NCBI RefSeq assembly: GCF_017348835.2 | Contig: NZ_CP071375.1 | From: Escherichia coli | Lineage (GTDB): Bacteria > Pseudomonadota > Gammaproteobacteria > Enterobacterales > Enterobacteriaceae | Reading direction: 5' to 3' (one strand) | Length of the DNA stretch: 64,000 nucleotides | Part shown: piece after piece, positions 1 to 64,000 of the stretch | How the letters are laid out: each line of letters opens with the position of its first letter | Numbering within the stretch: position 1 is the stretch's first letter | The notes under the pieces: model-generated | Seen by the model: the letters and a program-made list of their open reading frames with translations, nothing else | Database searches by the model: none | Told to the model about the DNA's origin: nothing | Program-made: the position numbers and the translations under genes

Positions 1-13413: not shown

Positions 13414-13562
13414 GACTCCTCCAGTGAGAAAATAGAGCAAAAAGATAAGTATAGATGCTGGAGGAGGGGCGATTTTAAATGAGAGGAATCTGGTGTGCCT
13501 CCCTTTCGGGTGAAAGGGAGGAAGGGATATTAAGCAGGTTGCTGACAACGTGCGGGCTTTTT

Positions 13563-13662
13563 TGCCGGATGCGGCGTGAACGCCTTATCCGTCCTACAAG
13601 TTCATGCAATTTTAATAAGTTGCCAGATATCCTGTAGGCCTGATAAGCGTAGCGCATCAGGC
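13563..13662. repeat. REP/BIME cluster between glnQ and ybiO
   Basis: gccggatgcggcgtgaacgccttatccg and gtaggcctgataagcgtagcgcatcaggc REP palindromes. Confidence 0.65.
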
Positions 13663-13673
13663 AATGTGTCTTA

Positions 13674-14396
13674 TTAAGAGACGTGCTGCAAAAATTCCTG
13701 CAAGCGCTGGCTCGGCGGGTTCTTGATCAACACCTGCGGGTCGCCATCTTCCGCAATTCGGCCTTTATCAATGAAGATAAGACGCGAAGCTACTTTCTCG
13801 GCAAAACCGATTTCGTGGGTCACGATCACCATCGTCATCCCTTCTTCAGCCAGATCCTGCATAACCTTCAGCACTTCATGGCGCAGTTCCGGGTCAAGAG
13901 CGGAAGTCGGTTCATCAAACAGCATCATTTTCGGCTTCACCGCCAGCGCACGGGCAATCGCCACACGCTGCTGTTGACCACCAGAAAGTTCGGAAGGGTA
14001 GTGATGTGCACGTTCTGCCAGACCGACTTTCGCCAGCAGCTCACGCGCCAGTTTTTCCGCCTCTTCTTTGTTCGCGCCACGCACGCGTAGCGGGCCAAAC
14101 ATGACGTTTTCCAGCGCCGTCAGATGCGGGAATATGTAAAACTGCTGGAACACCATACCTGCTTCCTGGCGAATCAGGCGCTCGTCAACTTTCGGATCGT
14201 TAACCTTCAGGCCATCGACAATCAGATCGCCGGAGGTGATTTCTTCCAGTTTGTTGATGCAGCGCAGCAGGGTCGATTTACCGGAACCGGACGGCCCGAT
14301 AATCACCACGACTTCGCCCTGAGCAATGTTCAAATCGATATTGTGCAGCACCTGGGTTGGACCAAAATGCTTGGAGACGTTTTTAAATTCAATCAC
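13674..14396 (-). CDS. glnQ: Glutamine ABC transporter ATP-binding protein GlnQ
   Basis: 240-aa ORF with Walker [10 protein letters not shown] and ABC signature LSGGQQQR. Confidence 0.93.
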
Positions 14397-15052
14397 AGGA
14401 TTTTCATCCTTCTTTCCAGACGACGCAGAATAAAGCTCAGCACCAGGGTAATAATCAGATAGAACACCGCCACGGCGCTCCAGATCTCAAGGGCGCGGAA
14501 GTTACCGGCAATAATTTCTTGCCCCTGACGGGTCAGTTCCGCCACGCCGATCACAATAAACAGCGAGGTGTCTTTAATGCTGATGATCCACTGGTTACCC
14601 AGCGGCGGCAGCATACGACGCAGTGCCAGCGGTAAAATGACGTAGCGAATGGTTTCCCAACGTGAAAGACCGAGCGCCAGTCCTGCTTCACGAAAACCTT
14701 TGTGGATAGACAGCACCGCACCACGCGTGATTTCCGCAATGTACGCGCCGGAGTTGATCATGATGGTGACCACCGCCGCAGTAAATGGGTCGATGCGTAA
14801 GTCGTTAAACGCCATCGGCAGGGCGAAATAAATAAACATCACCTGGACGACGATAGGTGTGCCGCGGATCACTTCAATAAAGACCAGCGCGACGTGGTTG
14901 GCTATCCAACCACCGAATGTGCGTGCAAAACCTGCCAGCAATCCGATTACCAGACCGCCAGCCAGACCGAGGACCGAAATCCACAGGGTCATTTTGGCAC
15001 CTTCAATCAGAAGCGGAATGGCAGGCCAGATGGCACTCCAGTCAAACTGCAT
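14393..15052 (-). CDS. glnP: Glutamine ABC transporter permease GlnP
   Basis: 219-aa membrane ORF, 4-bp overlap with glnQ. Confidence 0.93.
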
Positions 15053-15189
15053 ATGTTGTTCCTGTTACCGTGGTGTAAATAATCAAAGTTAGGGTAATTA
15101 ATGGCCCCGGAGCGGGTTTGCGCCTTCACCCTAATCCTCTCCCCAGAGGGGAGAGGGAACTGCCAGTGCGCTTTACAGGCGTAGCATTA

Positions 15190-15951
<762 letters not shown>

Positions 15952-15988
15952 CTATCCACGGGACGATCCCCTGCGTGACATTCACATA

Positions 15989-16006
15989 TATGAAAAAATC
16001 GTGCCA
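15989..16006 (-). promoter_or_regulatory. Sigma-54 (-24/-12) promoter element for glnH (glnHp2)
   Basis: Minus-strand TGGCACGATTTTTTCATA matches GG-N10-(G)C spacing, about 50 bp upstream of glnH start. Confidence 0.6.
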
Positions 16007-16039
16007 GTTTTGCAACTCATTGATTTTTCGAGATGCGGC

Positions 16040-16112
16040 AAAAACGTGATGCACGATTTATAGGGCAATACCCTGAAGATGCACCATTCTGGGGCACCAA
16101 ACTGGTGCGCTA
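16040..16112 (-). promoter_or_regulatory. NtrC enhancer sites upstream of glnHp2
   Basis: Overlapping matches to TGCACCA-N3-TGGTGCA: gcaccattctggggcacc and gcaccaaactggtgcgc. Confidence 0.55.
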
Positions 16113-16267
16113 AAATTGTGCACTCAACACAGTGATTATTTAGCGTAAAACCTGATGAAAAAACAATCTTTATGTAACGATTGTGTGATGATGTGGATAC
16201 AAAAAATTTACTTAACCAGCTGGAGATAGCAGATGGATGCACTAAATAAGTGCGTTGAGGCGGGCTG

Positions 16268-16300
16268 CAAAACAAAACGGCCTCCTGTCAGGAAGCCGCT
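16268..16300 (-). terminator. Candidate terminator downstream of dps
   Basis: Imperfect hairpin cggcctcctg/caggaagccg with T-rich tract on the minus strand. Confidence 0.45.
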
Positions 16301-16339
16301 TTTATCGTGTACTAAAGTTCTGCACCATCAGCGATGGAT

Positions 16340-16987
<648 letters not shown>

Positions 16988-17105
16988 TTAGATATATTGA
17001 TAAGAACAATTCTTATTTATTTGCTCGCCAGGAATTTTCGGAATAAATATGCTTTTGCATAATTCGATATATAAAGACGGTGTAGAGGAAAAGTAGCGAG
17101 AAATT

Positions 17106-17131
17106 CTGCATGGTTATGCATAACCATGCAG
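17106..17131. repeat. Perfect 26-bp palindrome ctgcatggttatgcataaccatgcag just 3' of rhtA
   Basis: Exact reverse-complement symmetry; possible rhtA terminator hairpin or dimeric protein-binding site. Confidence 0.7.
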
Positions 17132-17141
17132 AAATGTAAAT

Positions 17142-18029
17142 TTAATTAATGTCTAATTCTTTTATTTTGCTCTCTTTGCGTACTGTCAGCGTAGAACCCA
17201 TTGAAGCGGCGATAATCGCGCCGAGCGCCAGCAGCTGTATGGGTGTCAGTGTTTCTCCGAGGAAAATCATCCCGGAAACGGCAGCCAGCGCCGGTTCCAT
17301 GCTCATCAGCGTACCAAATGTCCGTGTTGGCAAACGGGTGAGGGCAATCATTTCCAGCGAATAAGGCAGAGCGGTCGAGAGAATAGCGACAGCCAGACCC
17401 AATGGAATAACCGACCAGTGCCAGAGTGCTTCACCAGCCTGAAGCGCTCCAATTGGCACGAAAATTAACGCTGCAATCAACGAACCAATTGCCACCGTCG
17501 CAGGGCCATGTTCCGCTCCTGCGCGTTGCCCACTTAAAATGTAAATAGCCCAACAAGCCCCGGCCCCCAGTGCCAGCGCACAGCCGGTTAAATCGACATG
17601 GGAAACGTCTTGCCCCAGAGGTAGCAGGAACCACAGACCAAGAACCGCCAGCACAACCCAGACGAAATCTACCGGGCGACGAGAAGAGAACAGCGCCACC
17701 GCCAGTGGTCCGGTGAACTCCAGCGCCACCGCAATACCCAGCGGTACTGTCTGAATAGAAAGATAAAAAAGATAATTCATCCCACCCAGCGAAACGCCGT
17801 AAAACAACAGCGGTAACCGTTGCTCTTTGGCAAAGCGCAGTCGCCATGGCTTAAAGAACGCGATGAGGATCAGCGTTCCTAATGCCAGGCGCAGCGCAGT
17901 GACACCCGGTGCGCCCACCAGAGGAAAAAGTGACTTAGCTAACGAGGCTCCACCCTGAATAGACGCCATGGCAACGAGCAATATGACTATTGGTAACCAG
18001 ACCGGCATTTTACGTAATGAACCAGGCAT
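17142..18029 (-). CDS. rhtA: Threonine/homoserine exporter RhtA (DMT/EamA family)
   Basis: ORF 17142..18041 trimmed to MPGSLRKMPVWLPIV start (295 aa). Confidence 0.88.
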   Translation of the reverse strand: MPGSLRKMPVWLPIVILLVAMASIQGGASLAKSLFPLVGAPGVTALRLALGTLILIAFFKPWRLRFAKEQRLPLLFYGVSLGGMNYLFYLSIQTVPLGIAVALEFTGPLAVALFSSRRPVDFVWVVLAVLGLWFLLPLGQDVSHVDLTGCALALGAGACWAIYILSGQRAGAEHGPATVAIGSLIAALIFVPIGALQAGEALWHWSVIPLGLAVAILSTALPYSLEMIALTRLPTRTFGTLMSMEPALAAVSGMIFLGETLTPIQLLALGAIIAASMGSTLTVRKESKIKELDIN

Positions 18030-18381
18030 CCTTTCTCCCACAAATATCTAGACTTAAGTAAAGCGTGGAGTGTACTGGATATACCCAATGCTGGTTGAGC
18101 ATTTGTTGAAAAAATTTTCCCCCGTTTTGACTAAAATGCGCCAGGATTGATGGAATCATTAGTCTGGTGATTAGGAATAATCTGGATGAATGACAGGGAA
18201 AACATGCGTAATACTTACGCAGTTCTCTGAAAAAGTGATTTAAATTTAGATGGATAGCGGTGTATGGAAACGTTCTGTTACATGAAATGGCCCGTTAGAC
18301 ATCACAAATCGCGAAGAGTTTCCCATTAATTTTTGATATATTTAAAACTTAGGACTTATTTGAATCACATTTGAGGTGGTT

Positions 18382-18897
18382 ATGAAAAAAATTGCATGTC
18401 TTTCAGCACTGGCCGCAGTTCTGGCTTTCACCGCAGGTACTTCCGTAGCTGCGACTTCTACCGTAACTGGCGGTTACGCACAGAGCGACGCTCAGGGCCA
18501 AATGAACAAAATGGGCGGTTTCAACCTGAAATACCGCTATGAAGAAGACAACAGCCCGCTGGGTGTGATCGGTTCTTTCACTTACACCGAGAAAAGCCGT
18601 ACTGCAAGCTCTGGTGACTACAACAAAAACCAGTACTACGGCATCACTGCTGGTCCGGCTTACCGCATTAACGACTGGGCAAGCATCTACGGTGTAGTGG
18701 GTGTGGGTTATGGTAAATTCCAGACCACTGAATACCCGACCTACAAACACGACACAAGCGACTACGGTTTCTCCTACGGTGCGGGTCTGCAGTTCAACCC
18801 GATGGAAAACGTTGCTCTGGACTTCTCTTACGAGCAGAGCCGTATTCGTAGCGTTGACGTAGGCACCTGGATTGCCGGTGTTGGTTACCGCTTCTAA
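18382..18897 (+). CDS. ompX: Outer membrane protein OmpX
   Basis: ORF trimmed to MKKIACLSALAAVLAFTAGTSVA signal peptide (171 aa); GAGG RBS. Confidence 0.93.
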   Translation: MKKIACLSALAAVLAFTAGTSVAATSTVTGGYAQSDAQGQMNKMGGFNLKYRYEEDNSPLGVIGSFTYTEKSRTASSGDYNKNQYYGITAGPAYRINDWASIYGVVGVGYGKFQTTEYPTYKHDTSDYGFSYGAGLQFNPMENVALDFSYEQSRIRSVDVGTWIAGVGYRF

Positions 18898-18911
18898 TCA
18901 CTTCGGTGATA

Positions 18912-18947
18912 TAAAAAATCCGCCTCTCGGGGCGGATTTTTTGTTTT
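18912..18947. terminator. Bidirectional rho-independent terminator between ompX and opgE
   Basis: Hairpin aaaaaatccgcc/tctcg/gggcggatttttt with A-run upstream and T-run downstream. Confidence 0.75.
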
Positions 18948-20529
18948 AAGGTTTCGGGTCGAAAATATCGGTTCCGAGATGGTTGTAATCCACCTTCTGT
19001 AACTGGAAGTTGGTGATGTATATCGGCCCGGCTTTCTTCTCAGATATAAACGGGTATTTGATGTTAATTTCCTTCGCTTTAATTCCCGTCCACTGGGAGA
19101 AAAAGCCTAAGAAGTCATTGGCTGAGCGGCGGGCTTTAATCACACGATGCGCTTTATCGTCGCTGGAAATGACCATAAAAGGCACCTGGAAATTTTGCTG
19201 ATATTTATCATCATGGGCAAGGTATTGCACGTCTTTGCCGCGCTCTTTAAAGGCCAGACCGTGGTCAGAAAAGTAAACCAGCGAGAAGCTGCTGCCGCTG
19301 TTGCGTAACTGATCGTACAGCTTGCGCAGTAAATCGTCCGTTTGCGTCATGGTATAGAGATAGCACGACGTTTCTTTCGATTGCACAAAGGTTTCGTATT
19401 TGCCTTGTGTCCGGTCGCAGGCCTGCGGATGTGAGCCCATCAGATGTAGAACAATCAGCTGCGGTTGCGAGTGCTCTTGCGCCAGCACTTGAGCGGTCAT
19501 ATCCAGTAACGCTTCGTCTTTGGTGTTTTTATCTGCTTCAAAATTACCTTCTTTCAGGAAGTACACTTCATCTGCTCGTTTGGCGATGCTGGCGATGGCG
19601 GTATCGTATTCGCCGATTTGACCCTGGTTGGAAAACCACCAGGTCTGGAAGCCCGCGCGATTTGCCAGGGTGACAAAGTTATCCTGAAACTGTGGCTTGC
19701 CATCGATAACGCGATTGAGCGTTAAGCCAAGCGATTTCTGCGTGGAGCCACTGGCGGCAATGTAGTCAGCAAATATCAAACCGTTAACGCTGCTGGCAAA
19801 CGGGGTATTGTCCCAGTGACCGCCAAAGGCACCGAGGGCATCGCGACGCGCGCTTTCACCGATCACCACCACATAGGTCTGATACTTCGGCTTAACGGCA
19901 GTGACCGTCCAGGTATCTTTCATTCCGGAAAGTTTTGCCATCCGTTCTTGCTCTTCAATCACCTCGTTATTATTGACGATGACATCCTTAGCAAAACGAA
20001 ATACCGGATAGCCAGTATCTTTCAGTTTAAATACGCCACCCCAGGCCAGGTTTTGCACGGGAGCAACAAAAAATGTCGCCACACTGAATACCAGACACAG
20101 GCTGTCGAAGGTATTCCAGCGCGCTTTTTCATTCTCTTTTTTTCGCCTGATTGCTATTACGCCGAGCGCAAAAATAAATAAGCCGACCAGGTAGCTGTAC
20201 CACGGAAAAATCGTCAGGATTTCGGTCGACTCTTCCATATTGGTGGAGTGCAATGCCAGCAATGTATTGAAATTAGGCGCGCCGTAGGCCTGAGCAAAAG
20301 GGAAATAACAAGCCGCCACCAGCGAACTGACACCGACCAGAACTTTTTGTACGCGAGGCAATGTTCGCCATAGCAAAAGCAAAATAGCCGTAAACGCAGC
20401 GGTGTAGAGCAAACTGAAGGGATAACCTAAGCCGAGGTTAATTAATAGCGACTGTAAAAAGTAGAACGCAGTCCACGGGCTAAATACCCGGCTACGGGTA
20501 ACAAGCGATTCTTTGAGGGTTAAATTCAT
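18946..20529 (-). CDS. opgE: Phosphoethanolamine transferase OpgE (YbiP)
   Basis: 527-aa ORF, N-terminal transmembrane segments plus sulfatase-like domain. Confidence 0.88.
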   Translation of the reverse strand: MNLTLKESLVTRSRVFSPWTAFYFLQSLLINLGLGYPFSLLYTAAFTAILLLLWRTLPRVQKVLVGVSSLVAACYFPFAQAYGAPNFNTLLALHSTNMEESTEILTIFPWYSYLVGLFIFALGVIAIRRKKENEKARWNTFDSLCLVFSVATFFVAPVQNLAWGGVFKLKDTGYPVFRFAKDVIVNNNEVIEEQERMAKLSGMKDTWTVTAVKPKYQTYVVVIGESARRDALGAFGGHWDNTPFASSVNGLIFADYIAASGSTQKSLGLTLNRVIDGKPQFQDNFVTLANRAGFQTWWFSNQGQIGEYDTAIASIAKRADEVYFLKEGNFEADKNTKDEALLDMTAQVLAQEHSQPQLIVLHLMGSHPQACDRTQGKYETFVQSKETSCYLYTMTQTDDLLRKLYDQLRNSGSSFSLVYFSDHGLAFKERGKDVQYLAHDDKYQQNFQVPFMVISSDDKAHRVIKARRSANDFLGFFSQWTGIKAKEINIKYPFISEKKAGPIYITNFQLQKVDYNHLGTDIFDPKP

Positions 20530-20800
20530 ATGCCACTATCGTAACAAACGCCATGTGCTTACCCTGGCGTCAAGGGTCAATACCTGCAAGAGTGCGTGAA
20601 GAGGGGAAAGGGGTCCGCATCCGCGAGCCGCAATATACGCAGGGCTGCAAGAAGATAGAGCGAGCCGCCGTTCAGGTCAACTACTGACGAACAAATCTTT
20701 TGCGAAGGGGATTGCAAATCCGACAAAAAGTGGGGTTTTTCAGACCAAAACGCGTTATGCCTGCATGAAAGCAGGAGGGAAGCGGCGTACCGCGACGCCG

Positions 20801-20929
20801 CTATTTATCGGAAGGTTTATCTTGCTGCGGTTTGTTGTTGACCATATCGCACAACATAGAGAGCAGCATTAACCGTACTTTAAAGGGAGAATGACTAAAC
20901 ACGCGCATACACCTCTTGAACTCATTCAT
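20801..20929 (-). CDS. mntS: Small protein MntS (42 aa), within the rybA transcript region
   Basis: Minus-strand ORF translates exactly to MNEFKRCMRVFSHSPFKVRLMLLSMLCDMVNNKPQQDKPSDK; too short for the ORF track. Confidence 0.85.
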   Translation of the reverse strand: MNEFKRCMRVFSHSPFKVRLMLLSMLCDMVNNKPQQDKPSDK

Positions 20930-20984
20930 AAGACCTCCTGACTTGCTAATCCCGTCGATCCTTGAGGGATGATTGCATTACATA

Positions 20985-21020
20985 CAGATATAGCACAGGC
21001 TATATTATATAGCTATTGCT
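20985..21020. promoter_or_regulatory. Candidate MntR operator upstream of mntS
   Basis: Palindrome atatagcacaggctatat plus adjacent atatagctat half-site, 60-90 bp upstream of mntS start. Confidence 0.5.
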
Positions 21021-21114
21021 AAAACGTTAATTTTTTGTACCTTCGCAACTCTGGTTTACAATGTGCGCACGAAATGAGAACGCTATGTATGCGTCACCAT
21101 AATGAGGAAGCACA

Positions 21115-21582
21115 ATGAGTCGTCGCGCAGGTACGCCAACAGCAAAAAAAGTGACGCAGTTAGTGAACGTGGAAGAGCACGTTGAAGGGTTCCGCCAGGT
21201 CAGAGAGGCGCATCGACGCGAGCTTATTGATGATTACGTTGAGCTGATTTCTGACTTGATCAGGGAAGTGGGGGAAGCTCGTCAGGTAGACATGGCTGCT
21301 CGTTTGGGAGTTTCGCAACCGACGGTGGCTAAAATGCTTAAGCGACTGGCAACCATGGGGCTGATTGAAATGATCCCCTGGCGAGGCGTGTTTTTAACGG
21401 CAGAAGGAGAGAAGCTGGCGCAGGAAAGCCGCGAGCGACATCAGATAGTCGAAAATTTCTTGTTGGTGTTGGGCGTCAGTCCGGAAATCGCCCGTCGCGA
21501 CGCGGAAGGCATGGAGCACCATGTTAGTGAAGAGACGCTCGACGCTTTTCGTTTGTTTACCCAGAAACACGGTGCCAAATGA
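21115..21582 (+). CDS. mntR: Manganese-responsive regulator MntR (DtxR family)
   Basis: 155-aa ORF; AGGAAG RBS. Confidence 0.92.
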
Positions 21583-22697
21583 GCCTGCCTTTTTTACGCA
21601 CGCTGCAAGGCGATCGTTTTTTTCAGTTATTAATTCTTGTTGGTATCGGATTAAGCTTTTTCGTGCCCTTTGCACCGAAATCCTGGCCTGCTGCTATCGA
21701 CTGGCACACCATCATCACATTAAGCGGCCTGATGCTGCTGACCAAAGGTGTGGAGTTAAGCGGTTATTTTGATGTGCTGGGGCGCAAAATGGTGCGCCGC
21801 TTTGCTACGGAGCGTCGGCTGGCGATGTTTATGGTGCTGGCGGCGGCGCTGCTTTCTACCTTTCTGACCAACGATGTCGCGCTGTTTATTGTTGTTCCGC
21901 TGACTATCACGCTAAAAAGACTGTGTGAGATCCCGGTTAATCGGCTGATTATTTTTGAGGCGCTGGCAGTCAACGCTGGTTCGCTACTGACGCCAATTGG
22001 CAACCCGCAAAATATTCTTATCTGGGGACGTTCTGGTCTTTCGTTTGCCGGATTTATTGCCCAAATGGCACCGCTGGCTGGCGCAATGATGCTGACACTC
22101 CTGCTGTTGTGCTGGTGTTGTTTCCCTGGAAAGGCGCTGCAATACCATACGGGGGTGCAAACACCGGAGTGGAAACCGCGGCTGGTGTGGAGTTGTCTGG
22201 GGCTGTATATCGTTTTTCTGACGGCGCTGGAGTTCAAACACGAGCTGTGGGGACTGGTGATTGTGGCGGCGGGCTTTGCGCTGCTGGCGCGTCGCGTGGT
22301 GTTGAGTGTGGACTGGACGTTGCTGCTGGTGTTTATGGCGATGTTTATCGACGTCCATTTACTGACCCAGCTTCCAGCGTTGCAAGACGTGTTGGGTAAC
22401 GTGAGTCATTTATCTGAACCCGGATTATGGTTAACGGCAATCGGTTTATCGCAGGTGATCAGTAACGTGCCGAGTACCATATTGTTGCTGAACTATGTGC
22501 CGCCGTCTTTATTACTGGCATGGGCGGTAAACGTAGGTGGCTTTGGGTTATTACCCGGATCGCTGGCAAATTTGATTGCGCTACGTATGGCGAACGATCG
22601 CCGCATCTGGTGGCGTTTCCATCTCTATTCAATACCGATGCTGTTGTGGGCGGCGTTGGTGGGATATGTTTTGTTAGTTATACTCCCGGCCAACTAG
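21579..22697 (+). CDS. ybiR: Putative anion permease YbiR
   Basis: 372-aa polytopic membrane ORF, 4-bp overlap with mntR. Confidence 0.88.
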
Positions 22698-22707
22698 GGT
22701 CTGGCAA

Positions 22708-22744
22708 ATAAAAAAGGCGGATTATGAGTCCGCCTTTTGCTTTA
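22708..22744. terminator. Bidirectional terminator between ybiR and ldtB
   Basis: aaaaaaggcgga/ttatgag/tccgccttttgcttt hairpin with A- and T-tracts. Confidence 0.75.
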
Positions 22745-22755
22745 AGTTTTGAAGA

Positions 22756-23676
22756 TTAATTCAGACGAACCGGCATCCCGGAGCGGTTTTTAATCGCTTC
22801 ATCAAGAACAACCTGGTCAACATCTGGCTGACCGGTCACTGTCTGCACGCTCTTCGTCAGGGTAATTGGCACAATTTCCTGACCTTCAAACTGGGCTTCG
22901 GTGGTAGACAGCGGGTTATGGACTTCAATGTAACGGCTGCCGTCTGGCTCGGTGGTCGCTTTTACCGGCTCATCAATAAACTGTACGCGGGTACCGACCG
23001 GTACTTTCTCGAACAGGAATTTGATGTCTTCGTTACGCAGACGCACACAACCATGACTTACACGCAGACCGATACCGAAGTTGGCGTTGGTGCCATGGAT
23101 AGCATACAGGCGACCGATGTAGAGTGCATACAGACCCATCGGGTTATCCGGACCTGCCGGAACCACAGCCGGTAGCGGTTCGCCCGCAGCGCGGTACTCT
23201 GCGTGCATTTTGGCGGTCGGCGTCCAGGTCGGGCCTGCTTTCTTACGCTCAACTTTGGTGGTCCAGTTGATAGGCGTGTCTTTGCCTAACTGACCAATGC
23301 CGATCGGCAGCACGATAACGGTGTTGGTCCCTTTCGGATAGTAATACAGACGCATCTCAGCACTGTTAATGACGATGCCTTCATGAACGGTATCCGGCAG
23401 GATCAGCTGCTGCGGAATGTTCAGTACAGTACCGCCTTTCGGCAGGAAGGTATCCACACCCGGGTTCGCTTCCATCATATTGGAAAGCCCCATCTGGTAC
23501 TCGGCGGCAAAATACTCCAGCGGCTGAGTGTTACCTTCAGGAATGGTGATCACCTGATTCTGACCAACCAGGCGACTCCCGTCGGTTGGCAGAGGATAAG
23601 TTACCGCAGAGGCGGTACTGCAAAAGCCGACAACAGCGAAGGCCGCTGCGAATAATGTTTTCAATTTCATATTCAT
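22756..23676 (-). CDS. ldtB: L,D-transpeptidase LdtB (YbiS)
   Basis: 306-aa ORF with signal peptide and YkuD-type catalytic HG..C region. Confidence 0.9.
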
Positions 23677-23894
23677 GTTAAGCGAGATTTTGTGCCTGGC
23701 AGGCCATTGGGTTGAGAATATTAGAGTATTGGAAGCGCATTATAAGTTCATTCCAGCTCACAGTGAAATCAGATGTGTACGAAATCACATTTTTTGCCTT
23801 TGGCTTGAGTGTAGACCTTAAGCGAGGAGCAGGATCTTCTTTCAGACTTATGGCATAATGCGCGGTTTGTCATATCTCTTTTCAGGATACGCCT

Positions 23895-25487
23895 GTGTTA
23901 GTTTCCAGTAACGTCACCATGCAGTTCGGCAGTAAGCCGTTGTTTGAAAACATTTCCGTCAAATTTGGCGGCGGCAACCGTTACGGCCTGATTGGCGCGA
24001 ACGGTAGTGGTAAATCCACCTTTATGAAGATCCTCGGCGGCGACTTAGAGCCGACGTTGGGTAACGTTTCCCTCGATCCCAACGAGCGCATTGGTAAGCT
24101 GCGTCAGGATCAGTTTGCCTTTGAAGAGTTCACTGTGCTGGATACGGTGATCATGGGGCATAAAGAGTTGTGGGAAGTGAAGCAGGAGCGTGACCGCATC
24201 TATGCTTTGCCGGAAATGAGTGAAGAAGACGGCTATAAAGTGGCCGATCTGGAAGTTAAATACGGCGAAATGGACGGTTACTCTGCGGAAGCTCGCGCCG
24301 GTGAATTGTTGCTTGGCGTGGGAATTCCAGTGGAACAGCACTACGGCCCGATGAGTGAAGTTGCTCCTGGCTGGAAGCTGCGTGTGCTGCTGGCGCAGGC
24401 GCTGTTTGCTGATCCGGATATTCTCCTGCTCGACGAACCGACCAACAACCTCGACATCGACACCATTCGCTGGCTGGAACAGGTGCTGAACGAGCGCGAC
24501 AGCACCATGATCATCATCTCGCACGACCGTCACTTCCTTAACATGGTCTGTACCCACATGGCGGATCTGGATTACGGCGAGCTGCGCGTTTATCCGGGTA
24601 ACTACGATGAGTACATGACGGCGGCGACCCAGGCGCGTGAACGTCTGCTGGCCGATAACGCCAAGAAGAAAGCGCAGATTGCTGAGTTGCAATCTTTCGT
24701 TAGCCGCTTTAGCGCCAACGCCTCGAAATCTCGCCAGGCAACTTCGCGCGCGCGCCAGATTGATAAAATCAAACTGGAAGAGGTGAAAGCCTCCAGCCGT
24801 CAGAACCCGTTCATCCGTTTTGAACAGGATAAGAAACTGTTCCGTAACGCGCTGGAAGTGGAAGGTCTGACCAAAGGGTTTGATAACGGTCCGCTGTTTA
24901 AAAATCTCAACCTGCTGCTGGAAGTGGGTGAAAAACTGGCGGTACTGGGTACCAACGGCGTCGGTAAATCAACGCTGCTGAAAACGCTGGTGGGCGATCT
25001 GCAACCGGACAGCGGCACCGTAAAATGGTCTGAGAACGCGCGCATTGGTTACTATGCTCAGGACCACGAATATGAGTTTGAAAATGATCTGACCGTGTTC
25101 GAATGGATGAGCCAGTGGAAGCAGGAAGGCGATGACGAGCAGGCGGTACGCAGCATTCTCGGTCGTTTGCTGTTCAGCCAGGACGACATCAAAAAGCCAG
25201 CTAAAGTGCTTTCCGGTGGGGAAAAAGGGCGGATGCTGTTTGGTAAGTTAATGATGCAGAAGCCGAACATTCTGATCATGGACGAACCGACCAACCACCT
25301 GGATATGGAATCCATTGAGTCGCTGAACATGGCACTGGAACTGTATCAGGGCACGCTGATCTTTGTTTCACACGACCGTGAGTTCGTAAGCTCCCTGGCG
25401 ACCCGCATTCTGGAAATCACCCCGGAACGCGTGATCGACTTTAGCGGTAATTACGAAGATTACCTGCGTAGTAAAGGGATCGAGTAA
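23895..25487 (+). CDS. ybiT: ABC-F family ATPase YbiT
   Basis: 530-aa ORF with two ABC cassettes (two Walker A, two LSGGE signatures), no membrane domain. Confidence 0.9.
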
Positions 25488-25496
25488 GTGATTATC

Positions 25497-25525
25497 CGTC
25501 ACCCCGATACTGTCGGGGTGACGGC
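25497..25525 (+). terminator. Hairpin just after ybiT stop
   Basis: Perfect 10-bp stem ccgtcacccc/ggggtgacgg; no T-run. Confidence 0.4.
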
Positions 25526-25547
25526 GGCTGATGACAAATGCAAAATA

Positions 25548-25648
25548 GCCTGATGCGCTACGCTTATCAGGCCTACGCAGTACCTGCAATATATTGAATC
25601 TGCAGGACTTTGTAGGCCGGATAAGGCGTTAACGCCGCATCAGGCATT
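25548..25648. repeat. REP/BIME cluster between ybiT and ybiU
   Basis: cctgatgcgctacgcttatcaggcctac and gtaggccggataaggcgttaacgccgcatcaggc REP units. Confidence 0.65.
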
Positions 25649-25727
25649 AACAAAGCGCATTTGTCAGCAATCTGAGTAACGTCGAATCGATTTTCTTAAT
25701 CCCACATCAATTCACTTCCATTAATTC

Positions 25728-26993
25728 TCAAACATCCATGCCCAACGCTCGCTTACCGTGAATGTTGAGGTCGGCAAGCGTAAAGCGTCCTTCCCAGTTT
25801 GTTTCATAGTCCTCGCGCGGGAAGTCGCCCGGCGATGCGCCTTTTTCCAGTGCGGCCTTCACCTTGTGCGCGTAGGCAAGATTTTTCTCGCACATCGGTG
25901 CCGCAGGAATGTACATCACGTTGCCCCAACCTTGTTGATTTTCAACGGGGGCAACGGAATGGATGACGTCGCAGTGCCACCAGACGGAGTCTCCGGCTTC
26001 GAGTTTTGGAATGCTGGTTAACGCCTCAATCAACAGTGGATGCCATTGCTCTGATACCGGCAATACTCTTCCGGGCGCTACGCCGCACAGTTCATCCTCC
26101 GGCACATCATCAAGCAGCGGACGTAACAGTACGTACGCCATAGCTTCAGGAATGGGCACGACGTGCAGCAGCCCCTGACCAGGCAGCATATCAGAGAGCG
26201 CTGTCCAGCCCTGGAATGTCCGAAACACGGAACATTTGGTGGTGTTGTCCACCGTGTACTCTTCAACTTCCGTACGATGTGCCGCATGCCAGGGATCATA
26301 TTGCGCCAGATTGCCATTAAAGACGTTGGCGAAAACGCGCTGATACGCTGGAAGCAGCCAGCGTTCCAGTGCCCCGGAGTCGGTATGCGCTCCAAGACCT
26401 TTGGAGGTCGTTCCGGGCGGACGGCGGCGGATACGGTCAGGGTAGATGACGCTCACATCCGGGTTAAACCATTGCTTTCCATCACTTTCAAATGTCCACA
26501 GACGATTGAGAAACGACTGCGCATTCGCCATTTCTTCACTCTGGCGAGCCTGCATTTGCGCCTGCGACCAGTAGATGGGGTAAATCTCGGGACGTGAAGC
26601 GCTGAGCGTCCCGAAGAAATTATCGCCGGGGCCTTTGTAGACCTCGTCAAAGCGGTTGCGGTCCAGATAGTCCAGCATCGACTGATCCCAGCCTAGCGCT
26701 TGTTCGCGGGGGAAATGGCCTTTTATCACCGCACAACCGCGACGTTTAATCTGTTCGCGCTGCTCTGCAGTAACATGACCTGCTTTGATATCGGCATAAG
26801 ACAGCACCGGCCAGACGGCATCGCCCTGTGCTTTGAGTGCGTTGATTTCAGCCACTCGCGTGGCAATGTCATCGCTTAGCTGATTAAAGATCTGCTGGAC
26901 GTCGCCAAGCTGCGCCCGCAGCGCGTGCTTCATCTGACGGATAGCTGCTTTGTGATCGGCAGGCAATGTGTCGCTGGTAAAAGTAGAAGCCAT
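25728..26993 (-). CDS. ybiU: DUF1479-family protein YbiU
   Basis: ORF 25728..26999 trimmed to MASTFTSD start (421 aa). Confidence 0.85.
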   Translation of the reverse strand: MASTFTSDTLPADHKAAIRQMKHALRAQLGDVQQIFNQLSDDIATRVAEINALKAQGDAVWPVLSYADIKAGHVTAEQREQIKRRGCAVIKGHFPREQALGWDQSMLDYLDRNRFDEVYKGPGDNFFGTLSASRPEIYPIYWSQAQMQARQSEEMANAQSFLNRLWTFESDGKQWFNPDVSVIYPDRIRRRPPGTTSKGLGAHTDSGALERWLLPAYQRVFANVFNGNLAQYDPWHAAHRTEVEEYTVDNTTKCSVFRTFQGWTALSDMLPGQGLLHVVPIPEAMAYVLLRPLLDDVPEDELCGVAPGRVLPVSEQWHPLLIEALTSIPKLEAGDSVWWHCDVIHSVAPVENQQGWGNVMYIPAAPMCEKNLAYAHKVKAALEKGASPGDFPREDYETNWEGRFTLADLNIHGKRALGMDV

Positions 26994-27144
26994 AACCACC
27001 TCGCATTAACTTTCATTCGAAACTATGATGATTTGCATGTGACAATATAAGTTATAAATAAGTTAATGCAAGTTTAATGATTTGATGTGATGTACAGGAT
27101 GTAAAAAGAAGGGAAAACCGGAGCGCATGGCTCCGGTAGAGAGG

Positions 27145-27960
27145 TCAGCTGTTAAAAGGGGATGTGTTATCCAGCACCGCCTGAATCACATTCAGCGCGC
27201 CTTCGTGATTATTATCATCGGTAGCGTAACGGGCGATTTGTTTAATGTTTTCCGCAGCATTGCCCATCGCAAAGGAATAACGCGCCATTTTCAGCATCTC
27301 CGCATCGTTACCGCTGTCGCCAATCGCTACCACATTTTGCGGTGACAGATCCCAGCGTTTCAGTAATCGCGAAATACCGTTTGCTTTATGTAGACCGGGA
27401 ATAATCAGGTCGATAAAGCCAAAACCACTGGTAACGGGTTTCATAATGCCATCCAGCGCTATGTGCAGTTTGTCGATCACTAACGGGATTTGTTCATCCG
27501 GCAGGTTGAGCGAAAACTTGAACAGTACGTCGTCAATTTCCTGATAATCTTTTACAGGTTTCAGGCGATGGTAGTGTTTTGCCATCAGTGCGACGAATGC
27601 TTCGGGGGCATTTTCGCTGACATATGCACTTTGCAGACCGCAGGCGACAAAATTGAGTTGCTTATCTTTTAGCAACTCGCCAATAACAATCCGCGATTCA
27701 TGTCGGGTCAGTTCGCCGTGGAACAACTGCTTGCCATGTTCGTAAACCAGTGCACCGTTTTCCGCGACAAAAGAGATCTCATCCTTTAGCTCAGGAAAGA
27801 ACGAAATAAGCTGGTAATACTGATTACCGCTGGCGACAACGAACTTAATGCCGCGCTTTTTCAGTTCCTGATATTGCGCCATAAAACGTGGTTGGTTGTA
27901 CGTTTTGGCGTCGTTAAGAAAAGTACCGTCCATGTCTGTGACGATAACTTTTACGCTCAT
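27145..27960 (-). CDS. ybiV: Cof-type HAD sugar phosphatase YbiV
   Basis: 271-aa ORF with DxD motif (TDMDGT) at N-terminus and GDSGND. Confidence 0.9.
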
Positions 27961-28105
27961 AGGTGTGCTCCTGGCTCGAAAATGAAACCGTAACAGTGTA
28001 ATAACAATGTGACGCAGAGCACAAATTATATTTCGAATGAAAGTGAGAGTGAAATTGATGGTGTGAATGATTTAGCCCGGCGACGTCTCCGCCGGGCTGA
28101 GGGGA

Positions 28106-30538
28106 TTACAGCATATGTTCGGTACGGGCGATGATATCGTCCTGAGCGTCTGGAGAGAGCGCGGTGAAGAAGGCGGAATAACCCGCGACACGCACTACCA
28201 GATCGCGATACTGATCGGGATGTTTTTTCGCATCCAGCAGCGTTTCGCGGGAAACGATGTTGTACTGAATATGCCAGCCTTTATGCACTTCAAAGAAGGT
28301 GCGCAGCAGGATCATCAGTTTCTGCTTGTCAGATTCGTTCTCCAGCGTCGCCGGATTCAGTTTCTGGTTGAGCAACACGCCGCCGAGGATCGCTGCCGTA
28401 GGCAGTTTACCCACCGAGCCAATGACCGCAGTAGGGCCAAGATGATCAGTACCGGAGGCCGGGCTTGCGCCTTCTGCCAGCGGGGTGTGGGCTTTACGTC
28501 CGTCCGGCGTTGCCATCGTCTGTGCGCCAAACGGCACGTTAGCGGAGATAGACGACGTACCCGCGTAATAGTTGCCGCCAACCGGACCACGACCGTAGCG
28601 CGGGTTATGGTACTGTTTCAGTTCGTCGATATAGGTCTGATAAGCGCGAGCCAGCAGCGTATCGACAGTATCATCGTCGTTGCCGTACTTCGGCGCACCG
28701 TTAATCAGCCGCTGACGCAGCTGCTCGTGAGTCAGGCCGTCGAAGTCATCCGCCAGTGCGACAGCCAGCTGTTGCTGACCAATCGCGCCCTGTTCAAATA
28801 CCAGTTTCTTCACTGCCGCCAGGCTGTTGCCGAGGTTGGCAATACCCACCTGTAAGCCAGAAACCCAGTCATATTTCGCGCCGCCTTGCTTGATACTTTT
28901 CGCTCGCTCAATACAGTCATCCACCAGCGCCGAGCAGAGAATATCGTGCACGTTCTCTTCCAGCATGGTATCGACGACATATTCGATTTCGATCGATTTG
29001 CGGGTGTAGTAACGGATTTGGGTATCCCACGCGTCCATCACTTCATCGAAATTGTTAAAGTTACCCGCTGACAACGCTTTTTCTTGTGGCAGAAACACGT
29101 TGCCGCTGGTGGCATCGCGACCGCCTTCCAGCGCTGCCAGCATCACACGGGCGAAGTTGATAAAGCTCATCCCGGTGCAGCGATAGCCCCATTTACCGCC
29201 AACGGCGGTTTCGATACAGCCAATCGCTGCGTAGTCGTAAGCGTCCTGCGGTTCAATACCGAGTTTGATAAATTCCGGGATGACGATTTCGTCGTTGTTG
29301 AAGGCGGGCATCCCGAAGCCGCAGCGGATCACCTGTACGCAGGCGTCGAGGAAATCATTACTCATCCCCGCATGGTAACGCACGCTGAGGTTAGGCTGAG
29401 TCGAACGCAGGCGACCGCAGGATTCGAGGATCGCATAAGAGAGCGGATTCACCGCATCCATCGGCTGACCATCAACCAGATTTTGCCCGCCAATGGTGAC
29501 GTTCTGATACAGCGGACTTCCCGCGGAGGCTTTTGAGTGCGAGCCGGAGCGGATCTTGTTCACTTCCAGCAGTTTCAACCAGCAGCTATGCAGCAATTCG
29601 ATGGCGTGTTCGCGATCCAGCGTCTGGTTCAGTTCAACATCACGGCGATAGTACGGGTAGAGATACTGGTCCATACGACCAAACGACACCGAGTGACCGT
29701 TAGATTCAATCTGCAAAATCAACTGGATGAAGTAGCACAGTTGCAGCGCCTGCCAGAACGTCTGCGGCGGCTGGTGGGCGATGAGGTCGCAGTTTTCTGC
29801 CATCGCCAGCAGTTCATCACGGCGGCTTTCGCGGGTTTCAGTCGCTGCCATTTCACGCGCCAGGGCAGCGAAACGTTCAATGTGTTCACTGACTGCCACC
29901 AGCACGATATCAATCGCTTTCAGGAATTGCTCACCGTGTAAATCTTCCAGCACCGTCAGGTTGATGCGCGAGCGACGTTCCGCTACTTTCTCGCGCAGAC
30001 CATCAAGCCCTTTTTCCAGCAGCAGCGGGAAATTGACCGCCAGGTGCGCATCGCCGGAGGTCATATTGCCTTCCGCTTTAATGATGCCGGTCGCCAGCAG
30101 ACCTTTTTGCTCATCGGTAAACATGCCGTAGCAGCGATCCTGTACGGTCTGACCGCGCCACCACGGGCACACTTCATGCAGAACGCGTTTGTTCTCTTCG
30201 CTCACCGCAAAGCCAGCACCGGGACGATCTGCCAGATCATCAATCTCTTTTTCGATCCACGAGACGGTATATTCCGGGAAGATCGGCGCGGCGCGAACTT
30301 CGCTTGCCTGGTTGCCAATGATCAACTCATCGTGTTTGATCCAGATGGTGCGATTCGCCAGGTGATGCGCCAGTGCCAGCGCGCGACGTACCGGGATCGG
30401 CTTATCGAGATGTTGTTGATACATCTCGGTATAGTGCTGCGCGCGCTCGGTACAGACTGGCGGTTTCACAATATGCACCAGCGCATTTTTGTGCGCTTTA
30501 ATGCGGTCGCTGAGCGTGTCCAGTTTCAGTGTGGTCAT
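28106..30538 (-). CDS. ybiW: Glycyl-radical enzyme (pyruvate formate-lyase-like) YbiW
   Basis: 810-aa ORF; C-terminal glycyl-radical motif RVAGYSA. Confidence 0.9.
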   Translation of the reverse strand: MTTLKLDTLSDRIKAHKNALVHIVKPPVCTERAQHYTEMYQQHLDKPIPVRRALALAHHLANRTIWIKHDELIIGNQASEVRAAPIFPEYTVSWIEKEIDDLADRPGAGFAVSEENKRVLHEVCPWWRGQTVQDRCYGMFTDEQKGLLATGIIKAEGNMTSGDAHLAVNFPLLLEKGLDGLREKVAERRSRINLTVLEDLHGEQFLKAIDIVLVAVSEHIERFAALAREMAATETRESRRDELLAMAENCDLIAHQPPQTFWQALQLCYFIQLILQIESNGHSVSFGRMDQYLYPYYRRDVELNQTLDREHAIELLHSCWLKLLEVNKIRSGSHSKASAGSPLYQNVTIGGQNLVDGQPMDAVNPLSYAILESCGRLRSTQPNLSVRYHAGMSNDFLDACVQVIRCGFGMPAFNNDEIVIPEFIKLGIEPQDAYDYAAIGCIETAVGGKWGYRCTGMSFINFARVMLAALEGGRDATSGNVFLPQEKALSAGNFNNFDEVMDAWDTQIRYYTRKSIEIEYVVDTMLEENVHDILCSALVDDCIERAKSIKQGGAKYDWVSGLQVGIANLGNSLAAVKKLVFEQGAIGQQQLAVALADDFDGLTHEQLRQRLINGAPKYGNDDDTVDTLLARAYQTYIDELKQYHNPRYGRGPVGGNYYAGTSSISANVPFGAQTMATPDGRKAHTPLAEGASPASGTDHLGPTAVIGSVGKLPTAAILGGVLLNQKLNPATLENESDKQKLMILLRTFFEVHKGWHIQYNIVSRETLLDAKKHPDQYRDLVVRVAGYSAFFTALSPDAQDDIIARTEHML

Positions 30539-30543
30539 GGTTG

Positions 30544-31443
30544 TTATCCTCGTAAGGTCGTGGTTAACCCTTTCTGGCAGGCATACTGCTGGGCAAAGTC
30601 GAGCAGTTCTGGCGCATCAAGCGGTTTTTCCGGGGCGTCATAGGGCAGATTAAGTAAGTGATATTTGTTGATGCCCAGCGTGTGGTAGGGCAGGAAATGA
30701 ATTTCGCCAACGTGCAGCTCGTCGGCGGCAAAATCGGTAATGGCTTTTACAGAGGTTTCGTCGGCATTAAAGCCCTGAATCAGTGGCACGCGGATAATGA
30801 TTTTTTTGCCCGCTGCGGCGAGTTTTTTCAGGTTATCCAGCACCCTGGCGGCGTTACCGTCGGTCCACTGTTTAAACGGCGCGTTGGCAACGTGTTTTAA
30901 ATCGGCAAGAAACAGATCGATATAGGGCAGAGAAGGGGCAATATATTTCCACGGCACATGCAGACAGGTTTCTACCGCAGTATGAATGCCAGCCTCGTGG
31001 CTGGCTTGCAGTAGCGCCATCGCCATTTCCGGCTGCATAAACGGTTCACCGCCAGAAAGCGTTAAGCCGCCGCCGCTGCGATCGTAAAACGGTTTATCGC
31101 GCAGAACGGTCGCCATGATCTCCTCAACGCTTTTCACTTCCCCACACACGGTTAACGCCTGTGTCGGGCAGCAGTCGGTTAACGCCGTCAGATGCTCCGG
31201 GGTTAACTTTTCCCGATGAATAAGCAAACCATTCAACGCACGCTCAATCACGTCCGGCGCGGCCTTAGCGCACAGCTCGCAGCCTTCCAGACACAGTCGT
31301 GCGTCATACAACAGATCCTGCGTGCGGGCGCGGCTTTCCGGGTTCTGACACCAGCGGCAGCCCAGCGAACAGCCTTTAAGAAATACGACCGTGCGGATAC
31401 CGGGGCCATCATGGGTCGAGTAGCGCTGAATATTGAAAATCAT
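30544..31443 (-). CDS. ybiY: Glycyl-radical enzyme activating enzyme YbiY (radical SAM)
   Basis: CxxxCxxC radical-SAM motif (CSLGCRWC); start placed at second ATG (MIFNIQRYS) which follows GAGAGG RBS. Confidence 0.8.
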
Positions 31444-31573
31444 AGTTGCCTCTCTGTTTCGTTCAAACATTAAAATACTTTCGAATGAAAGTTAGATTGA
31501 TGTGCGTCAACTGTTCAGAGAGTTTTCCCGTGATAGTCTACATTCAGACAAAAAGTACATTTTGAGGATGGTT

Positions 31574-32236
31574 ATGGAACTGTATCTGGATACTTCAGAC
31601 GTTGTTGCGGTGAAGGCGCTGTCACGTATTTTTCCGCTGGCGGGTGTGACTACTAACCCAAGCATTATCGCCGCGGGTAAAAAACCGCTGGAGGTTGTGC
31701 TTCCGGAACTTCATGAAGCGATGGGCGGTCAGGGGCGTCTGTTTGCCCAGGTAATGGCTACCACTGCTGAAGGGATGGTGAATGACGCGCTTAAGCTGCG
31801 TTCTATTATTGCGGATATCGTGGTGAAAGTTCCGGTGACCGCCGAGGGGCTGGCAGCGATTAAGATGTTAAAAGCGGAAGGGATTCCGACGCTGGGAACC
31901 GCGGTATATGGCGCGGCACAAGGGCTGCTGTCGGCGCTGGCAGGTGCGGAATATGTTGCGCCTTACGTTAATCGTATTGATGCTCAGGGCGGTAGCGGCA
32001 TTCAGACTGTGACCGACTTACACCAGTTATTGAAAATGCATGCGCCGCAGGCGAAAGTGCTGGCAGCCAGTTTCAAAACCCCGCGTCAGGCGCTGGACTG
32101 CTTACTGGCAGGATGTGAATCAATTACTCTGCCGCTGGATGTCGCACAACAGATGATTAGCTATCCGGCGGTTGATGCCGCTGTGGCGAAGTTTGAGCAG
32201 GACTGGCAGGGAGCGTTTGGCAGAACGTCGATTTAA
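31574..32236 (+). CDS. fsaA: Fructose-6-phosphate aldolase 1
   Basis: ORF 31502..32236 trimmed to [10 protein letters not shown] start (220 aa), transaldolase-like. Confidence 0.9.
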
Positions 32237-32311
32237 CCGGACGTTCTGCATCCTCATAAATTGCTGATGACGTGGCGGAGTGCCGCGTCTTATCAGGCCT
32301 GAAGGTGGCAA

Positions 32312-33061
32312 TTACTGCCCGCACACCTCACACCCCGGATTACTCATCAGTTTCATTTCGCGAAACTGACAGGTCATCGCATCGTACATGACGATTTTCC
32401 CGCTGGCCGGTTTACCATAACCTGCCAGCAGTTTGATCGCTTCCATTGCCTGCAATGAACCAATTACGCCGATCAACGGTGCCATCACGCCTGCTTCTAC
32501 GCAGGTTAACGCGTTCTCGCCAAACAAACGGCTAAGGCAGCGATAGCACGGTTCGCCGTCCTGATAAGTGAAGACCGTGATTTGACCTTCCATACGAATT
32601 GCCGCGCCGGAAACCAGCGGCACCTTCGCGGCAAAACAGCCTGCGTTCAGTTGATTACGTACCGCAACGTTATCCGTACAGTCGAGCACCAGATCGTGTT
32701 CAGCAATCAATGCTGCAAGTTCTGCGTCATCCAGCAGTGCATTGACTGGCGTAATCGCGATATGTGGGTTGATCCGCGCCAGGGCGTCACGGGCGGATTC
32801 CACCTTCGGTTGCCCGACCGTGGCATCACTGTGCAGCGTCTGGCGTTGCAGATTCGAGAGCGAAACCGAGTCGAAGTCGAGCAGCGTCAGGTTGCCGACA
32901 CCGGCGCTTGCCAGATACTGCGAAGCTGCGCAGCCGAGTCCACCGAGGCCGACTACCAGCACACGAGAATCTTTTAGCGCCTCCTGACCGTCAAAATCAA
33001 AACCGCGCAGAATGATTTGCCGGTTGTAGCGCAGCATCTCCTGATCGCTGAGTTCCGCCAT
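32312..33061 (-). CDS. moeB: Molybdopterin-synthase adenylyltransferase MoeB
   Basis: 249-aa ORF with ThiF/MoeB GxGxxG (VVGLGGLG) and C-terminal CxxC pairs. Confidence 0.93.
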   Translation of the reverse strand: MAELSDQEMLRYNRQIILRGFDFDGQEALKDSRVLVVGLGGLGCAASQYLASAGVGNLTLLDFDSVSLSNLQRQTLHSDATVGQPKVESARDALARINPHIAITPVNALLDDAELAALIAEHDLVLDCTDNVAVRNQLNAGCFAAKVPLVSGAAIRMEGQITVFTYQDGEPCYRCLSRLFGENALTCVEAGVMAPLIGVIGSLQAMEAIKLLAGYGKPASGKIVMYDAMTCQFREMKLMSNPGCEVCGQ

Positions 33062-34296
33062 TACAGGCCTCCGAACAACGCGTTAAACGGTTCTACTTCC
33101 ACCCATTCGCCCACTTCCACATTGCCGCGATCGCGTTCCAGCACGATAAAGCAGTTGCCGAGGCTAAAGGAGCTAAATATATGTGAACCCTGATGTCCGG
33201 TGGTCGTCACTTCAAGTTCACCGTCGGCGTTGTGTTGCAGCACGCCGCGCTGGAAATCAAGACGTCCTGGCGTTTTTTTCAGGCGGGACGCTGTGCGTAC
33301 GCGCTGGCGCGCGGGCAGGCCGCTGGCGGTGTTGCCACTTAGTTTTGCCAGCAAAGGCTGTACCAGTTGATAGAAGGTCAGCGTCGCTGAAACCGGGTTG
33401 CCCGGCAGGCCGCAGAACCAGCTATTGCTGAGTTTACCGAACGCGAACGGTTTACCTGGTTTAATCGCCAGCTTCCAGAAGGCGATCTCCCCCAGCTCTT
33501 CAAGAATCGTTTTGGTGTAATCCGCCTCACCAACCGAAACACCACCGGAACTGATCACCACATCCGCCTGGCTGTCGGCTTCAATAAATGCGGCGCGCAG
33601 GGCATGTGGATCGTCGCGAATAATCCCTAAGTTGATTACTTCACAACCCAGCTGTTCTAACATCAGGTGTACGGCGAGACGGTTGGTATCGTAGATTTGG
33701 CCGTCGCCCAGCGGCTGACCGGGCAACTGGAGTTCATCACCGGTAGAAAAAAGCGCTACACGCACTTTACGAATCACCGGAACTTCGGCAATCCCCAGTG
33801 AAGCAATCACTGGCAGTTCAGCGGTAGTCAGGCGAGTCCCCGCCGGGAAAACAACCGCACCCGCAGAGATATCTTCACCACGACGGCGAATATTTTGCCC
33901 GCTACGCACTTCAGCAGTAAAACGCACGCCATTGTCCGTTTGTTCAGTCTGTTCCTGCATCACCACCGCTTCGCAGCCTTCCGGCACCGGCGCACCGGTC
34001 ATAATACGAATGCAGGTGCCCGCAGGCCATTCACCATGATACGGCTGACCGGCAAAGGATTTACCGGCAACGGGCAGCGGTTGCCCGGAGGCAATATCGG
34101 CTAAACGCACCGCGTAGCCGTCCATAGCGGAGTTATCAAACCCCGGGACATCCAGCGGCGAAACGACATCGCTCGCCAGAATACGACCAAAACACTGAAC
34201 CAGTGGCAGCGTTTCCTGGGCGGTCAGTGGGGTGACGCGAGAAAGCATCTCATTAAGCGCGGTGTCGAGCGACATCAATCCGGTGGTAAATTCCAT
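33061..34296 (-). CDS. moeA: Molybdopterin molybdotransferase MoeA
   Basis: 411-aa ORF; stop overlaps moeB start (TAATG). Confidence 0.93.
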
Positions 34297-34499
34297 GAAA
34301 ACACTCCTGCGGAGGCAAAATCGAATTTGCCTATTATGTCAGAAAAACGCCACAGACTGTATGCCACCTCGGGCGTAGCGCTGGGTCCTGCCTTTACATG
34401 CCATATCCATCTTTCTATATTCAAAAATTGAATGAGTAATTCATAAAAATTCTGATATTTATAGCAAAAGTGGCGAACCACCCTTAATGGACGAATACT

Positions 34500-35465
34500 A
34501 TGGGCAAAGCAGTCATTGCAATTCATGGTGGCGCAGGTGCAATTAGCCGCGCGCAGATGAGTCTGCAACAGGAATTACGCTACATCGAGGCGTTGTCTGC
34601 CATTGTTGAAACCGGGCAGAAAATGCTGGAAGCGGGCGAAAGTGCGCTGGATGTGGTGACGGAAGCGGTGCGTCTGCTGGAAGAGTGTCCACTGTTTAAC
34701 GCCGGAATTGGCGCTGTCTTTACGCGTGATGAAACCCATGAACTGGACGCCTGTGTGATGGATGGTAACACCCTGAAAGCCGGTGCGGTGGCGGGCGTTA
34801 GTCATCTGCGTAATCCGGTTCTTGCCGCCCGGCTGGTGATGGAGCAAAGCCCGCATGTGCTGATGATTGGCGAAGGGGCAGAAAATTTTGCGTTTGCTCA
34901 TGGCATGGAGCGCGTCTCACCGGAGATTTTCTCCACGCCTTTGCGTTATGAACAACTACTGGCAGCGCGCGAGGAAGGGGCAACAGTCCTCGACCATAGC
35001 GGTGCGCCACTGGATGAAAAACAGAAAATGGGCACCGTGGGGGCCGTGGCGTTGGATGTAGACGGCAATCTGGCGGCAGCCACGTCCACGGGCGGAATGA
35101 CCAATAAATTACCCGGACGAGTTGGCGATAGCCCCTTAGTGGGTGCCGGATGCTACGCCAATAATGCCAGTGTGGCGGTTTCTTGTACCGGCACGGGCGA
35201 AGTTTTCATCCGCGCGCTGGCGGCATATGACATCGCCGCGTTAATGGATTACGGCGGATTAAGTCTCGCGGAAGCCTGCGAGCGGGTAGTAATGGAAAAA
35301 CTCCCTGCGCTTGGCGGTAGCGGTGGCTTAATCGCTATCGACCATGAAGGGAATGTCGCGCTACCGTTTAACACCGAAGGAATGTATCGCGCCTGGGGCT
35401 ACGCAGGCGATACGCCAACCACCGGTATCTACCGTGAAAAAGGGGACACCGTTGCCACACAGTGA
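34500..35465 (+). CDS. iaaA: Isoaspartyl dipeptidase/asparaginase IaaA (Ntn hydrolase)
   Basis: 321-aa ORF with autoproteolytic GTVGAV site. Confidence 0.92.
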
Positions 35466-37323
35466 TGAACTTGATGCCGGTAATGTGCTGGCGGTTGAAA
35501 ATCTGAATATTGCCTTTATGCAGGACCAGCAGAAAATAGCTGCGGTCCGCAATCTCTCTTTTAGCCTGCAACGCGGTGAGACGCTGGCAATTGTTGGCGA
35601 ATCCGGCTCCGGTAAGTCAGTGACTGCGCTGGCATTGATGCGTCTGTTGGAACAGGCGGGCGGTTTAGTACAGTGCGATAAAATGCTGTTGCGGCGGCGC
35701 AGTCGTGAAGTGATTGAACTTAGCGAGCAGAGCGCTGCACAAATGCGTCATGTGCGCGGTGCGGATATGGCGATGATATTTCAGGAGCCGATGACATCGC
35801 TGAACCCAGTATTTACTGTGGGTGAACAGATTGCCGAATCAATTCGTCTGCATCAGAATGCCAGTCGTGAAGAAGCGATGGTCGAGGCGAAGCGGATGCT
35901 GGATCAGGTACGCATTCCGGAGGCACAAACCATTCTTTCACGTTATCCGCATCAACTCTCTGGCGGGATGCGCCAGCGAGTGATGATTGCGATGGCGCTG
36001 TCATGCCGCCCGGCGGTGCTGATTGCCGATGAGCCAACCACCGCGCTGGATGTCACTATTCAGGCGCAGATCCTGCAATTAATCAAAGTATTGCAAAAAG
36101 AGATGTCGATGGGCGTTATCTTTATCACTCACGATATGGGCGTGGTGGCAGAGATTGCCGATCGGGTACTGGTGATGTATCAGGGCGAGGCGGTGGAAAC
36201 GGGTACCGTCGAACAGATTTTTCATGCACCGCAACATCCTTACACCCGTGCGCTGTTAGCTGCTGTTCCGCAACTTGGTGCGATGAAAGGGTTAGATTAT
36301 CCCCGACGTTTCCCATTGATATCGCTTGAACATCCAGCGAAACAGGAACCCCCCATCGAGCAGAAAACGGTGGTGGATGGCGAACCTGTTTTACGGGTGC
36401 GTAATCTGGTCACCCGTTTCCCTTTGCGCAGCGGTTTGTTGAATCGCGTAACGCGGGAAGTGCATGCCGTTGAGAAAGTCAGTTTTGATCTCTGGCCTGG
36501 CGAAACGCTATCGCTGGTGGGCGAGTCTGGCAGCGGTAAATCCACTACCGGGCGGGCGTTGCTGCGCCTGGTCGAATCGCAGGGCGGCGAAATTATCTTT
36601 AACGGTCAGCGAATCGATACCTTGTCACCCGGCAAACTTCAGGCATTGCGCCGCGATATTCAGTTTATTTTTCAGGACCCTTACGCTTCGCTGGACCCAC
36701 GTCAGACCATCGGTGATTCGATTATCGAACCGCTGCGCGTACACGGTTTATTGCCAGGTAAAGAAGCGGCTGCACGCGTTGCGTGGTTGCTGGAGCGCGT
36801 GGGCCTGTTACCTGAACATGCCTGGCGTTACCCGCATGAGTTTTCCGGCGGTCAGCGCCAGCGCATCTGCATTGCTCGCGCGTTGGCATTGAATCCAAAA
36901 GTGATCATTGCCGACGAAGCCGTTTCGGCGCTGGATGTTTCTATTCGCGGGCAGATTATCAACTTGTTGCTCGATCTCCAGCGTGATTTCGGCATTGCGT
37001 ATCTGTTTATCTCCCACGATATGGCTGTGGTAGAGCGGATTAGTCATCGTGTGGCGGTGATGTATCTCGGGCAAATTGTTGAAATTGGTCCACGGCGCGC
37101 GGTCTTCGAAAACCCGCAGCATCCTTATACGCGTAAATTACTGGCGGCAGTTCCGGTCGCTGAACCGTCCCGACAACGACCGCAGCGTGTACTGTTGTCG
37201 GACGATCTTCCCAGCAATATTCATCTGCGTGGCGAAGAGGTGGCAGCCGTCTCGTTGCAATGCGTCGGGCCGGGGCATTACGTCGCACAACCACAATCAG
37301 AATACGCATTCATGCGTAGATAA
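35452..37323 (+). CDS. gsiA: Glutathione ABC importer ATP-binding protein GsiA (two ABC cassettes)
   Basis: ORF 35344..37323 trimmed to TTG start giving (M)PHSDELDAG..., 623 aa; two Walker A motifs. Confidence 0.85.
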
Positions 37324-37342
37324 CATTCAGGCGGAGAATAAA

Positions 37343-38881
37343 ATGGCAAGAGCTGTACACCGTAGTGGGTTAGTGGCGCTGGGCATTGCGACAGCGTTGA
37401 TGGCATCTTGTGCATTCGCTGCCAAAGATGTGGTGGTGGCGGTAGGATCGAATTTCACCACGCTCGATCCGTATGACGCGAATGACACGTTATCTCAGGC
37501 CGTAGCGAAATCGTTTTACCAGGGGCTGTTCGGTCTGGATAAAGAGATGAAACTGAAAAACGTGCTGGCGGAGAGTTATACCGTTTCCGATGACGGCATT
37601 ACTTACACCGTGAAATTGCGGGAAGGAATTAAATTCCAGGATGGCACCGATTTCAACGCCGCGGCGGTGAAAGCGAATCTGGACCGGGCCAGCGATCCGG
37701 CGAATCATCTTAAACGCTATAACCTGTATAAGAATATTGCTAAAACGGAAGCGATCGATCCGACAACGGTAAAGATTACCCTCAAACAGCCGTTCTCAGC
37801 GTTTATTAATATTCTTGCCCATCCGGCGACCGCGATGATTTCACCGGCAGCGCTGGAAAAATATGGCAAGGAGATTGGTTTTCATCCGGTGGGAACCGGG
37901 CCGTATGAACTGGATACCTGGAATCAGACCGATTTTGTGAAGGTGAAAAAATTCGCGGGTTACTGGCAGCCAGGATTGCCCAAACTGGACAGCATAACCT
38001 GGCGTCCGGTGGCGGATAACAACACCCGCGCGGCAATGCTGCAAACCGGTGAAGCGCAGTTTGCTTTCCCCATTCCCTACGAGCAGGCCGCACTGCTGGA
38101 GAAAAACAAAAATATCGAGTTGATGGCCAGTCCGTCAATTATGCAACGTTATATCAGTATGAACGTGACGCAAAAGCCGTTCGATAACCCGAAGGTCCGT
38201 GAGGCGCTGAATTACGCCATTAACCGCCCGGCGCTGGTGAAAGTAGCCTTCGCGGGCTATGCAACGCCAGCTACTGGTGTGGTACCGCCGAGTATCGCCT
38301 ACGCGCAAAGTTATAAACCGTGGCCTTACGATCCAGTGAAAGCGCGCGAATTACTGAAAGAGGCGGGATATCCCAACGGTTTCAGTACCACGCTGTGGTC
38401 GTCACATAACCACAGCACCGCGCAGAAAGTGCTGCAATTTACCCAGCAGCAGTTAGCGCAGGTCGGGATTAAAGCCCAGGTGACTGCGATGGATGCCGGA
38501 CAGCGGGCGGCAGAAGTTGAAGGTAAAGGGCAAAAAGAGAGCGGCGTGCGGATGTTCTACACTGGCTGGTCGGCTTCAACCGGCGAAGCGGACTGGGCGC
38601 TATCGCCACTGTTCGCCTCGCAAAACTGGCCACCGACGCTGTTTAATACCGCATTTTACAGCAATAAACAGGTGGATGACTTCCTGGCTCAGGCACTGAA
38701 AACTAATGATCCGGCGGAAAAGACCCGCTTGTATAAGGCGGCGCAGGATATCATCTGGCAAGAGTCGCCGTGGATCCCGCTGGTGGTAGAAAAACTGGTG
38801 TCGGCACACAGTAAAAACCTGACCGGTTTTTGGATCATGCCAGACACCGGCTTCAGCTTTGAAGACGCGGATTTGCAATAA
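37343..38881 (+). CDS. gsiB: Glutathione-binding periplasmic protein GsiB
   Basis: ORF 37076..38881 trimmed to [14 protein letters not shown] signal-peptide start (512 aa); GGAG RBS. Confidence 0.9.
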
Positions 38882-38898
38882 GCAACGCAGGGAGTGGA

Positions 38899-39819
38899 AT
38901 GCTTAATTACGTTATCAAACGCTTACTGGGGTTGATTCCAACGCTGTTTATCGTCTCGGTGCTGGTGTTTTTATTTGTGCATATGCTGCCCGGCGATCCG
39001 GCGCGATTGATTGCCGGGCCCGAAGCTGATGCGCAGGTTATAGAACTGGTGCGTCAGCAGCTGGGGTTGGATCAGCCGCTGTATCACCAGTTCTGGCACT
39101 ATATCAGCAATGCTGTGCAGGGGGATTTTGGCCTGTCGATGGTGTCGCGTCGTCCGGTTGCCGATGAGATTGCCAGCCGCTTTATGCCAACGCTGTGGCT
39201 GACCATAACCAGTATGGTCTGGGCGGTGATATTTGGTATGGCGGCGGGAATTATCGCCGCCGTCTGGCGTAATCGTTGGCCGGATCGATTGAGTATGACC
39301 ATTGCGGTGTCGGGGATCTCGTTTCCGGCATTTGCTCTGGGGATGCTTTTAATTCAGGTATTCTCCGTTGAACTGGGCTGGCTGCCTACCGTGGGAGCAG
39401 ACAGTTGGCAGCACTACATTTTACCCTCCCTGACGCTCGGCGCGGCAGTGGCAGCCGTGATGGCGCGCTTTACCCGTGCGTCATTTGTCGACGTTTTAAG
39501 CGAAGATTATATGCGTACCGCGAGGGCGAAAGGGGTGAGCGAAACCTGGGTTGTCCTCAAACACGGGCTACGCAACGCGATGATCCCGGTAGTGACCATG
39601 ATGGGCTTACAGTTTGGCTTTTTGCTCGGTGGTTCTATCGTGGTGGAGAAAGTTTTCAACTGGCCCGGACTTGGACGCTTACTCGTTGGCTCCGTAGAAA
39701 TGCGCGATTACCCGGTGATTCAGGCGGAAATTCTGCTTTTCTCGCTGGAATTTATTCTTATCAACTTAGTGGTGGATGTGCTTTACGCCGCCATTAACCC
39801 GGCTATCAGGTACAAGTAA
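38899..39819 (+). CDS. gsiC: Glutathione ABC importer permease GsiC
   Basis: 306-aa membrane ORF, DppB/OppB-like. Confidence 0.92.
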
Positions 39820-39821
39820 GG

Positions 39822-40733
39822 ATGCGACTATTTAACTGGCGACGTCAGGCGGTGTTAAACGCCATGCCACTGGTCAAACCTGACCAGGTACGTACACCGT
39901 GGCATGAATTCTGGCGACGATTTCGCCGTCAGCATATGGCGATGACCGCCGCATTGTTCGTTATTTTATTGATTGTGGTGGCCATTTTTGCACGCTGGAT
40001 CGCTCCCTATGACGCCGAAAATTATTTTGATTATGACAATCTGAATAACGGACCTTCTTTGCAGCACTGGTTTGGCGTCGATTCACTGGGGCGTGACATT
40101 TTCAGCCGTGTCCTGGTTGGTGCGCAAATCTCGCTGGCGGCGGGCGTGTTTGCCGTGTTTATCGGTGCGGCGATCGGGACGTTGCTGGGCTTGTTGGCTG
40201 GATATTATGAAGGCTGGTGGGATCGGCTGATCATGCGCATTTGCGATGTGCTGTTTGCCTTCCCGGGGATTTTACTGGCGATCGCTGTTGTTGCGGTGTT
40301 GGGAAGCGGCATTGCTAACGTGATTATCGCAGTCGCCATTTTTTCCATCCCCGCGTTTGCCCGACTGGTGCGCGGCAACACGCTGGTGTTGAAACAGCAA
40401 ACCTTTATTGAGTCAGCGCGCAGTATTGGTGCCAGCGATATGACCATTTTATTGCGTCATATCTTGCCTGGGACCGTCTCGTCTATCGTGGTGTTTTTCA
40501 CCATGCGCATTGGCACCTCGATTATCTCTGCCGCCAGCCTGTCATTTCTCGGCCTCGGTGCGCAACCGCCGACACCAGAGTGGGGAGCAATGCTCAATGA
40601 GGCACGAGCGGATATGGTTATCGCGCCGCATGTCGCTATTTTTCCGGCCCTGGCTATTTTTCTGACCGTACTGGCGTTCAATTTGTTGGGCGATGGTTTA
40701 CGCGATGCGCTGGATCCGAAAATTAAAGGATAG
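39822..40733 (+). CDS. gsiD: Glutathione ABC importer permease GsiD
   Basis: 303-aa membrane ORF, DppC/OppC-like. Confidence 0.92.
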
Positions 40734-40909
40734 TTACGTTTGAATATTGCTTGAAAGAGTAATCACCTCACAGGAAATTATTGCCCTAAGCAAGTGTTGT
40801 AACTTTCTGCTGATTTTGTAGAATCGGGTAATTTGGTTAAAAAGCCGCAGCAAGGGACTGTTTTGCAGCGGCACAGCGTTCAGACAGTTATTTTGTTAAA
40901 TGTATTAAC

Positions 40910-43258
40910 ATGCTGAGTTTATACGAAAAGATAAAGATAAGGCTGATAATTTTATTTTTATTGGCAGCACTGTCATTTATTGGCCTTTTTTTCATCATTA
41001 ACTATCAACTGGTATCGGAACGCGCGGTAAAACGTGCCGATAGCCGCTTTGAACTTATTCAGAAAAACGTTGGCTATTTCTTTAAAGATATTGAACGTTC
41101 GGCCCTGACATTAAAGGACTCACTGTATTTATTAAAAAATACAGAGGAGATTCAACGCGCTGTGATCCTGAAAATGGAAATGATGCCATTTTTAGACTCG
41201 GTGGGACTGGTACTTGATGATAATAAATATTATCTCTTTTCGCGGAGGGCGAACGATAAAATCGTTGTTTATCATCAGGAACAAGTAAATGGACCGCTTG
41301 TCGACGAGTCAGGGCGGGTTATTTTTGCCGATTTTAACCCATCGAAACGACCGTGGTCGGTGGCTTCAGATGACTCTAACAACAGCTGGAATCCGGCCTA
41401 CAATTGCTTTGATCGTCCGGGTAAAAAATGTATCTCTTTTACGCTACGCATCAACGGCAAAGATCACGATTTGTTAGCGGTGGATAAAATTCATGTCGAT
41501 TTAAACTGGCGATATCTGAACGAGTATCTTGATCAAATCAGCGCTAATGATGAAGTTCTATTTTTGAAACAAGGCCATGAGATCATTGCCAAGAATCAAC
41601 TCGCTCGTGAAAAACTGATTATTTATAATAGCGAAGGTAATTATAATATTATTGATTCTGTCGATACTAAATATATCGAAAAAACATCAGCGGTGCCAAA
41701 CAACGCATTATTCGAAATCTATTTTTATTATCCTGCCGGTAATTTATTGAACGCGTCAGATAAACTTTTTTATTTACCGTTTGCTTTCATTATTATCGTA
41801 TTGCTGGTGGTTTATTTAATGACCACTCGTGTGTTCCGTCGGCAATTTTCTGAAATGACCGAGCTGGTTAATACGCTGGCATTTTTGCCCGACTCAACGG
41901 ATCAAATCGAGGCTCTGAAAATTCGCGAAGGCGATGCGAAAGAGATTATCAGCATCAAAAATTCGATCGCGGAAATGAAAGATGCCGAAATTGAACGGTC
42001 AAATAAATTGCTCTCACTGATCTCTTACGATCAGGAAAGCGGTTTTATTAAAAACATGGCGATTATTGAGTCCAACAATAATCAGTATCTGGCTGTGGGG
42101 ATCATCAAACTGTGTGGTCTGGAAGCCGTGGAAGCGGTGTTTGGTGTTGATGAACGCAATAAAATCGTCAGGAAATTGTGTCAGCGAATTGCCGAGAAAT
42201 ATGCGCAATGCTGCGATATCGTGACATTCAATGCCGATCTCTATTTACTTCTGTGTCGGGAAAATGTACAGACATTTACCCGTAAAATAGCGATGGTAAA
42301 CGATTTTGACAGCAGCTTTGGCTACCGCAATCTGCGCATCCATAAGTCTGCCATTTGTGAACCTTTGCAGGGGGAAAACGCCTGGAGTTACGCAGAAAAA
42401 CTGAAACTGGCGATTTCCAGTATCCGTGACCATATGTTCTCCGAGTTTATTTTCTGTGATGACGCGAAACTCAACGAAATAGAAGAGAATATCTGGATTG
42501 CGCGTAATATTCGCCATGCAATGGAAATTGGCGAACTATTCCTCGTCTATCAACCGATCGTTGATATTAACACCCGCGCCATTCTGGGCGCGGAGGCGTT
42601 GTGCCGTTGGGTGTCTGCGGAGCGGGGGATCATTTCACCGCTGAAGTTCATTACCATTGCTGAAGATATCGGGTTTATCAATGAGCTGGGTTATCAGATT
42701 ATTAAAACGGCAATGGGTGAATTCAGACATTTTAGTCAGCGTGCGTCGCTGAAGGATGATTTCTTACTGCATATTAATGTTTCGCCCTGGCAGTTAAACG
42801 AACCGCACTTTCATGAGCGTTTTACCACCATCATGAAAGAAAATGGCCTGAAGGCGAACAGCCTCTGTGTTGAGATCACTGAAACCGTGATCGAGCGAAT
42901 TAATGAACATTTTTATCTCAATATTGAACAACTGCGTAAACAAGGGGTACGGATATCGATTGATGACTTTGGCACCGGTTTGTCAAACCTGAAACGTTTT
43001 TATGAAATTAATCCAGACAGCATAAAGGTGGACTCGCAATTTACCGGCGATATTTTCGGTACTGCGGGAAAAATTGTGCGCATTATTTTCGATCTGGCAC
43101 GCTATAACCGGATCCCGGTGATTGCGGAAGGCGTAGAGAGCGAAGACGTTGCGCGCGAATTAATCAAATTAGGATGTGTTCAGGCTCAGGGGTATCTGTA
43201 CCAGAAACCCATGCCATTCTCCGCCTGGGATAAAAGTGGAAAATTAGTAAAAGAGTAG
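40910..43258 (+). CDS. pdeI: c-di-GMP phosphodiesterase PdeI (YliE), membrane-anchored EAL-domain protein
   Basis: 782-aa ORF; N-terminal TM segment, periplasmic region, C-terminal EAL domain (GAEALCRW). Confidence 0.88.
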
Positions 43259-43265
43259 TTTACGT

Positions 43266-44594
43266 ATGTCCAGAATCAATAAGTTCGTACTTACAGTCAG
43301 TCTGCTGATTTTTATCATGATTTCAGCAGTTGCCTGCGGGATCTACACTCAAATGGTAAAGGAACGGGTGTATGGCCTGAAACAGTCCGTTATTGATACT
43401 GCTTTTGCGGTGGCAAATATTGCTGAATATCGGCGTAGCGTGGCAATTGATCTTATCAATACGCTAAATCCCACGGAGGAACAGCTGTTGGTTGGCTTAC
43501 GCACAGCTTACGCTGACTCGGTTTCACCCTCTTACTTGTACGATGTGGGTCCTTATCTGATTTCCAGTGACGAATGTATTCAGGTAAAGGAGTTCGAGAA
43601 AAATTATTGTGCAGATATTATGCAGGTTGTGAAGTATCGACATGTCAAAAATACAGGGTTTATCTCTTTTGACGGTAAAACCTTCGTCTATTACCTCTAT
43701 CCGGTAACTCACAATCGTAGTCTGATATTTTTGCTTGGTCTGGAGCGTTTTTCTTTACTGTCAAAATCGCTGGCGATGGACAGCGAGAACCTGATGTTCT
43801 CTCTGTTTAAGAACGGTAAACCGGTGACCGGTGATGAATATAATGCTAAAAACGCCATCTTCACCGTTTCGGAAGCGATGGAACACTTCTCTTATTTGCC
43901 GACCGGATTGTACGTATTTGCGTATAAAAAAGATGTTTATTTGCGGGTCTGTACATTGATTATTTTCTTTGCCGCATTGGTGGCAGTGATATCGGGTGCC
44001 AGTTGCCTCTATCTGGTACGCAGAGTGATTAATCGTGGTATTGTGGAGAAAGAAGCCATCATTAATAACCATTTTGAACGCGTACTGGATGGCGGGCTTT
44101 TCTTTTCGGCTGCCGATGTCAAAAAACTCTACAGTATGTATAACTCGGCGTTCCTGGACGACCTGACCAAAGCAATGGGCAGAAAATCCTTTGACGAAGA
44201 TTTAAAAGCGCTGCCGGAAAAAGGCGGTTATTTGTGCCTGTTTGATGTCGATAAATTCAAAAACATTAACGACACCTTCGGTCATTTGCTGGGTGATGAA
44301 GTGTTGATGAAAGTGGTGAAAATCCTTAAATCACAGATCCCGGTAGATAAAGGTAAAGTCTACCGCTTCGGCGGTGACGAATTTGCGGTGATTTATACGG
44401 GTGGAACGCTGGAAGAGTTGCTATCGATTCTAAAAGAAATCGTTCATTTCCAGGTGGGAAGCATTAATTTAAGCACCAGTATCGGTGTAGCGCATTCAAA
44501 TGAATGTCCTACCGTCGAACGCTTGAAAATGCTGGCGGATGAGCGGCTGTATAAGAGTAAGAAAAACGGCAGGGCTCAGATTAGCTGGCAGTAA
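43266..44594 (+). CDS. dgcI: Diguanylate cyclase DgcI (YliF), GGDEF domain
   Basis: 442-aa ORF with intact RFGGDEF active-site motif and N-terminal TM segments. Confidence 0.88.
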
Positions 44595-44603
44595 TCATTA
44601 TTC

Positions 44604-44634
44604 GCAGGCCGGACAAATGATTTTGCCCGGCCTG
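44604..44634. terminator. Hairpin between convergent dgcI and rimO
   Basis: caggccgg...ccggcctg 8-bp stem with long loop. Confidence 0.4.
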
Positions 44635-44640
44635 AATTAA

Positions 44641-45966
44641 TTAAACCCGGCTACCCCACAAATCGTACTCATCGGCGTGCTCGACTTTCACACGCAGGAT
44701 ATCACCCGGCTTAACGTTGGTTTCACCATTGAGATAAACCGCACCGTCGATTTCCGGTGCATCTGCCATGCTGCGACCAATCGCGCCTTCTTCGTCCACT
44801 TCGTCGATAATCACCAGAATTTCACGGCCCACTTTTTCTTGCAGGCGCTCGGCGGAAATCTGCTGCTGCAGCTGCATGAAACGGTTCCAGCGTTCTTCTT
44901 TCACTTCTTCCGGAACCTGGTCAGGCAGGGCATTGGCGTCTGCACCTTCAACCGGGCTGTATTTAAAGCAGCCAACGCGATCCAGACGCGCTTCTTTCAG
45001 GAAGTCGAGTAGCATCTGGAAATCTTCTTCCGTCTCGCCAGGGAAGCCGACAATAAAGGTTGATCGTAGGGTCAGTTCCGGGCAGATTTCGCGCCACTGT
45101 TTGATGCGCGCCAGTTGGCGATCTACAGAACCCGGACGCTTCATCAGTTTGAGAATGCGCGGGCTGGCGTGCTGCAACGGAATGTCCAGATACGGCAGGA
45201 TTTTGCCTTCTGCCATCAGTGGGATGACGTCGTCCACATGCGGATAAGGGTAAACGTAGTGCAGACGTGTCCAGATCCCCAGTTTCGATAACTGTTCGCA
45301 CAGGCTGACCATGCTGGTTTTTACCGGCTCGCCGTTGTGGAAGCCAGTACGATGTTTAACATCAACGCCATAGGCGGAAGTATCCTGCGAGATCACCAGA
45401 ATCTCTTTAACGCCCGCATCTACCAGACGTTTCGCTTCACTTAACACTTCGCCAATCGGACGGCTCACCAGGTCGCCGCGCATAGACGGAATAATGCAGA
45501 AGGTGCAGCGGTGATTACAGCCTTCAGAAATTTTCAGATAGGCATAATGACGCGGCGTCAGTTTGACACCTTGTTCTGGCACCAGGCTCAGGAATGGGTT
45601 GTGTTTCGGTTTTGGCACGTAGTGATGAACGTGCTCCAGAACCTGCTCATAGCTATGAGGCCCGGTGATTTCCAGCACTTTCGGGTGGACTTCGCGGATC
45701 TGATCTTCTTTTGCCCCCAGACAACCGGTCACAATTACCTTGCCGTTTTCATTCAACGCTTCACCAATGGCTTCCAGTGATTCTTGTACCGCGCTGTCAA
45801 TAAAGCCGCAGGTGTTGACGATCACCATGTCCGCATCGTCATAGCTCGGTACCACGTCATAACCTTCAGTGCGTAGTTCGGTGAGAATACGCTCTGAATC
45901 GACAAGGTTTTTCGGACAGCCAAGGGAAACAAAGCCGATTTTCGGCTGGGGAGTTACTTTGCTCAT
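44641..45966 (-). CDS. rimO: Ribosomal protein S12 methylthiotransferase RimO
   Basis: 441-aa ORF; radical-SAM CxxxCxxC (CNHRCTFC) plus MTTase N-terminal cysteines. Confidence 0.93.
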
Positions 45967-46178
45967 AGCTTAAAAAATATTCAGTTACAGGAAAGGTCAG
46001 GGCAGGGATTCTACAGAGTTCTGGATAAAATTTGTATCGCAATCTCATTCGCTGGCGGAGGCGAAGGAAATGTAAATTTTGTTAATTCGGCGTGAAGAAT
46101 TGATCCTGGACAGCATTTTGCTCAAAAAATAGCCATACTATTTAATTGCAACAAGGCTGGAAAGAGGAGGATCGAAGT

Positions 46179-46562
46179 ATGTTCGTTGACAGACAGCGAA
46201 TCGATCTGCTGAACCGGTTGATCGACGCACGCGTTGACCTCGCCGCATACGTGCAACTGAGGAAGGCAAAAGGATACATGTCCGTCAGCGAAAGCAATCA
46301 TCTACGAGATAACTTTTTTAAACTGAATCGCGAACTGCACGATAAATCGCTGCGGTTGAATCTTCATCTGGATCAGGAAGAGTGGAGTGCTCTTCATCAT
46401 GCTGAAGAAGCATTAGCGACAGCCGCAGTATGTTTGATGAGTGGGCACCATGATTGCCCGACTGTTATTACCGTCAACGCCGATAAGCTTGAAAATTGTC
46501 TGATGAGCTTAACGCTGAGTATCCAGAGCCTGCAGAAGCACGCCATGCTTGAGAAGGCCTGA
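46179..46562 (+). CDS. bssR: Biofilm regulator BssR
   Basis: ORF 46146..46562 trimmed to MFVDRQRIDLL start (127 aa) after GAGGAGG RBS. Confidence 0.88.
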   Translation: MFVDRQRIDLLNRLIDARVDLAAYVQLRKAKGYMSVSESNHLRDNFFKLNRELHDKSLRLNLHLDQEEWSALHHAEEALATAAVCLMSGHHDCPTVITVNADKLENCLMSLTLSIQSLQKHAMLEKA

Positions 46563-46567
46563 AAACT

Positions 46568-46605
46568 AAGGGGGAGAAAGCGTCTCCCCCTTCATGTTTA
46601 AGTTT
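46568..46605 (+). terminator. Rho-independent terminator after bssR
   Basis: gggggagaaagcgtctccccc hairpin followed by T-rich tract. Confidence 0.6.
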
Positions 46606-46672
46606 TTGTAAAAATGAATTTGTTATCTCCTCCACTGACTACGCTTTAAGCCAGAGTCAATCCGGAGGCGTT

Positions 46673-47788
46673 ATGCATCGACAATCCTTTTTCCTTGTGC
46701 CCCTTATTTGTCTTTCTTCCGCTCTCTGGGCGGCTCCTGCAACGGTAAATGTCGAAGTACTGCAAGACAAACTCGACCATCCCTGGGCACTGGCCTTTTT
46801 ACCCGATAATCACGGTATGTTAATCACTCTGCGCGGCGGCGAGTTGCGTCACTGGCAAGCAGGAAAAGGATTATCTGCGCCGCTTTCCGGAGTTCCGGAC
46901 GTTTGGGCGCACGGGCAGGGCGGCCTGCTGGACGTGGTTTTAGCGCCTGATTTTGCTCAGTCTCGCCGCATCTGGTTAAGTTATTCCGAAGTTGGCGATG
47001 ATGGCAAAGCCGGAACTGCTGTGGGTTATGGCCGCTTAAGTGATGATCTCTCAAAAGTGACCGACTTCCGCACCGTCTTTCGCCAGATGCCAAAACTGTC
47101 TACCGGCAACCATTTTGGCGGGCGGCTGGTATTCGACGGTAAAGGTTATCTTTTTGTTGCTCTGGGCGAAAACAATCAGCGCTCGACGGCGCAGGATCTG
47201 GATAAATTACAGGGCAAACTGGTGCGTCTGACCGACCTGGGCGAAATCCCGGATGATAATCCTTTTATAAAGGAATCCGGTGTGCGCGCCGAGATCTGGT
47301 CTTATGGCATTCGTAATCCGCAAGGAATGGCGATGAATCCGTGGAGTAATGCACTGTGGCTGAATGAACATGGCCCGCGCGGTGGTGATGAAATTAATAT
47401 CCCGCAAAAAGGCAAAAACTACGGCTGGCCGCTGGCAACCTGGGGAATCAACTATTCAGGCTTTAAGATACCGGAAGCGAAAGGGGAGATCGTCGCGGGG
47501 ACCGAGCAACCTGTTTTTTACTGGAAAGATTCGCCCGCCGTGAGCGGCATGGCCTTCTATAACAGCGATAAATTCCCCCGGTGGCAGCAAAAATTATTTA
47601 TTGGCGCGCTGAAAGATAAAGATGTCATTGTGATGAGCGTCAACGGCGACAAAGTGACAGAAGATGGCCGTATTTTAACGGACAGAGGGCAGCGAATTCG
47701 TGATGTTCGCACCGGACCCGACGGTTATTTATACGTTCTCACCGACGAGTCCAGTGGGGAATTACTTAAAGTTAGCCCACGCAATTAG
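46673..47788 (+). CDS. yliI: Soluble aldose sugar dehydrogenase YliI (PQQ-dependent beta-propeller)
   Basis: 371-aa ORF with signal peptide. Confidence 0.9.
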
Positions 47789-48411
47789 CTAACGGGAATC
47801 ATCACCACTTTGCGCACTGCGGGGCGTTCAGTGAGTTGCTGATACCAGCGTTGCAGATTTGGACGCGGTGTCCAGGTCAGGCCAACGTTAAACAAATTGT
47901 AGATGAACGGTGCGATAGCGATATCGCCCACACCAAACTCGTCGCCAGAGAACCATTTTACTTTTGCCAGTTCCGCATCGAGCAGGGCAAACAGGGCGTC
48001 GCACTCTTTGCAACTGGCATCAATGGCGGCCTGATCGCGCTCTTCGGGTGGTGTTCTGACTAATCCCATCAGGATCCCGCGATGAGCATTACTGAGTGTC
48101 TGGTTTGCCCAGTCCATCCATTTTTCCGCTTCCGCACGACGTGCCGGTGAGTCGATCCACAGACGTTTTTGCCCGTACTGTGCCGCCAGATAGCGGACAA
48201 TGGCGTTTGATTCCCAAAGAATGAGATCACTTTCGTCGTCACGCAACAACGGCACCAGCCCGTTAGGGTTCATCGCCAGAAAATCAGCATCGTGATTTAT
48301 CCCAAACTCACGGCCCGCGAGAATTTGCTCATAAGGTAGTTCCAGTTCTTCGAGCGTCAGCAATACTTTTTTTACGTTAGTTGAATTATTCCGACCCCAC
48401 AGCGTAATCAT
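47785..48411 (-). CDS. gstB: Glutathione S-transferase GstB
   Basis: ORF 47785..48417 trimmed to [10 protein letters not shown] start (208 aa). Confidence 0.88.
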
Positions 48412-48658
48412 ACTCACCCCTTTTCCGACAGGCAGCCACAGGCTGAACAGGACTCCGATGGTGAAGTAAAGTTAACTTTTAAGCAACAGCTGGCAAAAAA
48501 ATGACACCAGGAGCAGCGAAGCGGCAGGATATTGCATAAACTTTAAAAACTTTACCAACTTACGGTTTCTTTAAGTTTGTGTGTGCGTTATTAATCACCG
48601 AACTTATCATACGGCGATATAACGTATTTTTTTTTGAATGGATACTCGGGTGGCATTT

Positions 48659-49861
48659 ATGACGCAATACTCCTCTCTCCTTCGTGGTCTTGCAGCGGGT
48701 TCTGCATTTTTATTCCTTTTTGCCCCAACGGCATTCGCGGCGGAACAAACCGTTGAAGCGCCGAGCGTGGATGCGCGTGCATGGATTTTAATGGATTACG
48801 CCAGCGGTAAAGTGCTGGCAGAAGGCAATGCGGATGAGAAACTGGATCCCGCGAGCCTGACTAAAATCATGACCAGCTATGTGGTTGGGCAGGCGCTTAA
48901 GGCCGATAAGATTAAACTCACCGATATGGTGACGGTCGGTAAAGATGCCTGGGCGACGGGAAATCCGGCACTGCGTGGTTCATCAGTAATGTTCCTCAAA
49001 CCGGGCGATCAGGTTTCGGTGGCAGACTTGAACAAAGGTGTGATTATCCAGTCCGGTAATGACGCCTGTATTGCGCTGGCCGATTACGTTGCCGGGAGCC
49101 AGGAGTCATTTATTGGTTTGATGAATGGTTATGCCAAAAAACTGGGTCTGACCAACACTACCTTCCAGACGGTGCACGGTCTGGATGCGCCGGGGCAGTT
49201 CAGTACCGCGCGCGATATGGCATTGCTGGGCAAAGCATTGATCCACGATGTGCCGGAAGAGTACGCCATTCATAAAGAGAAAGAGTTCACCTTCAACAAA
49301 ATTCGTCAGCCTAACCGTAACCGTCTGCTGTGGAGCAGTAATCTGAATGTTGATGGCATGAAGACAGGAACCACGGCAGGCGCGGGATATAATCTGGTTG
49401 CTTCGGCTACCCAGGGCGATATGCGTTTAATCTCCGTAGTGCTGGGGGCGAAAACTGACCGTATCCGTTTTAATGAGTCTGAGAAATTATTGACCTGGGG
49501 TTTCCGCTTCTTTGAAACCGTGACGCCAATTAAACCTGATGCCACCTTTGTGACTCAGCGCGTCTGGTTTGGTGATAAGAGCGAAGTGAATCTCGGGGCA
49601 GGCGAAGCGGGATCAGTGACCATACCGCGTGGGCAGCTGAAAAACCTGAAGGCGAGCTACACGTTAACGGAACCGCAGCTTACCGCACCGCTGAAAAAAG
49701 GTCAGGTTGTCGGCACCATTGATTTCCAGCTTAACGGTAAATCCATTGAGCAGCGTCCGCTGATCGTGATGGAAAATGTGGAGGAGGGCGGATTCTTTGG
49801 TCGGATGTGGGATTTCGTGATGATGAAATTCCATCAGTGGTTCGGCAGCTGGTTCTCTTAA
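48659..49861 (+). CDS. dacC: D-alanyl-D-alanine carboxypeptidase DacC (PBP6)
   Basis: ORF 48638..49861 trimmed to [14 protein letters not shown] start (400 aa); SxxK active site (SLTK). Confidence 0.9.
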
Positions 49862-49869
49862 TCTTCTGA

Positions 49870-49900
49870 TAACCGGATGGCGCGAAACGTCATCCGGTTA
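49870..49900. terminator. Hairpin between convergent dacC and deoR
   Basis: taaccggatg/gcgcgaaacgt/catccggtta stem-loop; no clear U-tract. Confidence 0.4.
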
Positions 49901-49907
49901 TACATCA

Positions 49908-50666
49908 TTAATACATCAACTTAATACGCTGCGTCTGCGCGTACTTCACATACTCATCTTCCGGGCAACAATCGCTCACCACAATATCAAAGCGTTTCAG
50001 GTCACCCATGCGCGCCGGACGCACCTTGCCAAATTTACTGTGGTCGACAACCAGCACATGCTTTTGCGCCATCGACATGGCCCAGTGTTTTACCGGCAAC
50101 TCTTCAAGATTAAAACAGGTAGCGCCTTTACTGACATGCACACCCGCCGCAGAATAAAAAGCGATATCCGGGCAAAAATTATTCAGCGTTTGCTGAAAAT
50201 CGATGGGTTTGAAAATGGCGTTGCTGGCGTGAAATTCACCACCGCAAAGAAACGCGCGGCAATGGGGTTTCTCTTTCAGCGCCAGAAAGGTATTTAGCGA
50301 ATAACAAACGGCGGTGAAAGGTATTTCATTATCAATCGCTTCAATAATCCACGGCGTGGTGGTGCCACAGTCAAAAAAGAGGGTCTGATCGGGTTCTACC
50401 AGCGTCGCAGCCAGTTTTGCCGCCCGGCGTTTTTCTTCCACTAGGCGGGATTTTTGATCGCTTAACAGGTAATGGCTGGCACTGCGCGGTTCCAGAACAA
50501 TATAGCCGCCGAGCAAAACGACGGGCGCACTGTGGTTGTTCAAATCGCGACGAATCGTCATCTCCGAAACCCCAAGCAGGGCGGCGGCGTCTTTAAGATG
50601 TAACTTATCGCTGCGTTTTAATTCTTGCAGCAGCTGCCCGATACGCTCTTCGCGACGTGTTTCCAT
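49908..50666 (-). CDS. deoR: DNA-binding transcriptional repressor DeoR
   Basis: 252-aa ORF with N-terminal HTH. Confidence 0.92.
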   Translation of the reverse strand: METRREERIGQLLQELKRSDKLHLKDAAALLGVSEMTIRRDLNNHSAPVVLLGGYIVLEPRSASHYLLSDQKSRLVEEKRRAAKLAATLVEPDQTLFFDCGTTTPWIIEAIDNEIPFTAVCYSLNTFLALKEKPHCRAFLCGGEFHASNAIFKPIDFQQTLNNFCPDIAFYSAAGVHVSKGATCFNLEELPVKHWAMSMAQKHVLVVDHSKFGKVRPARMGDLKRFDIVVSDCCPEDEYVKYAQTQRIKLMY

Positions 50667-50723
50667 AATCCCTCTGAATAGTTATTGAAGCGAGCCGCTC
50701 AATACTACACTTTTTAGCAGAGA

Positions 50724-51320
50724 TCAGTCACGCACCCAGCCTTTGCGGATCGGTAATGCAAAACAGAAGCGATACCACGATTGCAGACGTTGATAGAGTT
50801 TATGCCCTGTCGCTTGCCAGATAATCTGGGCGCTAAGGCAGCCAATCATACCTGCCAGCAATCCACCGAGCATATCCAGCGGCCAGTGGACGCCAAGATA
50901 AACGCGCGACCAGGCAATGACGAAGGCCAGCGCCATTAAAAGTGAGCCGGACCACAGGCGATGCCAGCATAAAAATGCCAGTGCAAAGGTGAAAATCACC
51001 GTACCGTGGTCGCTTGGGAATGAGTCATCCGCCGCATGATGCAGGAAGTTATAGCCGATATTTTCGACAAATGGTCGGTCGTGCGGAAAAAGATGTCCCA
51101 TCGTCCAGGACACAAACAGGCTGACCGCCAGCGCGATAGCGATTTTTATCACCAGTTGCCGTTGTGCTGTAAGCCCCCACAACCAAAGTACCGCGGCCAG
51201 CAGCGGCACCACGGTAATCAAATCTTTAGCAATAAAAATCGCCAACGAGATCATCCACGGAGCCGAGTCTGGCGTCGCGTTAATAAGAGAGAATAGAGAG
51301 AGATTCAAATTTTCCAGCAT
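50724..51320 (-). CDS. ybjG: Undecaprenyl-pyrophosphate phosphatase YbjG (PAP2 family)
   Basis: ORF 50724..51335 trimmed to MLENLNLSLF start (198 aa). Confidence 0.85.
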   Translation of the reverse strand: MLENLNLSLFSLINATPDSAPWMISLAIFIAKDLITVVPLLAAVLWLWGLTAQRQLVIKIAIALAVSLFVSWTMGHLFPHDRPFVENIGYNFLHHAADDSFPSDHGTVIFTFALAFLCWHRLWSGSLLMALAFVIAWSRVYLGVHWPLDMLGGLLAGMIGCLSAQIIWQATGHKLYQRLQSWYRFCFALPIRKGWVRD

Positions 51321-51604
51321 AACTTCCCGACGCAAAGTGATTAAAAGGGAGCCAATACAGGCAAGTCGTTGAGAATAAAGTGCAGGTTAAACTGGGTAAA
51401 GCGGCATCGTCTTATTTCCCTCAAGCGGCCTGTTTACGGTGGGTGATTGTAACGGGCATAGGTTAAATAAAACTTAAAGAAAGCGTAGCTATACTCGCAA
51501 TAATGTAAGAATGTGCTTAACCGCGGTTTCAGCTACAAAATTCGCTTTCTCGTTAGCTGCGCTTTTATTAAACTTTGCGCGATTATTATTGGCGAAGAAA
51601 TTGC

Positions 51605-52837
51605 ATGCAAAATAAATTAGCTTCCGGTGCCAGGCTTGGACGTCAGGCGTTACTTTTCCCTCTTTGTCTGGTGCTGTACGAATTTTCAACCTATATCGGC
51701 AACGATATGATTCAACCCGGTATGTTGGCCGTGGTGGAACAATATCAGGCGGGCATTGATTGGGTTCCTACTTCGATGACCGCATATCTGGCGGGCGGGA
51801 TGTTTTTACAATGGCTCCTGGGGCCGCTGTCGGATCGTATTGGTCGCCGTCCGGTGATGCTGGCGGGAGTGGTGTGGTTTATTGTCACCTGTCTGGCAAT
51901 ATTACTGGCGCAAAACATTGAACAATTCACCCTGTTGCGCTTCTTGCAGGGCATAAGCCTCTGTTTCATTGGCGCTGTGGGATACGCCGCAATTCAGGAA
52001 TCCTTCGAAGAGGCGGTTTGTATCAAGATCACCGCGCTGATGGCGAACGTGGCGCTGATTGCTCCGCTACTTGGTCCGCTGGTGGGCGCGGCGTGGATCC
52101 ATATGCTGCCCTGGGAAGGGATGTTCGTCTTGTTTGCCGCATTGGCAGCGATCTCCTTTTTCGGTCTACAACGAGCCATGCCTGAAACCGCCACGCGTAT
52201 AGGCGAGAAACTGTCACTGAAAGAACTCGGTCGTGACTATAAGCTGGTGCTGAAGAACGGCCGCTTTGTGGCGGGGGCGCTGGCGCTGGGATTCGTTAGC
52301 CTGCCGTTGCTGGCGTGGATCGCCCAGTCGCCGATTATCATCATTACCGGCGAGCAGTTGAGCAGCTATGAATATGGCTTGCTGCAAGTGCCTATTTTCG
52401 GGGCGTTAATTGCGGGTAACTTGCTGTTAGCGCGTCTGACCTCGCGCCGCACCGTACGTTCGCTGATTATTATGGGCGGCTGGCCGATTATGATTGGTCT
52501 GTTGGTCGCTGCTGCGGCAACGGTTATCTCATCGCACGCGTATTTATGGATGACTGCCGGGTTAAGTATTTATGCTTTCGGTATTGGTCTGGCGAATGCG
52601 GGACTGGTGCGATTAACCCTGTTTGCCAGCGATATGAGTAAAGGTACGGTTTCTGCGGCGATGGGAATGCTGCAAATGCTGATCTTTACCGTCGGTATTG
52701 AAATCAGCAAACATGCCTGGCTGAACGGGGGCAACGGACTGTTTAATCTCTTCAACCTTGTCAACGGAATTTTGTGGCTGTCGCTGATGGTTATCTTTTT
52801 AAAAGATAAACAGATGGGAAATTCTCACGAAGGGTAA
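51605..52837 (+). CDS. mdfA: Multidrug efflux MFS transporter MdfA (Cmr)
   Basis: ORF 51575..52837 trimmed to [20 protein letters not shown] start (410 aa). Confidence 0.9.
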
Positions 52838-52841
52838 AAAA

Positions 52842-52871
52842 ATGCCTGATTGCTTTGTACGATCAGGCATT
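52842..52871. terminator. Bidirectional terminator between mdfA and ybjH
   Basis: 10-bp stem aatgcctgat/atcaggcatt with A-run upstream (T-run on minus strand). Confidence 0.6.
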
Positions 52872-52877
52872 CTCGAA

Positions 52878-53162
52878 TTAATGGTGATGGTCGTCAATCT
52901 GGTGTTCGATAACCATCCCTTCACCTACGCTGGCAAGATGGCGAACATAAGGATGCGGGCGGTAAGCCGGAGCTGGCGCAGGAGCCACATAGACGGTTTG
53001 CGGCACAGTCGCGACGCTGACCGCTTGTGGAACGCTGACTGAATCAGGAACCACAACCACTTTGTATCCACTCGGCACATCGACGGTGACACTTTGCGCC
53101 ATCGCCACACCAGTAAAGCCCATTAAAAGCGCGCCCAACAGTAGACAATTTTTCATAATCAT
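52878..53162 (-). CDS. ybjH: Small secreted protein YbjH, function unknown
   Basis: 94-aa ORF with N-terminal signal peptide. Confidence 0.8.
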   Translation of the reverse strand: MIMKNCLLLGALLMGFTGVAMAQSVTVDVPSGYKVVVVPDSVSVPQAVSVATVPQTVYVAPAPAPAYRPHPYVRHLASVGEGMVIEHQIDDHHH

Positions 53163-53246
53163 TTCGCCTGAAATAATGCAGCGGGTTAATTTCCGCGAAT
53201 TATGCAGCCTTCATTCAGGTATTGTGTTGCCGGGCGTGCTGCCGTT

Positions 53247-54062
53247 TTATTGGTTAAATGGCGCTTCGTGTTTAAGCACTTTATCGATCACATCCAGTAC
53301 GCCTTCACGGTTATTGGAGCCTGCCCGGTATTTTGCCGCTGCGACGACCGCGCTGCCGGCATTTTCCATTGCAAAACTAAAGCCTGCCTGACGCAGCATC
53401 TCAATATCGTTACCGCCATCGCCAAAGACCACCACTTCGCTGTCGTCTATTCCCCATAATTTCTGCAGTTGGCGAAGGCCATTGGCTTTATGTACGCCGG
53501 GGATAATCAGATCGATGCTGCCGTTGCCGGTGTGGACCGGCACCATAATATCGCCGATGGCCTCATGTAATGCTTTTTGTACTTGTGGAATCAGTTCATC
53601 GGAAAGATTCAGGCCAAACTTAAAGAAGATATCTTCTAAGTTGTCAAAGTTATCGACGTATTCCAGACGGTGATAATACATTTCCGCCACCGTTTTCATG
53701 GCATCGTCATATTTTTTGAGCGTATAGGCGCTATTTTTTCCACAGGCAATAATTTCCACTTCCGGGCGCGTCAGCAAATGTTCCACGACAGTAGTAAACG
53801 CATCCTTCGACAGCTCGCCATTAAAAACATCTTTGCCTTCACTCACTACCCAGCCGCCGTTTTCAGCCACAAAGGCAATTTCATTAGCAATTTCAGGGAA
53901 GAAAGAGATCAACTGATAATATTGATTCCCGCTGGCGACCACAAAGCGAATGCCTTGTGCTTTCATTTGCTGATACTGAGCCATAAACCGCTCACGGTTA
54001 TAGGTTTTTTGATCGCTTAAGAAAGTACCATCCATGTCTACCGCAATTAATTTAATGCTCAT
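53247..54062 (-). CDS. ybjI: Cof-type HAD phosphatase YbjI
   Basis: 271/272-aa ORF (two adjacent ATG) with DMDGT motif; paralog of ybiV. Confidence 0.85.
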   Translation of the reverse strand: MSIKLIAVDMDGTFLSDQKTYNRERFMAQYQQMKAQGIRFVVASGNQYYQLISFFPEIANEIAFVAENGGWVVSEGKDVFNGELSKDAFTTVVEHLLTRPEVEIIACGKNSAYTLKKYDDAMKTVAEMYYHRLEYVDNFDNLEDIFFKFGLNLSDELIPQVQKALHEAIGDIMVPVHTGNGSIDLIIPGVHKANGLRQLQKLWGIDDSEVVVFGDGGNDIEMLRQAGFSFAMENAGSAVVAAAKYRAGSNNREGVLDVIDKVLKHEAPFNQ

Positions 54063-55270
54063 CAACTATTCTCCATCGCCGTCTGCGTTTTGGTATCGGG
54101 TTTGGCGACGGCTTTCGCGACAATAGCCGCGAGAATAACCAGCGCCAGTACAACCAGCATTGCACTACGTAATCCATAATGTTCGCCGAGATAGCCCAGT
54201 AGCGGCGGCCCGACGAGGAAAGCCAGATAACCGGTCGTTGCTACCACACTGACGCGGGTTGGTGCATCGGGGCCGGTATCGCTGGCGGCAGAAATGGTCA
54301 GCGGGAAGCCCAGCGAGGCACCCAGTCCCCAGAGTACAACAGACACCCCAGCGACCCAGGCGCTATCGACAAAAATAATCAGCCCAATACCCAACGCCCC
54401 CATTAGCGCACTGGCCCGAACCACGGCAACGCGACTGTAACGGTCGATGAACCAACCGCCGGTGAAGCGTCCAACGGTCATCCCAAGGGTAAAACCGGCA
54501 TAAATCAGCGAGCCGGAAGTAGGGCTAAAACCGTGACCGTCAACCATTAATAAGGGTAACCAGTCGTTGGCAGAACCTTCGGCAAAGGCCATCGCCAGCA
54601 CCACAACACCAATCAGCAGCAACTGGATATCGCGATAAAAAGGTACGCCTTTTTCGCCATGCTGGGTGCCATCGGCAGCATTTTTGCCCGTACCGTCAGG
54701 GATTGCCTGAATGGCGATATAAATAGGCGCGATGCCTACCAGCGCCGCCAATAAAATGTGCACCGTTGCCGGAACGCCAAAGGCCGTCAGTGCCATCCCG
54801 ACACCTGCGCCTGCCAGCGTACCCAGGCTATAAAAACCGTGCATCATCGGCAAAACCGTCTTATTCATTTCTCGCTCAACGGCAGCACCTTCAACGTTTA
54901 TCGCCACTTCCGCAGAACCAAAACTTGCCCCAAAGACGCCGAGACCAACCGCGAAGAGCAGGGGCGATGTCAGCCAGAGTGCCAGACTTAATATCATCAT
55001 CCCGACCAATGCGCAGGACATGGTGACCAGGATGACATTACGTGTTCCAAAGCGTTTCACTAACCACGCCGAGCAGAGAATACCGCTCATCGAACCGATC
55101 GACAGACCAAAGAGAACACCGCCCATTTCAGCGATCGAGACAGAGAGAATATCGCGGATAGCAGGCGTACGGGTTGCCCAGGACGCCATTAACAGGCCTG
55201 GCAAAAAGAAGAACATAAACAGCGCCCAGGTTCGGCGTTTCAATGCATTACGTGAAGAATTTACGGTCAT
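54062..55270 (-). CDS. ybjJ: MFS transporter YbjJ
   Basis: 402-aa polytopic membrane ORF. Confidence 0.88.
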
Positions 55271-55353
55271 AGATCACGTCAAAATAAGAAGAGGGAAGAC
55301 AACATTAGCAAGGTTGTGTACATTTGTACACAATTGCAGACAGAGGAAATGAC

Positions 55354-55890
55354 ATGCGTCGCGCTAACGATCCGCAACGGCGAGAAAAAATTATCCAGGC
55401 CACGCTGGAGGCGGTGAAACTTTACGGAATACATGCTGTTACGCACCGCAAAATTGCTACCCTTGCCGGGGTACCGTTGGGATCGATGACCTACTATTTT
55501 TCAGGAATTGATGAGTTGTTGCTGGAGGCGTTCAGCAGTTTTACTGAGATCATGTCCCGGCAATATCAGGCATTTTTTAGCGATGTTAGTGATGCTCAAG
55601 GCGCATGCCAGGCTATCACCGATATGATCTACAGCTCACAGGTGGCAACGCCGGATAACATGGAGCTGATGTACCAGCTCTACGCGCTGGCTAGCCGAAA
55701 ACCGCTATTAAAAACGGTAATGCAAAACTGGATGCAGCGTAGTCAGCAAACGCTCGAACAATGGTTTGAACCCGGAACCGCCCGCGCGCTTGATGCGTTT
55801 ATTGAGGGGATGACGCTGCATTTTGTCACCGACCGTAAGCCGCTATCGCGCGAGGAGATTTTGAGGATGGTTGAGAGGGTTGCTGGGTAG
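55354..55890 (+). CDS. rcdA: TetR-family transcriptional regulator RcdA (YbjK)
   Basis: ORF 55324..55890 trimmed to [15 protein letters not shown] start (178 aa). Confidence 0.88.
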
Positions 55891-55907
55891 TAGATAAATT
55901 TTAGGCA

Positions 55908-55988
55908 ACAAAAAACCCACCAACCTTGAACCGAAATGGCGGGGTTGATGGGCTCCACAAAATGGGGACATCAAAGAAAAGCAGTGGC
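55908..55988 (-). ncRNA. rybB: Small RNA RybB (sigma-E-dependent, Hfq-binding)
   Basis: Minus strand reads gccactgcttttctttgatgtccccattttgtggagcccatcaaccccgccatttcggttcaaggttggtgggtttttt, matching RybB from memory, including terminator hairpin and U-tail. Confidence 0.9.
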
Positions 55989-56024
55989 ACTAATTAAGAC
56001 TGATGCCCTGCGGAAAAGTTCTGC
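55989..56024 (-). promoter_or_regulatory. Sigma-E promoter of rybB
   Basis: Minus-strand GAACTT (-35) about 16 bp upstream of a TCTTAA -10-like element, immediately 5' of the RybB +1. Confidence 0.55.
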
Positions 56025-56064
56025 GGTTGTGCAAAAAAATTTCATTTTCAGGGCAACTTCAGTT

Positions 56065-57750
56065 TTATCCTAATCCAGGCCATACCATGACGATGATTGT
56101 CCCTGCCAGCGTCAGCAGAACGTTGGCGATTGCGTAGGTGCCCGCATAGCCCAGCGCCGGGATGTTACTGCGAGCTGTATCACTGATGATCTCCATTGCC
56201 GGCGCGCAGGTGCGTGCGCCCATCATTGCGCCGAACAACAGTGCGCGGTTCATTCGCAATACATAAGCACCGAACAAGAAACAGATAACCACGGGCACCA
56301 GACTGACAATCAATCCGGCAATCAACATTTGACCGCCAATCGCGCCCAGACCGTTATTAATACCGCTACCGGCGCTCAGACCAACGCCTGCCATAAACAC
56401 CATTAAGCCGAACTCTTTCACCATGCTTAATGCACCCTGCGGAATGTAACCGAAGGTCGGGTGGTTAGCACGCATAAAGCCCAGCATAATTCCGGCGAAT
56501 AACAACCCGGCAGCGTTCCCCATGCCGAAACTGAATGTGCTGAACTGGAATGTGATCATCCCGATCATCAGCCCAATAACAAAGAAGGCGCAGAATGCCA
56601 GCAGGTCAGTGACCTGGCTGTGAATCGAGATAAAGCCGATGCGATCGGCGATAGTTTTTACGCGGCGGGCATCGCCGCTGACTTGTAAAACGTCACCTTT
56701 GTTAAGCACGACGTTGTCATCTATCGGCATCTCAATCTGGCTACGAATGACGCGGTTAAGGAAGCAACCGTGATCGGTCAACTTCAGTTGTGCGAGACGT
56801 TTACCTACAGCGTTATGGTTTTTAACGACCACTTCTTCAGTGACGATACGCATGTCGAGAAGGTCACGATCGAAAACTTCTTTACCGTTACGGAAGCTGG
56901 GATCGAGTCGGGCATGGGCGTCGGGATAGCCTACCAACGCTATTTCATCGCCCATTTGTAGCACGGCATCACCGTCTGGATTTGCCAGAATCCCGTTACG
57001 TCGAATACGTTCAATGTAGCAGCCGGTTTGTCGATAAATACCCAGTTCACGCAGATTTTTGCCGTCGGTCCAGGCCACCAGCTCCGGGCCGACGCGATAG
57101 GCGCGGATCACCGGTAAATAAACCTTACGGTTGGCATCAGTGTCCAGGCCACGTTCGCGGGCTATTTGCTGGGCGCTGGTCTGTAAGTCCTGATGCTGCA
57201 ATTTCGGCAAGTAACGCGCACCAACAATCAAACTCACCAGACCGATTAAATAGGTTAAGGCATATCCGAGGCTCAGATTATCCAGTGCCAGTGAGAGCTG
57301 CCTGCTTTCCATACCGGAATGACGCAGTGTATCGCCAGCACCGACCAGAACCGGTGTCGACGTCATAGAGCCTGCTAACATACCGGCCGTCAGGCCAATA
57401 TCCCAGCCAAACAGCTTACCTAACCCTAAGGCGATCACCAGCGCACTGCCAACCATCACCAGTGCTAACATTAGGTAATTTTTCCCATCGCGAAAAAAAA
57501 TGGAAAAAAAGTTCGGTCCGGCTTCAACCCCAACACAGAAAATAAACAGCATAAAGCCAAGATTAAGCGCATCGGTGTTAATGCTGAAATGTTGTTGGCC
57601 TAATAACAGCGATACGACTAAAACGCCAATGGAATTACCCAGTTGGATCGAACCAAGTCGTAACTTTCCGAGACATAGCCCAAGCGCGAGGACCACAAAT
57701 AATAACAGAATGTAATTCCCATTTAACAATTCGGCGACGTTTATATTCAC
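56065..57750 (-). CDS. ybjL: AAE-family putative transporter YbjL
   Basis: 561-aa ORF with two membrane domains flanking TrkA-C-like regions. Confidence 0.88.
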
Positions 57751-58019
57751 GGAGGCTAACTTCTTGTTTACTAGTAAGCTGTTGAAAGAAATGGTAATTT
57801 ACGATAATGTTTTTTACCAGAATTCAGGGCGCAGATTCATTCAGCGCACCTAAACGATAGTAAAGTAACAATATATTTTACTAGTGTAATCACATTAGGT
57901 ATCAACGGCTATATGAATTGCGTTGGCCTATATTAGCATGGAATGCGAAGCGGCTTTATCTTACTAAACGCCACACTGGCGAAAAATGTGTTCGATAGAC
58001 GCAGTGTCAGGAGGAACGA

Positions 58020-58397
58020 GTGAAACATAAACAACGTTGGGCGGGGGCAATCTGCTGTTTTGTCCTCTTCATTGTGGTGTGCCTTTTTCTGGCGACGCAC
58101 ATGAAAGGCGCTTTTCGGGCTGCCGGGCATCCTGAAATCGGCTTGCTGTTTTTCATTCTTCCTGGAGCAGTTGCCAGTTTCTTTTCACAGCGTAGAGAAG
58201 TCCTGAAACCTCTATTTGGCGCAATGCTGGCGGCACCCTGTTCAATGCTTATTATGCGGCTGTTTTTTTCACCGACCCGCTCATTCTGGCAAGAGCTGGC
58301 ATGGTTACTAAGCGCGGTGTTCTGGTGTGCGCTGGGGGCACTGTGTTTCTTATTTATCAGTAGTTTGTTTAAACCACAGCACAGAAAAAATCAGTAA
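58020..58397 (+). CDS. ybjM: Inner membrane protein YbjM
   Basis: 125-aa hydrophobic ORF. Confidence 0.8.
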   Translation: MKHKQRWAGAICCFVLFIVVCLFLATHMKGAFRAAGHPEIGLLFFILPGAVASFFSQRREVLKPLFGAMLAAPCSMLIMRLFFSPTRSFWQELAWLLSAVFWCALGALCFLFISSLFKPQHRKNQ

Positions 58398-58426
58398 AGC
58401 CCTCAACGCGAGGGCTTGTCAGACGA

Positions 58427-58684
58427 TCAGGCGTCCAGATTTTCTTTCACCCATGCAGCAAAATCGGTATAGCCGCCGATATGTTGCTGATCGACAAAAA
58501 TCTGCGGCACGGTTTCTACGGGTTTACCTGCCTTTTGTTGTAGATCTTCTTTAGTGATCCCTTCCGCACGAATATCTACATACTGATACTGAAAATCATC
58601 GCGTTCATTGCTCAATTTCTCAGCCAGATCTTTTGCACGCACACAGTAAGGGCAACCCGGACGACCAAAAATAACGGTTTGCAT
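58427..58684 (-). CDS. grxA: Glutaredoxin 1
   Basis: ORF 58427..58699 trimmed to MQTVIFGRPGCPYCVRAK start (85 aa); CPYC active site. Confidence 0.93.
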   Translation of the reverse strand: MQTVIFGRPGCPYCVRAKDLAEKLSNERDDFQYQYVDIRAEGITKEDLQQKAGKPVETVPQIFVDQQHIGGYTDFAAWVKENLDA

Positions 58685-58843
58685 TATTTCTCTCCTCATA
58701 GATTTATGCCTGTAATGATCACGCTAAAATGTATTCGCTGAAAGTAGGTTTAACCTGTTGCATTAATTGCTAAAAGCTATAACTGTTAAACACAATACAG
58801 TGAAAAGTTTTAGACTGAAGGCTCACTTTGCAGAGGGAAGCGT

Positions 58844-59131
58844 ATGCGCGCGATCGGTAAATTGCCTAAAAGCGTGTTGATACTGGAATTTATCGGAATG
58901 ATGTTGCTGGCGGTGGCGCTGCTGTCGGTAAGCGACTCCCTGTCGCTGCCTGAGCCATTTTCTCGGCCAGAAGTGCAGATTCTGATGATTTTTCTCGGTG
59001 TTTTGCTCATGCTTCCCGCTGCGGTGGTGGTTATTCTTCAGGTGGCAAAACGTCTTGCCCCACAGCTGATGAACCGTCCACCGCAATATTCACGTTCAGA
59101 AAGAGAAAAAGATAATGACGCCAACCATTGA
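58844..59131 (+). CDS. ybjC: Small membrane protein YbjC
   Basis: 95-aa ORF overlapping nfsA start by 17 nt. Confidence 0.82.
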   Translation: MRAIGKLPKSVLILEFIGMMLLAVALLSVSDSLSLPEPFSRPEVQILMIFLGVLLMLPAAVVVILQVAKRLAPQLMNRPPQYSRSEREKDNDANH

Positions 59132-59837
59132 ACTTATTTGTGGCCATCGCTCCATTCGCCATTTCACTGATGAACCCATTTCCGAAGCGCAGCGTGAGGC
59201 GATTATTAACAGCGCCCGTGCGACGTCCAGTTCCAGTTTTTTGCAGTGTAGTAGCATTATTCGCATTACCGACAAAGCATTACGTGAAGAACTGGTGACG
59301 CTGACCGGCGGGCAAAAACACGTAGCGCAAGCGGCGGAGTTCTGGGTGTTCTGTGCCGACTTTAACCGCCATTTACAGATCTGTCCGGATGCTCAGCTCG
59401 GCCTGGCGGAACAACTGTTGCTCGGTGTCGTTGATACGGCAATGATGGCGCAGAATGCATTAACCGCAGCGGAATCGCTGGGATTGGGCGGCGTATATAT
59501 CGGCGGCCTGCGCAATAATATTGAAGCGGTGACGAAACTGCTGAAATTACCGCAGCATGTTCTGCCGCTGTTTGGGCTGTGCCTTGGCTGGCCTGCGGAT
59601 AATCCGGATCTCAAGCCGCGTTTACCGGCCTCCATTTTGGTGCATGAAAACAGCTATCAACCGCTGGATAAAGACGCACTGGCGCAGTATGACGAGCAAC
59701 TGGCGGAATATTACCTCACCCGTGGCAGCAATAATCGCCGGGATACCTGGAGCGATCATATCCGCCGAACAATCATTAAAGAAAGCCGCCCATTTATTCT
59801 GGATTATTTGCACAAACAGGGTTGGGCGACGCGCTAA
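59115..59837 (+). CDS. nfsA: Oxygen-insensitive NADPH nitroreductase NfsA
   Basis: 240-aa ORF; recognised sequence. Confidence 0.93.
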   Translation: MTPTIELICGHRSIRHFTDEPISEAQREAIINSARATSSSSFLQCSSIIRITDKALREELVTLTGGQKHVAQAAEFWVFCADFNRHLQICPDAQLGLAEQLLLGVVDTAMMAQNALTAAESLGLGGVYIGGLRNNIEAVTKLLKLPQHVLPLFGLCLGWPADNPDLKPRLPASILVHENSYQPLDKDALAQYDEQLAEYYLTRGSNNRRDTWSDHIRRTIIKESRPFILDYLHKQGWATR

Positions 59838-59897
59838 AACCGCCACGTCGATGTATGATACGCGGGCTTTTGACCAGGTCTGACAGAGAGGTGCAGG

Positions 59898-60800
59898 GTG
59901 AAAATTGCCATATTGTCCCGGGATGGAACGCTCTATTCGTGTAAGCGGCTGCGTGAAGCCGCTATACAGCGCGGTCACCTGGTTGAAATTCTTGATCCGC
60001 TTTCTTGCTACATGAACATAAATCCTGCGGCGTCTTCTATTCACTACAAAGGCCGCAAGTTACCCCATTTTGACGCAGTGATCCCGCGTATTGGCACCGC
60101 CATTACCTTTTATGGGACGGCGGCACTGCGCCAGTTCGAGATGCTGGGGAGCTATCCGCTCAATGAGTCGGTCGCCATTGCCCGGGCGCGTGACAAATTG
60201 CGTTCCATGCAACTGCTGGCGCGTCAGGGCATCGACCTGCCTGTCACGGGCATTGCGCATTCGCCGGATGATACCAGCGATTTAATCGACATGGTCGGTG
60301 GTGCGCCGCTGGTGGTCAAGTTGGTTGAAGGCACGCAGGGAATTGGCGTCGTGCTGGCGGAGACGCGTCAGGCGGCGGAAAGCGTGATTGACGCTTTCCG
60401 CGGTCTGAACGCGCATATTCTGGTGCAGGAATATATCAAAGAGGCGCAAGGGTGCGATATCCGCTGTCTGGTTGTTGGCGATGAAGTGGTCGCTGCGATT
60501 GAACGGCGGGCGAAAGAGGGCGATTTTCGTTCCAATTTGCATCGTGGCGGCGCGGCAAGCGTCGCCAGTATCACACCACAGGAGCGTGAAATCGCGATAA
60601 AAGCCGCGCGAACGATGGCGCTGGACGTTGCTGGTGTGGATATTCTGCGTGCTAATCGCGGGCCGTTGGTGATGGAAGTGAATGCGTCGCCGGGGCTGGA
60701 AGGAATAGAAAAAACCACCGGTATCGACATCGCGGGTAAAATGATCCGCTGGATCGAACGCCACGCTACGACAGAATATTGCCTGAAAACGGGTGGTTAG
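59898..60800 (+). CDS. rimK: Ribosomal protein S6 glutamate ligase RimK (ATP-grasp)
   Basis: 300-aa ORF. Confidence 0.93.
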
Positions 60801-60887
60801 TCGCAATCACATTACTGATCATGGTTTTGCCTGCGCTTTTTGCGTAAGCTGTGCCGGTCTTTTTATCGAAAGAGGTTGTACAAAATT

Positions 60888-61364
60888 ATGACATCGCTGG
60901 TCGTTCCTGGTCTGGATACGCTGCGTCAATGGCTCGATGACCTGGGGATGAGTTTTTTTGAATGTGATAACTGTCAGGCTCTGCATCTGCCCCATATGCA
61001 GAATTTCGACGGTGTCTTTGATGCCAAAATCGATCTGATCGATAACACGATCCTGTTTTCTGCCATGGCGGAAGTCCGACCTTCAGCCGTATTGCCGCTG
61101 GCGGCGGATTTATCTGCCATCAATGCCAGTTCGCTGACCGTGAAGGCATTTCTTGATATGCAGGATGATAATCTGCCAAAGCTGGTGGTTTGCCAGTCTT
61201 TATCCGTTATGCAGGGCGTAACCTATGAGCAGTTTGCATGGTTCGTGCGTCAGAGCGAAGAGCAGATTTCGATGGTCATTCTTGAAGCTAATGCCCATCA
61301 ACTGCTGTTACCGACTGACGATGAAGGGCAAAACAACGTTACCGAAAACTATTTCCTCCACTGA
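60888..61364 (+). CDS. ybjN: YbjN (putative sensory transduction regulator family)
   Basis: ORF 60840..61364 trimmed to MTSLVVPGLD start (158 aa). Confidence 0.85.
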   Translation: MTSLVVPGLDTLRQWLDDLGMSFFECDNCQALHLPHMQNFDGVFDAKIDLIDNTILFSAMAEVRPSAVLPLAADLSAINASSLTVKAFLDMQDDNLPKLVVCQSLSVMQGVTYEQFAWFVRQSEEQISMVILEANAHQLLLPTDDEGQNNVTENYFLH

Positions 61365-61714
61365 TAACTCCTTTCGAGCACGCAGTCGCTGGTGCAGTGA
61401 CTGCGCGCTGCAAAATTATCTGCTGTTTTTAACCTTTTCTTAAAGATTATTTCACTTCTCTTGTGTCGATTTGGCTTTATCACATAGAGCAAATACGCAT
61501 AAAAATTTGTTAAATACCGTTTTTTAATCCGAGCTATAGTCTCAAACCCTGGCTAAAGTTATTCTTGCGATGCTTTTATATAGCGAGCAGTGCTGGCCGG
61601 GAGAGAGTTCTCTTTTCTTACACCGCGCCGATAAAAAATATGCACGTTTATTGCATATCTTTCAGTGTGACAACTTTTGTTCGTTTGTTAACGAACTTTC
61701 AGAAGGAAAGAGAT

Positions 61715-62827
61715 ATGACCGCCTTAAATAAAAAATGGCTTTCGGGTCTGGTTGCGGGTGCTCTGATGGCCGTCTCTGTCGGCACGCTCGCGGCTGAACA
61801 AAAAACACTCCACATTTATAACTGGTCTGATTATATCGCCCCCGACACGGTGGCTAACTTTGAAAAAGAAACCGGTATTAAAGTCGTCTACGATGTTTTC
61901 GACTCTAACGAAGTACTGGAAGGCAAATTAATGGCCGGGAGCACCGGCTTTGACCTGGTGGTGCCGTCAGCAAGCTTTCTTGAACGCCAGCTGACAGCGG
62001 GAGTTTTCCAGCCGCTGGATAAAAGCAAATTGCCGGAGTGGAAGAATCTCGACCCGGAACTGCTGAAGTTGGTCGCCAAACACGATCCCGACAATAAATT
62101 TGCTATGCCCTATATGTGGGCGACGACCGGGATTGGCTATAACGTCGATAAAGTCAAAGCGGTGCTGGGCGAAAACGCGCCCGTCGATAGCTGGGACTTG
62201 ATCCTCAAGCCTGAAAATCTGGAAAAACTGAAAAGCTGCGGTGTATCTTTCCTCGATGCGCCAGAAGAAGTTTTTGCTACCGTGCTGAATTATCTCGGCA
62301 AAGATCCAAACAGCACTAAAGCGGATGATTACACCGGACCGGCTACCGATCTGCTGTTAAAGCTGCGCCCGAACATTCGTTATTTCCATTCATCTCAATA
62401 CATTAACGACCTGGCAAACGGCGATATTTGCGTCGCTATCGGCTGGGCAGGTGATGTCTGGCAGGCGTCAAACCGCGCGAAGGAAGCGAAGAATGGCGTG
62501 AATGTCTCGTTCTCGATTCCAAAAGAAGGGGCGATGGCGTTCTTTGATGTATTCGCCATGCCTGCGGATGCCAAAAATAAAGACGAAGCCTATCAGTTCC
62601 TGAATTACCTGCTGCGTCCTGATGTGGTGGCACATATCTCTGACCATGTGTTCTATGCTAACGCTAATAAAGCAGCCACGCCGCTGGTGAGTGCGGAAGT
62701 CCGTGATAACCCGGGTATTTATCCGCCTGCGGATGTCCGCGCGAAGTTGTTCACTCTGAAAGTACAGGATCCGAAAATCGACCGTGTGCGCACCCGCGCG
62801 TGGACCAAAGTGAAGAGCGGAAAATAA
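61715..62827 (+). CDS. potF: Putrescine-binding periplasmic protein PotF
   Basis: ORF 61565..62827 trimmed to MTALNKKWLSG signal-peptide start (370 aa); GGAAAGAG RBS. Confidence 0.9.
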   Translation: MTALNKKWLSGLVAGALMAVSVGTLAAEQKTLHIYNWSDYIAPDTVANFEKETGIKVVYDVFDSNEVLEGKLMAGSTGFDLVVPSASFLERQLTAGVFQPLDKSKLPEWKNLDPELLKLVAKHDPDNKFAMPYMWATTGIGYNVDKVKAVLGENAPVDSWDLILKPENLEKLKSCGVSFLDAPEEVFATVLNYLGKDPNSTKADDYTGPATDLLLKLRPNIRYFHSSQYINDLANGDICVAIGWAGDVWQASNRAKEAKNGVNVSFSIPKEGAMAFFDVFAMPADAKNKDEAYQFLNYLLRPDVVAHISDHVFYANANKAATPLVSAEVRDNPGIYPPADVRAKLFTLKVQDPKIDRVRTRAWTKVKSGK

Positions 62828-62921
62828 TCCGCAGCCTTAGATGCCGGGCGGGAGCGCCACTCCCTCCGGCAATTCGCACCAACATGGTGCGCTTGCACAC
62901 ATTTAATGCCGGAGAGCAGCC

Positions 62922-64000
62922 GTGAATGACGCTATCCCTCGCCCCCAGGCGAAAACCCGTAAGGCGCTGACCCCGCTATTAGAAATCCGCAATCTGACCA
63001 AATCCTACGATGGTCAGCATGCGGTTGATGATGTCAGCCTGACCATCTACAAAGGTGAAATCTTTGCGCTGCTGGGCGCATCCGGCTGTGGCAAGTCCAC
63101 GCTGCTGCGTATGCTGGCAGGTTTCGAACAACCTTCTGCCGGACAGATAATGCTTGATGGCGTCGATTTGTCACAGGTTCCGCCTTACCTGCGCCCCATC
63201 AATATGATGTTTCAGTCTTACGCGCTGTTTCCGCATATGACCGTGGAACAGAACATTGCTTTTGGCCTGAAACAGGACAAACTACCGAAAGCGGAAATTG
63301 CCAGCCGGGTCAATGAGATGCTCGGCCTTGTGCATATGCAGGAGTTCGCCAAACGCAAACCGCATCAGCTTTCCGGTGGTCAGCGACAGCGTGTGGCCCT
63401 GGCCCGAAGCCTTGCCAAACGCCCGAAACTATTACTGCTCGATGAGCCGATGGGCGCGCTGGATAAAAAGCTGCGTGACCGGATGCAGCTTGAAGTGGTG
63501 GATATTCTGGAGCGCGTCGGTGTGACCTGCGTGATGGTTACTCACGATCAGGAAGAGGCGATGACCATGGCGGGGCGCATCGCCATTATGAATCGTGGGA
63601 AATTTGTCCAGATTGGCGAACCGGAAGAGATCTACGAGCATCCGACCACCCGCTATAGCGCTGAATTTATCGGTTCGGTTAATGTCTTTGAAGGTGTACT
63701 CAAAGAGCGTCAGGAAGATGGTCTGGTGCTTTATTCGCCGGGGCTGGTGCATCCACTGAAAGTCGATGCGGATGCTTCAGTGGTCGATAACGTGCCGGTA
63801 CACGTAGCGCTGCGTCCGGAAAAAATCATGCTTTGCGAAGAGCCGCCCGCCAATGGTTGTAACTTCGCGGTGGGGGAGGTGATACACATTGCCTATCTCG
63901 GCGATCTTTCGGTGTATCACGTTCGTCTGAAAAGTGGGCAGATGATTAGCGCCCAGCTACAAAACGCCCATCGTCATCGTAAAGGGTTACCGACCTGGGG
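62922..64000 (+). CDS. potG: Putrescine ABC transporter ATP-binding protein PotG, 5' portion (3' end lies beyond window)
   Basis: GTG start giving (M)NDAIPRPQAKTRK; Walker A GASGCGKST and LSGGQRQR signature; frame open to window end. Confidence 0.85.
   Translation, partial: MNDAIPRPQAKTRKALTPLLEIRNLTKSYDGQHAVDDVSLTIYKGEIFALLGASGCGKSTLLRMLAGFEQPSAGQIMLDGVDLSQVPPYLRPINMMFQSYALFPHMTVEQNIAFGLKQDKLPKAEIASRVNEMLGLVHMQEFAKRKPHQLSGGQRQRVALARSLAKRPKLLLLDEPMGALDKKLRDRMQLEVVDILERVGVTCVMVTHDQEEAMTMAGRIAIMNRGKFVQIGEPEEIYEHPTTRYSAEFIGSVNVFEGVLKERQEDGLVLYSPGLVHPLKVDADASVVDNVPVHVALRPEKIMLCEEPPANGCNFAVGEVIHIAYLGDLSVYHVRLKSGQMISAQLQNAHRHRKGLPTW

Follow-up and report, generated by a model that had tools for sequence, protein, structure and literature searches.

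The region under study is the intergenic spacer between dps and glnH on the Escherichia coli chromosome, which lies within the 64,000-nucleotide stretch of DNA analysed here (hereafter "the window"). Read along the minus strand, positions 15700-16500 contain the end of a gene, a spacer of 403 bp, and then an open reading frame beginning with MKSVLK. The region is 99-100% identical to E. coli dps-glnH in 5417 of 5426 complete genomes; across 15700-16500, full (100%) identity is limited to 2 records among the 5421 complete E. coli genomes that match. The gene order opgE, ompX, yliM, rhtA, dps, glnH, glnP, glnQ, ybiO is shared with both the best-matching strain and K-12 MG1655. Over 461 aligned bases, the window and K-12 differ at six positions, one in dps and five in the spacer, none of the latter falling at an NtrC, IHF, or sigma-54 consensus position. 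Position 16101 (T here, A in K-12) sits inside the unspecified 3-bp spacer of the NtrC site centred at -122, and position 16019 (T here, G in K-12) occupies an unspecified base (N) in the IHF consensus; neither change would be expected to matter.

Downstream of the spacer, glnH, glnP, and glnQ encode the periplasmic binding protein, permease, and ATP-binding subunit of the glutamine ABC transporter (Table 1). All three open reading frames are full length, and the operon is therefore intact. The initial annotation had reached the same verdict by treating the promoter as proof of intactness, a step that does not follow; it is the reading frames that carry the conclusion.

Table 1. Features of the dps-glnH spacer and the glnHPQ operon, listed in the direction of glnH transcription; promoter-relative positions of the NtrC and IHF elements refer to glnHp2
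Feature	Position in window	Strand	Mean majority fraction	Remarks
Candidate NtrC-like palindrome, CGCACTTATTTAGTGCA on minus strand	16238-16254	.		TGCAC-N7-GTGCA in most genera
Sigma-70 promoter glnHp1	16130-16202	-		CRP site, -10-like TAAATA, and predicted start
Degenerate CRP site of glnHp1, ttgTATCCacatcaTCACAcaa	16181-16202	-		Mao 2007; centred at -61.5
-10-like TAAATA of glnHp1	16137-16142	-		Predicted from the spacing in Mao 2007
Third, weak NtrC-like 17-mer, centre -135	16106-16122	.		3 mismatches
Distal NtrC site, centre -122, CGCACCAGTTTGGTGCC	16093-16109	.	0.79	2 mismatches, confined to the outermost bases
Proximal NtrC site, centre -109, TGCCCCAGAATGGTGCA on minus strand	16080-16096	.	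0.81	1 mismatch to 17-bp consensus
IHF consensus AATCAATGAGTTG (pattern WATCAANNNNTTR)	16013-16025	-	0.83 (IHF block)	Exact consensus match
Sigma-54 (RpoN) -24/-12 element of glnHp2, CTGGCACGATTTTTTCA	15991-16007	-	0.92 (17-mer)	Exact match; top weight-matrix hit; ChIP-seq site OS06
Predicted start of glnHp2, +1 G	15979	-		Mao 2007 primers mapped onto the window
Small 5'UTR hairpin GGGG-ATCG-TCCC	15960-15971	-		+9 to +20; 4 pairs; invariant; GGGG-N4-(T/C)CCC
glnH, periplasmic glutamine-binding protein, 248 aa	15190-15936	-		Identical to K-12 GlnH
glnP, permease, 219 aa	14393-15052	-		Identical to K-12 GlnP
glnQ, ATP-binding subunit, 240 aa	13674-14396	-		2 substitutions relative to K-12; no stop codons
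Spacers between elements			0.43-0.57	

The minus-strand string TGGCACGATTTTTTCATA, in which the initial annotation had recognized a -24/-12 architecture, is present exactly as described there, occurring once in the window at 15989-16006. The sigma-54 element itself lies on the glnH strand with its end 54 bp from the glnH ATG, and is identical to that of E. coli K-12. Sigma-54 promoters are defined by GG and GC doublets 10 bp apart (TGGCAC-N5-TTGCW), 11-14 bp upstream of the start. Written as TGGCAC-N5-TTTCA, the element departs from this pattern by one mismatch, T replacing G in the "GC"; the -12 pentamer TTTCA (15991-15995) is thus non-consensus, most sigma-54 promoters having TTGCA. Relative to the predicted start, the GG of the -24 element falls at -26/-25 and the TC replacing the -12 GC at -14/-13.

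Scoring was carried out with a weight matrix built from 39 intergenic sigma-54 ChIP-seq sites (Bonocora et al. 2015), with glnH and two other sites located inside the window withheld from the training set. The scan, which the initial annotation had put forward as a check, ranked the glnH motif as the best match in the 64 kb on both strands, at 16.6 bits, i.e., at about the median of the 39 training sites. A score at least as high was reached in 27% of the windows obtained by dinucleotide shuffling, and a loose -24/-12 consensus search of the window revealed no enrichment (36 matches versus 42 expected). By itself, the sigma-54 motif score is only suggestive and not decisive; since more than a quarter of shuffles attain it, we rely instead on context, on evolutionary conservation, and on binding data from the literature.

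Such binding data are available for both K-12 and Salmonella. Sigma-54 ChIP-seq in K-12 detected CTGGCACGATTTTTTCA on the minus strand as site OS06, assigned to glnH and listed as "confirmed" in EcoCyc, and overexpression of sigma-54 raised glnH expression (Bonocora 2015). In gSELEX experiments with K-12 DNA, the RpoN holoenzyme yielded a peak of 74% in the glnH/dps spacer. In Salmonella, ChIP-chip placed sigma-54 at the orthologous site TGGCATGATTTTTTCATT, and the expression ratio of glnHPQ between the wild type and the delta-rpoN strain is 7.1-fold. In synthetic enhancer constructs, glnHp2 behaves as a weak promoter (Levy et al.), a weakness probably due to the T that replaces G in the -12 "GC".

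Upstream of the sigma-54 element, NtrC sites were sought with a 17-bp dyad consensus, TGCACCA-N3-TGGTGCA, and its 15-bp core, GCACCA-N3-TGGTGC; an NtrC enhancer is expected to contain two or more such dyads some 100-150 bp upstream of its sigma-54 promoter. The core is matched exactly at 16094-16108 (distal site) and with one mismatch at 16081-16095 (proximal site), the two 17-bp sites being 13 bp apart and overlapping by 4 bp. Claverie-Martin and Magasanik, in 1991, reportedly placed the NtrC site centres of glnHp2 at -109 and -122, with which our coordinate arithmetic agrees. Overlapping motifs 70-110 bp upstream had been announced in the initial annotation, and the dyads do lie 74-103 bp upstream of TGGCAC; the literal TGCACCA-N3-TGGTGC given for them does not hold, as each site is one mismatch removed from it. 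A third 17-mer, centred at -135, was considered and rejected as a functional NtrC site: it is not conserved outside Escherichia, its majority fraction (0.53) is that of spacer, and it is probably not functional.

For the NtrC part of the locus, chance is clearly not the explanation. A cluster of three GCACCA/TGGTGC half-site words inside 40 bp arose in 0.4% of shuffles, and the 15-bp core with at most one mismatch has three matches in the window, two of them at the glnH spacer, versus 0.24 expected. With the full 17-bp dyad and up to three mismatches allowed, six matches were obtained in the window versus 3.4 expected. In nitrogen-starved K-12, NtrC ChIP-seq identified glnHPQ as a direct target ("direct binding"), and gSELEX placed an NtrC peak of 87% in the glnH/dps spacer and restated the NtrC box consensus.

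Between the NtrC sites and the promoter, directly upstream of the -24 element, lies an exact IHF consensus spanning -46 to -34 (centre -40). The primary footprinting work on glnHp2 is said to have located an IHF site immediately upstream of the promoter. Exact IHF consensus matches number six in the window versus 2.7 expected, making the match alone weak evidence; in most other genera, the block reads AAACAA-N4-TTG, one mismatch from the consensus. Work from the Kasho lab cites a DNase I footprint of IHF at glnH (from a 1991 paper). That work also includes ChIP-qPCR of IHF at glnH, with an amplicon corresponding to 15983-16087 in window coordinates, and glnH falls below the high threshold applied to its genome-wide IHF data set. 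At glnHp2, looping requires the DNA bend that IHF introduces. Both this site and the upstream sigma-70 promoter glnHp1 had been overlooked in the initial annotation.

Conservation was assessed with one genome per species, giving 80 loci from more than 20 enterobacterial genera with GlnH 93-100% identical; counts refer to 81 sequences, i.e., these loci plus the window, and individual elements were aligned across 25 genera and scored by the mean majority fraction (Table 1). In 80 of 80 loci, the sigma-54 motif is the best weight-matrix match upstream of glnH, ending 52-55 bp before the ATG, except in a single metagenome-assembled genome, where the distance is 58 bp. TGGCA(C/T) occurs in 81/81 sequences, and the -12 pentamer TTTCA in 80/81, across more than 20 genera. 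The outer half-sites of the enhancer, GCACCA of the -122 site and TGGTGC(A) of the -109 site, are near-invariant in the 25 genera, with GCAC-A and GGTGC, respectively, fully so. Moreover, the elements keep a fixed spacing in all 80 loci, whereas the spacers between them diverge. This conservation across orthologous loci removes the remaining doubt about chance, and all of the glnHp2 DNA elements are under purifying selection. Retention of TTTCA in all but one of the sequences suggests that the weakness of the promoter is itself selected rather than accidental.

The transcription start of glnHp2 in this strain was placed by means of the construct of Mao 2007, which spans -289 to +63 of glnHp2 and for which both primer sequences are given. 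Transposing these published coordinates onto the window would set the +1 at 15979, leaving a 5'UTR of 43 nt with the glnH ATG at +44; the "distance 44" recorded for glnH by Bonocora 2015 agrees with this position. The portion of the 5'UTR from +2 to +20 (15960-15978) is as conserved as the promoter, with a mean majority fraction of 0.92, and includes a small potential hairpin at +9 to +20. No compensatory changes or covariation were found for this hairpin in the aligned genera, a result that supports neither the presence nor the absence of an RNA structure.

Farther upstream lies glnHp1, whose transcripts are separated from those of glnHp2 by primer extension (Mao 2007). Its start would be located near 16130, and the glnHp1 block is strongly conserved among enterobacterial sequences. 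A simple sigma-70 scan of 15900-16400 returned no good consensus promoter, in line with the report that sigma-70 polymerase alone binds glnHp1 weakly (Mao 2007). A conserved inverted repeat, ACAATC-N10-GATTGT, was also observed at 16163-16184, where it overlaps the presumed -35 of glnHp1 and adjoins the published CRP site. A terminator scan of the same 15900-16400 interval did not flag the dps terminator hairpin, although this can be read by eye at about 16279-16297.

Just past the dps terminator and upstream of glnHp1, a further palindrome with an NtrC-like appearance is present. Its centre is at approximately -267 relative to glnHp2 and -116 relative to glnHp1, placing it upstream of the -109 NtrC site by some 158 bp, equivalent to about 15 turns of the helix. 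Of the 81 sequences, 78 deviate from the 10 core positions at no more than one base, a closer fit than at either of the published NtrC sites; in many genera, one half is a perfect TGGTGCA or TGCACCA. Among the 72 sequences with an exact core, 67 maintain a spacing of 239-241 bp between the palindrome and the TGGCA of the sigma-54 motif. The pattern TGCAC-N7-GTGCA with at most one mismatch has three matches in the 64-kb window, all within 175 bp of the glnH spacer. As read from the sequence, the E. coli version is weak, with four mismatches to the full 14-position consensus. No description of this palindrome was found in the searchable literature. One tentative possibility, to which we attach rather low confidence, is that it constitutes a third, undescribed NtrC site that would bracket glnHp1 together with the -109 and -122 sites; during nitrogen limitation, phosphorylated NtrC might then either silence glnHp1 by looping it out, or adjust glnHp2 much as the "governor" sites do for glnAp2. 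A different factor may equally well recognize the palindrome.

Taken as a whole, the region is almost certainly glnHp2, from which sigma-54 polymerase transcribes the E. coli glutamine ABC-transporter operon glnHPQ under nitrogen control. The initial annotation had proposed such a promoter with an NtrC enhancer, and this reading is borne out by the identity of the -24/-12 element to that of K-12, by ChIP-seq, and by gSELEX. What the present analysis contributes is the presence, position, statistics, and conservation of the elements and the integrity of the genes; binding and dependence on rpoN and NtrC come from the published work in K-12 and Salmonella. With the sequence identical at all consensus positions, the same regulation would be expected to operate in this strain. 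Under this scheme, (i) sigma-54 RNA polymerase would occupy the -24/-12 element as a closed complex unable to open alone. (ii) Upon nitrogen limitation, NtrB would phosphorylate NtrC, and (iii) the phosphorylated form would bind the overlapping palindromes at -109/-122 (16080-16109) and assemble into an oligomer. (iv) IHF would bend the intervening DNA, allowing the oligomer to contact the closed complex. (v) ATP hydrolysis by NtrC would then yield the open complex, with transcription proceeding from about 15979. Independently of nitrogen status, the upstream, CRP-assisted, sigma-70-dependent glnHp1 would provide expression.

Other explanations for the same sequence were weighed against this one. 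Matches to short motifs might represent chance similarity in an AT-rich spacer with no regulatory role, as would be compatible with the unenriched loose -24/-12 search, the fraction of shuffles reaching the sigma-54 score, and the six dyads found versus 3.4 expected when three mismatches are tolerated. The stricter NtrC core (three matches versus 0.24 expected) and the rarity of the half-site cluster in shuffles already speak against this, and the explanation is refuted by the conservation of the elements in 80 of 80 loci from more than 20 genera amid divergent spacers, together with the direct binding data from NtrC ChIP-seq, sigma-54 ChIP-seq, and gSELEX; the probability left to it is close to nil. 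A different objection concerns the activator: sigma-54 promoters are open to cross-activation from solution by other activators, and the promiscuous DctD250 activates Salmonella glnHPQ, such that an enhancer-binding protein other than NtrC could in principle be the main activator of a genuinely sigma-54-dependent promoter. We consider this very improbable, given that the upstream sites fit the NtrC box, that NtrC binds the region upstream of glnHPQ both in vivo (ChIP-seq) and in vitro (gSELEX), and that, in the synthetic constructs of Levy et al., glnHp2 deprived of its own upstream activator sites was not cross-activated.

It could also be argued that the sigma-54 site is bound yet non-productive, acting as a poised complex or roadblock, with glnHPQ transcribed only from glnHp1. 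Many sigma-54 binding sites, e.g., intragenic ones, may indeed never yield transcription (Bonocora 2015), and glnHp2 has both a non-consensus -12 element and weak activity in synthetic contexts. Against this stand the rpoN dependence of glnHPQ in Salmonella, the resolution of glnHp1 from glnHp2 by primer extension (Mao 2007), the conservation of the enhancer and IHF site at fixed spacing, and the fact that sigma-54 overexpression up-regulates just five genes with intergenic sites, glnH being one of them; a silent sigma-54 site is hence exceedingly improbable. A productive, NtrC-activated glnHp2 is the reading retained here, and none of the observations contradicts it.

Comparison with characterized promoters places the locus within a familiar class. 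The K-12 glnHp2, reportedly described by Claverie-Martin and Magasanik in 1991, has the same locus, genes, -24/-12 element, NtrC and IHF consensus positions, and spacing, and differs from the window by the five single bases in the 403-bp spacer described above. The glnAp1/glnAp2 pair of E. coli is organized like the glnH promoters, with a CRP-helped sigma-70 promoter upstream, a sigma-54 promoter activated by phosphorylated NtrC downstream, and sites at roughly -110 to -140. Unlike glnHp2, glnAp2 does not require IHF, its -12 GC matches the consensus (TTGGCACAGATTTCGCT), and its NtrC sites, at -108 and -140, are separated, whereas at glnHp2 the NtrC sites overlap with a 13-bp offset, the -12 pentamer is TTTCA, an IHF site is present, and activity is weak. 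Klebsiella nifH, Pseudomonas Pu, and E. coli pspA resemble glnHp2 in that looping to a weak sigma-54 promoter is aided by IHF, which bends the DNA separating it from the enhancer; their activators are NifA, XylR, and PspF, respectively, in place of NtrC, and the IHF consensus of glnHp2 differs from theirs in abutting the -24 element.

Elsewhere in the window, a perfect NtrC-type dyad, CGCACCAACATGGTGCG, was noted at 62875-62891, between potF, whose end is at 62827, and potG; collinear coordinate mapping puts it at the NtrC peak that gSELEX revealed in this spacer (Shimada 2021). Two other published sigma-54 ChIP-seq motifs of Bonocora also occur on the plus strand: TTGGCGAAGAAATTGCA, site OS07, at 51589-51605, and ATGCACGTTTATTGCA, site OS08, at 61640-61655 upstream of potF.

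Ultimately, glnHp2 in this strain is already known biology, and the finding has little meaning beyond annotation; i.e., the strain carries an unaltered textbook enhancer-dependent promoter, long studied in its own right, together with an intact glnHPQ operon. Should the far-upstream palindrome prove to be an NtrC site, it would represent an extra layer of control over the switch between glnHp1 and glnHp2. Across the Enterobacteriaceae, the fixed combination of a weak -12 element, an IHF site, and overlapping NtrC sites accords with a published proposal in which a weak promoter is favoured by selection, its weakness making activation contingent on correct enhancer geometry.

Follow-up and report, generated by a model that had tools for sequence, protein, structure and literature searches.

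A perfect palindrome between rhtA and dps of Escherichia coli is most likely the DNA image of a conserved stem-loop at the 3' end of rhtA mRNA

The intergenic region between rhtA and dps of Escherichia coli contains a long perfect palindrome, and the question raised by this locus is whether the palindrome serves as DNA, for example as the site of a protein acting on dps, or whether it merely mirrors the structure of an RNA transcribed across it. The window analysed is a 64-kb stretch of E. coli DNA to which all positions refer (Table 1), and the gene names rhtA and dps were taken from the RefSeq annotation of the identical O157:H7 sequence and the near-identical K-12 sequence. RefSeq has no feature annotated on the palindrome. 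The 26-bp core ctgcatggttatgcataaccatgcag is exactly self-complementary, and a repeat finder extended it to a perfect palindrome of 30 bp with two 15-nt arms (17104–17118 and 17119–17133) that are 100% complementary with a spacer of 0, in agreement with a first-pass annotation that had called it a 26-bp palindrome extendable to 30 bp. The same annotation had correctly placed it past the rhtA stop codon and upstream of dps, but the gap to the stop is 8 nt and not about 10. The distance from the palindrome to the dps ATG (16843) is 261 bp, and the dps promoter is roughly 220–250 bp away, with the hairpin upstream of it. Palindromes of such length had further been said to be uncommon, and this holds within the window, where no other perfect palindrome is longer than 14 bp; among Markov shuffles of the window (n = 200) the longest palindrome was 26 bp once and never 30 bp, and the palindrome therefore exceeds chance. 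A second copy of the 30-mer, allowing up to three mismatches, was not found in the 64-kb window. Matches to the half-site numbered 4 in the window against 1.8 expected, two of them being the palindrome itself, which is not above chance. Positions 17040–17200 are 100% identical to E. coli O157:H7 genomes, and a few SNPs distinguish K-12 MG1655 from the window in the distal part of the region upstream of dps, none of them inside the palindrome. In K-12 (NC_000913.3) the palindrome occupies 849,172–849,201.

Table 1. Features of the rhtA-dps region (window positions) and hairpin arms from Escherichia coli and other genera.
Feature	Position	Strand	Basis	Sequence (left arm / right arm)
Perfect 30-bp palindrome; as RNA, putative rhtA 3' stem-loop	17104..17133	-	repeat arms, fold, covariation, covariance model score	
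26-bp palindrome core, as given in the first-pass annotation	17106..17131	.	sequence	
rhtA CDS, threonine/homoserine exporter, 295 aa; stop 17142-17144	17142..18029	-	ORF and RefSeq annotation	
dps CDS, next gene downstream, same strand as rhtA	16340..16843	-	ORF and RefSeq annotation	
Pyrimidine-rich C>G tract 3' of the hairpin, candidate rut-like Rho-loading region, holds the weak U-run	17064..17103	-	composition; function putative	UUUCUCGCUACUUUUCCUCUACACCGUCUUUAUAUAUCGA
E. coli hairpin arms				TTCTGCATGGTTA / TAACCATGCAGAA
Citrobacter hairpin arms				TTCTGCATGATG / CATCATGCAGAA
Kosakonia hairpin arms				ATTCAGTATGAGA / TCTTATGCTGAAT
Buttiauxella hairpin arms				ATTTACCGTGGT / ACCACGGTAAAT
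Leclercia hairpin arms				TTTTGCCGGGAAG / CTTCCCGGCAAAA
Atlantibacter hairpin arms				ATTCCGCATC / GATGCGGAAT

With a probability of roughly 85%, the palindrome is the DNA image of a hairpin at the 3' end of rhtA mRNA, and comparison between species suggests that the feature is most likely an ordinary, unannotated 3' stem-loop of this mRNA, conserved across Enterobacteriaceae. A scan for RhtA with one genome per species gave 80 loci from about 20 enterobacterial genera, and dps was found 3' of rhtA in 79 of these at a near-constant spacing of ~300 bp. In almost every locus the 60 nt past the rhtA stop fold into a single hairpin of 12–16 bp at the same position, lying 5–15 nt after the stop across Enterobacteriaceae. 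The stem sequences differ between orthologous loci, e.g., TTCTGCATGG, TTTACCGTGG, and TTTTGCCGGGA (arms from individual genera are given in Table 1). From an alignment of 69 distinct orthologous sequences made with MAFFT (alignment A1), RNAalifold predicted an 11-pair consensus stem with compensatory double changes at every pair. For a stem of 14 pairs, 91.5% of the cells are standard pairs against 33–45% when the 3' partners are slid by 1–3 columns, and in these 69 sequences 13 of the 14 pairs have changed on both sides. The observed values of pairing and covariation were reached by none of 500 shuffles, a significance that is overstated as the sequences are phylogenetically related. When the entire spacer between the two genes is aligned, the hairpin stands out as a conserved island beside poorly conserved distal intergenic DNA, and a separate, strongly conserved block comprises the dps promoter, the OxyR region and the ribosome-binding site. 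The hairpin is still present after rhtA in a locus without dps downstream (L072); given synteny in 79 of 80 loci, conservation does not cleanly assign the hairpin to rhtA or to the dps upstream region. The stem does not vary evenly. Its base, UAUU...AAUA, and two inner G-C pairs are near-invariant across genera (A1 columns 17–20, 24, 27, 48, and 52–56, corresponding to about 17104–17108 and 17129–17135 in the window), while the middle of the stem is rewritten and covaries freely. The loop UGCAU is common to Escherichia, Citrobacter, Salmonella, and Superficieibacter.

Whether the complementarity is kept for the sake of DNA or RNA can be judged from the strand on which mismatches are tolerated, as a DNA palindrome or protein site should treat G·T and A·C alike whereas in an RNA stem G·U is the only one of the two to be accepted, on the strand that is transcribed. 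The stem columns of alignment A1 contain 58 cells with G·U and 20 with A·C, and when events are counted once per genus-level group and column the numbers are 35 G·U against 16 A·C (binomial p = 0.011). One sequence, from a Pantoea MAG (L077), was misaligned by MAFFT, so that the G·U and A·C events counted for it are spurious; without it the events are 32 G·U and 12 A·C and the direction is unchanged. The RNA fold is more stable for the sense strand in 51 loci, for the antisense strand in 12 and equal in 6 (mean difference −2.2 kcal/mol), and standard pairs make up 91.5% of the cells when the strand is read in sense and about 87.5% when it is read in antisense. With a covariance model derived from A1, the site in the window obtains 48.6 bits on the minus strand compared to 29.8 bits on the plus strand, and no other match in the 64-kb window was convincing. 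In Rfam no meaningful match was found on the hairpin (RUF4 at 22.9 bits with a gathering score of 55, E = 0.12). In E. coli the sense-strand (minus) RNA is predicted to form a 13-bp stem, UUCUGCAUGGUUA pairing with UAACCAUGCAGAA, around a UGCA loop, with a folding energy of −18.7 kcal/mol (z = −4.2 relative to shuffles); 5 of the 13 pairs are G-C, i.e., the stem is AU-rich and borderline with respect to the GC-richness of terminators. The hairpin thus shows both of the signs sought of a structured RNA under purifying selection, compensatory pairs and a strand-specific G·U bias. As these occur on the rhtA-sense strand, selection acts on the structure of the transcript, and the comparative evidence indicates that it is the rhtA-strand RNA hairpin and not a protein-binding DNA sequence that is under selection.

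The palindrome is perfect in E. coli owing to a single base of the loop. Close relatives (e.g., L020 and L022) have ...CATGGTT-TGCAT-AACCATG... with a 5-nt loop, and Escherichia has GGTTA-TGCA-TAACC, i.e., one extra A compared to the relatives. This extra A adds a base pair and leaves a self-complementary UGCA tetraloop, and as a result the DNA becomes palindromic through its centre. The perfect palindrome including the loop is found in all five Escherichia lineages with flanks that diverge. In E. albertii (L003, 1811–1842) a C-G pair of the arms has become T-A by a compensatory change and the palindrome is perfect over 32 bp, and in an E. coli-like lineage (L002, 2531–2564) a flank change lengthens the palindrome to 34 bp. 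Outside Escherichia the arms are split by a non-palindromic loop of 4–9 nt. The perfection of the palindrome is an Escherichia-specific by-product of the hairpin and not a selected feature. The locus is a small and clean example of how compensatory changes shape the evolution of a terminator-type hairpin, and it shows how a perfect DNA palindrome may arise as the by-product of a one-base change in a loop.

Extragenic palindromic repeats are frequently found between genes of E. coli, and this frequency would be in favour of regarding the palindrome as a REP/BIME-like repeat, the end of a mobile element or a chance palindrome without function. The rhtA element resembles REP/BIME sequences in being an extragenic palindrome that could stabilise the upstream mRNA against exonucleases, but REPs are multi-copy with a shared consensus whereas the rhtA element is single-copy with a sequence of its own. 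Of 5426 complete E. coli genomes, 5421 contain its 161-bp neighbourhood, at a median of one place in each and always beside rhtA, and 5420 contain the 30-mer by itself at a single locus, the two "places" that it gives per genome being the same site on both strands. The 30-mer is at least 99% identical in 5407 genomes, and a second full palindrome site was not found in the complete E. coli genomes searched. The first-pass annotation had named membership of a common repeat family as the finding that would speak against its proposals, and the single locus, the lack of another copy in the window and the lack of an Rfam family all contradict such membership. Chance is excluded by the conservation of position and structure across genera. 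Copy number and cross-genus conservation therefore refute a repeat or chance origin, and the probability left to it is close to nil. The first-pass annotation had also suggested an operator, i.e., a site for a dimeric transcription factor regulating dps or rhtA, and a perfect 30-bp dyad that lies between genes and upstream of dps, itself under heavy regulation, is indeed what such a site could look like. Between genera, however, only the complementarity of the arms and not their sequence is kept, G·U wobbles are tolerated, the site lies at the 3' end of rhtA, about 220–250 bp from the dps promoter, each E. coli genome has a single locus, and neither half-sites nor full sites are above chance in the window. 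A regulator of the palindrome was not found in the literature searched. An NsrR-like ATGCAT motif was considered and rejected, as it fits the half-site badly and is not shared between genera. Arms that are free to change while their pairing is kept rule out the operator, which must be regarded as very improbable. A DNA-level role of a different kind is already in print. A 30-bp inverted repeat was described as the centre of a Dps footprint in the distal dps region, and a cruciform or architectural role in connection with Dps was suggested (Antipov et al., 2017, PLoS One 12:e0182800); it is the same DNA as the rhtA palindrome, as distance from Pdps, the 30-bp length and primer mapping agree. 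In such a scheme the palindrome would be an architectural site in the DNA upstream of dps, extruding or breathing as a cruciform that is recognised by Dps or another nucleoid protein and tunes the topology of the dps promoter. The F1-R1 primers of Melekhov et al. (2015, PLoS One 10:e0126504, PMC4433220) map to about 17063–17273, and the bands reported there as protected in vitro at about 113 and 175 bp from F1 (roughly positions 17160 and 17098) lie on either side of the palindrome, which together with the retention of the perfect palindrome and its loop in all five Escherichia lineages is in favour of this scheme. On the other hand, Dps bound more weakly to the distal F1-R1 fragment, which contains the palindrome, than to the promoter-proximal fragment (Melekhov et al., 2015), and binding of Dps is broadly non-specific. 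G·U wobbles are mismatches in DNA, yet they are tolerated and outnumber A·C. A spacer-free perfect palindrome is found only in Escherichia, with G·T positions elsewhere, and the non-palindromic loops outside Escherichia disfavour extrusion, so that the conserved function is unlikely to be that of a DNA cruciform; as an explanation of the locus the architectural site is improbable. Antipov et al. (2017) and Melekhov et al. (2015) treat the repeat as a DNA structural target of Dps and neither considers the rhtA transcript, whereas the comparative evidence presented here points to selection on an rhtA RNA hairpin. A search of the literature on an rhtA/ybiF hairpin, terminator or UTR gave nothing, and the two Dps papers were the only ones to mention the repeat. 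A Dps target and an RNA hairpin are not mutually exclusive in E. coli.

If the palindrome is the image of a hairpin in rhtA mRNA, as preferred here, it remains to be considered how that hairpin would define the end of the transcript. The first-pass annotation had offered an rhtA terminator hairpin with a weak U-tract. Of this the conserved RNA stem-loop on the sense strand is confirmed and the weakness of the U-tract likewise, but a canonical intrinsic terminator it is not. The tail of the E. coli hairpin (UUUCUCGCUACUUUUCC / UUUCUCGC) has 4 U in 8 nt and no U-tract, and a terminator scan of the window made no call at the site. In 63 of the 69 loci there are 4 U or fewer in the first 8 nt past the stem. 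The GC core is followed by AAUAUU or AAUUUC (orthologue consensus AAUAUUC(C/U)CC), starting with AA in nearly all species, and an upstream A-tract is absent, the 5' flank being U-rich (UAUU) and the 3' flank AAUA. For comparison, the dps terminator AAAAGCGGCUUCCUGACAGGAGGCCGUUUUGUUUUG (16262–16302, minus strand) has a textbook A-tract, GC-stem and U-tract, and dps hairpin tails start with UUUU in most sampled loci. The rhtA hairpin is like such canonical terminators in size and stability, in lying just past the stop and in being on the sense strand; it differs in its AU-rich stem, in the AAU after the GC core and in having neither a 7–8 nt U-tract nor an A-tract. Counted over the 10 nt after the outermost G-C pair, the median number of U is 4 at rhtA and 5 at the hairpins that follow dps in these genomes (p = 8e-6, fewer at rhtA), a control that is noisy as the automatic choice sometimes takes another hairpin. 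A control based on tail scores of the dps hairpins was dropped, since MFE folding draws the dps U-tract into an A-U extension of the stem. The main rival is a weak, non-canonical intrinsic (Rho-independent) terminator of rhtA, in which the short UUUCU run would release some polymerases without Rho. It is consistent with the stable hairpin (−18.7 kcal/mol) so close to the stop codon and with the E. coli tail UUUCUCGCUACUUUU, which scores about −4 (moderate) on a TransTermHP-style tail scale. Textbook terminators occupy the same place in distant genera, namely CAGCCCGTTCAAACGGGCTTTTCTTC in Mangrovibacter (L067) and AACCCG..CGGGTTATTTTTT in L070, and canonical terminators at the same spot suggest that the site acts as the end of the rhtA transcript across taxa; mixed or transitional terminators have also been noted (Dar and Sorek, 2018, PMC6061677). 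Against intrinsic release stand the terminator scan, the lack of an A-tract and the AA, not U, that follows the GC core in nearly all species. Moreover, the U-run is not kept even within Escherichia, as the tails of E. albertii and of the cryptic clades read AAUAUUCC and AAUAUUAC. Intrinsic release is a possible but less likely explanation.

A better fit, and one given a slight preference over all else taken together, is release by Rho in the C-rich tract combined with a hairpin that blocks exonucleases, where both the transcript end and the dependence on Rho are proposed from sequence and by analogy with known transcripts. In Rho-dependent E. coli transcripts, precise steady-state 3' ends are found just after stable stem-loops that lack a U-tract and an A-tract, C is enriched over G and rut sites occur immediately downstream of such stem-loops, and the ends arise as PNPase and RNase II digest the RNA up to the hairpin (Dar and Sorek, 2018, PMC6061677); conserved 3' stem-loops have been stated to be general (bioRxiv 10.1101/2023.10.02.560326). 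The rhtA hairpin shares with these protective stem-loops (Dar and Sorek, 2018, NAR 46:6797; the model of Peters et al.) its location after the coding sequence and a folding energy like that of intrinsic terminators, as well as the lack of U-tract and A-tract and the excess of C over G downstream. It is stable, with no U-tract after it and no A-tract before it, and the RNA downstream is C-rich and G-poor by composition. The first 40 nt 3' of the E. coli hairpin have 12 C and 3 G, a C-G excess within the top 3% of 40-nt segments of the window, and in 60 of 69 orthologous loci the RNA past the hairpin has more C than G, a measure that is a compositional proxy for rut only. The lack of a U-tract along with this C-rich, G-poor stretch makes Rho the probable agent of release. 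In the preferred model a stem-loop forms at the 3' end of rhtA mRNA just past the stop, RNA polymerase is probably released mostly by Rho somewhat downstream, in the C-rich and G-poor stretch, and the 3'-5' exonucleases PNPase and RNase II would subsequently shorten the transcript as far as the hairpin. The hairpin would block further trimming and thereby fix and stabilise the 3' end of rhtA mRNA, and termination in the tract would also prevent transcription of rhtA from running into the dps promoter, which is tightly regulated. No data on the 3' end of the rhtA transcript or on bicyclomycin were found in the literature and datasets searched, and rhtA (b0813) has no entry in the supplements of Adams 2021 and TERMITe 2025 as searched, an absence that is not conclusive.

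The rhtA hairpin departs from the stem-loops of Dar and Sorek (2018) in that the conservation of its base and loop goes beyond the needs of a generic barrier. A plain barrier to exonucleases does not account for the near-invariance of the stem base, the two inner G-C pairs and, in close relatives, the loop, which may be due to slow divergence, contact with a nuclease or an RNA chaperone, or a secondary constraint at the level of DNA. It is tempting to speculate that the latter amounts to dual use, in which the rhtA 3' RNA hairpin is also, in Escherichia specifically, a cruciform in supercoiled DNA that is recognised by Dps. Such dual use is improbable. Were it true, the near-invariant base and loop would represent a second constraint, from recognition by protein, and the consequence could be that Dps stimulates its own gene in a structure-based positive autoregulation, or that termination after rhtA and read-through into dps depend on the state of the nucleoid.

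The significance beyond annotation is little. RhtA is an amino-acid exporter used in threonine production strains, and its gene gains a 3' boundary with evolutionary support. The putative transcript end also suggests how the strongly regulated dps promoter may be shielded from upstream transcription. As the RNA stem is what is conserved, the Dps footprint around the 30-bp repeat should not be taken as evidence for a dedicated DNA-structural regulatory site.

Some minor observations were made in the same region. The dps terminator matched ctRNA_p42d (E = 0.004) and STnc70 (E = 0.37) in Rfam, and these weak matches appear to be generic hairpin similarity. An inverted repeat TATGC-AAAA-GCATA (minus strand) at 17048–17063 shares TTATGCA with the centre of the palindrome; it was considered as a partner site and set aside, being conserved only in E. 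coli and E. albertii and thus probably not functional across the family. In the rhtA-dps spacer as a whole (16844–17141; loci L002–L081) the parts conserved in sequence are only the hairpin, a AATTAAGAAT-like motif and the proximal dps block, the conserved motif being located near 17010–17025.

Follow-up and report, generated by a model that had tools for sequence, protein, structure and literature searches.

The interval between the divergently transcribed genes rhtA and ompX of Escherichia coli is, in our confident view, a shared control region for both genes that contains two ompX promoters and ends at an ompX translation start targeted by the small RNAs (sRNAs) CyaR and MicA. The original prediction had reported a long AT-rich region holding the ompX leader. 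Its observation and its interpretation were correct, and the content of the region is already known: the transcription starts, the translation of the small ORF yliM, the binding of OmpR and the RNA 3′ ends are established by published data on the exact sequence, and the base-pairing and the pattern of conservation were observed directly in this analysis. New here are a single coordinate map that reconciles the scattered published data, the non-coding character of the conservation in yliM and a conserved 19 bp sequence, here named block A. The locus is a textbook example of how control of an outer-membrane protein can be layered, with two promoters, two-component regulators and two envelope-/nutrient-responsive sRNAs.

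We propose that the interval owes its length of about 350 bp and its AT-richness to a dense array of DNA-level control elements together with the leaders of the ompX mRNAs. In this arrangement, rhtA is transcribed leftward from position 18062 with a 33 nt leader. The distal ompX promoter (−10 TAAAAT, start at 18144) would depend on an activator, with a PhoP box as in Salmonella, and gives rise to a 238 nt leader that includes yliM. The proximal ompX promoter, a sigma-70 promoter with an extended −10 and OmpR boxes located inside yliM, starts at 18348 and produces the 34 nt leader that is dominant in rich medium. The ribosome-binding region is common to both ompX mRNAs. CyaR covers its Shine-Dalgarno sequence, MicA pairs over the start codon and the codons that follow, and both would block translation.

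The rhtA-ompX locus and its conservation

Positions are given in the window, which is the whole 64,000 nt stretch of DNA that was analysed. The segment from 17900 to 18500 is a 100% match to E. coli chromosomes and was found in 5422 of 5426 complete genomes. As 18030–18381 corresponds base for base to 850098–850449 in MG1655, any window coordinate is the MG1655 coordinate minus 832068. The rhtA-yliM-ompX locus of MG1655 has the same genes, transcription starts and RNA 3′ ends and differs at no position inside the interval, while 17 single-base differences from the window are found in its flanks (2.5 kb).

Both the list of ORFs and RefSeq place rhtA on the minus strand and ompX on the plus strand. 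With the annotated ATG of rhtA at 18029–18027 and that of ompX at 18382, the gap between them is 18030–18381, or 352 bp. The right-hand edge had been placed exactly, at 18381, but the left-hand edge had been set at 18042, which follows an upstream in-frame GTG and is 12 nt away from the annotated rhtA start. Similarly, the region does lie between rhtA and ompX, but calling it intergenic missed yliM, which is annotated in RefSeq (21 codons). The coordinates of all features are listed in Table 1.

The G+C content is 36.2% in 18042–18381 and 36.9% in 18030–18381, against 51.1% for the whole window, and the AT-richness that had been noted between these diverging genes is therefore real (36–37% versus 51%). 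Segments of 340 nt that are equally AT-rich make up 0.7% of all those in the 64 kb and fall into three clusters, namely the dps-rhtA spacer, the rhtA-ompX gap and a region at 40.8–41.9 kb. The lowest-GC stretch of the window is at 40800–41950, where the G+C content falls to 32% in 340 nt segments. Horizontal acquisition was considered as the cause of the AT-richness and was rejected, because at least 78 enterobacterial genomes keep both the synteny and the gap length. The dps-rhtA spacer, itself AT-rich, contains a perfect 30 bp palindrome (TTCTGCATGGTTATGCATAACCATGCAGAA, 17104–17133) that comes directly after the rhtA stop codon and is followed by a T-rich run on the minus strand; this palindrome is probably the rhtA terminator.

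To describe conservation, 80 ompX loci from Enterobacterales were collected, one genome per species. The alignment comprises 79 sequences, and each position was scored as identity to the E. coli base. The divergent neighbour of ompX is rhtA in 78 of the 80 loci; in the remaining two, the contig is too short for the neighbour to be identified. The gap between the two genes is typically 351–372 bp. In 13 genomes (Citrobacter and an uncultured member of the Enterobacterales), an insertion of 36–60 bp follows position 18045, within the counterpart of the rhtA 5′ leader, and the gap in these Citrobacter genomes is thus 388–412 bp. Across the 79 genomes, identity is concentrated on the control elements (0.82–0.98, with 0.80 at the distal −10), compared with 0.38 at the third codon positions of rhtA. 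Most of the length of the gap, and most of its conservation, is accounted for by DNA-level promoter and regulator sites, not by RNA.

Table 1. Features of the rhtA-ompX control region, in window coordinates; mean identity to the E. coli base is from the 79-sequence alignment
Feature	Position	Strand	Mean identity	Basis or remark
rhtA CDS (threonine/homoserine exporter, 295 aa, MPGSLRK...)	17142–18029	−	0.38 at third codon positions (comparison)	ORF list, RefSeq, translation
rhtA 5′ leader, 33 nt	18030–18062	−		SMRT-Cappable-seq and coordinate mapping
Putative rhtA −10-like hexamer TACACT	18069–18074	−		Sequence reading; 7 nt upstream of mapped start
PhoP box TGGTTGAGCATTTGTTGAA	18092–18110	+	0.82	21–22 nt upstream of distal −10
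Distal ompX promoter (P2), putative −10 TAAAAT	18132–18137	+	0.80	TSS 850212; start is G at 18144
Long ompX leader from P2 (block A, hairpin, yliM, proximal-promoter DNA)	18144–18381	+		Full-length reads
Block A TTAGGAATAATCTGGATGA, 19 bp	18171–18189		0.89	
Hairpin TGCGTAA-TAC-TTACGCA	18205–18221	+		Fold of 18144–18230
yliM (b4736), 21-codon ORF encoding METFCYMKWPVRHHKSRRVSH	18264–18329	+	0.78	RefSeq
OmpR-type tandem boxes, X1 GAAACGTTCTGTTACATGAA (18267–18286) and X2 (18287–18306)	18267–18306	+	X1 0.90; X2 0.70	Likeness to Y. pestis
Proximal ompX promoter (P1), putative extended −10 TGaTATATT	18334–18342	+	0.96	Sequence reading, TSS 850416; start at 18348
Short ompX leader from P1, 34 nt	18348–18381	+	0.89	TSS 850416
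Shine-Dalgarno region GAGGUGGUU, CyaR pairing site	18373–18381	+	0.98	Duplex calculation
ompX start and first codons, MicA 5′-end pairing site	18382–18405	+		Duplex calculation
ompX CDS (171 aa)	18382–18897	+		Terminator 3′ end at about 18943

Transcription starts and regulator sites

Transcription starts were taken from the supplementary data of a published SMRT-Cappable-seq study of full-length capped primary transcripts (PMC6131387), with positions transferred from MG1655. The rhtA start is at 850130 on the minus strand, which gives the 33 nt leader (PMC6131387). Two ompX transcripts, 850212 to 851011 and 850416 to 851011, have leaders of 238 nt, containing yliM, and 34 nt, respectively (PMC6131387). 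The ompX leader that had been placed inside the region is thus present there as two leaders with published starts. The full-length reads for the distal and proximal ompX transcripts number 132 and 93 in the first data sheet and 69 and 499 in the second (PMC6131387); the data are from M9 and rich medium, and that the sheets follow this order is an assumption. Older work, as summarised in PMC8862304, had described a pair of promoters for ompX in E. coli: one, of the sigma-70 type, is some 50 bp ahead of the ATG, and the other, 221 bp upstream, was inactive in vitro with sigma-70 alone. The two mapped ompX starts agree with this account, and the proximal one, at 18348, fits the sigma-70 promoter.

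The hexamers TACACT and TAAAAT and the extended −10 TGaTATATT are located 6–7 nt upstream of their respective mapped starts and are conserved; for the first, the plus-strand bases AGTGTA are 80–100% conserved in the 79 genomes. From their sequence and position, TACACT is a candidate promoter element of rhtA and the other two are likely promoter elements of ompX. A simple scan for the sigma-70 consensus returned no promoters in 17900–19000; this counts against the preferred explanation but is to be expected for activator-dependent and extended −10 promoters, and the scan was set aside as uninformative for these types. Also counting against it, other hexamers were predicted in a genomic-SELEX paper, which proposed TTGACT-18-TGGAAT for ompX and a promoter for rhtA that is far from the mapped start. 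The ompX hexamer TTGACT shows no conservation in the 79-genome alignment.

Upstream of the distal −10, the PhoP box is a direct repeat, GTTGA-N6-GTTGA, at 18094–18109. For Salmonella, a study of PhoP promoters that used S1 mapping and DNase footprinting described a PhoP-activated ompX promoter in which CGGTTGAGGGTTCGTTGAA is the box and TAAAAT the −10, with a leader of 237 nt; its PhoP- and low-Mg-dependent transcription was shown by S1 mapping (PMC3335776). Since E. coli carries TGGTTGAGCATTTGTTGAA together with this −10 and a leader of 238 nt, we conclude that the distal ompX promoter is the counterpart of the PhoP-dependent promoter in Salmonella. The direct-repeat box, the −10 and the leader length to within 1 nt are all shared with Salmonella ompX (architecture III), but the spacing from a −35-like TTGAAA to the −10 is 20 nt in E. 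coli and 19 nt as reported for Salmonella. Homology suggests that the distal ompX promoter of E. coli may likewise depend on PhoP, although PhoP control of ompX is established in Salmonella, not in E. coli, and this counts against our preferred explanation.

The two OmpR-type boxes lie in tandem ahead of the proximal promoter. X1 occupies −81 to −62 relative to the P1 start, and X2 contains a conserved TTAGACA. In Y. pestis, the ompX promoter region has been footprinted with OmpR, and a consensus-like site, GAAATTCTTTGTTACATGAA, is located at −82 to −63 (PMC3050692). E. coli X1 is identical to this consensus-like site at 16 of 20 positions. In K-12, a strong OmpR ChIP-exo peak was found at ompX, and in an ompR deletion the level of ompX mRNA was unchanged under the osmotic stress tested (PMC5438342); the latter result counts against the preferred explanation. 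The OmpR class I porin promoters (ompF F1–F3, ompC C1–C3 and Yersinia ompX X1–X2) have tandem 10 bp half-sites, and E. coli ompX shares these, with half-sites (GAAAC... and GTTAC...) that span roughly −81 to −42 relative to the proximal start. Unlike at those promoters, the DNA of the E. coli ompX boxes at the same time encodes a small ORF that is translated.

The rhtA-ompX spacer is also bound by H-NS, according to a genomic-SELEX study. Neither a CRP site (TGTGA-N6-TCACA) nor a marbox was seen when the region was inspected by eye. The suggestion that the region could hold additional regulatory sites has thus been borne out by sites that were already described, namely the PhoP box, the OmpR boxes, the two ompX promoters, the H-NS binding and yliM.

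yliM, block A and the leader RNA

The proximal start lies beyond yliM, so that only the distal (P2) transcript carries this ORF. The YliM protein has been detected by chromosomal SPA tagging and was positive in a ribosome-profiling screen (PMC6001520), and Adams et al. included yliM-ompX among uncharacterised potential upstream ORFs (uORFs) that are followed by a 3′ end at a distance of less than 200 nt (PMC7815308). Over the 79 genomes, codon positions 1, 2 and 3 of yliM are conserved at 0.77, 0.79 and 0.77, compared with 0.70, 0.82 and 0.38 for rhtA. The ATG is retained in 17 of the 79 genomes, and the frame closes after 8, 14, 20, 21, 26 or 36 codons, with 8 codons in E. albertii and E. whittamii; neither the start codon nor the length is constant even among Escherichia species. 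The invariant bases of yliM are those of the OmpR half-sites. As third codon positions are not relaxed and the invariant bases are the OmpR half-sites, we conclude that the conservation of yliM belongs to the promoter DNA and that the ORF is an overlay restricted to certain lineages, with a regulatory role that is at best putative. The conserved bases of yliM act like regulator-binding DNA rather than like coding sequence, which calls for caution with small-protein annotations in promoter regions.

Three rival explanations concern the RNA of the P2 leader. One is that yliM is a regulatory uORF or leader peptide that controls ompX elongation or translation, in the manner of mdtU-mdtJI or mgtL-mgtA. 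Like uORFs of the mdtU-mdtJI type, yliM is a translated short ORF in a long leader, separated from the ompX ATG by 52 nt and followed by an RNA 3′ end, and its place in the published list of potential uORFs speaks for such a role. Unlike mdtU-mdtJI, it shows no conservation of peptide or ORF, no Rho dependence and no coupled structure: the equal conservation of its codon positions, the sparse retention of the ATG, the variable lengths (with truncation even within Escherichia) and the coincidence of its conserved bases with the OmpR boxes all point away from a selected peptide, RNAalifold gave no conserved structure that would couple yliM to ompX, and the Rho and intrinsic-terminator scores are not significant. 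A regulatory uORF is therefore decidedly unlikely in our estimation. The long leader might instead be a conserved structured cis-regulatory RNA, such as a riboswitch, a thermometer or a protein-binding leader, as the leader is long, a weak RNA thermometer has been reported in the 43 nt ompX leader of Yersinia and a GGA is found in the loop of a small hairpin in block A. However, an Rfam scan of 14000–24000 (E ≤ 1) returned no matches in the interval, RNAalifold of the long leader from 26 genera gave an energy of −3.07 kcal/mol and 0 compensatory pairs, the stem in block A bears substitutions that are not compensated, and in E. coli neither the whole 238 nt leader (z = −0.51) nor the short leader (z = +0.73) folds better than its shuffles. 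This explanation is already largely refuted, and we regard it as extremely improbable. The first 60–85 nt of the distal transcript (18144 to about 18205–18227) could also be a product in its own right, either an attenuated leader or a functional small RNA derived from the 5′ UTR. Term-seq 3′ ends at 850273, 850293 and 850295 (window 18205, 18225 and 18227) were recorded across three growth conditions, the first 87 nt of the E. coli transcript (18144–18230) fold into three hairpins with z = −3.44, and in E. albertii the last stem is preserved because both of its strands have changed together (TGCATAA/TTATGCA). Against this, the sole end that was scored (850293, LB 0.4) has an intrinsic-terminator score of 1.24, with a threshold of 3, and no Rho dependence, and read counts are low for the Term-seq dataset. 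In addition, the hairpin at 18205–18221 is confined to Escherichia and most of the segment is not conserved outside that genus (0.45–0.53), RNAalifold found no shared structure, and full-length distal transcripts reach the ompX terminator. A separate functional product is thus very improbable.

Observations that touch on RNA in and around the locus include the Term-seq ends themselves, which imply fragments of the distal ompX transcript of 60–85 nt. An 11 bp long-range helix (18235–18245 with 18358–18368) in the minimum free energy fold of E. coli was dropped, as it is not conserved in other genera. At 22710–22773 on the minus strand, STnc40, an sRNA of Salmonella, gave an Rfam match below the threshold (31.7 bits against a gathering score of 45; E = 0.022). 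Coordinate transfer from MG1655 places RybA, an sRNA, and mntS, which encodes a small protein, at 20657–20996 on the minus strand, downstream of opgE, and this region was matched by no Rfam family in the scan of 14000–24000.

The remaining alternative concerns block A (also written as TTARGAATWATCYGGATGA), which is at a fixed distance from the ompX ATG. A literature search found no published function for block A, and it is the most conserved element of that kind in the gap. Its core, RGA-N4-TCY, is a pseudo-palindrome that resembles the RcsB box and is present in 79 of 79 genomes. Block A could be an RcsB-type site (for a regulator of the NarL/LuxR family) that activates a third, unmapped rightward promoter starting near 18222 or blocks elongation from P2. 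When compared with the RcsB box TN(G/A)GAN4TC(T/C)NA, it matches seven of the eight specified positions in 75 of the 79 genomes and all eight in two, and the specified positions that may vary do so solely as G/A and T/C, as they do in the consensus. Furthermore, in 35 of the 79 genomes a strong −10-like hexamer (at least 5/6 to TATAAT) follows the core at a distance of exactly 36 bp, and no other hexamer offset occurs in eight or more genomes; the centre of the box would then be near −43.5. On the other side, the last base of the consensus is G, not A, in most genomes, and a 7/8 match is expected by chance about 0.25 times per 352 bp gap (extrapolated from 2.15 exact matches per 64 kb). The hexamer in E. 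coli is weaker, TAATAC, and lacks the key final T, SMRT-Cappable-seq reports no start near 18222, and the literature search found no link of RcsB to ompX transcription. A fuller version would have block A serve a third, stress-induced yliM-ompX promoter near 18222 that many Enterobacteriaceae have kept intact but that has decayed in E. coli, in which this DNA would instead form the hairpin where short distal transcripts end. We consider an RcsB-type site unlikely, and this fuller version no less so. The sole exact match to the RcsB box in the window is at 41366–41379. The first bases of the proximal transcript (TTAGGACTTATTTGAATCA, 18349–18367) form a loose direct repeat of block A, with about 15 of 19 positions alike by eye.

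sRNA pairing at the ompX translation start

Pairing was calculated with the MG1655 sequences of CyaR and MicA, using windowed and seed-restricted duplex calculations and 1000 dinucleotide shuffles. Nucleotides 40–48 of CyaR form nine consecutive Watson-Crick pairs with the Shine-Dalgarno region, and the duplex has an energy of −16.2 kcal/mol (z = −1.95; 50 of 1000 shuffles as good). This is only modestly better than the shuffles, because the seed is an anti-Shine-Dalgarno sequence, and counts against the preferred explanation. For MicA, nucleotides 1–24 pair with the ompX start and first codons at −20.5 kcal/mol (z = −4.4), and one of 1000 shuffles was as good. The sRNA target sequences TTTGAGGTGG and ATGAAAAAAATTGCATGTC show little or no variation across the 26 to 79 genomes compared. 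Duplexes of whole CyaR or MicA molecules with a 297 nt leader were also computed and set aside, as they produced meaningless long loops and were no better than shuffles.

The primary papers on CyaR and MicA acting at ompX are reportedly those of Papenfort 2008, Johansen 2008, De Lay and Gottesman 2009 and Gogol 2011. Published accounts present both CyaR-ompX and MicA-ompX as cases of Hfq-dependent sRNA repression, and the pairing found here, by the anti-Shine-Dalgarno seed of CyaR and the 5′ end of MicA, is of the same form. The statement that the ompX leader is a target of Hfq-dependent sRNAs is thus correct. About 33 nt are involved in the pairing. Of the interval itself, the sites cover no more than the final 9 nt, from which they extend into the ompX CDS, where the other 24 nt fall outside the region that had been reported. 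The original prediction had named a short ompX 5′ UTR and a lack of sRNA pairing as what would speak against it; the 34 nt UTR is indeed dominant in rich medium, but the pairing is present.

Two Term-seq RNA 3′ ends, at 850455 and 850459 (window 18387 and 18391), lie within the sRNA pairing site. They resemble the ends of the sRNA-associated 5′ fragments that Adams et al. describe for other targets (PMC7815308).

Follow-up and report, generated by a model that had tools for sequence, protein, structure and literature searches.

The closest described counterpart of the locus studied here is the manganese-homeostasis locus of Escherichia coli K-12, in which the small-protein gene mntS (b4705) lies divergent from the regulator gene mntR (b0817) and beneath the annotated ncRNA rybA (b4416). 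MntR:Mn represses mntS (PMC4361602; PMC9315381), and the RegulonDB curation lists MntR as a repressor of mntS, mntH and dps (PMC4207228). Mn(II) lowers the expression of a PmntS:egfp reporter in cells that have mntR, whereas an mntR mutant no longer responds (PMC9806134). MntR has also been reported to activate mntP (PMC8632737). The mntS gene lies within the RybA RNA, for which transcripts of 205 to ~400 nt with a common 5' end have been described (PMC4361602). The MntS protein binds and inhibits the exporter MntP (bioRxiv 10.1101/2023.06.02.543501; PMC4361602), and is reported to self-associate at high manganese. On the published view of its origin, argued from gene neighbourhoods, mntS is what is left of the signal peptide of sitA (Wright et al., bioRxiv 10.1101/2023.06.02.543501). 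For the MntR of B. subtilis, multi-site cooperative binding has been described (PMC11275975).

We analysed a window of 64,000 nt of E. coli DNA, of which the stretch 20531-21620 had a match in 5,421 of the 5,426 complete genomes of E. coli; identity was 100% to strain PE164 and 99.4% to K-12. The PE164 and K-12 records both annotate mntS and mntR at this locus. The gene order in the RefSeq annotation of PE164 is opgE, mntS, mntR, ybiR, ldtB, which is also that of K-12 MG1655, where rybA is additionally annotated over mntS. Genes, order, strands and spacing are all as in K-12, and the differences are strain-level SNPs only, all of which fall outside 20801-21114, a segment identical to the K-12 sequence. 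There are seven. Two are located downstream of mntS, one within the annotated RybA transcript (20778) and one beyond the 3' end of RybA at 20657 (20604). The other five are inside mntR: four affect a third codon position, and the fifth falls at the first position of a Leu codon.

The first-pass annotation of this DNA, which was made from the sequence alone, had placed the start of mntR on the opposite strand about 185 bp from mntS; the spacer between the two divergent start codons is exactly 185 bp. It had described the locus as a compact manganese module of a regulator and a micro-protein, and the gene identities, divergence and spacing were all right, whilst repression of mntS by Mn-MntR is published (PMC4361602, PMC9315381, PMC4207228). 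We are highly confident that this is the E. coli mntS-mntR manganese-homeostasis locus, with MntR repressing mntS via the palindrome upstream of the small gene. The feature is already known and is annotated in thousands of genomes. The published picture is unchanged by our analysis, which adds only quantified evidence for the operator, a conserved second site and DNA-level homology with the sitA control region. The value of the check is that an ORF lost to length filters was correctly recognized, and that the operator assignment is now on a quantitative footing. The features of the locus are collected in Table 1.

Table 1. Features of the mntS-mntR locus, with positions numbered from the first nucleotide of the window
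Feature	Position	Strand	Description and basis
Hairpin after mntS	20781-20802	-	8-bp, GC-rich (AGCGGCGT/ACGCCGCT); overlaps mntS stop codon; in centroid fold
RybA/mntS transcript, as annotated in K-12	20657-20996	-	340 nt, 5' end 20996; K-12 rybA b4416, 852725-853064
mntS CDS	20801-20929	-	ATG start, 42 codons, TAG stop; identical to K-12 b4705
mntS Shine-Dalgarno AGGAGG	20934-20939	-	4 nt before mntS ATG; read from sequence
MntR operator site 1, ATATAGC-ACAG-GCTATAT	20988-21005	both	Perfect palindrome; predicted from inverted repeat and matrix
mntS promoter -10 TATAAT	21004-21009	-	7 nt upstream of annotated 5' end; inferred assignment
Probable MntR site 2, ATATAGC-TATT-GCTAAAA	21007-21024	both	Imperfect, 1 mismatch; overlaps mntS -10 box
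mntS -35-like TTAACG	21025-21030	-	Read from sequence; poor match
Putative mntR promoter	21035-21062	+	TTGTAC -35 (21035-21040), 16-nt spacer, TACAAT -10 (21057-21062)
mntR CDS	21115-21582	+	155 aa, DtxR-family Mn sensor; NF008273, RefSeq annotation

The first-pass annotation had picked out as mntS an ORF that was absent from the program-made ORF list, and in this it was correct. The ORF is missing because it is too short for the default list minimum of 60 aa; at the DNA level it is the K-12 gene, and its translation, MNEFKRCMRVFSHSPFKVRLMLLSMLCDMVNNKPQQDKPSDK, scored 96 bits against the NCBIfam equivalog NF033226 'small_MntS' (cut-off 36). The length of 42 aa falls within the family range of ~40-45 residues, and all 16 invariant columns of the family alignment, which has the N-terminal motif MNEFxRC...FSHSPF.VRL.L, are present in the window protein. 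Our local copy of Pfam returned no family for MntS, nor for its database orthologues; relatives in the database carry a precomputed assignment to PF26599 (MntS), and the missing family is a library-version discrepancy with no biological signal.

To place the locus in a comparative context, MntR was scanned for in one genome per species, which gave 80 loci from ~20 named enterobacterial genera. In 77 of the 80, a divergently oriented mntS of 41-44 codons begins with ATG; two loci carried no upstream sequence, and the divergent arrangement was therefore present in 77 of 78 that could be evaluated. An alignment was built from 74 distinct intergenic sequences, including those of Escherichia, Salmonella, Citrobacter, Enterobacter, Klebsiella, Kosakonia and Franconibacter.

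The annotation of a 340-nt ncRNA over the ORF in K-12 raises the question of whether the transcript is mainly a base-pairing small RNA, RybA, with the 42-codon ORF incidental. In its favour, PMC4361602 cites Gerstle et al. 2012 on regulation of aromatic amino acid genes by RybA, and leaves room for a role as an sRNA. We nevertheless consider this reading very unlikely. The ORF is intact with its ATG in 77 of the 80 related loci, where differences from the window sequence fall 370/125/682 at codon positions 1/2/3 and codon changes are synonymous in 590 cases and non-synonymous in 338. The concentration of variation at third codon positions, together with retention of the ORF and the 16 invariant residues, indicates protein-level selection on mntS. 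The Shine-Dalgarno sequence is 80-100% conserved in the 74-sequence alignment. Moreover, the phenotype of MntS overproduction is reported to be due to the protein and to be independent of Hfq (PMC4361602). An Rfam scan of 20300-21400 at a permissive threshold found no RybA family; the sole match was a sub-threshold sR4 snoRNA inside mntR, which was rejected as a chance match (16 bits, against a gathering score of 50). Predicted RNA folds were no more stable than those of shuffled sequences in the terminator region (z = -0.87), the mntS 5'UTR (+1.18) or the mntR leader (-0.45). Both the conservation, which is of the coding type, and the published genetics contradict a role of RybA as an sRNA alone, whilst the RNA may have a secondary role.

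The start of the mntS transcript was taken from the K-12 rybA annotation and transferred to the window by coordinate mapping, and it is relative to this position that the -10 box was assigned. A consensus promoter scan did not call the mntS promoter, because its -35 element is weak. Downstream of the coding sequence, no canonical intrinsic terminator was found: the hairpin that overlaps the stop codon is not followed by a T-run, and a terminator scan of the region was negative. We regard this hairpin as a weak terminator lacking a T-run, which fits the reported ladder of 205 to ~400-nt transcripts (PMC4361602). In two related loci (L039 and L040), a T-run does follow the equivalent hairpin.

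The first-pass annotation had proposed a palindrome upstream of mntS as a plausible MntR operator, to be compared with the MntR sites of mntH and mntP. The palindrome is present, and is centred on the annotated 5' end of the transcript. A repeat finder gave arms (20988-20994 and 20999-21005) that are 100% complementary and separated by a 4-nt spacer, within which the annotated rybA 5' end falls, such that site 1 spans about -9 to +9 of the mntS transcript. The proposed comparison was favourable, as the core ATAGC-N4-GCTAT, located at 20990-21003 in site 1, is also perfect at K-12 mntH (4724-4737 of locus L002) and mntP (3310-3323 of locus L003), as well as at dps within the window (16893-16906). 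A further copy with one mismatch is found at mntP, 40 bp from the perfect one. Alignment of six MntR sites gave the inverted repeat A(C/T)ATAGC-N4-GCTAT(A/G)T, which is common to the operators of mntS, mntH, mntP and dps. The positions of these sites differ. At dps and at mntS the operator overlaps a -10-like hexamer; at mntH it is found 17-30 nt ahead of the annotated ATG, and the two mntP sites, 40 bp apart, are ~370-420 bp upstream of the ATG. The two sites at mntS are adjacent, at a distance of 19 bp.

To quantify the match, a position weight matrix was trained only on the three K-12 mntH and mntP sites, all of which lie outside the window. In the 64 kb, the mntS palindrome ranked first with 23.4 bits, the dps site second with 12.3 bits and mntS site 2 third. 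The best score in 100 simulated sequences averaged 9.2 +/- 2.9, with a maximum of 18.1. As a match to the MntR matrix, site 1 is statistically secure. In the 74 aligned sequences, 17 of its 18 positions are at least 95% conserved and the arms are invariant. From these properties we infer that site 1 is the site used by MntR at mntS. Neither a footprint nor a mutational test of this exact palindrome was found in the accessible papers, none of which came up when their full text was searched for the operator strings; the published reporter evidence (PMC9806134) is at the level of the whole promoter.

An AT-rich inverted repeat could arise by chance, or could be purely a core promoter element, with MntR acting elsewhere or indirectly. 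The region is indeed AT-rich and includes the -10 box and the start site, and some of the conservation could be due to promoter function alone. This explanation is nonetheless extremely improbable. The core occurs twice in the window against 0.05 copies expected, with none of 100 shuffled sequences having two matches, and both occurrences are in promoters of genes repressed by MntR (PMC4207228). With a matrix derived from independent sites, the palindrome ranks highest in the window and outscores every one of the 100 null sequences. The arms contain G and C positions that a -10 box does not require, and these never vary among the 74 sequences; the core also precedes sitA beside mntR in another locus (see below). 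We therefore retain the MntR operator as the reading of site 1.

The second copy of the core in the window belongs to the dps promoter, where ATAGCACCGGCTAT is separated by 50 nt from the downstream start codon and has positions in common with TATACT, a -10-like hexamer (dps CDS 16340-16843, - strand). The perfect core at dps fits the known repression of this gene by MntR. A separate observation concerns the mntS 5'UTR, where the segment 20977-20987 (ATTACATACAG) is almost invariant in the 74 sequences, with no variation at 9 of 11 positions. The segment corresponds to +10 to +20, beyond the 18 bp of the palindrome, and has no equivalent in the sitA locus L085. It could represent an extended MntR contact, an element with a function in the 5'UTR, or the -35 of the + strand promoter-like sequence ATTACA-18-TATATT.

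A longer imperfect inverted repeat revealed a second, probable MntR site, 19 bp from site 1 centre to centre and spanning about -11 to -28 of the mntS promoter. By score alone, site 2 is not above chance, with 7.9 bits against null third-best scores of up to 8.8. Its arms are conserved in 73-74 of the 74 sequences, and in 13 of these position 21022 is T, which gives a perfect core. The conservation of site 2 is inseparable from that of the -10 box that it overlaps. Both sites are at fixed offsets from mntR in 74 of 78 loci.

The arrangement suggests the following model of control. At low manganese, apo-MntR would leave the promoter free, and RNA polymerase would start at ~20996 on the - strand to make the RybA/mntS mRNA. 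The 42-residue MntS would then bind MntP and inhibit manganese efflux, such that cytoplasmic manganese rises. At high manganese, Mn-MntR would bind the palindrome centred on the start site and probably also occupy the adjacent, weaker site 2 over the -10 box. Mn-MntR bound at either site would exclude RNA polymerase and shut mntS off, closing a negative feedback loop. The geometry of the sites fits repression by steric occlusion of RNA polymerase, and the position of site 2 suggests that it too may be occupied by MntR. The locus is a published model of how a micro-protein adds a fast post-translational layer, the inhibition of MntP by MntS, to a metal-sensing transcription circuit.

The locus is also a published model for a small protein arising from the remnant of a signal peptide, and our data bear on this origin. 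When 1.84 billion representatives were searched with a profile built from 16 MntS variants, there were 35 matches, among them N-terminal fragments in which FSHSPFRLRLML precedes a signal-peptidase motif; one fragment of 147 residues bears a ZnuA domain. A word-indexed protein search returned only MntS orthologues among the top 120 listed, and the SitA N-termini were reached via the representative search. In locus L085, the contig that encodes one of these fragments, an mntR gene (73% identical) is divergent from sitABCD across 188 bp, and the N-terminus of SitA carries FSHSPFRLRLML. There the motif is a signal peptide that can be cleaved off, with an AQA motif, and that is joined to a binding protein of the ZnuA family, with ABC transporter genes downstream, whereas in E. 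coli only the 42-residue remnant is left.

The intergenic region of L085 contains GTATAGCACAGGCTATAC, with the core and the ACAG spacer as in E. coli site 1, and also a second ATAGC-containing site and GGTTTACAATG. The presence of the operator core, the second site and GGTTTACAATG at matching positions indicates that the control regions of mntS and sitA are homologous at the DNA level. This is consistent with the published model of the origin of mntS, to which it adds a small piece of evidence. As a side observation, the sitA gene of L085 (1859-2811) is broken into two ORFs, one for a 50-aa N-terminus resembling MntS and the other for a 267-aa ZnuA domain. The break coincides with nine consecutive A, and either an error in sequencing the homopolymer or a true frameshift may be responsible.

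On the other side of the intergenic region, the identity of MntR is supported by a score of 269 bits against the equivalog NF008273 (cut-off 153) and by a match to PDB 2H09, the solved E. coli MntR, over residues 1-155 (E = 1.7e-97). The protein contains PF01325 (42 bits) and PF02742 (53 bits), both above cut-off, which correspond to an N-terminal winged-helix DNA-binding domain and a C-terminal metal-binding and dimerization domain. The two domains are shared with the family of B. subtilis MntR, DtxR and IdeR. The solved chains of B. subtilis MntR can be aligned to residues 38-145 of the E. coli protein, leaving an N-terminal extension of ~37 residues outside their coverage, and the operator sequence of E. 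coli MntR is specific to enterobacteria. At its 3' end, mntR shares the sequence ATGA (21579-21582) with ybiR, the stop codon of the one overlapping the start codon of the other, and the two may thus form an operon with translational coupling. The YbiR protein, of an anion-transporter family, is uncharacterized.

Conservation also points to a putative mntR promoter (Table 1). Its TTGT.C and TACAAT elements are invariant or nearly so in the 74 sequences, with flanks at ~59-61%, and TTTACAATG is also kept in the mntR-sitABCD locus. An alternative + strand candidate, ATGAGA-18-CATAAT (21074-21103), was rejected as the sequence is poorly conserved. Closer to the gene, the mntR leader motif TGCGTCAC (21090-21097) is perfectly complementary to GTGACGCA (21151-21158), which lies within codons 13-15 of mntR; the loop of the pairing would hold the ribosome-binding site, and the central 5 bp are conserved in the 74 sequences. 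This 8-bp pairing was rejected, as it shows no compensatory changes and its outer pairs are broken in 16-20 of the 74, which leaves a conserved motif.

The back-to-back arrangement of this conserved candidate promoter with the mntS promoter allows for the possibility that the two MntR sites are a bidirectional control element, which also regulates transcription of mntR-ybiR. The centres of the sites would lie at about -53.5 and -72.5 of a predicted mntR start near 21069, K-12 annotates MntR as a dual regulator, activation of mntP has been reported (PMC8632737), and the promoter-like ATTACA-18-TATATT on the + strand overlaps site 1. However, the mntR start is predicted rather than mapped, the + strand promoter calls are consensus matches only, and no accessible paper reports autoregulation by MntR in E. 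coli. We regard autoregulation through these sites as unlikely, and repression of mntS as their principal reading.

The block 20977-21040 has a mean identity of 95% in the 74 sequences, compared with 59-73% in flanking segments. It is tempting to speculate that these 64 bp are a compound bidirectional region derived from an ancestral mntR-sitABCD locus, in which two adjacent Mn-MntR dimers would repress mntS cooperatively and tune mntR-ybiR, although as a whole we consider this proposal doubtful. The part that concerns inheritance of the block from mntR-sitABCD is supported by the DNA-level resemblance to L085, in agreement with the published gene-neighbourhood argument.

Two related loci depart from the common arrangement. 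The sole loss of mntS was observed in Citrobacter sp. R56 (L015), where unrelated DNA encoding a 265-aa cysteine/histidine-rich ORF replaces mntS and the left arm of site 1 (2330-2400 of the locus). The palindrome is interrupted by the junction, with site 2 and mntR still in place, and the locus represents a naturally occurring loss of mntS. In Leclercia adecarboxylata (L040, 2155-2405), a GC-rich insertion of ~250 bp with internal repeats, GCGCTGGCC...GGCGAGGCC, lies between mntR with the TTAATTTTTTGT/TACAAT block on one side and mntS with the two MntR sites on the other.

Follow-up and report, generated by a model that had tools for sequence, protein, structure and literature searches.

The region between positions 25728 and 32236 of the analysed window, a 64-kb stretch of the Escherichia coli chromosome, carries the already known system of this bacterium for the breakdown of 1,5-anhydroglucitol (1,5-AG), and is no longer new. 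It very probably represents the glucose-configured branch of the anaerobic 1,5-AG pathway, placed under the control of a probable YciT operator and a predicted FNR box. Degradation of this dietary sugar analogue without oxygen by a radical enzyme, its activase and an aldolase was shown in 2024 (Ma et al., J Am Chem Soc 2024, 146:26187, as summarised in PMC12441222); since the roles have been assigned, finding the locus again adds nothing fundamental. What is added here is the common palindromic operator, the conserved FNR-like box, the linkage to a yciT-like gene in other genera and the variable presence of ybiU.

An ORF scan located the genes where the initial annotation had placed them, with ybiU (25728-26993), ybiV (27145-27960), ybiW (28106-30538) and ybiY (30544-31443) co-oriented on the minus strand and fsaA (31574-32236) divergent on the plus strand. 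This layout agrees with the gene annotation of a RefSeq E. coli chromosome that is 100% identical to positions 25000-33000 of the window. The longest ORFs overrun the true starts of ybiY (308 versus 299 aa), fsaA (244 versus 220 aa) and ybiU (423 versus 421 aa); for fsaA, the profile match to the longest ORF starts only at residue 25. The gap between ybiW and ybiY is 5 bp, and the ybiY-fsaA spacer is 130 bp. The genes are ordered as in E. coli K-12, and at least 80% of the 8-kb stretch was found in 5384 of 5426 complete E. coli genomes. In a comparison of 80 Enterobacterales species, ybiY lies next to ybiW in all of them, and fsaA is the divergent partner of ybiY in 62. Neither a transporter nor a kinase is encoded within the E. 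coli ybiU-ybiV-ybiW-ybiY/fsaA locus; the Rouxiella cluster additionally has a ROK kinase, a GldA-like dehydrogenase, an MFS transporter and a PTS EIICB.

An operator, ACTTTC-N4-GAAAGT, occurs three times, upstream of ybiU, upstream of ybiV and in the ybiY-fsaA spacer, and the 64-kb window holds no further copy. The ybiY/fsaA copy (31477-31492) is a perfect palindrome, ACTTTC-GAAT-GAAAGT, whose 12 positions are all retained in 66 of 80 species, with at most one mismatch in 73. The ybiV copy, ACTTTCATTCGAAATA (28029-28044), belongs to a predicted promoter on the minus strand (28025-28053; 10 of 12 matches in a promoter scan) with the -35 hexamer TTCACT at 28048-28053 and the -10 hexamer TATAAT at 28025-28030; in 57 of 59 species a copy with no more than three mismatches stands at a constant 80-85 nt from the ybiV start. 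The ybiU copy, AGTTTC-GAAT-GAAAGT (27009-27024, minus strand), stands 16 nt ahead of the start codon and recurs with at most two mismatches in 55 of 57 species. Across 1.58 Mb from the 80 species, 196 operator matches were counted, where chance alone would give about 10; with five exceptions they were classed at the ybiY/fsaA, ybiV and ybiU promoter regions or at a relocated ybiU/yciT-like gene, and four of these exceptions seem to lie just upstream of ybiV. The predicted operator is conserved across 80 Enterobacterales species at the promoters of the locus.

The operator is probably the site of YciT, a regulator of the DeoR family. YciT ChIP-exo peaks have been reported at ybiV and ybiY/fsaA, together with altered expression of ybiV, ybiY and fsaA in a yciT deletion (PMC8464067), a published reporter study found YciT bound at the ybiYW promoter, and repression of ybiYW by YciT is likewise published. 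A YciT-like gene (58-78% identity) directly follows ybiW in seven species and lies within about 2.5 kb in three more, and in Serratia the ybiW cluster is close to rnb, as yciT is in K-12. A lack of co-expression, which the initial annotation had regarded as fatal to its gene set, is contradicted by the published binding and expression changes and by the presence of one operator per transcription unit.

It may still be asked whether ybiU and ybiV are unrelated neighbours, the functional unit being only ybiYW with fsaA and the five-gene set an accident of gene order in Escherichia, Citrobacter and Enterobacter. The three minus-strand units have separate predicted promoters, and a terminator-like hairpin just past the ybiV stop (27117-27137, minus strand; 8-bp stem with six GC pairs and a TTTTCCCTTCT tail in a terminator scan) divides ybiV from ybiU. 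Besides, ybiU has no DNA match in 1096 of the 5426 complete E. coli genomes (about 20%) and is reduced to a remnant in strain HH97, neither gene was found beside ybiW in most of the remoter loci, such as those of Serratia, Yersinia, Buttiauxella and Brenneria, and the pathway summary (PMC12441222) gives neither a role. Such independence is nevertheless unlikely, given that both genes carry the ybiY-type operator at the frequencies stated above and that YciT binds at ybiV and shifts its expression. In Mangrovibacter, where the genes are arranged differently, ybiU adjoins a yciT-like gene and still has the motif close to its start, and in Rouxiella it is found about 1 kb past fsa. A YciT-controlled locus for 1,5-AG, with ybiU and ybiV in the same regulon, remains the preferred reading.

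Only the ybiY operator is accompanied by a predicted FNR-like box, TTGATGTGCGTCAA (31497-31510), which lies 4 nt upstream of it and matches TTGAT-N4-ATCAA at 9 of 10 positions. At the same position, 58 of 80 species have no more than one mismatch and 75 no more than two; the TTGA and TCAA parts are 96-100% conserved, and the N4 core varies freely. Class II FNR geometry places the predicted -10 hexamer of the ybiYW promoter, TTTAAT, at 31469-31474 (minus strand), where a 'AATTTAAT' block shows 83-99% conservation across 75 species, and transcription would start near 31462. The box, centred at about -41.5 for ybiY, is a predicted anaerobic activator site and possibly serves fsaA too. In published reporter data the ybiYW promoter was active anaerobically and carried the footprint of an unnamed activator, whose site the FNR-like box could be; a literature search found no publication tying FNR to ybiY. 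In the reporter study, YciT sits at about -5 relative to the start predicted there, whereas the operator occupies -17 to -32 of the start predicted here. No FNR box was found before ybiV in 59 of 59 species, and ybiU has an operator but no FNR box.

Because they carry the operator and no FNR box, ybiV and ybiU would be co-induced but not oxygen-gated, and appear to be accessory rather than core. The former (supH) encodes a Cof-type HAD-IIB sugar phosphatase of 271 aa (222 bits against TIGR00099, cut-off 137; PDB entries 1rlm and 2hf2) with the DxD nucleophile motif D9/D11. YbiU (421 aa) is a DUF1479/Gig2-like protein (PF07350, E=2e-154) near-identical to PDB 2dbi, in which H203-x-D205 and H340/H345 are invariant across 21 orthologues. 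It matches no Pfam oxygenase family, and its first non-family Foldseek matches, obtained with a poor model (pLDDT 62), are PhyH-type Fe/2OG dioxygenases (E 5e-3 to 7e-2). YbiU is a candidate Fe(II)/2-oxoglutarate dioxygenase, a superfamily marked by a His-x-Asp/Glu ... His metal triad on a double-stranded beta-helix. A bolder and improbable proposal is that both genes form an oxygen-tolerant arm of the YciT regulon, where YbiU would hydroxylate C1 of 1,5-AG or its 6-phosphate, YbiV would act as a safety-valve phosphatase removing accumulated 1,5-anhydroglucitol-6-phosphate (1,5-AG6P), and the sugar phosphate would be the signal for YciT. Such an arm would account for the operator without an FNR box at both genes. 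If true, YbiU would yield glucose or glucose-6-phosphate straight from a dead-end analogue once oxygen has disabled YbiW, and YbiV would be a bacterial counterpart of human G6PC3.

The core of the locus is the glycyl radical enzyme YbiW (810 aa), a 1,5-AG6P C-O lyase according to the literature. A profile search found the PFL-like domain PF02901 (695 bits) and the Gly_radical domain PF01228 (113 bits), and the protein scores 1406.6 bits against TIGR01774, the PFL2/dehydratase model (cut-off 678.2). The RVAGYSA motif with the radical site G786 is present at residues 783-789 (28172-28192, minus strand), and alignment identifies the thiyl Cys441 and Glu443 in G-C441-I-E443 (29210-29218, minus strand). 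Cys-x-Glu on the Cys loop and membership in TIGR01774 define the radical 1,2-eliminase class, and YbiW has both. It matches PDB entries 8id7 and 8yjn, named YbiW, with 1853 bits across residues 1-810; a few positions differ, some of them seemingly engineered in the crystallised construct, and YbiW of the window is the protein crystallised there. Eight nucleotides past the ybiW stop codon, a GC-rich hairpin without a U-tract, AGCCCGGCG-gagacgt-CGCCGGGCT (28074-28098, minus strand), was read from the sequence; the terminator scan made no call there, and the hairpin may act as a weak terminator or may stabilise the mRNA 3' end.

Among heterologous PDB entries, YbiW matches glycerol dehydratase (1r8w) best, at 548 bits, followed by diol dehydratase (5i2a) at 508 bits. 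In the alignment C441-x-E443, H165, H282-S283 and Y344 correspond to C433-x-E435, H164, H281-S282 and Y339 of glycerol dehydratase, and the 'ESNGHS' block is common to both, as expected if YbiW were a B12-independent glycerol or 1,2-propanediol dehydratase. Glycerol is bound in 1r8w by H164, S282, Y339, D447 and Y640. YbiW keeps the first three as H165, S283 and Y344, but has Ser662 opposite Y640, beside a six-residue insertion (YGRGPV, 648-653), and Gly456 opposite D447, in a gapped stretch where the pairing is less certain. In addition, no aldehyde-handling or microcompartment genes occur near ybiW, an aldolase gene being there instead, and the published substrate is a hexitol phosphate (PMC12441222), which together make such a dehydratase very improbable.

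Least credible of all, and effectively refuted, is a spare pyruvate formate-lyase with its activase, turning pyruvate into formate and acetyl-CoA: the superfamily and domain pair are common to both, and such names persist in older annotations ('putative pyruvate formate lyase', 'formate C-acetyltransferase'), in PMC8464067 and on PDB 6xs4, a close YbiW orthologue labelled 'formate C-acetyltransferase', but YbiW is just 26% identical to PflB, scores 163.3 bits against the PFL equivalog TIGR01255 (cut-off 994.2), lacks the C-C dyad required for PFL acyl transfer, and has a published activity on 1,5-AG6P (PMC12441222). On the Cys loop, GCIE in YbiW faces ACCVS in PflB, with C441 aligned to C419 and G440-C441 opposite C418-C419, so that PflB has a Cys-Cys pair without Glu and YbiW a single Cys followed by Glu. 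The exact match to pyruvate formate-lyase that the initial annotation had feared is thus absent, and the YbiW active site, as aligned, is of the eliminase type and not a copy of pyruvate formate-lyase.

The partner of YbiW, YbiY (299 aa), is a radical-SAM activase scoring 368.6 bits against the glycyl-radical activase model TIGR02494 (cut-off 174.35). Its cluster motif CSLGCRWC (31348-31371, minus strand) provides C25-X3-C29-X2-C32, and a further, Cys-rich insert contains C51, C55, C58, C91, C92 and C100; the match to PflA-type models is partly interrupted, consistent with this insert. Motifs and family profiles thus bear out the proposal of an enzyme/activase pair, including both motifs on which it was based.

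Regarding the substrate, YbiW opens 1,5-AG6P to 1-deoxyfructose-6-phosphate by ring-opening C-O cleavage that depends on a glycyl radical and on strictly anaerobic conditions, and 1,5-AG supports growth of E. coli, as summarised in PMC12441222, citing Ma et al. (2024). The assignment rests on this secondary summary and on the names of the PDB entries. The initial guess of an anaerobic sugar-phosphate or deoxy-sugar pathway was essentially right, YbiW acting on a 1-deoxy/anhydro sugar phosphate; its term 'dehydration' does not hold for the net reaction, an isomerisation in which the ring oxygen is the leaving group, and its remark that the substrate was long unassigned was overtaken in 2024.

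FsaA, fructose-6-phosphate aldolase 1 (220 aa), scores 451 bits against NF009296 (cut-off 306) and 280 against TIGR00875 (cut-off 246), and contains K85 in 'VVKVP'. Lys85 is the Schiff-base lysine of FSA. Hydroxyacetone is accepted by FSA as a donor, and as late as 2020 the role of the enzyme was called 'enigmatic' (PMC7767278). From the YbiW product and this donor range, we infer that FsaA splits 1-deoxyfructose-6-phosphate into hydroxyacetone and glyceraldehyde-3-phosphate.

In the proposed scheme, 1,5-AG would be taken up via a phosphotransferase system as the 6-phosphate. YbiY would put the glycyl radical on G786, from which it would move to C441. By analogy with B12-independent diol dehydratases, the C441 thiyl radical would take hydrogen from C2 of the substrate while E443 deprotonates the C2 hydroxyl; the same analogy suggests the roles of the YbiW histidines. 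The ring would open as the resulting ketyl radical expels its oxygen from C1, and hydrogen would be given back to C1 to yield 1-deoxyfructose-6-phosphate, and after FsaA cleavage glyceraldehyde-3-phosphate would enter glycolysis. YciT would act as a DeoR-type repressor on the operators over the ybiYW/fsaA, ybiV and ybiU promoters, and the FNR box abutting the ybiY operator would confine the oxygen-sensitive YbiY/YbiW pair to anaerobiosis.

In E. coli K-12, YbiW, PflD and the two FSA aldolases had long been orphan enzymes, until in 2024 their assignment to anhydro-sugar catabolism closed the gap. According to the literature, 1,5-AG is the most abundant polyol of human blood, and the neutropenia of G6PC3 and G6PT deficiency is due to its 6-phosphate (PMC12441222); bacterial degradation in the gut is therefore of some medical interest.

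Among known systems, PflB/PflA shares with YbiW/YbiY the superfamily, the C-terminal glycyl radical domain and radical-SAM activation, but PflB performs C-C rather than C-O cleavage, and YbiY, with 299 aa, exceeds PflA (about 246 aa) by some 50 residues. Glycerol dehydratase DhaB1 of Clostridium butyricum (1r8w) resembles YbiW in fold, Gly/Cys radical relay, C-x-E general base, and His with the 'ESNGHS' block, and by analogy the same type of chemistry is expected, with a ketyl radical and beta-elimination; YbiW differs in its cyclic hexitol phosphate substrate, ring-oxygen leaving group and net isomerisation.

Closer still is the paralogous K-12 cluster gldA-fsaB-ptsA / frwCB-pflDC-frwD, which repeats the logic of a radical enzyme with activase (PflD/PflC) plus an FSA-type aldolase (FsaB), and has its own Frw PTS components and gldA, without ybiU or ybiV; no operator match was found there with up to three mismatches allowed. 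PflD (PDB 8yjo) is 39% identical to YbiW and, according to PMC12441222, converts 1,5-anhydromannitol-6-phosphate (1,5-AM6P) to the product that YbiW also makes, 1-deoxyfructose-6-phosphate. The 'ESN' block reads 'IESNGHSVS' in YbiW and 'YESNASSLS' in PflD, a difference that could bear on selectivity between the C2 epimers. The YbiW/YbiY/FsaA pathway for 1,5-AG described in E. coli (Ma et al., 2024; PDB 8id7, 8yjn) is the system encoded by the window locus, with no difference of substance.

The window is E. coli chromosome. Its region 25000-33000 matches strain PE164 at 100% identity, and of 5426 complete E. coli genomes 5384 contain 80% or more of this region. An open reading frame scan and the RefSeq annotation agree on four genes on the minus strand, ybiU (25728-26993), ybiV (27145-27960), ybiW (28106-30538) and ybiY (30544-31443), and on a divergent plus-strand fsaA (31574-32236), the orientations described in the initial annotation. 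Beyond the five genes lie, in the K-12 order, ybiR-ldtB-ybiT at one end and moeB-moeA at the other. In PE164 (comparison locus L001, 1-4861) an island absent from the window is inserted upstream of ybiT; genes of the recombinase family, for an HNH endonuclease and for a helix-turn-helix protein occupy the position directly upstream of ybiT that belongs to ldtB in the window. REP/BIME-like palindromes occur 3' of ybiU (25496-25670) and of fsaA (32289-32300), examples being GCCGGATAAGGCGTTAACG and, present at both ends, CTTATCAGGCCT; they are the probable reason why the 8-kb query matched each E. coli genome in so many places (median 17).

Profile searches assigned PFL-like and glycine-radical domains to YbiW (TIGR01774, 1407 bits against a cut-off of 678) and identified YbiY as a glycyl-radical activase (TIGR02494), YbiV as a Cof-type HAD phosphatase, YbiU as a DUF1479/Gig2-like protein and FsaA as fructose-6-phosphate aldolase. 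The glycyl-radical enzyme/activase pair originally proposed is borne out by these identities, and both of its motifs lie where they had been placed, RVAGYSA at residues 783-789 of YbiW and CxxxCxxC, as CSLGCRWC, at C25/C29/C32 of YbiY. The ybiW/ybiY/fsaA core is already known, its biochemistry and structure having been worked out by 2024, and the description of its physiological substrate as long unassigned is therefore out of date. The additions made here are modest, and comprise an operator and a predicted FNR architecture, the linkage of a yciT-like gene, and the roles of ybiU and ybiV, posed as questions.

The active site of YbiW was compared with those of PflB, PflD (the YbiW paralogue in K-12), glycerol dehydratase and diol dehydratase. 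In the MAFFT alignment YbiW is 39% identical to K-12 PflD and 26% to K-12 PflB, and the cysteine loop reads AAIGCIETAVGGK in YbiW, SVVGCVELSIPGR in PflD and AIACCVSPMIVGK in PflB. These sequences point to a single thiyl cysteine, C441, in YbiW, with a glutamate, E443, two residues further on, an arrangement that on sequence grounds represents the radical-eliminase signature. Glycerol dehydratase (1r8w; 548 bits) shares with YbiW the residues C433/E435, H164, H281-S282 and Y339, corresponding to C441/E443, H165, H282-S283 and Y344. Its Y640 pairs with S662, next to which YbiW has six inserted residues, and its D447 with G456 within a gapped stretch of the alignment. The assignment of YbiW as a glycerol dehydratase was rejected. 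A plain PFL paralogue, the reading set beforehand as contrary to the proposed function, is rejected by the low identity to PflB, by C441-x-E443 in place of the Cys-Cys pair of PFL, and by a score of 163 bits with the PFL equivalog model against a cut-off of 994.

The function of YbiW has been published. Structures have been deposited as 'Probable dehydratase YbiW' (8id7, 8yjn) and as 'PflD' (8yjo). In the work of Ma et al. (J Am Chem Soc 2024, 146:26187), to the extent that it is summarised in a 2025 review (PMC12441222), anhydro-polyols are phosphorylated by the phosphotransferase system, 1,5-anhydroglucitol-6-phosphate (1,5-AG6P) is cleaved by YbiW and its mannitol epimer by PflD, both enzymes yield 1-deoxyfructose-6-phosphate, the reaction requires a glycyl radical and strict anaerobiosis, and 1,5-anhydroglucitol supports the growth of E. 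coli and of many further gut bacteria. With 1,5-AG6P as the substrate, the initial functional reading, including its suggestion of anhydro-sugars, proves to have been a good one. Following the dehydratase paradigm, YbiW would take hydrogen from C2, a ketyl radical would arise with E443 acting as the base, the C1-O5 ring bond would be expelled, and C1 would get hydrogen back; loss of the C2 stereocentre in these proposed steps would explain the formation of one product from both epimers. Fructose-6-phosphate aldolase accepts hydroxyacetone as a donor; as late as 2020 the enzyme's role in physiology was described as enigmatic (PMC7767278). FsaA would fit 1-deoxyfructose-6-phosphate, retro-aldol cleavage of which would give hydroxyacetone and glyceraldehyde-3-phosphate.

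Regarding regulation, ChIP-exo peaks of the DeoR-family protein YciT were reported at ybiV and ybiY/fsaA, the expression of which is altered by deletion of yciT (PMC8464067). Co-expression of the genes of the locus, as initially envisaged, is thereby documented in the literature for this part of it only. A massively parallel reporter preprint found the ybiYW promoter to be active only anaerobically, with YciT enriched on its DNA and an activator footprint for which there was no candidate factor. The 64-kb window contains exactly three copies of a 16-nt palindrome, ACTTTC-N4-GAAAGT (up to 3 mismatches), a probable YciT operator: a perfect one between ybiY and fsaA (31477-31492), one upstream of ybiV (28029-28044), between the -35 (TTCACT) and -10 (TATAAT) elements of the region's best promoter prediction, and one 16 nt before the ybiU start (27009-27024). 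A terminator-like hairpin is located 3' of ybiV, and a perfect 9-bp GC-rich hairpin (28074-28098), lacking a U-tract, lies 8 nt past the ybiW stop codon; transcription of ybiYW may end there or read through into ybiV. The operator copies and the two hairpins indicate that the minus-strand genes probably form three transcription units with one operator common to all. No operator was found at the K-12 pflD/frw cluster, nor a convincing copy near K-12 yciT, nor any upstream of yciT-like genes in other genera; the yciT genes thus gave no sign of autoregulation. Two further reported ChIP-exo targets, ybiO and ompX (PMC8464067), appear to be present in the window at 5744-7945 and 18376-18897, as judged solely from the lengths of the ORFs and the order of genes in K-12. 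The palindrome is absent from both at up to 3 mismatches, and the YciT peaks there may reflect a different or weaker binding mode.

A single scan of species-representative genomes yielded 80 Enterobacterales loci, with YbiW proteins 85-99% identical, and the neighbours of ybiW were mapped by tblastn. The ybiY gene adjoins ybiW in all 80 species, fsaA in 62, ybiV in 59 and ybiU in 57. The 14-nt operator core (up to 2 mismatches) has 196 matches in 1.58 Mb, compared with about 10 expected by chance, nearly all of them upstream of ybiY (80), ybiV (54) and ybiU (55); of five hits classed as 'other', four apparently lie just before ybiV in loci carrying insertions. Upstream of ybiY the palindrome is perfect (12/12) in 66 of the 80 species; it is retained before ybiU in 55 of 57 species (up to 2 mismatches) and, at a fixed distance, before ybiV in 57 of 59 (up to 3 mismatches). 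In Mangrovibacter ybiU is relocated beside a yciT-like gene, with the motif kept near its start.

The FNR consensus is TTGAT-N4-ATCAA. A box, TTGATGTGCGTCAA, at 31497-31510, only 4 nt from the ybiY operator, agrees with it at 9 of 10 positions. A box occurs at the same position with at most one mismatch in 58 of the 80 species and at most two in 75; conservation is 96-100% in TTGA and TCAA, and the four bases between them are free to vary, as one would expect if the site is bound, and not from common descent alone. Under the predicted class II geometry, the centre of the box would fall at -41.5, with the operator spanning -32 to -17, a conserved TTTAAT (31469-31474) as the -10 element and a transcription start near 31462; for the divergent fsaA promoter the box would likewise lie at about -41.5. 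Such an arrangement would explain why ybiYW is activated anaerobically, and also the unnamed activator footprint of the reporter preprint. A literature search found no paper containing both ybiY and FNR. The box was found upstream of ybiV in none of 59 species and upstream of ybiU in none of 57.

At both ybiU and ybiV the operator is present without an FNR box, which prompts the hypothesis that the two genes form an oxygen-tolerant arm, in which YbiV would perform detoxification and YbiU an oxidative conversion. YbiV, a sugar phosphatase of the HAD type, has been characterised structurally, and no paper tying it to anhydroglucitol was found in a literature search; a search on DUF1479 function likewise found no relevant paper. 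Structures of YbiU are available (2dbi, 2csg, 4rgk, 7twc/7twe), 4rgk being titled 'putative phytanoyl-CoA dioxygenase family protein' by its depositors. In an alignment of 21 sequences H203-x-D205 and H340/H345 are invariant, and the first non-family structural neighbours of a weak model (pLDDT 62) built from this shallow alignment are PhyH-type Fe(II)/2-oxoglutarate dioxygenases, a likeness that is no more than suggestive; PDB and Pfam profile searches gave no match outside the DUF1479 family. The ybiU gene is dispensable in E. coli: a DNA match exists in only 4330 of 5426 complete genomes (the best match being 60-80% identical in 242 of these) and strain HH97 (L085, 3519-6139) retains only a remnant in an unannotated 2.6-kb gap. 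YbiU proteins of the E. coli species representative (L007, 13546-14799) and Escherichia sp. E1V33 are 82-84% identical to that of the window and those of Citrobacter 89-94%, which points to an allelic replacement or a horizontal exchange confined to ybiU.

A yciT-like gene, whose product is 58-78% identical to E. coli YciT, is close to ybiW in ten more distant species: it directly follows ybiW in seven, and in the other three (Brenneria, Rouxiella and Mangrovibacter) it is no more than about 2.5 kb away. The gene order in Serratia is rnb-cstA-fsa-ybiY-ybiW-yciT, and K-12 yciT is likewise close to rnb. This linkage gives good comparative support to YciT as the cognate regulator of the ybiW locus, and to the E. 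coli arrangement as the derived one. In Yersinia massiliensis, Y. alsatica and Y. frederiksenii (L082-L084, 7310-13946) ybiYW lies between divergent sgrR and an MFS transporter gene, and fsa, ybiV, ybiU, the operator and the FNR box are all absent from these loci. This placement agrees with the insertion of ybiYW in the sgrR-sgrS spacer of Y. enterocolitica reported in 2009 (PMC2760817); the connection with the response to sugar-phosphate stress is suggestive, and hints that YbiW is under the control of that response in Yersinia. The ybiYW cluster of Rouxiella aceris (L070, 5074-19107) also contains a DeoR regulator, ybiU, fsa, a ROK kinase, a GldA-like iron alcohol dehydrogenase, the yciT-like gene, an MFS transporter preceded at 17334 by an operator-like motif, and a PTS EIICB, and looks like a self-contained uptake-to-propanediol pathway. 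The enzyme-plus-aldolase logic of the ybiYW/fsaA locus recurs in the paralogous gldA-fsaB-ptsA / frwC-frwB-pflD-pflC-frwD cluster of K-12, which has its own PTS and dehydrogenase.

Follow-up and report, generated by a model that had tools for sequence, protein, structure and literature searches.

Two genes in a stretch of Escherichia coli DNA, ybiV and ybjI, encode HAD phosphatases of the same family and equal length but stand in different neighbourhoods, one beside a pair of glycyl-radical genes and the other overlapping a transporter gene, which raises the question of whether the two enzymes serve distinct substrates and are coupled to different pathways or transport systems. We hold with high confidence that they are HAD-IIB phosphatases derived from an old duplication, with diverged cap domains, sugar phosphates as substrates for YbiV and FMN/ArPP for YbjI, ybjI lying in an operon and ybiV apart. 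The present analysis supplies the evidence on identity of the sequences, family, fold, divergence of the cap, synteny and regulatory sequence elements; substrate preferences, operon and regulators are taken from the literature. Both genes are already known: they have names and RefSeq annotations and have been through biochemical screens, YbiV has crystal structures, and both are in metabolic-engineering use; the discovery value is small.

Two Cof-type phosphatases in one window

The window, that is the whole 64,000-nucleotide stretch analysed, belongs to the E. coli chromosome, and its ybiV and ybjI regions are 100% identical to those of strains PE164 and F2_81. Its arrangement is that of F2_81, the PE164 annotation being colinear with it only from ybiU rightwards; an 8.9-kb island of PE164 (recombinase, methyltransferase and HNH genes), considered as a feature of the window, was rejected, as the window does not contain it. 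The two genes are:

27145..27960, minus strand: ybiV (supH), Cof-type HAD-IIB sugar phosphatase, 271 aa (ORF, translation, RefSeq 'sugar-phosphatase YbiV', TIGR00099, PDB 1RLM/2HF2)
53247..54062, minus strand: ybjI, Cof-type HAD-IIB FMN / 5-amino-6-(5-phospho-D-ribitylamino)uracil phosphatase, 271 aa (ORF, translation, RefSeq name, TIGR00099, AF2 model)

A first-pass annotation made from the letters alone had named these genes, assigned them to the Cof-type HAD family as paralogs and described two 271-aa proteins sharing a DMDGT(F)L and a GDxxND motif, and all of this holds. Both ORFs are present and each translates to 271 aa, with DMDGTFL at residues 9-15 (DMDGT at 9-13) and with the second motif at 214-219, as GDSGND in YbiV and GDGGND in YbjI. 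A TTG lies in frame at 54065, one codon 5' of the ybjI ATG at 54062 that RefSeq takes as the start. RefSeq annotation and profile scores agree on names and family: both proteins exceed the cutoffs of Pfam Hydrolase_3 and of TIGR00099 (Cof-type HAD-IIB, curated cutoff 137 bits), the latter matched end to end with 222.1 bits for YbiV and 193.4 for YbjI. Pairwise BLASTP aligns them without gaps at 141/270 identities (52%, E 5e-103), and no third HAD paralog was found in the window by phmmer against the ORFs of 100 aa or more in all six frames, only the ybiV and ybjI products matching.

The narrower NCBIfam equivalogs searched (YcsE-related, YidA, YigL, Cof and YbhA) were all matched below cutoff and none of them names YbiV or YbjI. 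Against NF045966 (YcsE-related riboflavin metabolism phosphatase, cutoff 220 bits), the second-best NCBIfam match of both proteins, YbiV scores 109.9 and YbjI 98.1, and against the YidA-type NF007806 (cutoff 273) and YigL NF008213 (cutoff 386) the scores are 80-87 and 43-54 bits; YidA and YigL are separate Cof-type paralogs.

The catalytic core is intact in both. HAD motif I, DxDx(T/V), is present with D9, D11 and T13, and motifs II, III and IV with S44, K192, G214, D215, N218 and D219, all invariant in 35 orthologs of the two clades. We infer from this that Asp9 would be the nucleophile and Asp11 the acid/base of the DMDGT motif, with Ser44, Lys192 and Asp215/Asp219 of GDxxND completing the core. 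Because this full core is kept in both proteins, YbiV and YbjI are expected to hydrolyse phosphate esters through an aspartyl-phosphate, and Mg2+-dependent phosphomonoesterase activity by that route is reported for both enzymes (PMC7017516, PMC8475336); the title of PDB 1RLO likewise names an analogue of the YbiV phospho-aspartyl intermediate.

PDB 1RLM is a structure of YbiV (E 7e-180 against 1RLM/2HF2). For YbjI, the AF2 model (pLDDT 94.5) superposes on 1RLM with a TM of 0.97 and an rmsd of 1.0 A, and on other HAD-IIB structures with a TM of about 0.8. Between motifs II and III the model has an alpha/beta C2B cap, an insert of about 100 residues placed between the core strand 63-66 and K192 and composed of helices 86-96, 120-129 and 155-169 together with six strands.

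Divergence of the cap domain

The duplication that gave rise to the pair would be older than the radiation of the Enterobacteriaceae. The orthologs fall into two clean clades of 94 sequences each, spanning Salmonella, Citrobacter, Enterobacter, Klebsiella and Buttiauxella, and within the window the two genes are 57% identical in DNA, with 38% identity at third codon positions and the same codon at 69 of the 141 identical residues. Recent gene conversion between ybiV and ybjI is excluded by this DNA identity and by the saturated third positions.

A comparison of the cap domains, suggested in the first-pass annotation as a check on its proposal of distinct substrates, bears that proposal out: the cap is 40% identical and the core 60% (Fisher p = 0.002), a difference that holds for four choices of boundary. 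At ten positions each clade has its own fixed residue, and six of these sites lie in the cap; from YbiV to YbjI the changes are L33M, A70G, L71W, H81N, V105I, L109K, A118Y, M126A, H129Y and P207D. The main difference between the enzymes would then reside in the inserted C2B cap, the domain that covers the active site and selects the leaving group.

Published profiles also differ. In secondary citations, FMN and ArPP are given as the preferred substrates of YbjI, with YigB as a second enzyme acting on them (PMC8475336, PMC7017516), and hexose and pentose phosphates, including M6P, G6P and psicose-6-P, as substrates of YbiV (PMC12801476, PMC10576766). YbiV would accordingly be a promiscuous sugar phosphatase and YbjI an enzyme with a preference for FMN and the riboflavin intermediate ArPP. 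Since both the caps and the reported preferences differ, the pair does not display the identical caps and indistinguishable profiles that would speak against distinct substrates. The fixed cap substitutions presumably underlie the difference in specificity, and this short list may set the choice between sugar phosphates and FMN/ArPP. The pair offers a tidy case of HAD phosphatase diversification, with a frozen core and a changing cap.

It might instead be argued that ybiV and ybjI are redundant duplicates whose differing neighbourhoods are accidents of genome history, given that HAD phosphatases have wide and overlapping substrate ranges (PMC8475336) and that these two are equally long, align without gaps and have the same catalytic core. 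We regard this as very improbable, as both copies are kept across the family and as core genes of the species (5422 or more of 5426 E. coli genomes for each), and as the significantly greater divergence of the cap, the ten clade-fixed positions and the reported differences in substrate preference all argue against it. An apparently variable presence of ybiV, drawn from a 3-kb query covered to at least 80% in only 4330/5425 genomes, proved wrong, ybiV itself being found in 5425/5426; the shortfall most likely reflects the absence of the neighbouring ybiU, directly observed only in EcN.

Gene neighbourhoods and coupling

Around ybiV the following features were recorded:

25728..26993, minus strand: ybiU (DUF1479 / Gig2-like), downstream of ybiV, accessory in E. 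coli (ORF, RefSeq; missing from EcN)
27117..27137, minus strand: terminator-like hairpin with T-rich tail, 8 nt past the ybiV stop (8 pairs, 6 GC; Delta-G -14.5)
28025..28053, minus strand: candidate sigma-70 site TTCACT-17-TATAAT in the ybiW-ybiV spacer (consensus match only, 10/12)
28074..28098, minus strand: GC-rich 10-bp hairpin lacking a T-run, directly 3' of the ybiW stop (Delta-G -20.0 kcal/mol)
28106..30538, minus strand: ybiW, glycyl radical enzyme upstream of ybiV (ORF, RefSeq)
30544..31443, minus strand: ybiY, glycyl-radical activating enzyme (RefSeq annotation mapped from PE164)
31574..32236, plus strand: fsa (fsaA), fructose-6-phosphate aldolase, divergent from ybiY (RefSeq annotation mapped from PE164)

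ybiV does lie beside the glycyl-radical pair: it follows the ybiW stop by 145 nt, ybiY being the gene before ybiW, and the ybiV ATG is preceded by an AGGAG Shine-Dalgarno sequence. This adjacency suggests another reading, in which YbiV is a dedicated part of a radical 1,5-anhydroglucitol pathway formed by ybiY, ybiW and fsa and could act, for example, as a relief valve for excess 1,5-anhydroglucitol-6-phosphate or 1-deoxyfructose-6-phosphate; by analogy with metabolite repair by human G6PC3, such a safety valve in a radical-glycolysis cluster could be its bacterial counterpart. In its favour, the adjacency of ybiV to ybiW is shared by E. coli, Enterobacter and Salmonella. YciT was located by ChIP-exo at three genes, ybiV, ybiY and fsaA, for which the authors propose a single uncharacterised pathway (PMC8464067). 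The ybiW product is, moreover, reported in PMC12441222, which cites Ma et al. JACS 2024, as the enzyme cleaving 1,5-anhydroglucitol-6-phosphate, a hexitol-6-phosphate chemically near the hexose-6-phosphates known for YbiV. Against this, ybiV has promoter-like and terminator-like signals of its own, although as consensus matches these are about as common as chance would give (3 observed, 1.8 and 1.7 expected); it is inverted in place relative to ybiW in Salmonella, it is kept with ybiU in a Siccibacter that has neither ybiW, ybiY nor fsa, and the Cronobacter homolog is located elsewhere. Among the papers searched, none connects YbiV with anhydroglucitol. We therefore consider a dedicated pathway role improbable; from the promoter-like and terminator-like sites and the Salmonella inversion, we infer that ybiV is its own, monocistronic transcription unit, which would be independently transcribed and parked beside the ybiY-ybiW-fsa anhydroglucitol cluster.

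The ybjI locus has a different organisation:

54062..55270, minus strand: ybjJ, MFS transporter, first gene of the operon (ORF, RefSeq; its TGA stop and the ybjI ATG have one base in common)
55314..55333, palindrome: RcdA box TTGTGTACATTTGTACACAA, operator of ybjJI, in the ybjJ-rcdA spacer (exact match, 0 expected by chance; sequence from PMC3535384)
55354..55890, plus strand: rcdA (ybjK), TetR-family repressor of ybjJI, divergent (RefSeq, TetR-family matches, PMC3535384)

The overlap of ybjI with ybjJ is real, the ybjJ TGA (54064..54062) and the ybjI ATG (54062..54060) forming TGATG. The two genes have the features of an RcdA-regulon operon, being co-directional and abutting with an exact RcdA operator in the divergent spacer, and their co-transcription and repression by RcdA have been established by Northern blot and reporter assay (PMC3535384). 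Within this RcdA-repressed operon, translation of ybjI would be coupled to that of the MFS pump gene ybjJ. The module of a TetR gene divergent from an MFS-HAD pair is kept in all five genera checked (E. coli, Klebsiella, Cedecea, Buttiauxella and Salmonella), with overlap or near-abutment persisting even where flanking genes differ. It appears to travel as a unit across the Enterobacteriaceae, whereas the tie of ybiV to the glycyl-radical cluster is loose.

Such conservation also favours a reading in which the main role of YbjI is tied to the YbjJ pump and not to riboflavin synthesis, YbjI neutralising a trapped phosphorylated flavin, pyrimidine or xenobiotic and YbjJ expelling the product. 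The same reading draws on RcdA repression and on the induction or selection of the operon by imidazolium ionic-liquid stress (PMC3535384, PMC4077768, PMC5691611), on the lack of riboflavin auxotrophy in a single ybjI deletion (PMC7017516), and on the 90% fall in riboflavin titre upon ybjI overexpression, when yigB overexpression raised it (PMC11731478). However, no YbjJ substrate is reported, the YbjJ family search gave nothing informative beyond MFS, and ArPP and FMN activity of YbjI in vitro is reported, so that we find such a dephosphorylate-and-export role doubtful. It is equally unlikely, in our estimation, that one or both phosphatases are wired to their neighbours in undescribed ways, YbiV as safety valve or YbjI-YbjJ as dephosphorylation followed by export; in the latter case the clade-fixed aromatic and basic cap residues W71, K109, Y118 and Y129 of YbjI would bind a flavin- or pyrimidine-like ring. 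Of the coupling to neighbours that had been proposed, the part that stands is at the level of expression, through the RcdA operon (PMC3535384) and YciT (PMC8464067); comparison between genera points both ways in the case of ybiV.

Comparison with known systems

All 271 residues of the window's YbiV match E. coli K-12 YbiV/SupH (PDB 1RLM, 1RLO, 1RLT and 2HF2), which has the same RefSeq name and position; the genes show allelic differences only, with DNA about 98.9% identical. YbjI corresponds to E. coli WP_001331955.1, the window gene being 100% identical in DNA to the PE164/F2_81 copy and set in the same ybjJ-ybjI-ybjH context. YbjI itself has no crystal structure, and its nearest solved structure is that of YbiV, at 52% identity.

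The Bacillus subtilis YcsE-type phosphatases (NF045966) are HAD-IIB enzymes like the pair, with ArPP/FMN activity reported as for YbjI (PMC8475336). Neither protein belongs to this equivalog, because 110 and 98 bits fall far under the 220-bit cutoff, and the model fails to separate the paralogs, because YbiV outscores YbjI. Beyond YbiV and YbjI themselves, the closest homolog with a solved structure is Streptococcus mutans SMU.1108c (PDB 3L7Y; TM 0.94), an uncharacterised protein at 37% identity. It is about equally similar to YbiV (173.5 bits) and YbjI (176.4 bits), which is consistent with its being an outgroup to the duplication.

Fold and catalytic residues of the two phosphatases

Over the 3-kb stretches around ybiV and ybjI, the DNA has 100% identity with strains PE164 and F2_81. 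The window belongs to the E. coli chromosome and, judged by colinearity further left, is arranged in the F2_81 manner. The ORF list places the two genes as follows:

27145..27960, minus strand: ybiV, RefSeq 'sugar-phosphatase YbiV'
53247..54065, minus strand: ybjI open reading frame, RefSeq '5-amino-6-(5-phospho-D-ribitylamino)uracil phosphatase'

The RefSeq start of ybjI is the ATG at 54062, the end coordinate used in the first-pass annotation. As had been read there, both translated proteins have 271 aa, with a DMDGTFL nucleophile motif at residues 9-15 and a GDxxND motif at residues 214-219 (GDSGND or GDGGND), and their paralogy was confirmed by pairwise protein alignment (52% identity, zero gaps, E 5e-103). 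Using phmmer on all ORFs of 100 aa or more in the six frames, we found no third HAD homolog in the window.

Both proteins match Pfam Hydrolase_3 from end to end, with E values of about 1e-54, and score above the curated TIGR00099 cutoff (Cof-type HAD-IIB; 222 bits for YbiV and 193 for YbjI, cutoff 137). They fall below every cutoff of the YcsE-related, YidA, YigL, Cof/HMP-PP and YbhA equivalog models and thus form their own lineage within the Cof-type HAD-IIB subfamily. PDB entries 1RLM, 1RLO, 1RLT and 2HF2 are the YbiV protein (E 7e-180), which is also the top PDB relative of YbjI, a protein without a structure of its own. We modelled YbjI with AlphaFold2 from an alignment of 35 sequences; the model (mean pLDDT 94.5, pTM 0.91) superposes on 1RLM with a TM-score of 0.97 and an rmsd of 1.0 A over 269 columns. 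In this model the expected Rossmann-like core bears motifs I-IV, and the C2B cap, an alpha/beta insert about 100 residues long, comes after core strand 63-66 and before the helix starting at K192. Residues D9, D11, T13, S44, K192, D215, N218 and D219 are invariant among the orthologs of both proteins, which are therefore expected to be active phosphatases; by analogy with established HAD enzymology, they should use the standard aspartyl-phosphate mechanism.

Age of the duplication and divergence of the caps

The two genes share 57% DNA identity, and 38% at third codon positions, and of the 141 identical residues just 69 are encoded by the same codon; synonymous sites are saturated, and nothing points to recent gene conversion between the genes. 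Database searches run for each protein returned about 2000 relatives. The 186 full-length sequences among the matches listed and the two proteins of the window fall into two sharply separated clades, each with 94 members. Sequences of the YbiV clade have at least 61% identity to YbiV and no more than 54% to YbjI; those of the YbjI clade have at least 68% to YbjI and no more than 60% to YbiV. Both clades include Escherichia, Salmonella, Citrobacter, Enterobacter, Klebsiella, Buttiauxella and others, and 3L7Y, the homolog from S. mutans, resembles YbiV and YbjI to the same degree; it follows that the split is older than the radiation of the Enterobacteriaceae. In E. coli the two are species-core genes (ybiV in 5425 and ybjI in 5422 of 5426 complete genomes). 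In strain MB30 (NZ_CP073968.1) the ybjI match is divided between two places, the best covering only 54%, and a 'hypothetical protein' is annotated there; in this one strain the gene is probably disrupted by an insertion.

Aligning the cap domains had been proposed as a check on substrate divergence. If the cap is set at residues 81-185, YbiV and YbjI are 40% identical in the cap versus 60% in the core (Fisher p = 0.002; N-terminal part of the core 70%, C-terminal part 50%), and this contrast holds under four alternative boundaries (p 0.0002 to 0.007). After each clade had been thinned to below 92% identity (64 and 71 sequences), 86 positions were identically conserved in both, and 10 were at least 90% conserved within each clade yet different between them (YbiV to YbjI: L33M, A70G, L71W, H81N, V105I, L109K, A118Y, M126A, H129Y, P207D). 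The cap holds six of these 10, and positions 70 and 71 lie at the core-cap hinge, directly after the conserved VAENG. Relative to YbiV, YbjI gains W71, K109, Y118 and Y129, residues that would suit stacking and charge contacts with a flavin or pyrimidine ring and a ribityl chain. Mean top-residue frequency is lower in the cap than in the core of the YbjI clade (0.71 vs 0.84) and equal in the YbiV clade (0.82 for both), so that constraint on the cap is asymmetric between the clades.

Chromosomal settings of ybiV and ybjI

The gene ybiV lies beside the glycyl-radical pair, as first noted, with ybiW 145 nt upstream and ybiU 145-151 nt downstream, depending on the ybiU start chosen. Features around it are:

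25728..26993: ybiU, DUF1479 / Gig2-like
28074..28098, minus strand: 10-bp GC hairpin directly after the ybiW stop (-20 kcal/mol, no T-run)

Instead of terminating transcription, this hairpin could stabilise the mRNA 3' end or be a REP-like element. It is followed by a promoter-like TTCACT-17-TATAAT (10/12 matches) and an AGGAG ribosome-binding site, and the ybiV stop by an 8-bp hairpin (-14.5 kcal/mol) with a T-rich tail. These putative signals are consensus matches whose density is near background; they agree with the separate YciT ChIP-exo peaks at ybiV, ybiY and fsaA (PMC8464067).

Synteny of ybiV across genera is mixed. Enterobacter keeps fsa divergent from ybiY-ybiW-ybiV-ybiU. In Salmonella enterica (L008 4474..10225) ybiV, and no other gene, is flipped at its site between ybiU and ybiW, and there is no fsa between ybiY and moeB. 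In Siccibacter turicensis (L007 5019..8235) ybiV-ybiU is the immediate neighbour of moeB, and none of ybiW, ybiY and fsa is present: here the phosphatase gene outlives the glycyl-radical cluster. Cronobacter carries a 62%-identical homolog of YbiV at an unrelated locus. By this pattern, ybiV is a stable resident of its chromosomal spot for which membership in the radical-enzyme operon is not obligatory.

Within E. coli, ybiU is accessory. In strain EcN ybiT abuts ybiV directly, and about 1095 of 5425 genomes cover less than 80% of a ybiU-ybiV-ybiW query, although 5425 have ybiV itself. In PE164 (L001 9451..17361) ldtB and ybiT are separated by an island about 8.9 kb long, which carries two genes of the recombinase family and genes for a DNA methyltransferase, an HNH endonuclease and an HTH protein. 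This island is missing from the window, which is arranged as in F2_81.

The overlap of ybjI with the MFS gene ybjJ proved to be a single base (TGATG), common to the ybjJ stop (54064..54062) and the ybjI start (54062..54060). Upstream lies a regulatory site:

55314..55333: RcdA-box palindrome TTGTGTACATTTGTACACAA, separating ybjJ from rcdA, the divergent TetR gene; an exact match to the published box

None would be expected by chance. RcdA binds at that box, and the 'ybjJI operon' is derepressed in an rcdA mutant (Shimada et al., PMC3535384); an imidazolium ionic liquid induces ybjJ (PMC4077768), and loss of rcdA improves tolerance to imidazolium ionic-liquid-type compounds (PMC5691611). Family matches of YbjJ were uninformative. 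The divergent TetR gene and the MFS-HAD pair are kept together in all four other genera checked, the MFS/HAD junction being a 1-nt overlap in Klebsiella, an 11-nt gap in Cedecea and 4-nt overlaps in Buttiauxella and Salmonella; since the trio persists also where its outer neighbours are different, it acts as one unit. In Cedecea and Buttiauxella it is flanked by ybiR-like and mntR-like genes, not ybjH/mdfA, and in E. coli ybiR/mntR-type genes lie tens of kilobases away, so either the module or its surroundings were rearranged as a block.

Comparison with published functions

FMN is used 'preferentially' by YbjI and YigB (Kuznetsova 2006, cited in PMC8475336), and both enzymes remove the phosphate of ArPP and of FMN (Haase 2013, cited in PMC7017516); by the latter source, single deletion of ybjI or yigB does not cause riboflavin auxotrophy. 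Riboflavin titre falls by about 90% on ybjI overexpression and rises with yigB (PMC11731478). YbiV, an early case of activity-based metabolomics (PMC4197876), has been employed as a hexose-phosphate phosphatase on mannose-6-P (PMC12801476) and psicose-6-P (PMC10576766). The caps and the published profiles both differ, in line with the distinct substrates at which the first-pass annotation had hinted; its observation is correct in all details and its hedged interpretation right.

Two readings, both unproven, are the only ones with some novelty: that YbiV is functionally wired to the anhydroglucitol cluster, or YbjI to YbjJ-mediated export. YbiW is reported to cleave 1,5-anhydroglucitol-6-phosphate, giving 1-deoxyfructose-6-phosphate (Ma et al. 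2024, summarised in PMC12441222); our literature search found no paper connecting YbiV to anhydroglucitol, and the comparative evidence leans against such wiring. The finding as a whole is textbook E. coli annotation, already known, and the answer on substrates is already in the literature.

Follow-up and report, generated by a model that had tools for sequence, protein, structure and literature searches.

The gsiA start codon inside the end of iaaA in Escherichia coli: comparative support for a TTG start and for an overlap derived by stop-codon loss

The glutathione importer gene gsiA of Escherichia coli opens within the last codons of the preceding gene, iaaA, which raises the questions of where GsiA translation begins, how the two reading frames came to overlap, and whether synthesis of GsiA is tied to translation of iaaA. 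The junction was analyzed in a 64,000-nt stretch of E. coli DNA, referred to here as the window, and coordinates are those of the window unless K-12 is named. The features at the junction are as follows.

34500–35465, + strand: iaaA (ybiK/spt), encoding the isoaspartyl peptidase EcAIII proenzyme of 321 aa, with the stop codon TGA at 35463–35465 (open reading frame list, RefSeq).
35452–37323, + strand: gsiA, encoding the 623-aa ATPase of the glutathione importer, an ABC protein with two domains (open reading frame list, RefSeq, comparison with K-12).
35452–35454, + strand: probable gsiA initiation codon TTG (RefSeq start, homologous start codons, fixation in E. coli).
35452–35465, + strand: dual-coding overlap of 14 nt, with the iaaA stop codon counted in (sequence, annotations).
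35439–35446, + strand: predicted gsiA Shine-Dalgarno sequence AAAGGGGA, 5 nt upstream of TTG within the last iaaA codons (predicted 16S pairing).

The TTG codon is located 11 nt upstream of the iaaA TGA on the same strand and therefore 14 nt (35452–35465) are read in two frames, as TTG CCA CAC AGT GA(T) by gsiA and as (ACC) GTT GCC ACA CAG TGA by iaaA. The original prediction had placed a gsiA TTG at 35452 inside the last 14 nt of iaaA, which can be read directly from the sequence and is the same in RefSeq. The longest open reading frame in the gsiA frame spans 35344–37323 (659 codons), with TTG in the same frame; its first ATG, at 35344, lies exactly 36 codons above TTG, in agreement with the 36 additional codons overlapping iaaA that had been counted previously. 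In the RefSeq record of MG1655 (NC_000913.3), iaaA occupies 866568–867533 and gsiA 867520–869391 with a 623-aa product, a geometry identical to that of the window, and the RefSeq junctions of strain PE164 and five further strains that were inspected are arranged as in MG1655. The iaaA-gsiABCD locus of K-12 (ybiK-yliABCD, b0828-b0832) has the same genes, gene order, TTG codon and 14-nt overlap as the window; only four GsiA residues differ (619 of 623 identical), and the start codon is the same. When the 401 nt around the junction (35250–35650) were compared with 5426 complete E. coli genomes, 5425 matched at ≥97% identity, and the matching place was always annotated as iaaA and gsiA. Within this collection, 5 of 5426 matching places were on records labeled as plasmids, one genome contained two copies, and one genome had no match. 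The TTG start and the 14-nt overlap are already known from standard annotation and the literature, and the finding is ordinary in that the reference genomes already annotate gsiA from TTG. As the junction is an annotated gene boundary and not a statistical signal, a chance expectation is inapplicable. Instead, conservation was used as the test, and the boundary passed it: TTG is fixed within the species, and related genera have a start codon at the homologous position.

Among the in-frame candidate starts between 35344 and 35520, TTG is the sole codon with a good Shine-Dalgarno sequence. The predicted pairing of AAAGGGGA with the 3′ end of 16S rRNA amounts to −7.8 kcal/mol and is the best of these candidates, compared to −1.5 kcal/mol for ATG 35344, −3.0 kcal/mol for GTG 35485 and none for ATG 35518. 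The orthologous Shine-Dalgarno sites read TAAGGGGG or TAAGGAGA. The orthologue set comprised 80 loci from other species, Salmonella not being among them, in each of which iaaA and gsiA were located. The homologous start codon differs between genera: Escherichia, Citrobacter, Superficieibacter and Pseudocitrobacter use TTG; Lelliottia, Enterobacter, Phytobacter, Kosakonia, Siccibacter and Pluralibacter gergoviae use GTG; and Leclercia, Pluralibacter sp. and the Cedecea group use ATG. An in-frame stop is situated 3–10 codons upstream of the homologous gsiA start in several relatives. Where the gsiA frame is closed 3–5 codons upstream, as in Lelliottia, Enterobacter MGH24, Enterobacter Ag1, Cedecea and Siccibacter, the homologous codon is thus the only start that takes in the conserved residues 2–8 of GsiA, PHSDELD.

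The codon also is uniform within E. coli. The 41-mer centered on TTG was present in 5355 of 5426 genomes in a search that required an exact 28-mer seed spanning the codon, and the versions of this 41-mer with ATG or GTG gave no match in the E. coli genomes in the same seed search. With a more permissive search, the junction 51-mer was recovered with ≤2 mismatches in all 5425 E. coli genomes. TTG was kept in each of four variant junctions that were inspected, and the 51 nt around the junction of the window are identical to K-12. Overall, these comparisons make it very probable that gsiA starts at TTG 35452, where initiation would be directed by AAAGGGGA (35439–35446) inside the last iaaA codons.

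The long reading frame offers a different start, as it continues upstream through iaaA.

35344–35451, + strand: 36-codon upstream extension of the longest gsiA-frame open reading frame, consisting of iaaA read out of frame (substitution phase, Shine-Dalgarno scan).

If translation began at ATG 35344 (or at ATG 35353), GsiA would have 659 aa and its first 36 codons would overlap iaaA out of frame. This is the longest open reading frame and it begins with ATG, and the 659-aa form is annotated in a few older GenBank records. In a collection of 15 billion proteins, the exact 623-aa protein of K-12 carries the name GsiA in its source records and is found on at least 1000 contigs, versus six contigs for the 659-aa long form, all six of which derive from older submissions. 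RefSeq records agree with the shorter form, so that the assignment of the recognized GsiA N-terminus to TTG 35452 in the original prediction was borne out. The substitution pattern is telling in this regard. In Escherichia and Citrobacter, the variable columns over the 108 nt that precede the start are distributed 1/28/4 on gsiA codon positions 1/2/3, the excess at the second position being iaaA wobble, whereas downstream of the overlap the distribution is 17/12/30, with the maximum at the gsiA wobble position. Upstream of the start, the gsiA frame has 8 invariant residues out of 36 and the iaaA frame 29 out of 32. ATG 35344 (position −108) has virtually no Shine-Dalgarno sequence, E. albertii does not have this ATG, and the extension is broken by in-frame stops in Lelliottia, Enterobacter, Cedecea and others. 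In view of the substitution phase, the few invariant residues, the ATG missing in E. albertii and the in-frame stops in relatives, the 36 upstream codons are judged from the alignment to evolve only as iaaA sequence and not to be coding in the gsiA frame, and initiation at the upstream ATG is scarcely credible. A further codon, GTG 35434 (−18), was rejected as a gsiA start: it is without a Shine-Dalgarno sequence and is GCG in other Escherichia genomes. Two − strand open reading frames at the junction (35361–35552 and 35368–35571) were dismissed as mechanical frames within two conserved + strand genes.

Published initiation data bear on TTG itself and on starts downstream of it. INRI-seq is a cell-free assay in which the initiation region of each gene is presented as a separate short RNA, for gsiA a fragment from −30 to about +135 without upstream translation. 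The gsiA start registered 0 CPM in five of five INRI-seq replicates with the transcript present in the pool (PMC9825163, Tables S2 and S4). The in vivo Ribo-RET column of the same data set also is 0 for gsiA, with no peak (PMC9825163, Table S2), and TRAINSPOTTER Table S1 passes from b0828 to b0835 with no row for b0829 and hence no GsiA N-terminus (PMC13245402). Thus, the confirmation of TTG that the original prediction had looked for in initiation profiling and N-terminal proteomics was not obtained, as the three genome-wide data sets, INRI-seq, Ribo-RET and TRAINSPOTTER, give no signal at the gsiA start. This gap most likely is an absence of data through low expression rather than contrary data. 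The lack of a recorded initiation signal at TTG could also be taken to mean that gsiA starts downstream at GTG 35485 (Val12) or ATG 35518 (Met23), with codons 1–11 as an untranslated leader, and the GTG at +33 indeed is found in many orthologues. However, this codon is explained by the conserved Val of the first beta-strand motif VLxV, both downstream candidates are missing a Shine-Dalgarno sequence, and the INRI-seq oligonucleotide spans both codons yet lists no alternative gsiA start. Moreover, in genera in which iaaA does not overlap at this place, the DNA that encodes PHSDELD has changed at synonymous sites while the residues are retained, which counts against the downstream GTG and ATG. 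A downstream start is improbable on this evidence, and TTG 35452 is retained as the gsiA start in what follows.

The relatives also suggest how the overlap came about. Two features within the end of iaaA are pertinent.

35439–35441, + strand: iaaA codon 314, AAA (Lys), at the alignment column of the relatives' iaaA TAA, the putative stop-loss site (alignment).
35439–35462, + strand: eight-codon IaaA C-terminal tail KGDTVATQ, across the former spacer, the Shine-Dalgarno sequence and gsiA codons 1–4 (alignment).

The stop-loss column reads GAA-AAA-GG in Escherichia (two species) and Citrobacter (three genomes), and GAA-TAA-GG in seven genera: Leclercia, Superficieibacter, Phytobacter, Lelliottia, Enterobacter, Pseudocitrobacter and Siccibacter. 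In these seven genera iaaA ends in ...GIY(R/Q)E-TAA, followed by a spacer of 9–11 nt (GGGGG or GGAG) and then the gsiA start; the iaaA stop together with the spacer reads TAAGGAG, a near-perfect Shine-Dalgarno sequence. The ancestral enterobacterial state would accordingly have been an iaaA that terminated at ...GIYRE-TAA, a Shine-Dalgarno-bearing spacer of 9–11 nt, and the gsiA start. In the sampled Escherichia and Citrobacter genomes, a T-to-A change would then have converted TAA to AAA at the end of iaaA, so that the gene reads eight more codons (KGDTVATQ) to the TGA inside gsiA. This TGA is the first stop in the iaaA frame and is formed by gsiA codons 4–5 (AGT GAT), which also are conserved in the relatives. 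With a stop codon in the outgroup, a sense codon at the same column in the ingroup, and extension to the next in-frame stop, the alignment indicates that the 14-nt overlap is derived and arose from the loss of the iaaA stop by a single-base change. Short overlaps between prokaryotic genes on the same strand are often proposed to originate from loss of a stop codon, and the iaaA-gsiA overlap resembles such cases in that one substitution, TAA to AAA, extends iaaA to the next in-frame stop within gsiA. Salmonella IaaA, which we take to be 313 aa in length, would represent the TAA state. As far as the papers searched show, the stop-loss origin of this overlap is undescribed, and it is the only small addition made here to existing knowledge of the junction.

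The apparent conservation of the IaaA tail is due to the Shine-Dalgarno sequence and gsiA codons 1–4 that lie beneath it. In E. coli 23CRST011 (NZ_AP045770.1), gsiA codon 3 has changed synonymously from CAC to CAT, and the iaaA CAG has thereby become TAG, which leaves an IaaA of 320 aa and an overlap of 11 nt; the tail thus is dispensable in at least one strain. The chains of EcAIII deposited in the PDB carry the full C-terminal tail of IaaA, although in one entry the listed beta chain ends at residue 315. At the other end of the protein, an N-terminal peptide of IaaA at the annotated ATG is recorded in TRAINSPOTTER Table S1 (PMC13245402). INRI-seq, in contrast to this N-terminomics peptide, is without a call at the annotated iaaA ATG and lists an alternative in-frame ATT at +15 (34500–34520; K-12 866568–866582).

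Beyond the junction, iaaA and gsiA are followed closely by the remaining importer genes.

37343–38881, + strand: gsiB (annotation of locus L001 moved by a fixed offset; start and stop codons checked in the window).
38899–39819, + strand: gsiC (same derivation and check).
39822–40733, + strand: gsiD (same derivation and check).
34393–34421, + strand: candidate sigma-70-like promoter, TTTACA, 17 nt, TATATT, ~80 nt upstream of iaaA (10 of 12 consensus matches).

The five genes are on the same strand with spacings of −14, +19, +17 and +2 nt from iaaA through gsiA, gsiB and gsiC to gsiD. The iaaA gene has been described as part of the operonic gsi genes (PMC10355420), and iaaA and gsiABCD have been placed together under the CysB regulon (PMC3224099). 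These papers and the tight spacings uphold the view that the isoaspartyl peptidase and the glutathione importer are encoded in one operon, as had been proposed from the sequence. Of the 80 orthologous loci, 64 have an iaaA homologue immediately before gsiA, Burkholderiales among them. No terminator-like matches were detected at the + strand gene junctions of the operon, and the frequency of such matches in the region was not above that in shuffles. A terminator-like hairpin on the − strand (35464–35447) was rejected, as it contains a G-T pair that is a C-A mismatch on the mRNA strand and is no commoner than in shuffles. The promoter match is to be treated as a lead and not as functional evidence, since sites of this kind are no more numerous in the region than in shuffles. 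Within gsiD (39822–39830; K-12 871890–871897), INRI-seq Table S3 lists an out-of-frame ATT peak of 157 CPM located 8 nt into the gene, in addition to the annotated start.

Translationally coupled gene pairs in operons typically have ATGA or TGATG junctions, for example trpE-trpD and trpB-trpA. The iaaA-gsiA pair shares their arrangement in that the gsiA start overlaps the iaaA end on the same strand, falls in the footprint of the terminating ribosome, and has its Shine-Dalgarno sequence embedded in iaaA. The classic ATGA or TGATG junctions occur in the orthologous pairs of Erwinia, Rahnella, Cedecea and Pluralibacter, and the predicted iaaA-gsiA junctions in Enterobacterales mostly are between −14 and +19 nt, these overlaps included. 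Unlike the classic pairs, the E. coli overlap is 14 nt and not 1 or 4 nt, and the start is TTG; iaaA-gsiA is a candidate for coupling. Ribosomes that finish iaaA would terminate 11 nt past the gsiA start, with the start still within their footprint. Much GsiA synthesis would most likely come from ribosomes delivered by iaaA, whether by reinitiation or by locally enhanced initiation at a TTG that is weak in itself. Such coupling would tie output of the ATPase to translation of the operon and may keep it low relative to GsiB.

The predicted mRNA fold across the start (35402–35501) has a minimum free energy of −29.8 kcal/mol with z = −0.78 against shuffles, and thus no stable structure masks the start; a search of Rfam produced no match in 34300–37500. 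Coupling through RNA structure or a regulatory RNA element was therefore rejected, as the fold is no stronger than shuffles and Rfam gave no match. With the start unmasked, coupling, if any, would operate by ribosome hand-over and not by unfolding.

GsiA could be made from TTG by de novo initiation directed by the Shine-Dalgarno sequence, independently of iaaA, in which case the overlap would be a neutral by-product of stop loss without functional coupling. The good Shine-Dalgarno sequence at optimal spacing and the lack of occluding mRNA structure are in keeping with this proposal. Furthermore, the same Shine-Dalgarno sequence with a non-overlapping spacer of 9–11 nt is the majority state in the relatives, which presumably express GsiA without the overlap. 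The IaaA tail varies and tolerates truncation, and this tolerance, together with an origin in a single point mutation, means that the overlap may be neutral and not a coupling device; as it looks like a by-product of stop loss, selection for coupling is not needed to account for it. Set against these points are the weakness of TTG as an initiator and the junctions of the gene pair, which are persistently tight across Enterobacterales and include 1-nt and 4-nt overlaps. In addition, the isolated gsiA region gave no peak in vitro, whereas the starts of gsiB, gsiC and gsiD all were detected by INRI-seq (PMC9825163). The zero for gsiA fits a weak TTG that needs ribosomes from iaaA, but it is weak support for dependence on coupling because the assay misses ~30% of annotated starts. 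Wholly independent initiation accordingly is a reasonable but less favored account. Coupling of gsiA to iaaA translation, which the original prediction had suggested, is plausible from the geometry of the junction, and the odds are slightly in favor of a material contribution to GsiA synthesis. When the annotated boundary, the TTG start, the overlap derived by stop loss and initiation by iaaA-delivered ribosomes are taken as one explanation of the locus, its probability is estimated at roughly 0.8.

A second gene pair, next to iaaA-gsiA, offers a parallel. The moeB (32312–33061) and moeA (33061–34296) genes on the − strand share one base at 33061, so that the moeB ATG overlaps the moeA stop as TAATG. 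Like gsiA, moeB was silent at its start in the in vitro INRI-seq assay (PMC9825163), yet an N-terminus at that ATG was seen in vivo (PMC13245402). The moeA-moeB genes probably are a second coupled pair.

For the annotation of these bacteria, the comparisons give the reference start of gsiA a sound basis, and they imply that programs which call the longest open reading frame (659 aa) are wrong for this gene. For the evolution of gene order, iaaA-gsiA provides a worked example of how the loss of a stop codon by a one-base change makes a same-strand overlap. A stronger version of the coupling proposal is that GsiA in Escherichia and Citrobacter is made almost wholly by termination-reinitiation, the ribosome slipping back 11 nt from TGA 35463, at the end of the extended iaaA, to a TTG that by itself would hardly initiate. 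This is doubtful, but if true, one TAA-to-AAA mutation rewired the stoichiometry of the peptidase and the transporter ATPase in that lineage. For engineering or quantification of the glutathione importer, it is relevant that the start of the ATPase gene is a weak TTG lying within iaaA, and that deleting or truncating iaaA may alter the expression of GsiA.

Follow-up and report, generated by a model that had tools for sequence, protein, structure and literature searches.

The locus analysed here raises two questions: whether two neighbouring c-di-GMP genes of Escherichia coli, one of the EAL type and the other of the GGDEF type, work together as a local unit, and whether the product of the first gene lowers or raises c-di-GMP. 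The window, that is, the whole 64,000-nucleotide stretch of E. coli DNA that was analysed, contains the two genes as follows:

40910..43258, plus strand, pdeI (yliE) coding sequence, 782 aa, ATG start (ORF list, RefSeq, Pfam, NCBIfam).
43259..43265, plus strand, 7-nt spacer tttacgt from the pdeI stop to the dgcI start (sequence).
43266..44594, plus strand, dgcI (yliF) coding sequence, 442 aa, ATG start (ORF list, RefSeq, Pfam, NCBIfam).

The adjacency, the co-orientation and the 7-bp gap given in the initial annotation can be read directly from the ORF list and the sequence, and its gene names are correct, since RefSeq annotates 100% identical DNA as pdeI and dgcI, with gsiD and rimO as flanks. 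That is to say, the pair is the E. coli core-genome pdeI (yliE) and dgcI (yliF), two real conserved genes and no chance pattern. Of 5426 complete E. coli genomes, 5425 have the locus, between gsiD and rimO; in 5380 of them it covers 80% or more of the query, and its DNA is 95-100% identical across the species. K-12 PdeI (YliE, b0833) and DgcI (YliF, b0834) are the same genes, with the same flanks, domain architecture and motif content; compared with the K-12-type pair, the part of pdeI coding for the sensor is an uncommon allele here, identity of at least 99% being found in 26 genomes for this part versus 3956 for the EAL-coding part. The GC content of the pair is 42-43%, against 51% in the window and 53% in gsiD, and IS1 insertions occur in pdeI of some strains. 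The literature already covers the genes, their domain families and their pairing, and nothing here is new as a discovery; as the product of a scan the locus is of ordinary value, since both are core genes that already bear names, in the bacterium that has been studied best, and curated domain families have been built on them. What is new in this analysis is the fold prediction of both sensors, the narrowness of the sensor families, and the adjacency of EAL and GAPES2-GGDEF genes across related loci.

In terms of architecture, PdeI consists in order of a TM segment, a periplasmic sensor (CHASE9), a second TM segment, a linker, a divergent GGDEF-like domain and the EAL domain, and DgcI of a TM segment, a dCache-like sensor (GAPES2), a TM segment and the GGDEF domain:

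41006..41779, plus strand, PdeI periplasmic sensor, aa 33-290, predicted tandem-PDC/dCache-like (AF2, Foldseek).
42005..42424, plus strand, PdeI mid-domain, very divergent GGDEF-like, about aa 366-505 (hhalign, NCBIfam, literature).
42503..43210, plus strand, PdeI EAL domain, aa 532-767 (Pfam, alignments, PMC3484386 Table 1).
43344..43952, plus strand, DgcI periplasmic sensor, aa 27-229 (GAPES2), predicted tandem-PDC/dCache-like (AF2, Foldseek).
44148..44576, plus strand, DgcI GGDEF domain, aa 295-437 (Pfam, alignments, PMC3484386 Table 1).

Strong hydrophobic segments bracket the sensor region in both proteins (about 10-32 and 288-308 in PdeI, about 7-29 and 227-250 in DgcI), and it holds that both are membrane anchored, each with a separate periplasmic sensor. 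Pfam gives 234.6 bits for the PdeI EAL domain (PF00563, cut-off 31.3, aa 532-767) and 210 bits for CHASE9 (aa 35-150), and in DgcI 472 bits for GAPES2 (aa 26-229) and 87.9 bits for GGDEF (PF00990, cut-off 23.8, aa 295-437). The description of PdeI as a sensor plus an EAL domain is right for those parts, but it overlooks the approximately 220 aa between the second TM segment and the EAL domain, which hold the linker and the divergent GGDEF-like domain. When this mid-domain was aligned by hhalign with 70 diverse GGDEF domains, an in-register match over 87 columns was obtained (P=0.0084), which is weak, with a probability of 4.8%; the NCBIfam GepA and DosP whole-protein models also align through it. 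In the literature it is labelled as a divergent or degenerate GGDEF domain (bioRxiv 10.1101/2025.05.09.653004, PMC11651652).

As for the EAL domain, its active site was checked and every catalytic residue is present in PdeI, the complete set being Q548, E562-A-L-x-R566, N623, E655-I-T-E658, D685-D686, K706, E740 and Q760. These residues, T657 included, do not vary among four lineages whose identity is 31-38%, and they align with those of solved active phosphodiesterase EAL domains, to which phmmer E values reach down to 1e-43. The canonical EAL loop-6 motif is DFG(T/A)GYSS; this loop reads [10 protein letters not shown] in PdeI and DDFG[TCS]GL[SA][ND]L in its family, so that the start of the motif survives while its GYSS tail is altered family-wide. 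The same verdict, that the catalytic residues of the PdeI EAL domain are complete, is given in Table 1 of PMC3484386.

DgcI shows an intact motif series, [15 protein letters not shown]...GDEV...RFGGDEF, in which RFGGDEF occupies aa 367-373 (nt 44364-44384). Across five lineages neither the GGDEF residues nor those upstream of them that bind metal and GTP vary ([26 protein letters not shown]), and PMC3484386 Table 1 concurs that the GGDEF residues are complete. Pfam, motif and hydrophobic segments thus agree on a membrane-anchored GGDEF protein with intact RFGGDEF, just as had been claimed. The RxxD I-site is absent from DgcI, which has VDKG five residues upstream of GGDEF, and from all paralogues; therefore, product inhibition by the I-site route is not expected. 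It has been reported that Shigella dgcI gives the highest c-di-GMP among four cyclases by LC-MS/MS, an effect abolished by the GG->AA exchange (PMC11327459), and that with E. coli DgcI a c-di-GMP reporter goes up, an effect that D371A abolishes (PMC11757272). In K-12 under standard conditions the DgcI protein is reported to be below detection while other enzymes are measurable.

For the two periplasmic domains, fold prediction was carried out by AF2 and Foldseek, and both come out as tandem-PDC/dCache-like. The model of the PdeI sensor (aa 33-290) has a pLDDT of 85.3 and a pTM of 0.81, that of the DgcI sensor (aa 27-229) a pLDDT of 85.5 and a pTM of 0.75, the alignments behind both being shallow (9-10 sequences). 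The best Foldseek matches of the former are the dCache ligand-binding domains of 7k5n, CqsR, Mlp24/37, KinD and PctA (E down to 3.7e-8), with 68 PDB matches at E<=1e-3, mostly dCache ligand-binding domains; those of the latter are KinD, CqsR, LuxQ and Mlp24 (E down to 4.5e-6). Both sensors are accordingly predicted to be tandem-PDC (dCache-like) folds, at a good level of confidence (pLDDT about 85), and the fold predicted in common with the dCache_1 domains of PctA, Mlp24/Mlp37, Tlp3, KinD, CqsR and the A. caviae cyclase 7k5n is a long N-terminal helix with two stacked PDC modules. At the level of profiles, Pfam gives CHASE9 and GAPES2 only, with no significant match to dCache_1, and a PDB profile search with the PdeI sensor returned only a non-significant match to 7k5n (E=1.1). 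BLASTP of the PdeI against the DgcI sensor region found no similarity (E=0.35), and an origin of the two sensors by recent duplication is rejected at the sequence level despite the common tandem-PDC fold.

The PdeI sensor contains F142-x4-R147-x-W149, W160 and Y164, together with an invariant Cys pair (C166/C174); the DgcI sensor has an invariant Cys pair as well (C104/C115). The AA_motif of dCache_1AA domains comprises Y121, R126, W128, Y144 and D173 in PctA numbering (PMC8915833). Judged by alignment, F142, R147, W149 and Y164 of PdeI appear to match its spacing and to be kept in most lineages, whereas the equivalent of PctA D173 is ambiguous, D192 being unconserved and D197, which is Asp in three lineages and Glu in a fourth, being conserved but differently spaced. 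The R-x-W...Y constellation of PdeI resembles that half of the dCache_1 amino-acid motif which binds the carboxylate, as far as the residues indicate; PdeI appears to share [F/Y]-x4-R-x-W ... W...Y with that motif in register, and DgcI is without it. The earlier remark that the ligands of both sensors are not evident from sequence stands insofar as no ligand is assigned, but the domains are no longer opaque, since both model as dCache-like and PdeI keeps this constellation. An exhaustive search of 1.84 billion representatives with PdeI aa 1-330 gave only 34 matches, and when the sensor regions of both proteins were put through word-indexed searches, close E. coli/Shigella fragments were all that came back. 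Both sensor families are extremely narrow, being limited to Escherichia and mobile elements among the matches listed, and for such a family without a known signal the ligand search is narrowed by the predicted folds together with the R-x-W...Y pocket.

Two features that may bear on expression were noted on either side of the pair, outside the coding sequences:

40797..40824, plus strand, candidate sigma-70 promoter TTGTAA-16-TAGAAT (consensus scan, 9/12 matches).
44605..44636, no strand assigned, stable hairpin, possible bidirectional transcript end (RNAfold).

The promoter lies within the AT-rich 176-bp gap between gsiD and pdeI and is a candidate only, because the regional count of such sites equals the shuffle expectation; a construct with 250 bp 5' of pdeI is reported to drive expression (PMC11651652). 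At the junction, the pdeI TAG stop ends at 43258 and the dgcI ATG begins at 43266, with a weak AAGAG Shine-Dalgarno-like sequence inside the final pdeI codons, and the scan found no terminator-like site. Both genes are published as increased at 37 C and increased with BolA. The pair thus looks operon-like in its 7-bp gap, its terminator-free junction in the scan and its published co-regulation by temperature and BolA. Binding of RpoN holoenzyme at the yliE/yliF junction has been reported by gSELEX, and a weak sigma-54-like site exists within pdeI (best at 42970, 9/12 matches); therefore, dgcI may also have a promoter of its own. A sigma-54 promoter for dgcI is not claimed, the site at 42970 being barely above chance. 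The hairpin sits in the 46 bp that separate dgcI from the convergent rimO (RNAfold -20.3 kcal/mol on the plus strand, -23.5 on the minus strand), carries no T-run and was missed by the terminator scan. The biofilm regulator gene bssR (MFVDRQRIDLL..., 46179-46562), to which the initial annotation had drawn attention, begins 1.58 kb past the dgcI stop, with the convergent rimO (44641-45966, minus strand) standing between. A functional tie to bssR is rejected: rimO intervenes, and the recurrent neighbour of the paralogous cassettes is a bcsA-type cellulose synthase gene and, among the cassettes listed, never bssR. The proximity of bssR looks incidental.

The comparison with related loci, found with the PdeI alignment as query, carries the argument further. 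Among the matches listed there are eight sets of such loci, namely the E. coli and E. albertii chromosomal orthologues (L011, L012) and six paralogous sets at 27-41% identity on plasmids, integrative elements or chromosomes (L001, L002, L004, L005, L006, L008, L009, L013, L014), and in all of them a GAPES2-GGDEF gene immediately follows the EAL gene, with a spacing from overlap up to 39 bp. The pairwise identities of the PdeI and DgcI families run parallel in their matrices, and in one plasmid lineage pdeI is broken into three ORFs. From this adjacency it follows that the pair is an inherited cassette, which probably acts as a local c-di-GMP module. In three of the six paralogous lineages a gene for a PilZ-bearing BcsA-type cellulose synthase follows (a bcsA-like gene 9 bp downstream in L013, and bcsA downstream in L001, L002 and L005). 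YliE/YliF paralogue pairs beside accessory bcs clusters have likewise been reported (bioRxiv 10.1101/2025.05.09.653004). These pairs share with the window pair the gene order and architecture (CHASE9...EAL, then GAPES2-GGDEF), the same catalytic residues, the periplasmic Cys pairs and the missing I-site, at 31-41% identity over the full length and 27-34% in the sensor parts. They differ in what follows, namely bcsA-bcsB in three of the six paralogous lineages and the convergent rimO in the case of the window pair; no c-di-GMP effector gene adjoins the pair at the core locus. That the two gene families strictly adjoin in every related locus listed lends strength to the idea of a coupled local module.

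The best explanation, to which we give a probability of roughly 0.7, is that this known core pair is a co-transcribed, sensor-controlled make-and-break unit with PdeI as a latent phosphodiesterase and DgcI as the source. That is to say, pdeI and dgcI would be co-transcribed, judging from their layout, and their products would together set c-di-GMP locally. DgcI, in keeping with its published in vivo activity, would supply c-di-GMP, and PdeI would be a normally latent phosphodiesterase gated through its periplasmic sensor, linker and degenerate GGDEF-like domain, unable to synthesise c-di-GMP itself. The ancestral unit may have served the adjacent cellulose synthase, while the target of the core locus would be unlinked.

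The published data on PdeI itself conflict, and it is here that the rival explanations have to be weighed. The label phosphodiesterase agrees with the catalytic residues, but it is only a prediction, and overexpression of PdeI is reported to raise c-di-GMP about 11-fold by HPLC-MS/MS; moreover, a c-di-GMP sensor correlates with the level of PdeI and G412S abolishes the overexpression effect, so that PMC11651652 reads PdeI as a c-di-GMP synthetase. On the other hand, in the work cited in PMC11651652, so far as it is related there, G412S came up as a suppressor in a strain deleted for pdeH, where it lowered c-di-GMP and restored motility, which fits phosphodiesterase activation. Taken at face value, the overexpression results would make PdeI a diguanylate cyclase by way of its divergent GGDEF domain and the pair two cyclases, which is highly improbable in view of the mid-domain. 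At the GGDEF position it reads NADLY (aa 441-445), its paralogues NKNKY, SPYKY and SDKRF, so that the position is unconserved, and in the hhalign register the metal-binding Asp and the K/N/D substrate positions are replaced as well. Pfam even at E<=10, a PDB profile search and an hhalign comparison with the DgcI family all failed to find a GGDEF domain in it, while the EAL domain is wholly intact and invariant. With a GGDEF-like domain devoid of any catalytic signature, the published rise in c-di-GMP would therefore be indirect, most simply via DgcI, and the activating G412S (codon 42143-42145), which falls within this domain, would lie in the part proposed to gate the phosphodiesterase. The idea of an effect through DgcI is weakened because DgcI protein is undetectable in K-12 under standard conditions. 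A further possibility, which we hold to be unlikely, is a physical sensor complex of PdeI with DgcI, PdeI serving as a partner switch. By default its EAL domain would be off and PdeI would stimulate or stabilise DgcI, which would explain the 11-fold rise; a periplasmic signal would flip PdeI to a hydrolysing state mimicked by G412S, and this signal could be a ligand resembling a carboxylate or an amino acid, bound in the R147/W149/Y164 pocket, or else the C166/C174 pair in one of its redox states. The cassette would then have evolved as a dedicated on/off controller of the neighbouring PilZ cellulose synthase and have been re-used in the core genome for a subpopulation (persister/biofilm) switch.

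It is improbable that the two genes are mere neighbours, that is, independently regulated enzymes that feed the global c-di-GMP pool without coupling. Many unlinked GGDEF and EAL genes exist in E. coli, and this reading also draws on the RpoN binding at the junction, on the scarcity of DgcI in K-12 and on the fact that no physical interaction of PdeI and DgcI is reported in the literature searched, DgcI being toxic in a systematic two-hybrid screen. It leaves unaccounted for the order and the gap of at most 39 bp that are kept in the eight locus sets listed, six of them paralogous and on different replicons, the parallel identity matrices, and the near confinement of both sensor families to the cassette among the matches listed. 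Still less probable is that the core pair is the decaying, largely silent remainder of a cellulose-synthase cassette once acquired horizontally, and has no current role. The low GC content, the very low or undetectable K-12 expression, the IS1 insertions and the three-ORF pdeI of one plasmid lineage agree with it, as does the core locus being without the adjacent bcsA of three paralogous lineages; yet both ORFs are intact here and well covered in nearly all genomes, and the catalytic residues are invariant. Phenotypes of deletion or expression have been published for adherence (PMC3484386), for invasion and plaque size (PMC11327459) and for persister and biofilm subpopulations (PMC11651652), and induction of both genes at 37 C likewise speaks against decay. 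As to the make-and-break unit, the residual value of the finding lies in the contradiction in the literature about the direction in which PdeI shifts c-di-GMP, and a PdeI without a cyclase active site beside a constant dgcI-family neighbour points to a simple resolution in which PdeI acts through DgcI.

Among known systems, the CSS-domain phosphodiesterases of E. coli, such as PdeC, are controlled by a periplasmic disulfide. Like PdeI they are membrane EAL enzymes whose periplasmic domain has a conserved Cys pair; fold and family differ, PdeI is without the CSS motif, and a C166/C174 disulfide would be hypothetical. The PdeR/DgcM trigger module is another local c-di-GMP module of E. coli. At the Bcs cellulose synthase, DgcC/PdeK embody a like concept, in which a specific cyclase and a specific phosphodiesterase act on one target and not on the global pool (PMC7397504). 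The partners of DgcC/PdeK and of PdeR/DgcM are not encoded adjacently and their direct interactions have been shown, in contrast to PdeI/DgcI, for which none is reported in the literature searched; PdeI and DgcI, unlike these proteins, carry periplasmic sensors of their own. Finally, the paralogous cassettes that adjoin the PilZ-bearing BcsA form a parallel to DgcC/PdeK at Bcs.

The stretch analysed here belongs to the E. coli chromosome, and the two genes are the already known yliE-yliF (pdeI-dgcI) pair: its 4.5 kb are present, by megablast, in 5,425 of 5,426 complete E. coli genomes, the matches being annotated as pdeI and dgcI and flanked by gsiD and the convergent rimO.

Features of the pdeI-dgcI locus (window coordinates)
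40910–43258, + strand: pdeI ORF, 782 aa (ORF table); Pfam CHASE9 sensor aa 35–150, EAL aa 532–767
43266–44594, + strand: dgcI ORF, 442 aa (ORF table); Pfam GAPES2 sensor aa 26–229, GGDEF aa 295–437
41333–41401: PdeI F142...Y164, [F/Y]142-x4-R147-x-W149, W160...Y164
41405–41407, 41429–41431: PdeI cysteine pair C166, C174, invariant across divergent lineages
43575–43577, 43608–43610: DgcI cysteine pair C104, C115, invariant across divergent lineages
42970–42985: best sigma-54-like sequence, weak, TGGCACCGGTTTGTCA, 9/12, within the pdeI DDFGTG codons
44605–44636: strong GC-rich hairpin between dgcI and convergent rimO (46-bp gap), −20 to −23.5 kcal/mol

Two co-oriented ORFs 7 nt apart, EAL then GGDEF, had been described in the initial annotation, and this was confirmed by the ORF table and the sequence, in which a TAG stop is followed by the 7-nt spacer tttacgt and then ATG. 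bssR, placed near the pair, is indeed found at 46179–46562, about 1.6 kb on, but rimO intervenes on the opposite strand; the interpretation as a whole, a coupled make-and-break c-di-GMP module, is partly supported. The chromosomal locus was also found in five "plasmid" places, and dgcI occurs at 99.8% identity in CP088669.1 (match H11, 730 kb, labelled plasmid); such copies probably represent pieces of chromosome or wrongly assigned replicons. In two E. coli genomes, NZ_CP037903.1 (H6) and NZ_CP075731.1 (H7), pdeI is broken by an IS1 insertion, the halves being annotated "CHASE9 sensor domain-containing protein" and "cyclic diguanylate phosphodiesterase".

According to hydropathy, both proteins have two transmembrane segments, either side of the sensor region, and PdeI was located at the membrane by microscopy (PMC11651652). 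For the EAL domain of PdeI, alignments to solved EAL domains of active phosphodiesterases reach E = 1e-43, and the active-site check proposed earlier found every catalytic residue: Q548, E562 and R566 (EALCR), N623, E655-I-T-E658, D685-D686, K706, E740 and Q760. The loop after DDFG, usually TGYSSL in EAL domains, reads TGLSNL in PdeI and is altered throughout its family. The yliE residue table in PMC3484386 agrees with the complete catalytic set. The intact RFGGDEF ascribed to DgcI was borne out, its GGDEF domain carrying GDEV...RFGGDEF, and the RxxD I-site is absent from this domain. Cyclase activity of DgcI in vivo has been reported (PMC11327459, PMC11757272); the protein is also reported to be undetected in K-12 under standard conditions and toxic on overexpression.

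The view of PdeI as a sensor plus EAL protein holds for both parts, but it passes over about 220 residues between TM2 and EAL, part of which has been termed a divergent GGDEF domain (PMC11651652; bioRxiv 10.1101/2025.05.09.653004). This identity was not confirmed by Pfam, PDB profile search or family-to-family hhalign; against a profile of 70 GGDEF domains drawn from GGDEF-EAL proteins, hhalign gave an in-register match (P=0.0084), with NADLY aligned to GGDEF and G412 to the glycine of a conserved GH. The GGDEF-signature position varies among PdeI paralogues (NKNKY, SPYKY, SDKRF), and whatever its ancestry, the mid-domain lacks every catalytic residue of a cyclase.

The literature on whether PdeI lowers or raises c-di-GMP is in conflict. 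As cited in published work, the mid-region mutation G412S is a suppressor in a pdeH deletion strain, with c-di-GMP down and motility back, whereas overexpression of wild-type PdeI raised c-di-GMP 11-fold and G412S cancelled the rise (PMC11651652), whose authors name PdeI a synthetase. Judged from its sequence, PdeI offers no basis for c-di-GMP synthesis. Both published results would fit a PdeI that is a latent phosphodiesterase and, while off, promotes a cyclase; the conserved neighbour DgcI would be the obvious candidate for that cyclase. That the PdeI off state may promote DgcI is the one useful, testable idea from the pair.

Related PdeI-DgcI loci elsewhere (setting; gene spacing; downstream genes)
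L001, L002: IncHI1B plasmids; overlapping; bcsA-bcsB...bcsC
L004: beside TraI/integrase genes; 9 bp; mobile-element genes
L005, L006: NCBI assembly contigs; 32 bp or overlapping; bcsA-bcsB after transposase
L008, L009: Rep3 plasmid, PdeI homologue in three ORFs; 39 bp; IS elements
L013: E. coli E69 chromosome; 3 bp; PilZ cellulose synthase 9 bp on
L014: 5.6-kb MAG contig; overlapping

A further plasmid cassette copy (L003) is broken by IS1. A pattern-based scan that took a single genome for each species placed full-length PdeI, among the matches listed, only in E. coli, E. albertii, L013 and L014, and a GAPES2 gene lies directly downstream in all four (4/4). The PdeI/DgcI pairwise identities between lineages run parallel (0.36/0.41, 0.35/0.38, 0.31/0.33, 0.38/0.38, 0.31/0.31, 0.32/0.32); together with the adjacency across loci, this indicates that the pair is inherited as a unit. 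The pair is repeatedly tied to c-di-GMP-activated cellulose synthase, as likewise in a 2025 preprint (bioRxiv 10.1101/2025.05.09.653004). At L013 the synthase is BcsA-like and PilZ-bearing, with MFS and amino-acid permease genes upstream of the pair.

L013 (from CP089930.1; 4501–10392 in locus coordinates) holds a second, paralogous pdeI-like/dgcI-like pair at 40% identity. L014 (DYWT01000146.1) is labelled MAG Sporosarcina psychrophila, a Firmicute bin; its pair is of the enterobacterial plasmid type, 27–37% identical to the window proteins, and it is probably mis-binned mobile DNA. On the Rep3/CcdAB metagenome plasmid (L008 8001–10304, also L009 and L010), the PdeI homologue forms consecutive ORFs of 195, 295 and 248 aa, with an intact GAPES2-GGDEF gene downstream. 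Sequencing error is unlikely to explain this split because the same ORFs recur: the 195-aa ORF on four contigs, the 295-aa and 248-aa ORFs on both long-enough contigs (L008, L009).

Both genes are reported to be induced at 37 °C in CFT073 and by BolA. A promoter-like candidate sits 86 nt ahead of pdeI, where the frequency of such sites is no higher than in shuffled sequence, and the scan found no terminator-like site at the pdeI/dgcI junction. In the hairpin at 44605–44636 an internal mismatch precedes the 4-nt apical loop, and neither strand has a T-run. A published gSELEX study placed binding of the RpoN holoenzyme at the junction of yliE and yliF; the sigma-54-like site at 42970 lies about 300 nt upstream of dgcI, with a chance expectation of about 0.2 such sites per 400 nt.

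The GC content of the pair is 42–43% versus 51% for the window, ranging from 0.34 to 0.46 across 40600–44600 versus about 0.53 in gsiD and rimO, which points to an old insert, gained by horizontal transfer, with conserved housekeeping genes on either side. The sensor-coding part of pdeI (40910–41899) has at least 99% identity to the window in only 26 E. coli genomes, the EAL-coding part (42485–43258) in 3956. This leaves two readings: a sensor that varies far more than the catalytic domain, or a rare sensor allele in this strain, which matches pig isolates exactly.

Both sensor families are very narrow. Exhaustive HMMER with PdeI aa 1–330 gave only 34 matches among 1.84 billion representative proteins, almost all being fragments from E. 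coli, and the GAPES2 search found relatives only from Escherichia and Shigella. Truncated fragments predominate among the protein-database matches. Fold prediction, suggested earlier for both periplasmic domains, gave dCache-type matches for each: the confident AlphaFold2 model of PdeI aa 33–290 (pLDDT 85.3, pTM 0.81, shallow alignments) matches the ligand-binding domains of the proline-binding cyclase 7k5n, CqsR, Mlp24/37, KinD and PctA, and that of DgcI aa 27–229 (pLDDT 85.5, shallow alignment) matches KinD, CqsR, LuxQ and Mlp24. From these matches, both sensors are predicted to be tandem-PDC folds; in sequence comparison the two are unrelated to each other. Their cysteine pairs may form structural or redox-sensitive disulfides. 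The [F/Y]-x4-R-x-W of PdeI, with a Tyr 15 residues on, is conserved in most PdeI lineages, and the F142...Y164 region also falls in a weak alignment to 7k5n. Compared with the dCache_1 amino-acid motif, the PdeI counterpart of the acidic residue that binds the amino group is ambiguous, and F142...Y164 shares the register of the carboxylate-binding half.
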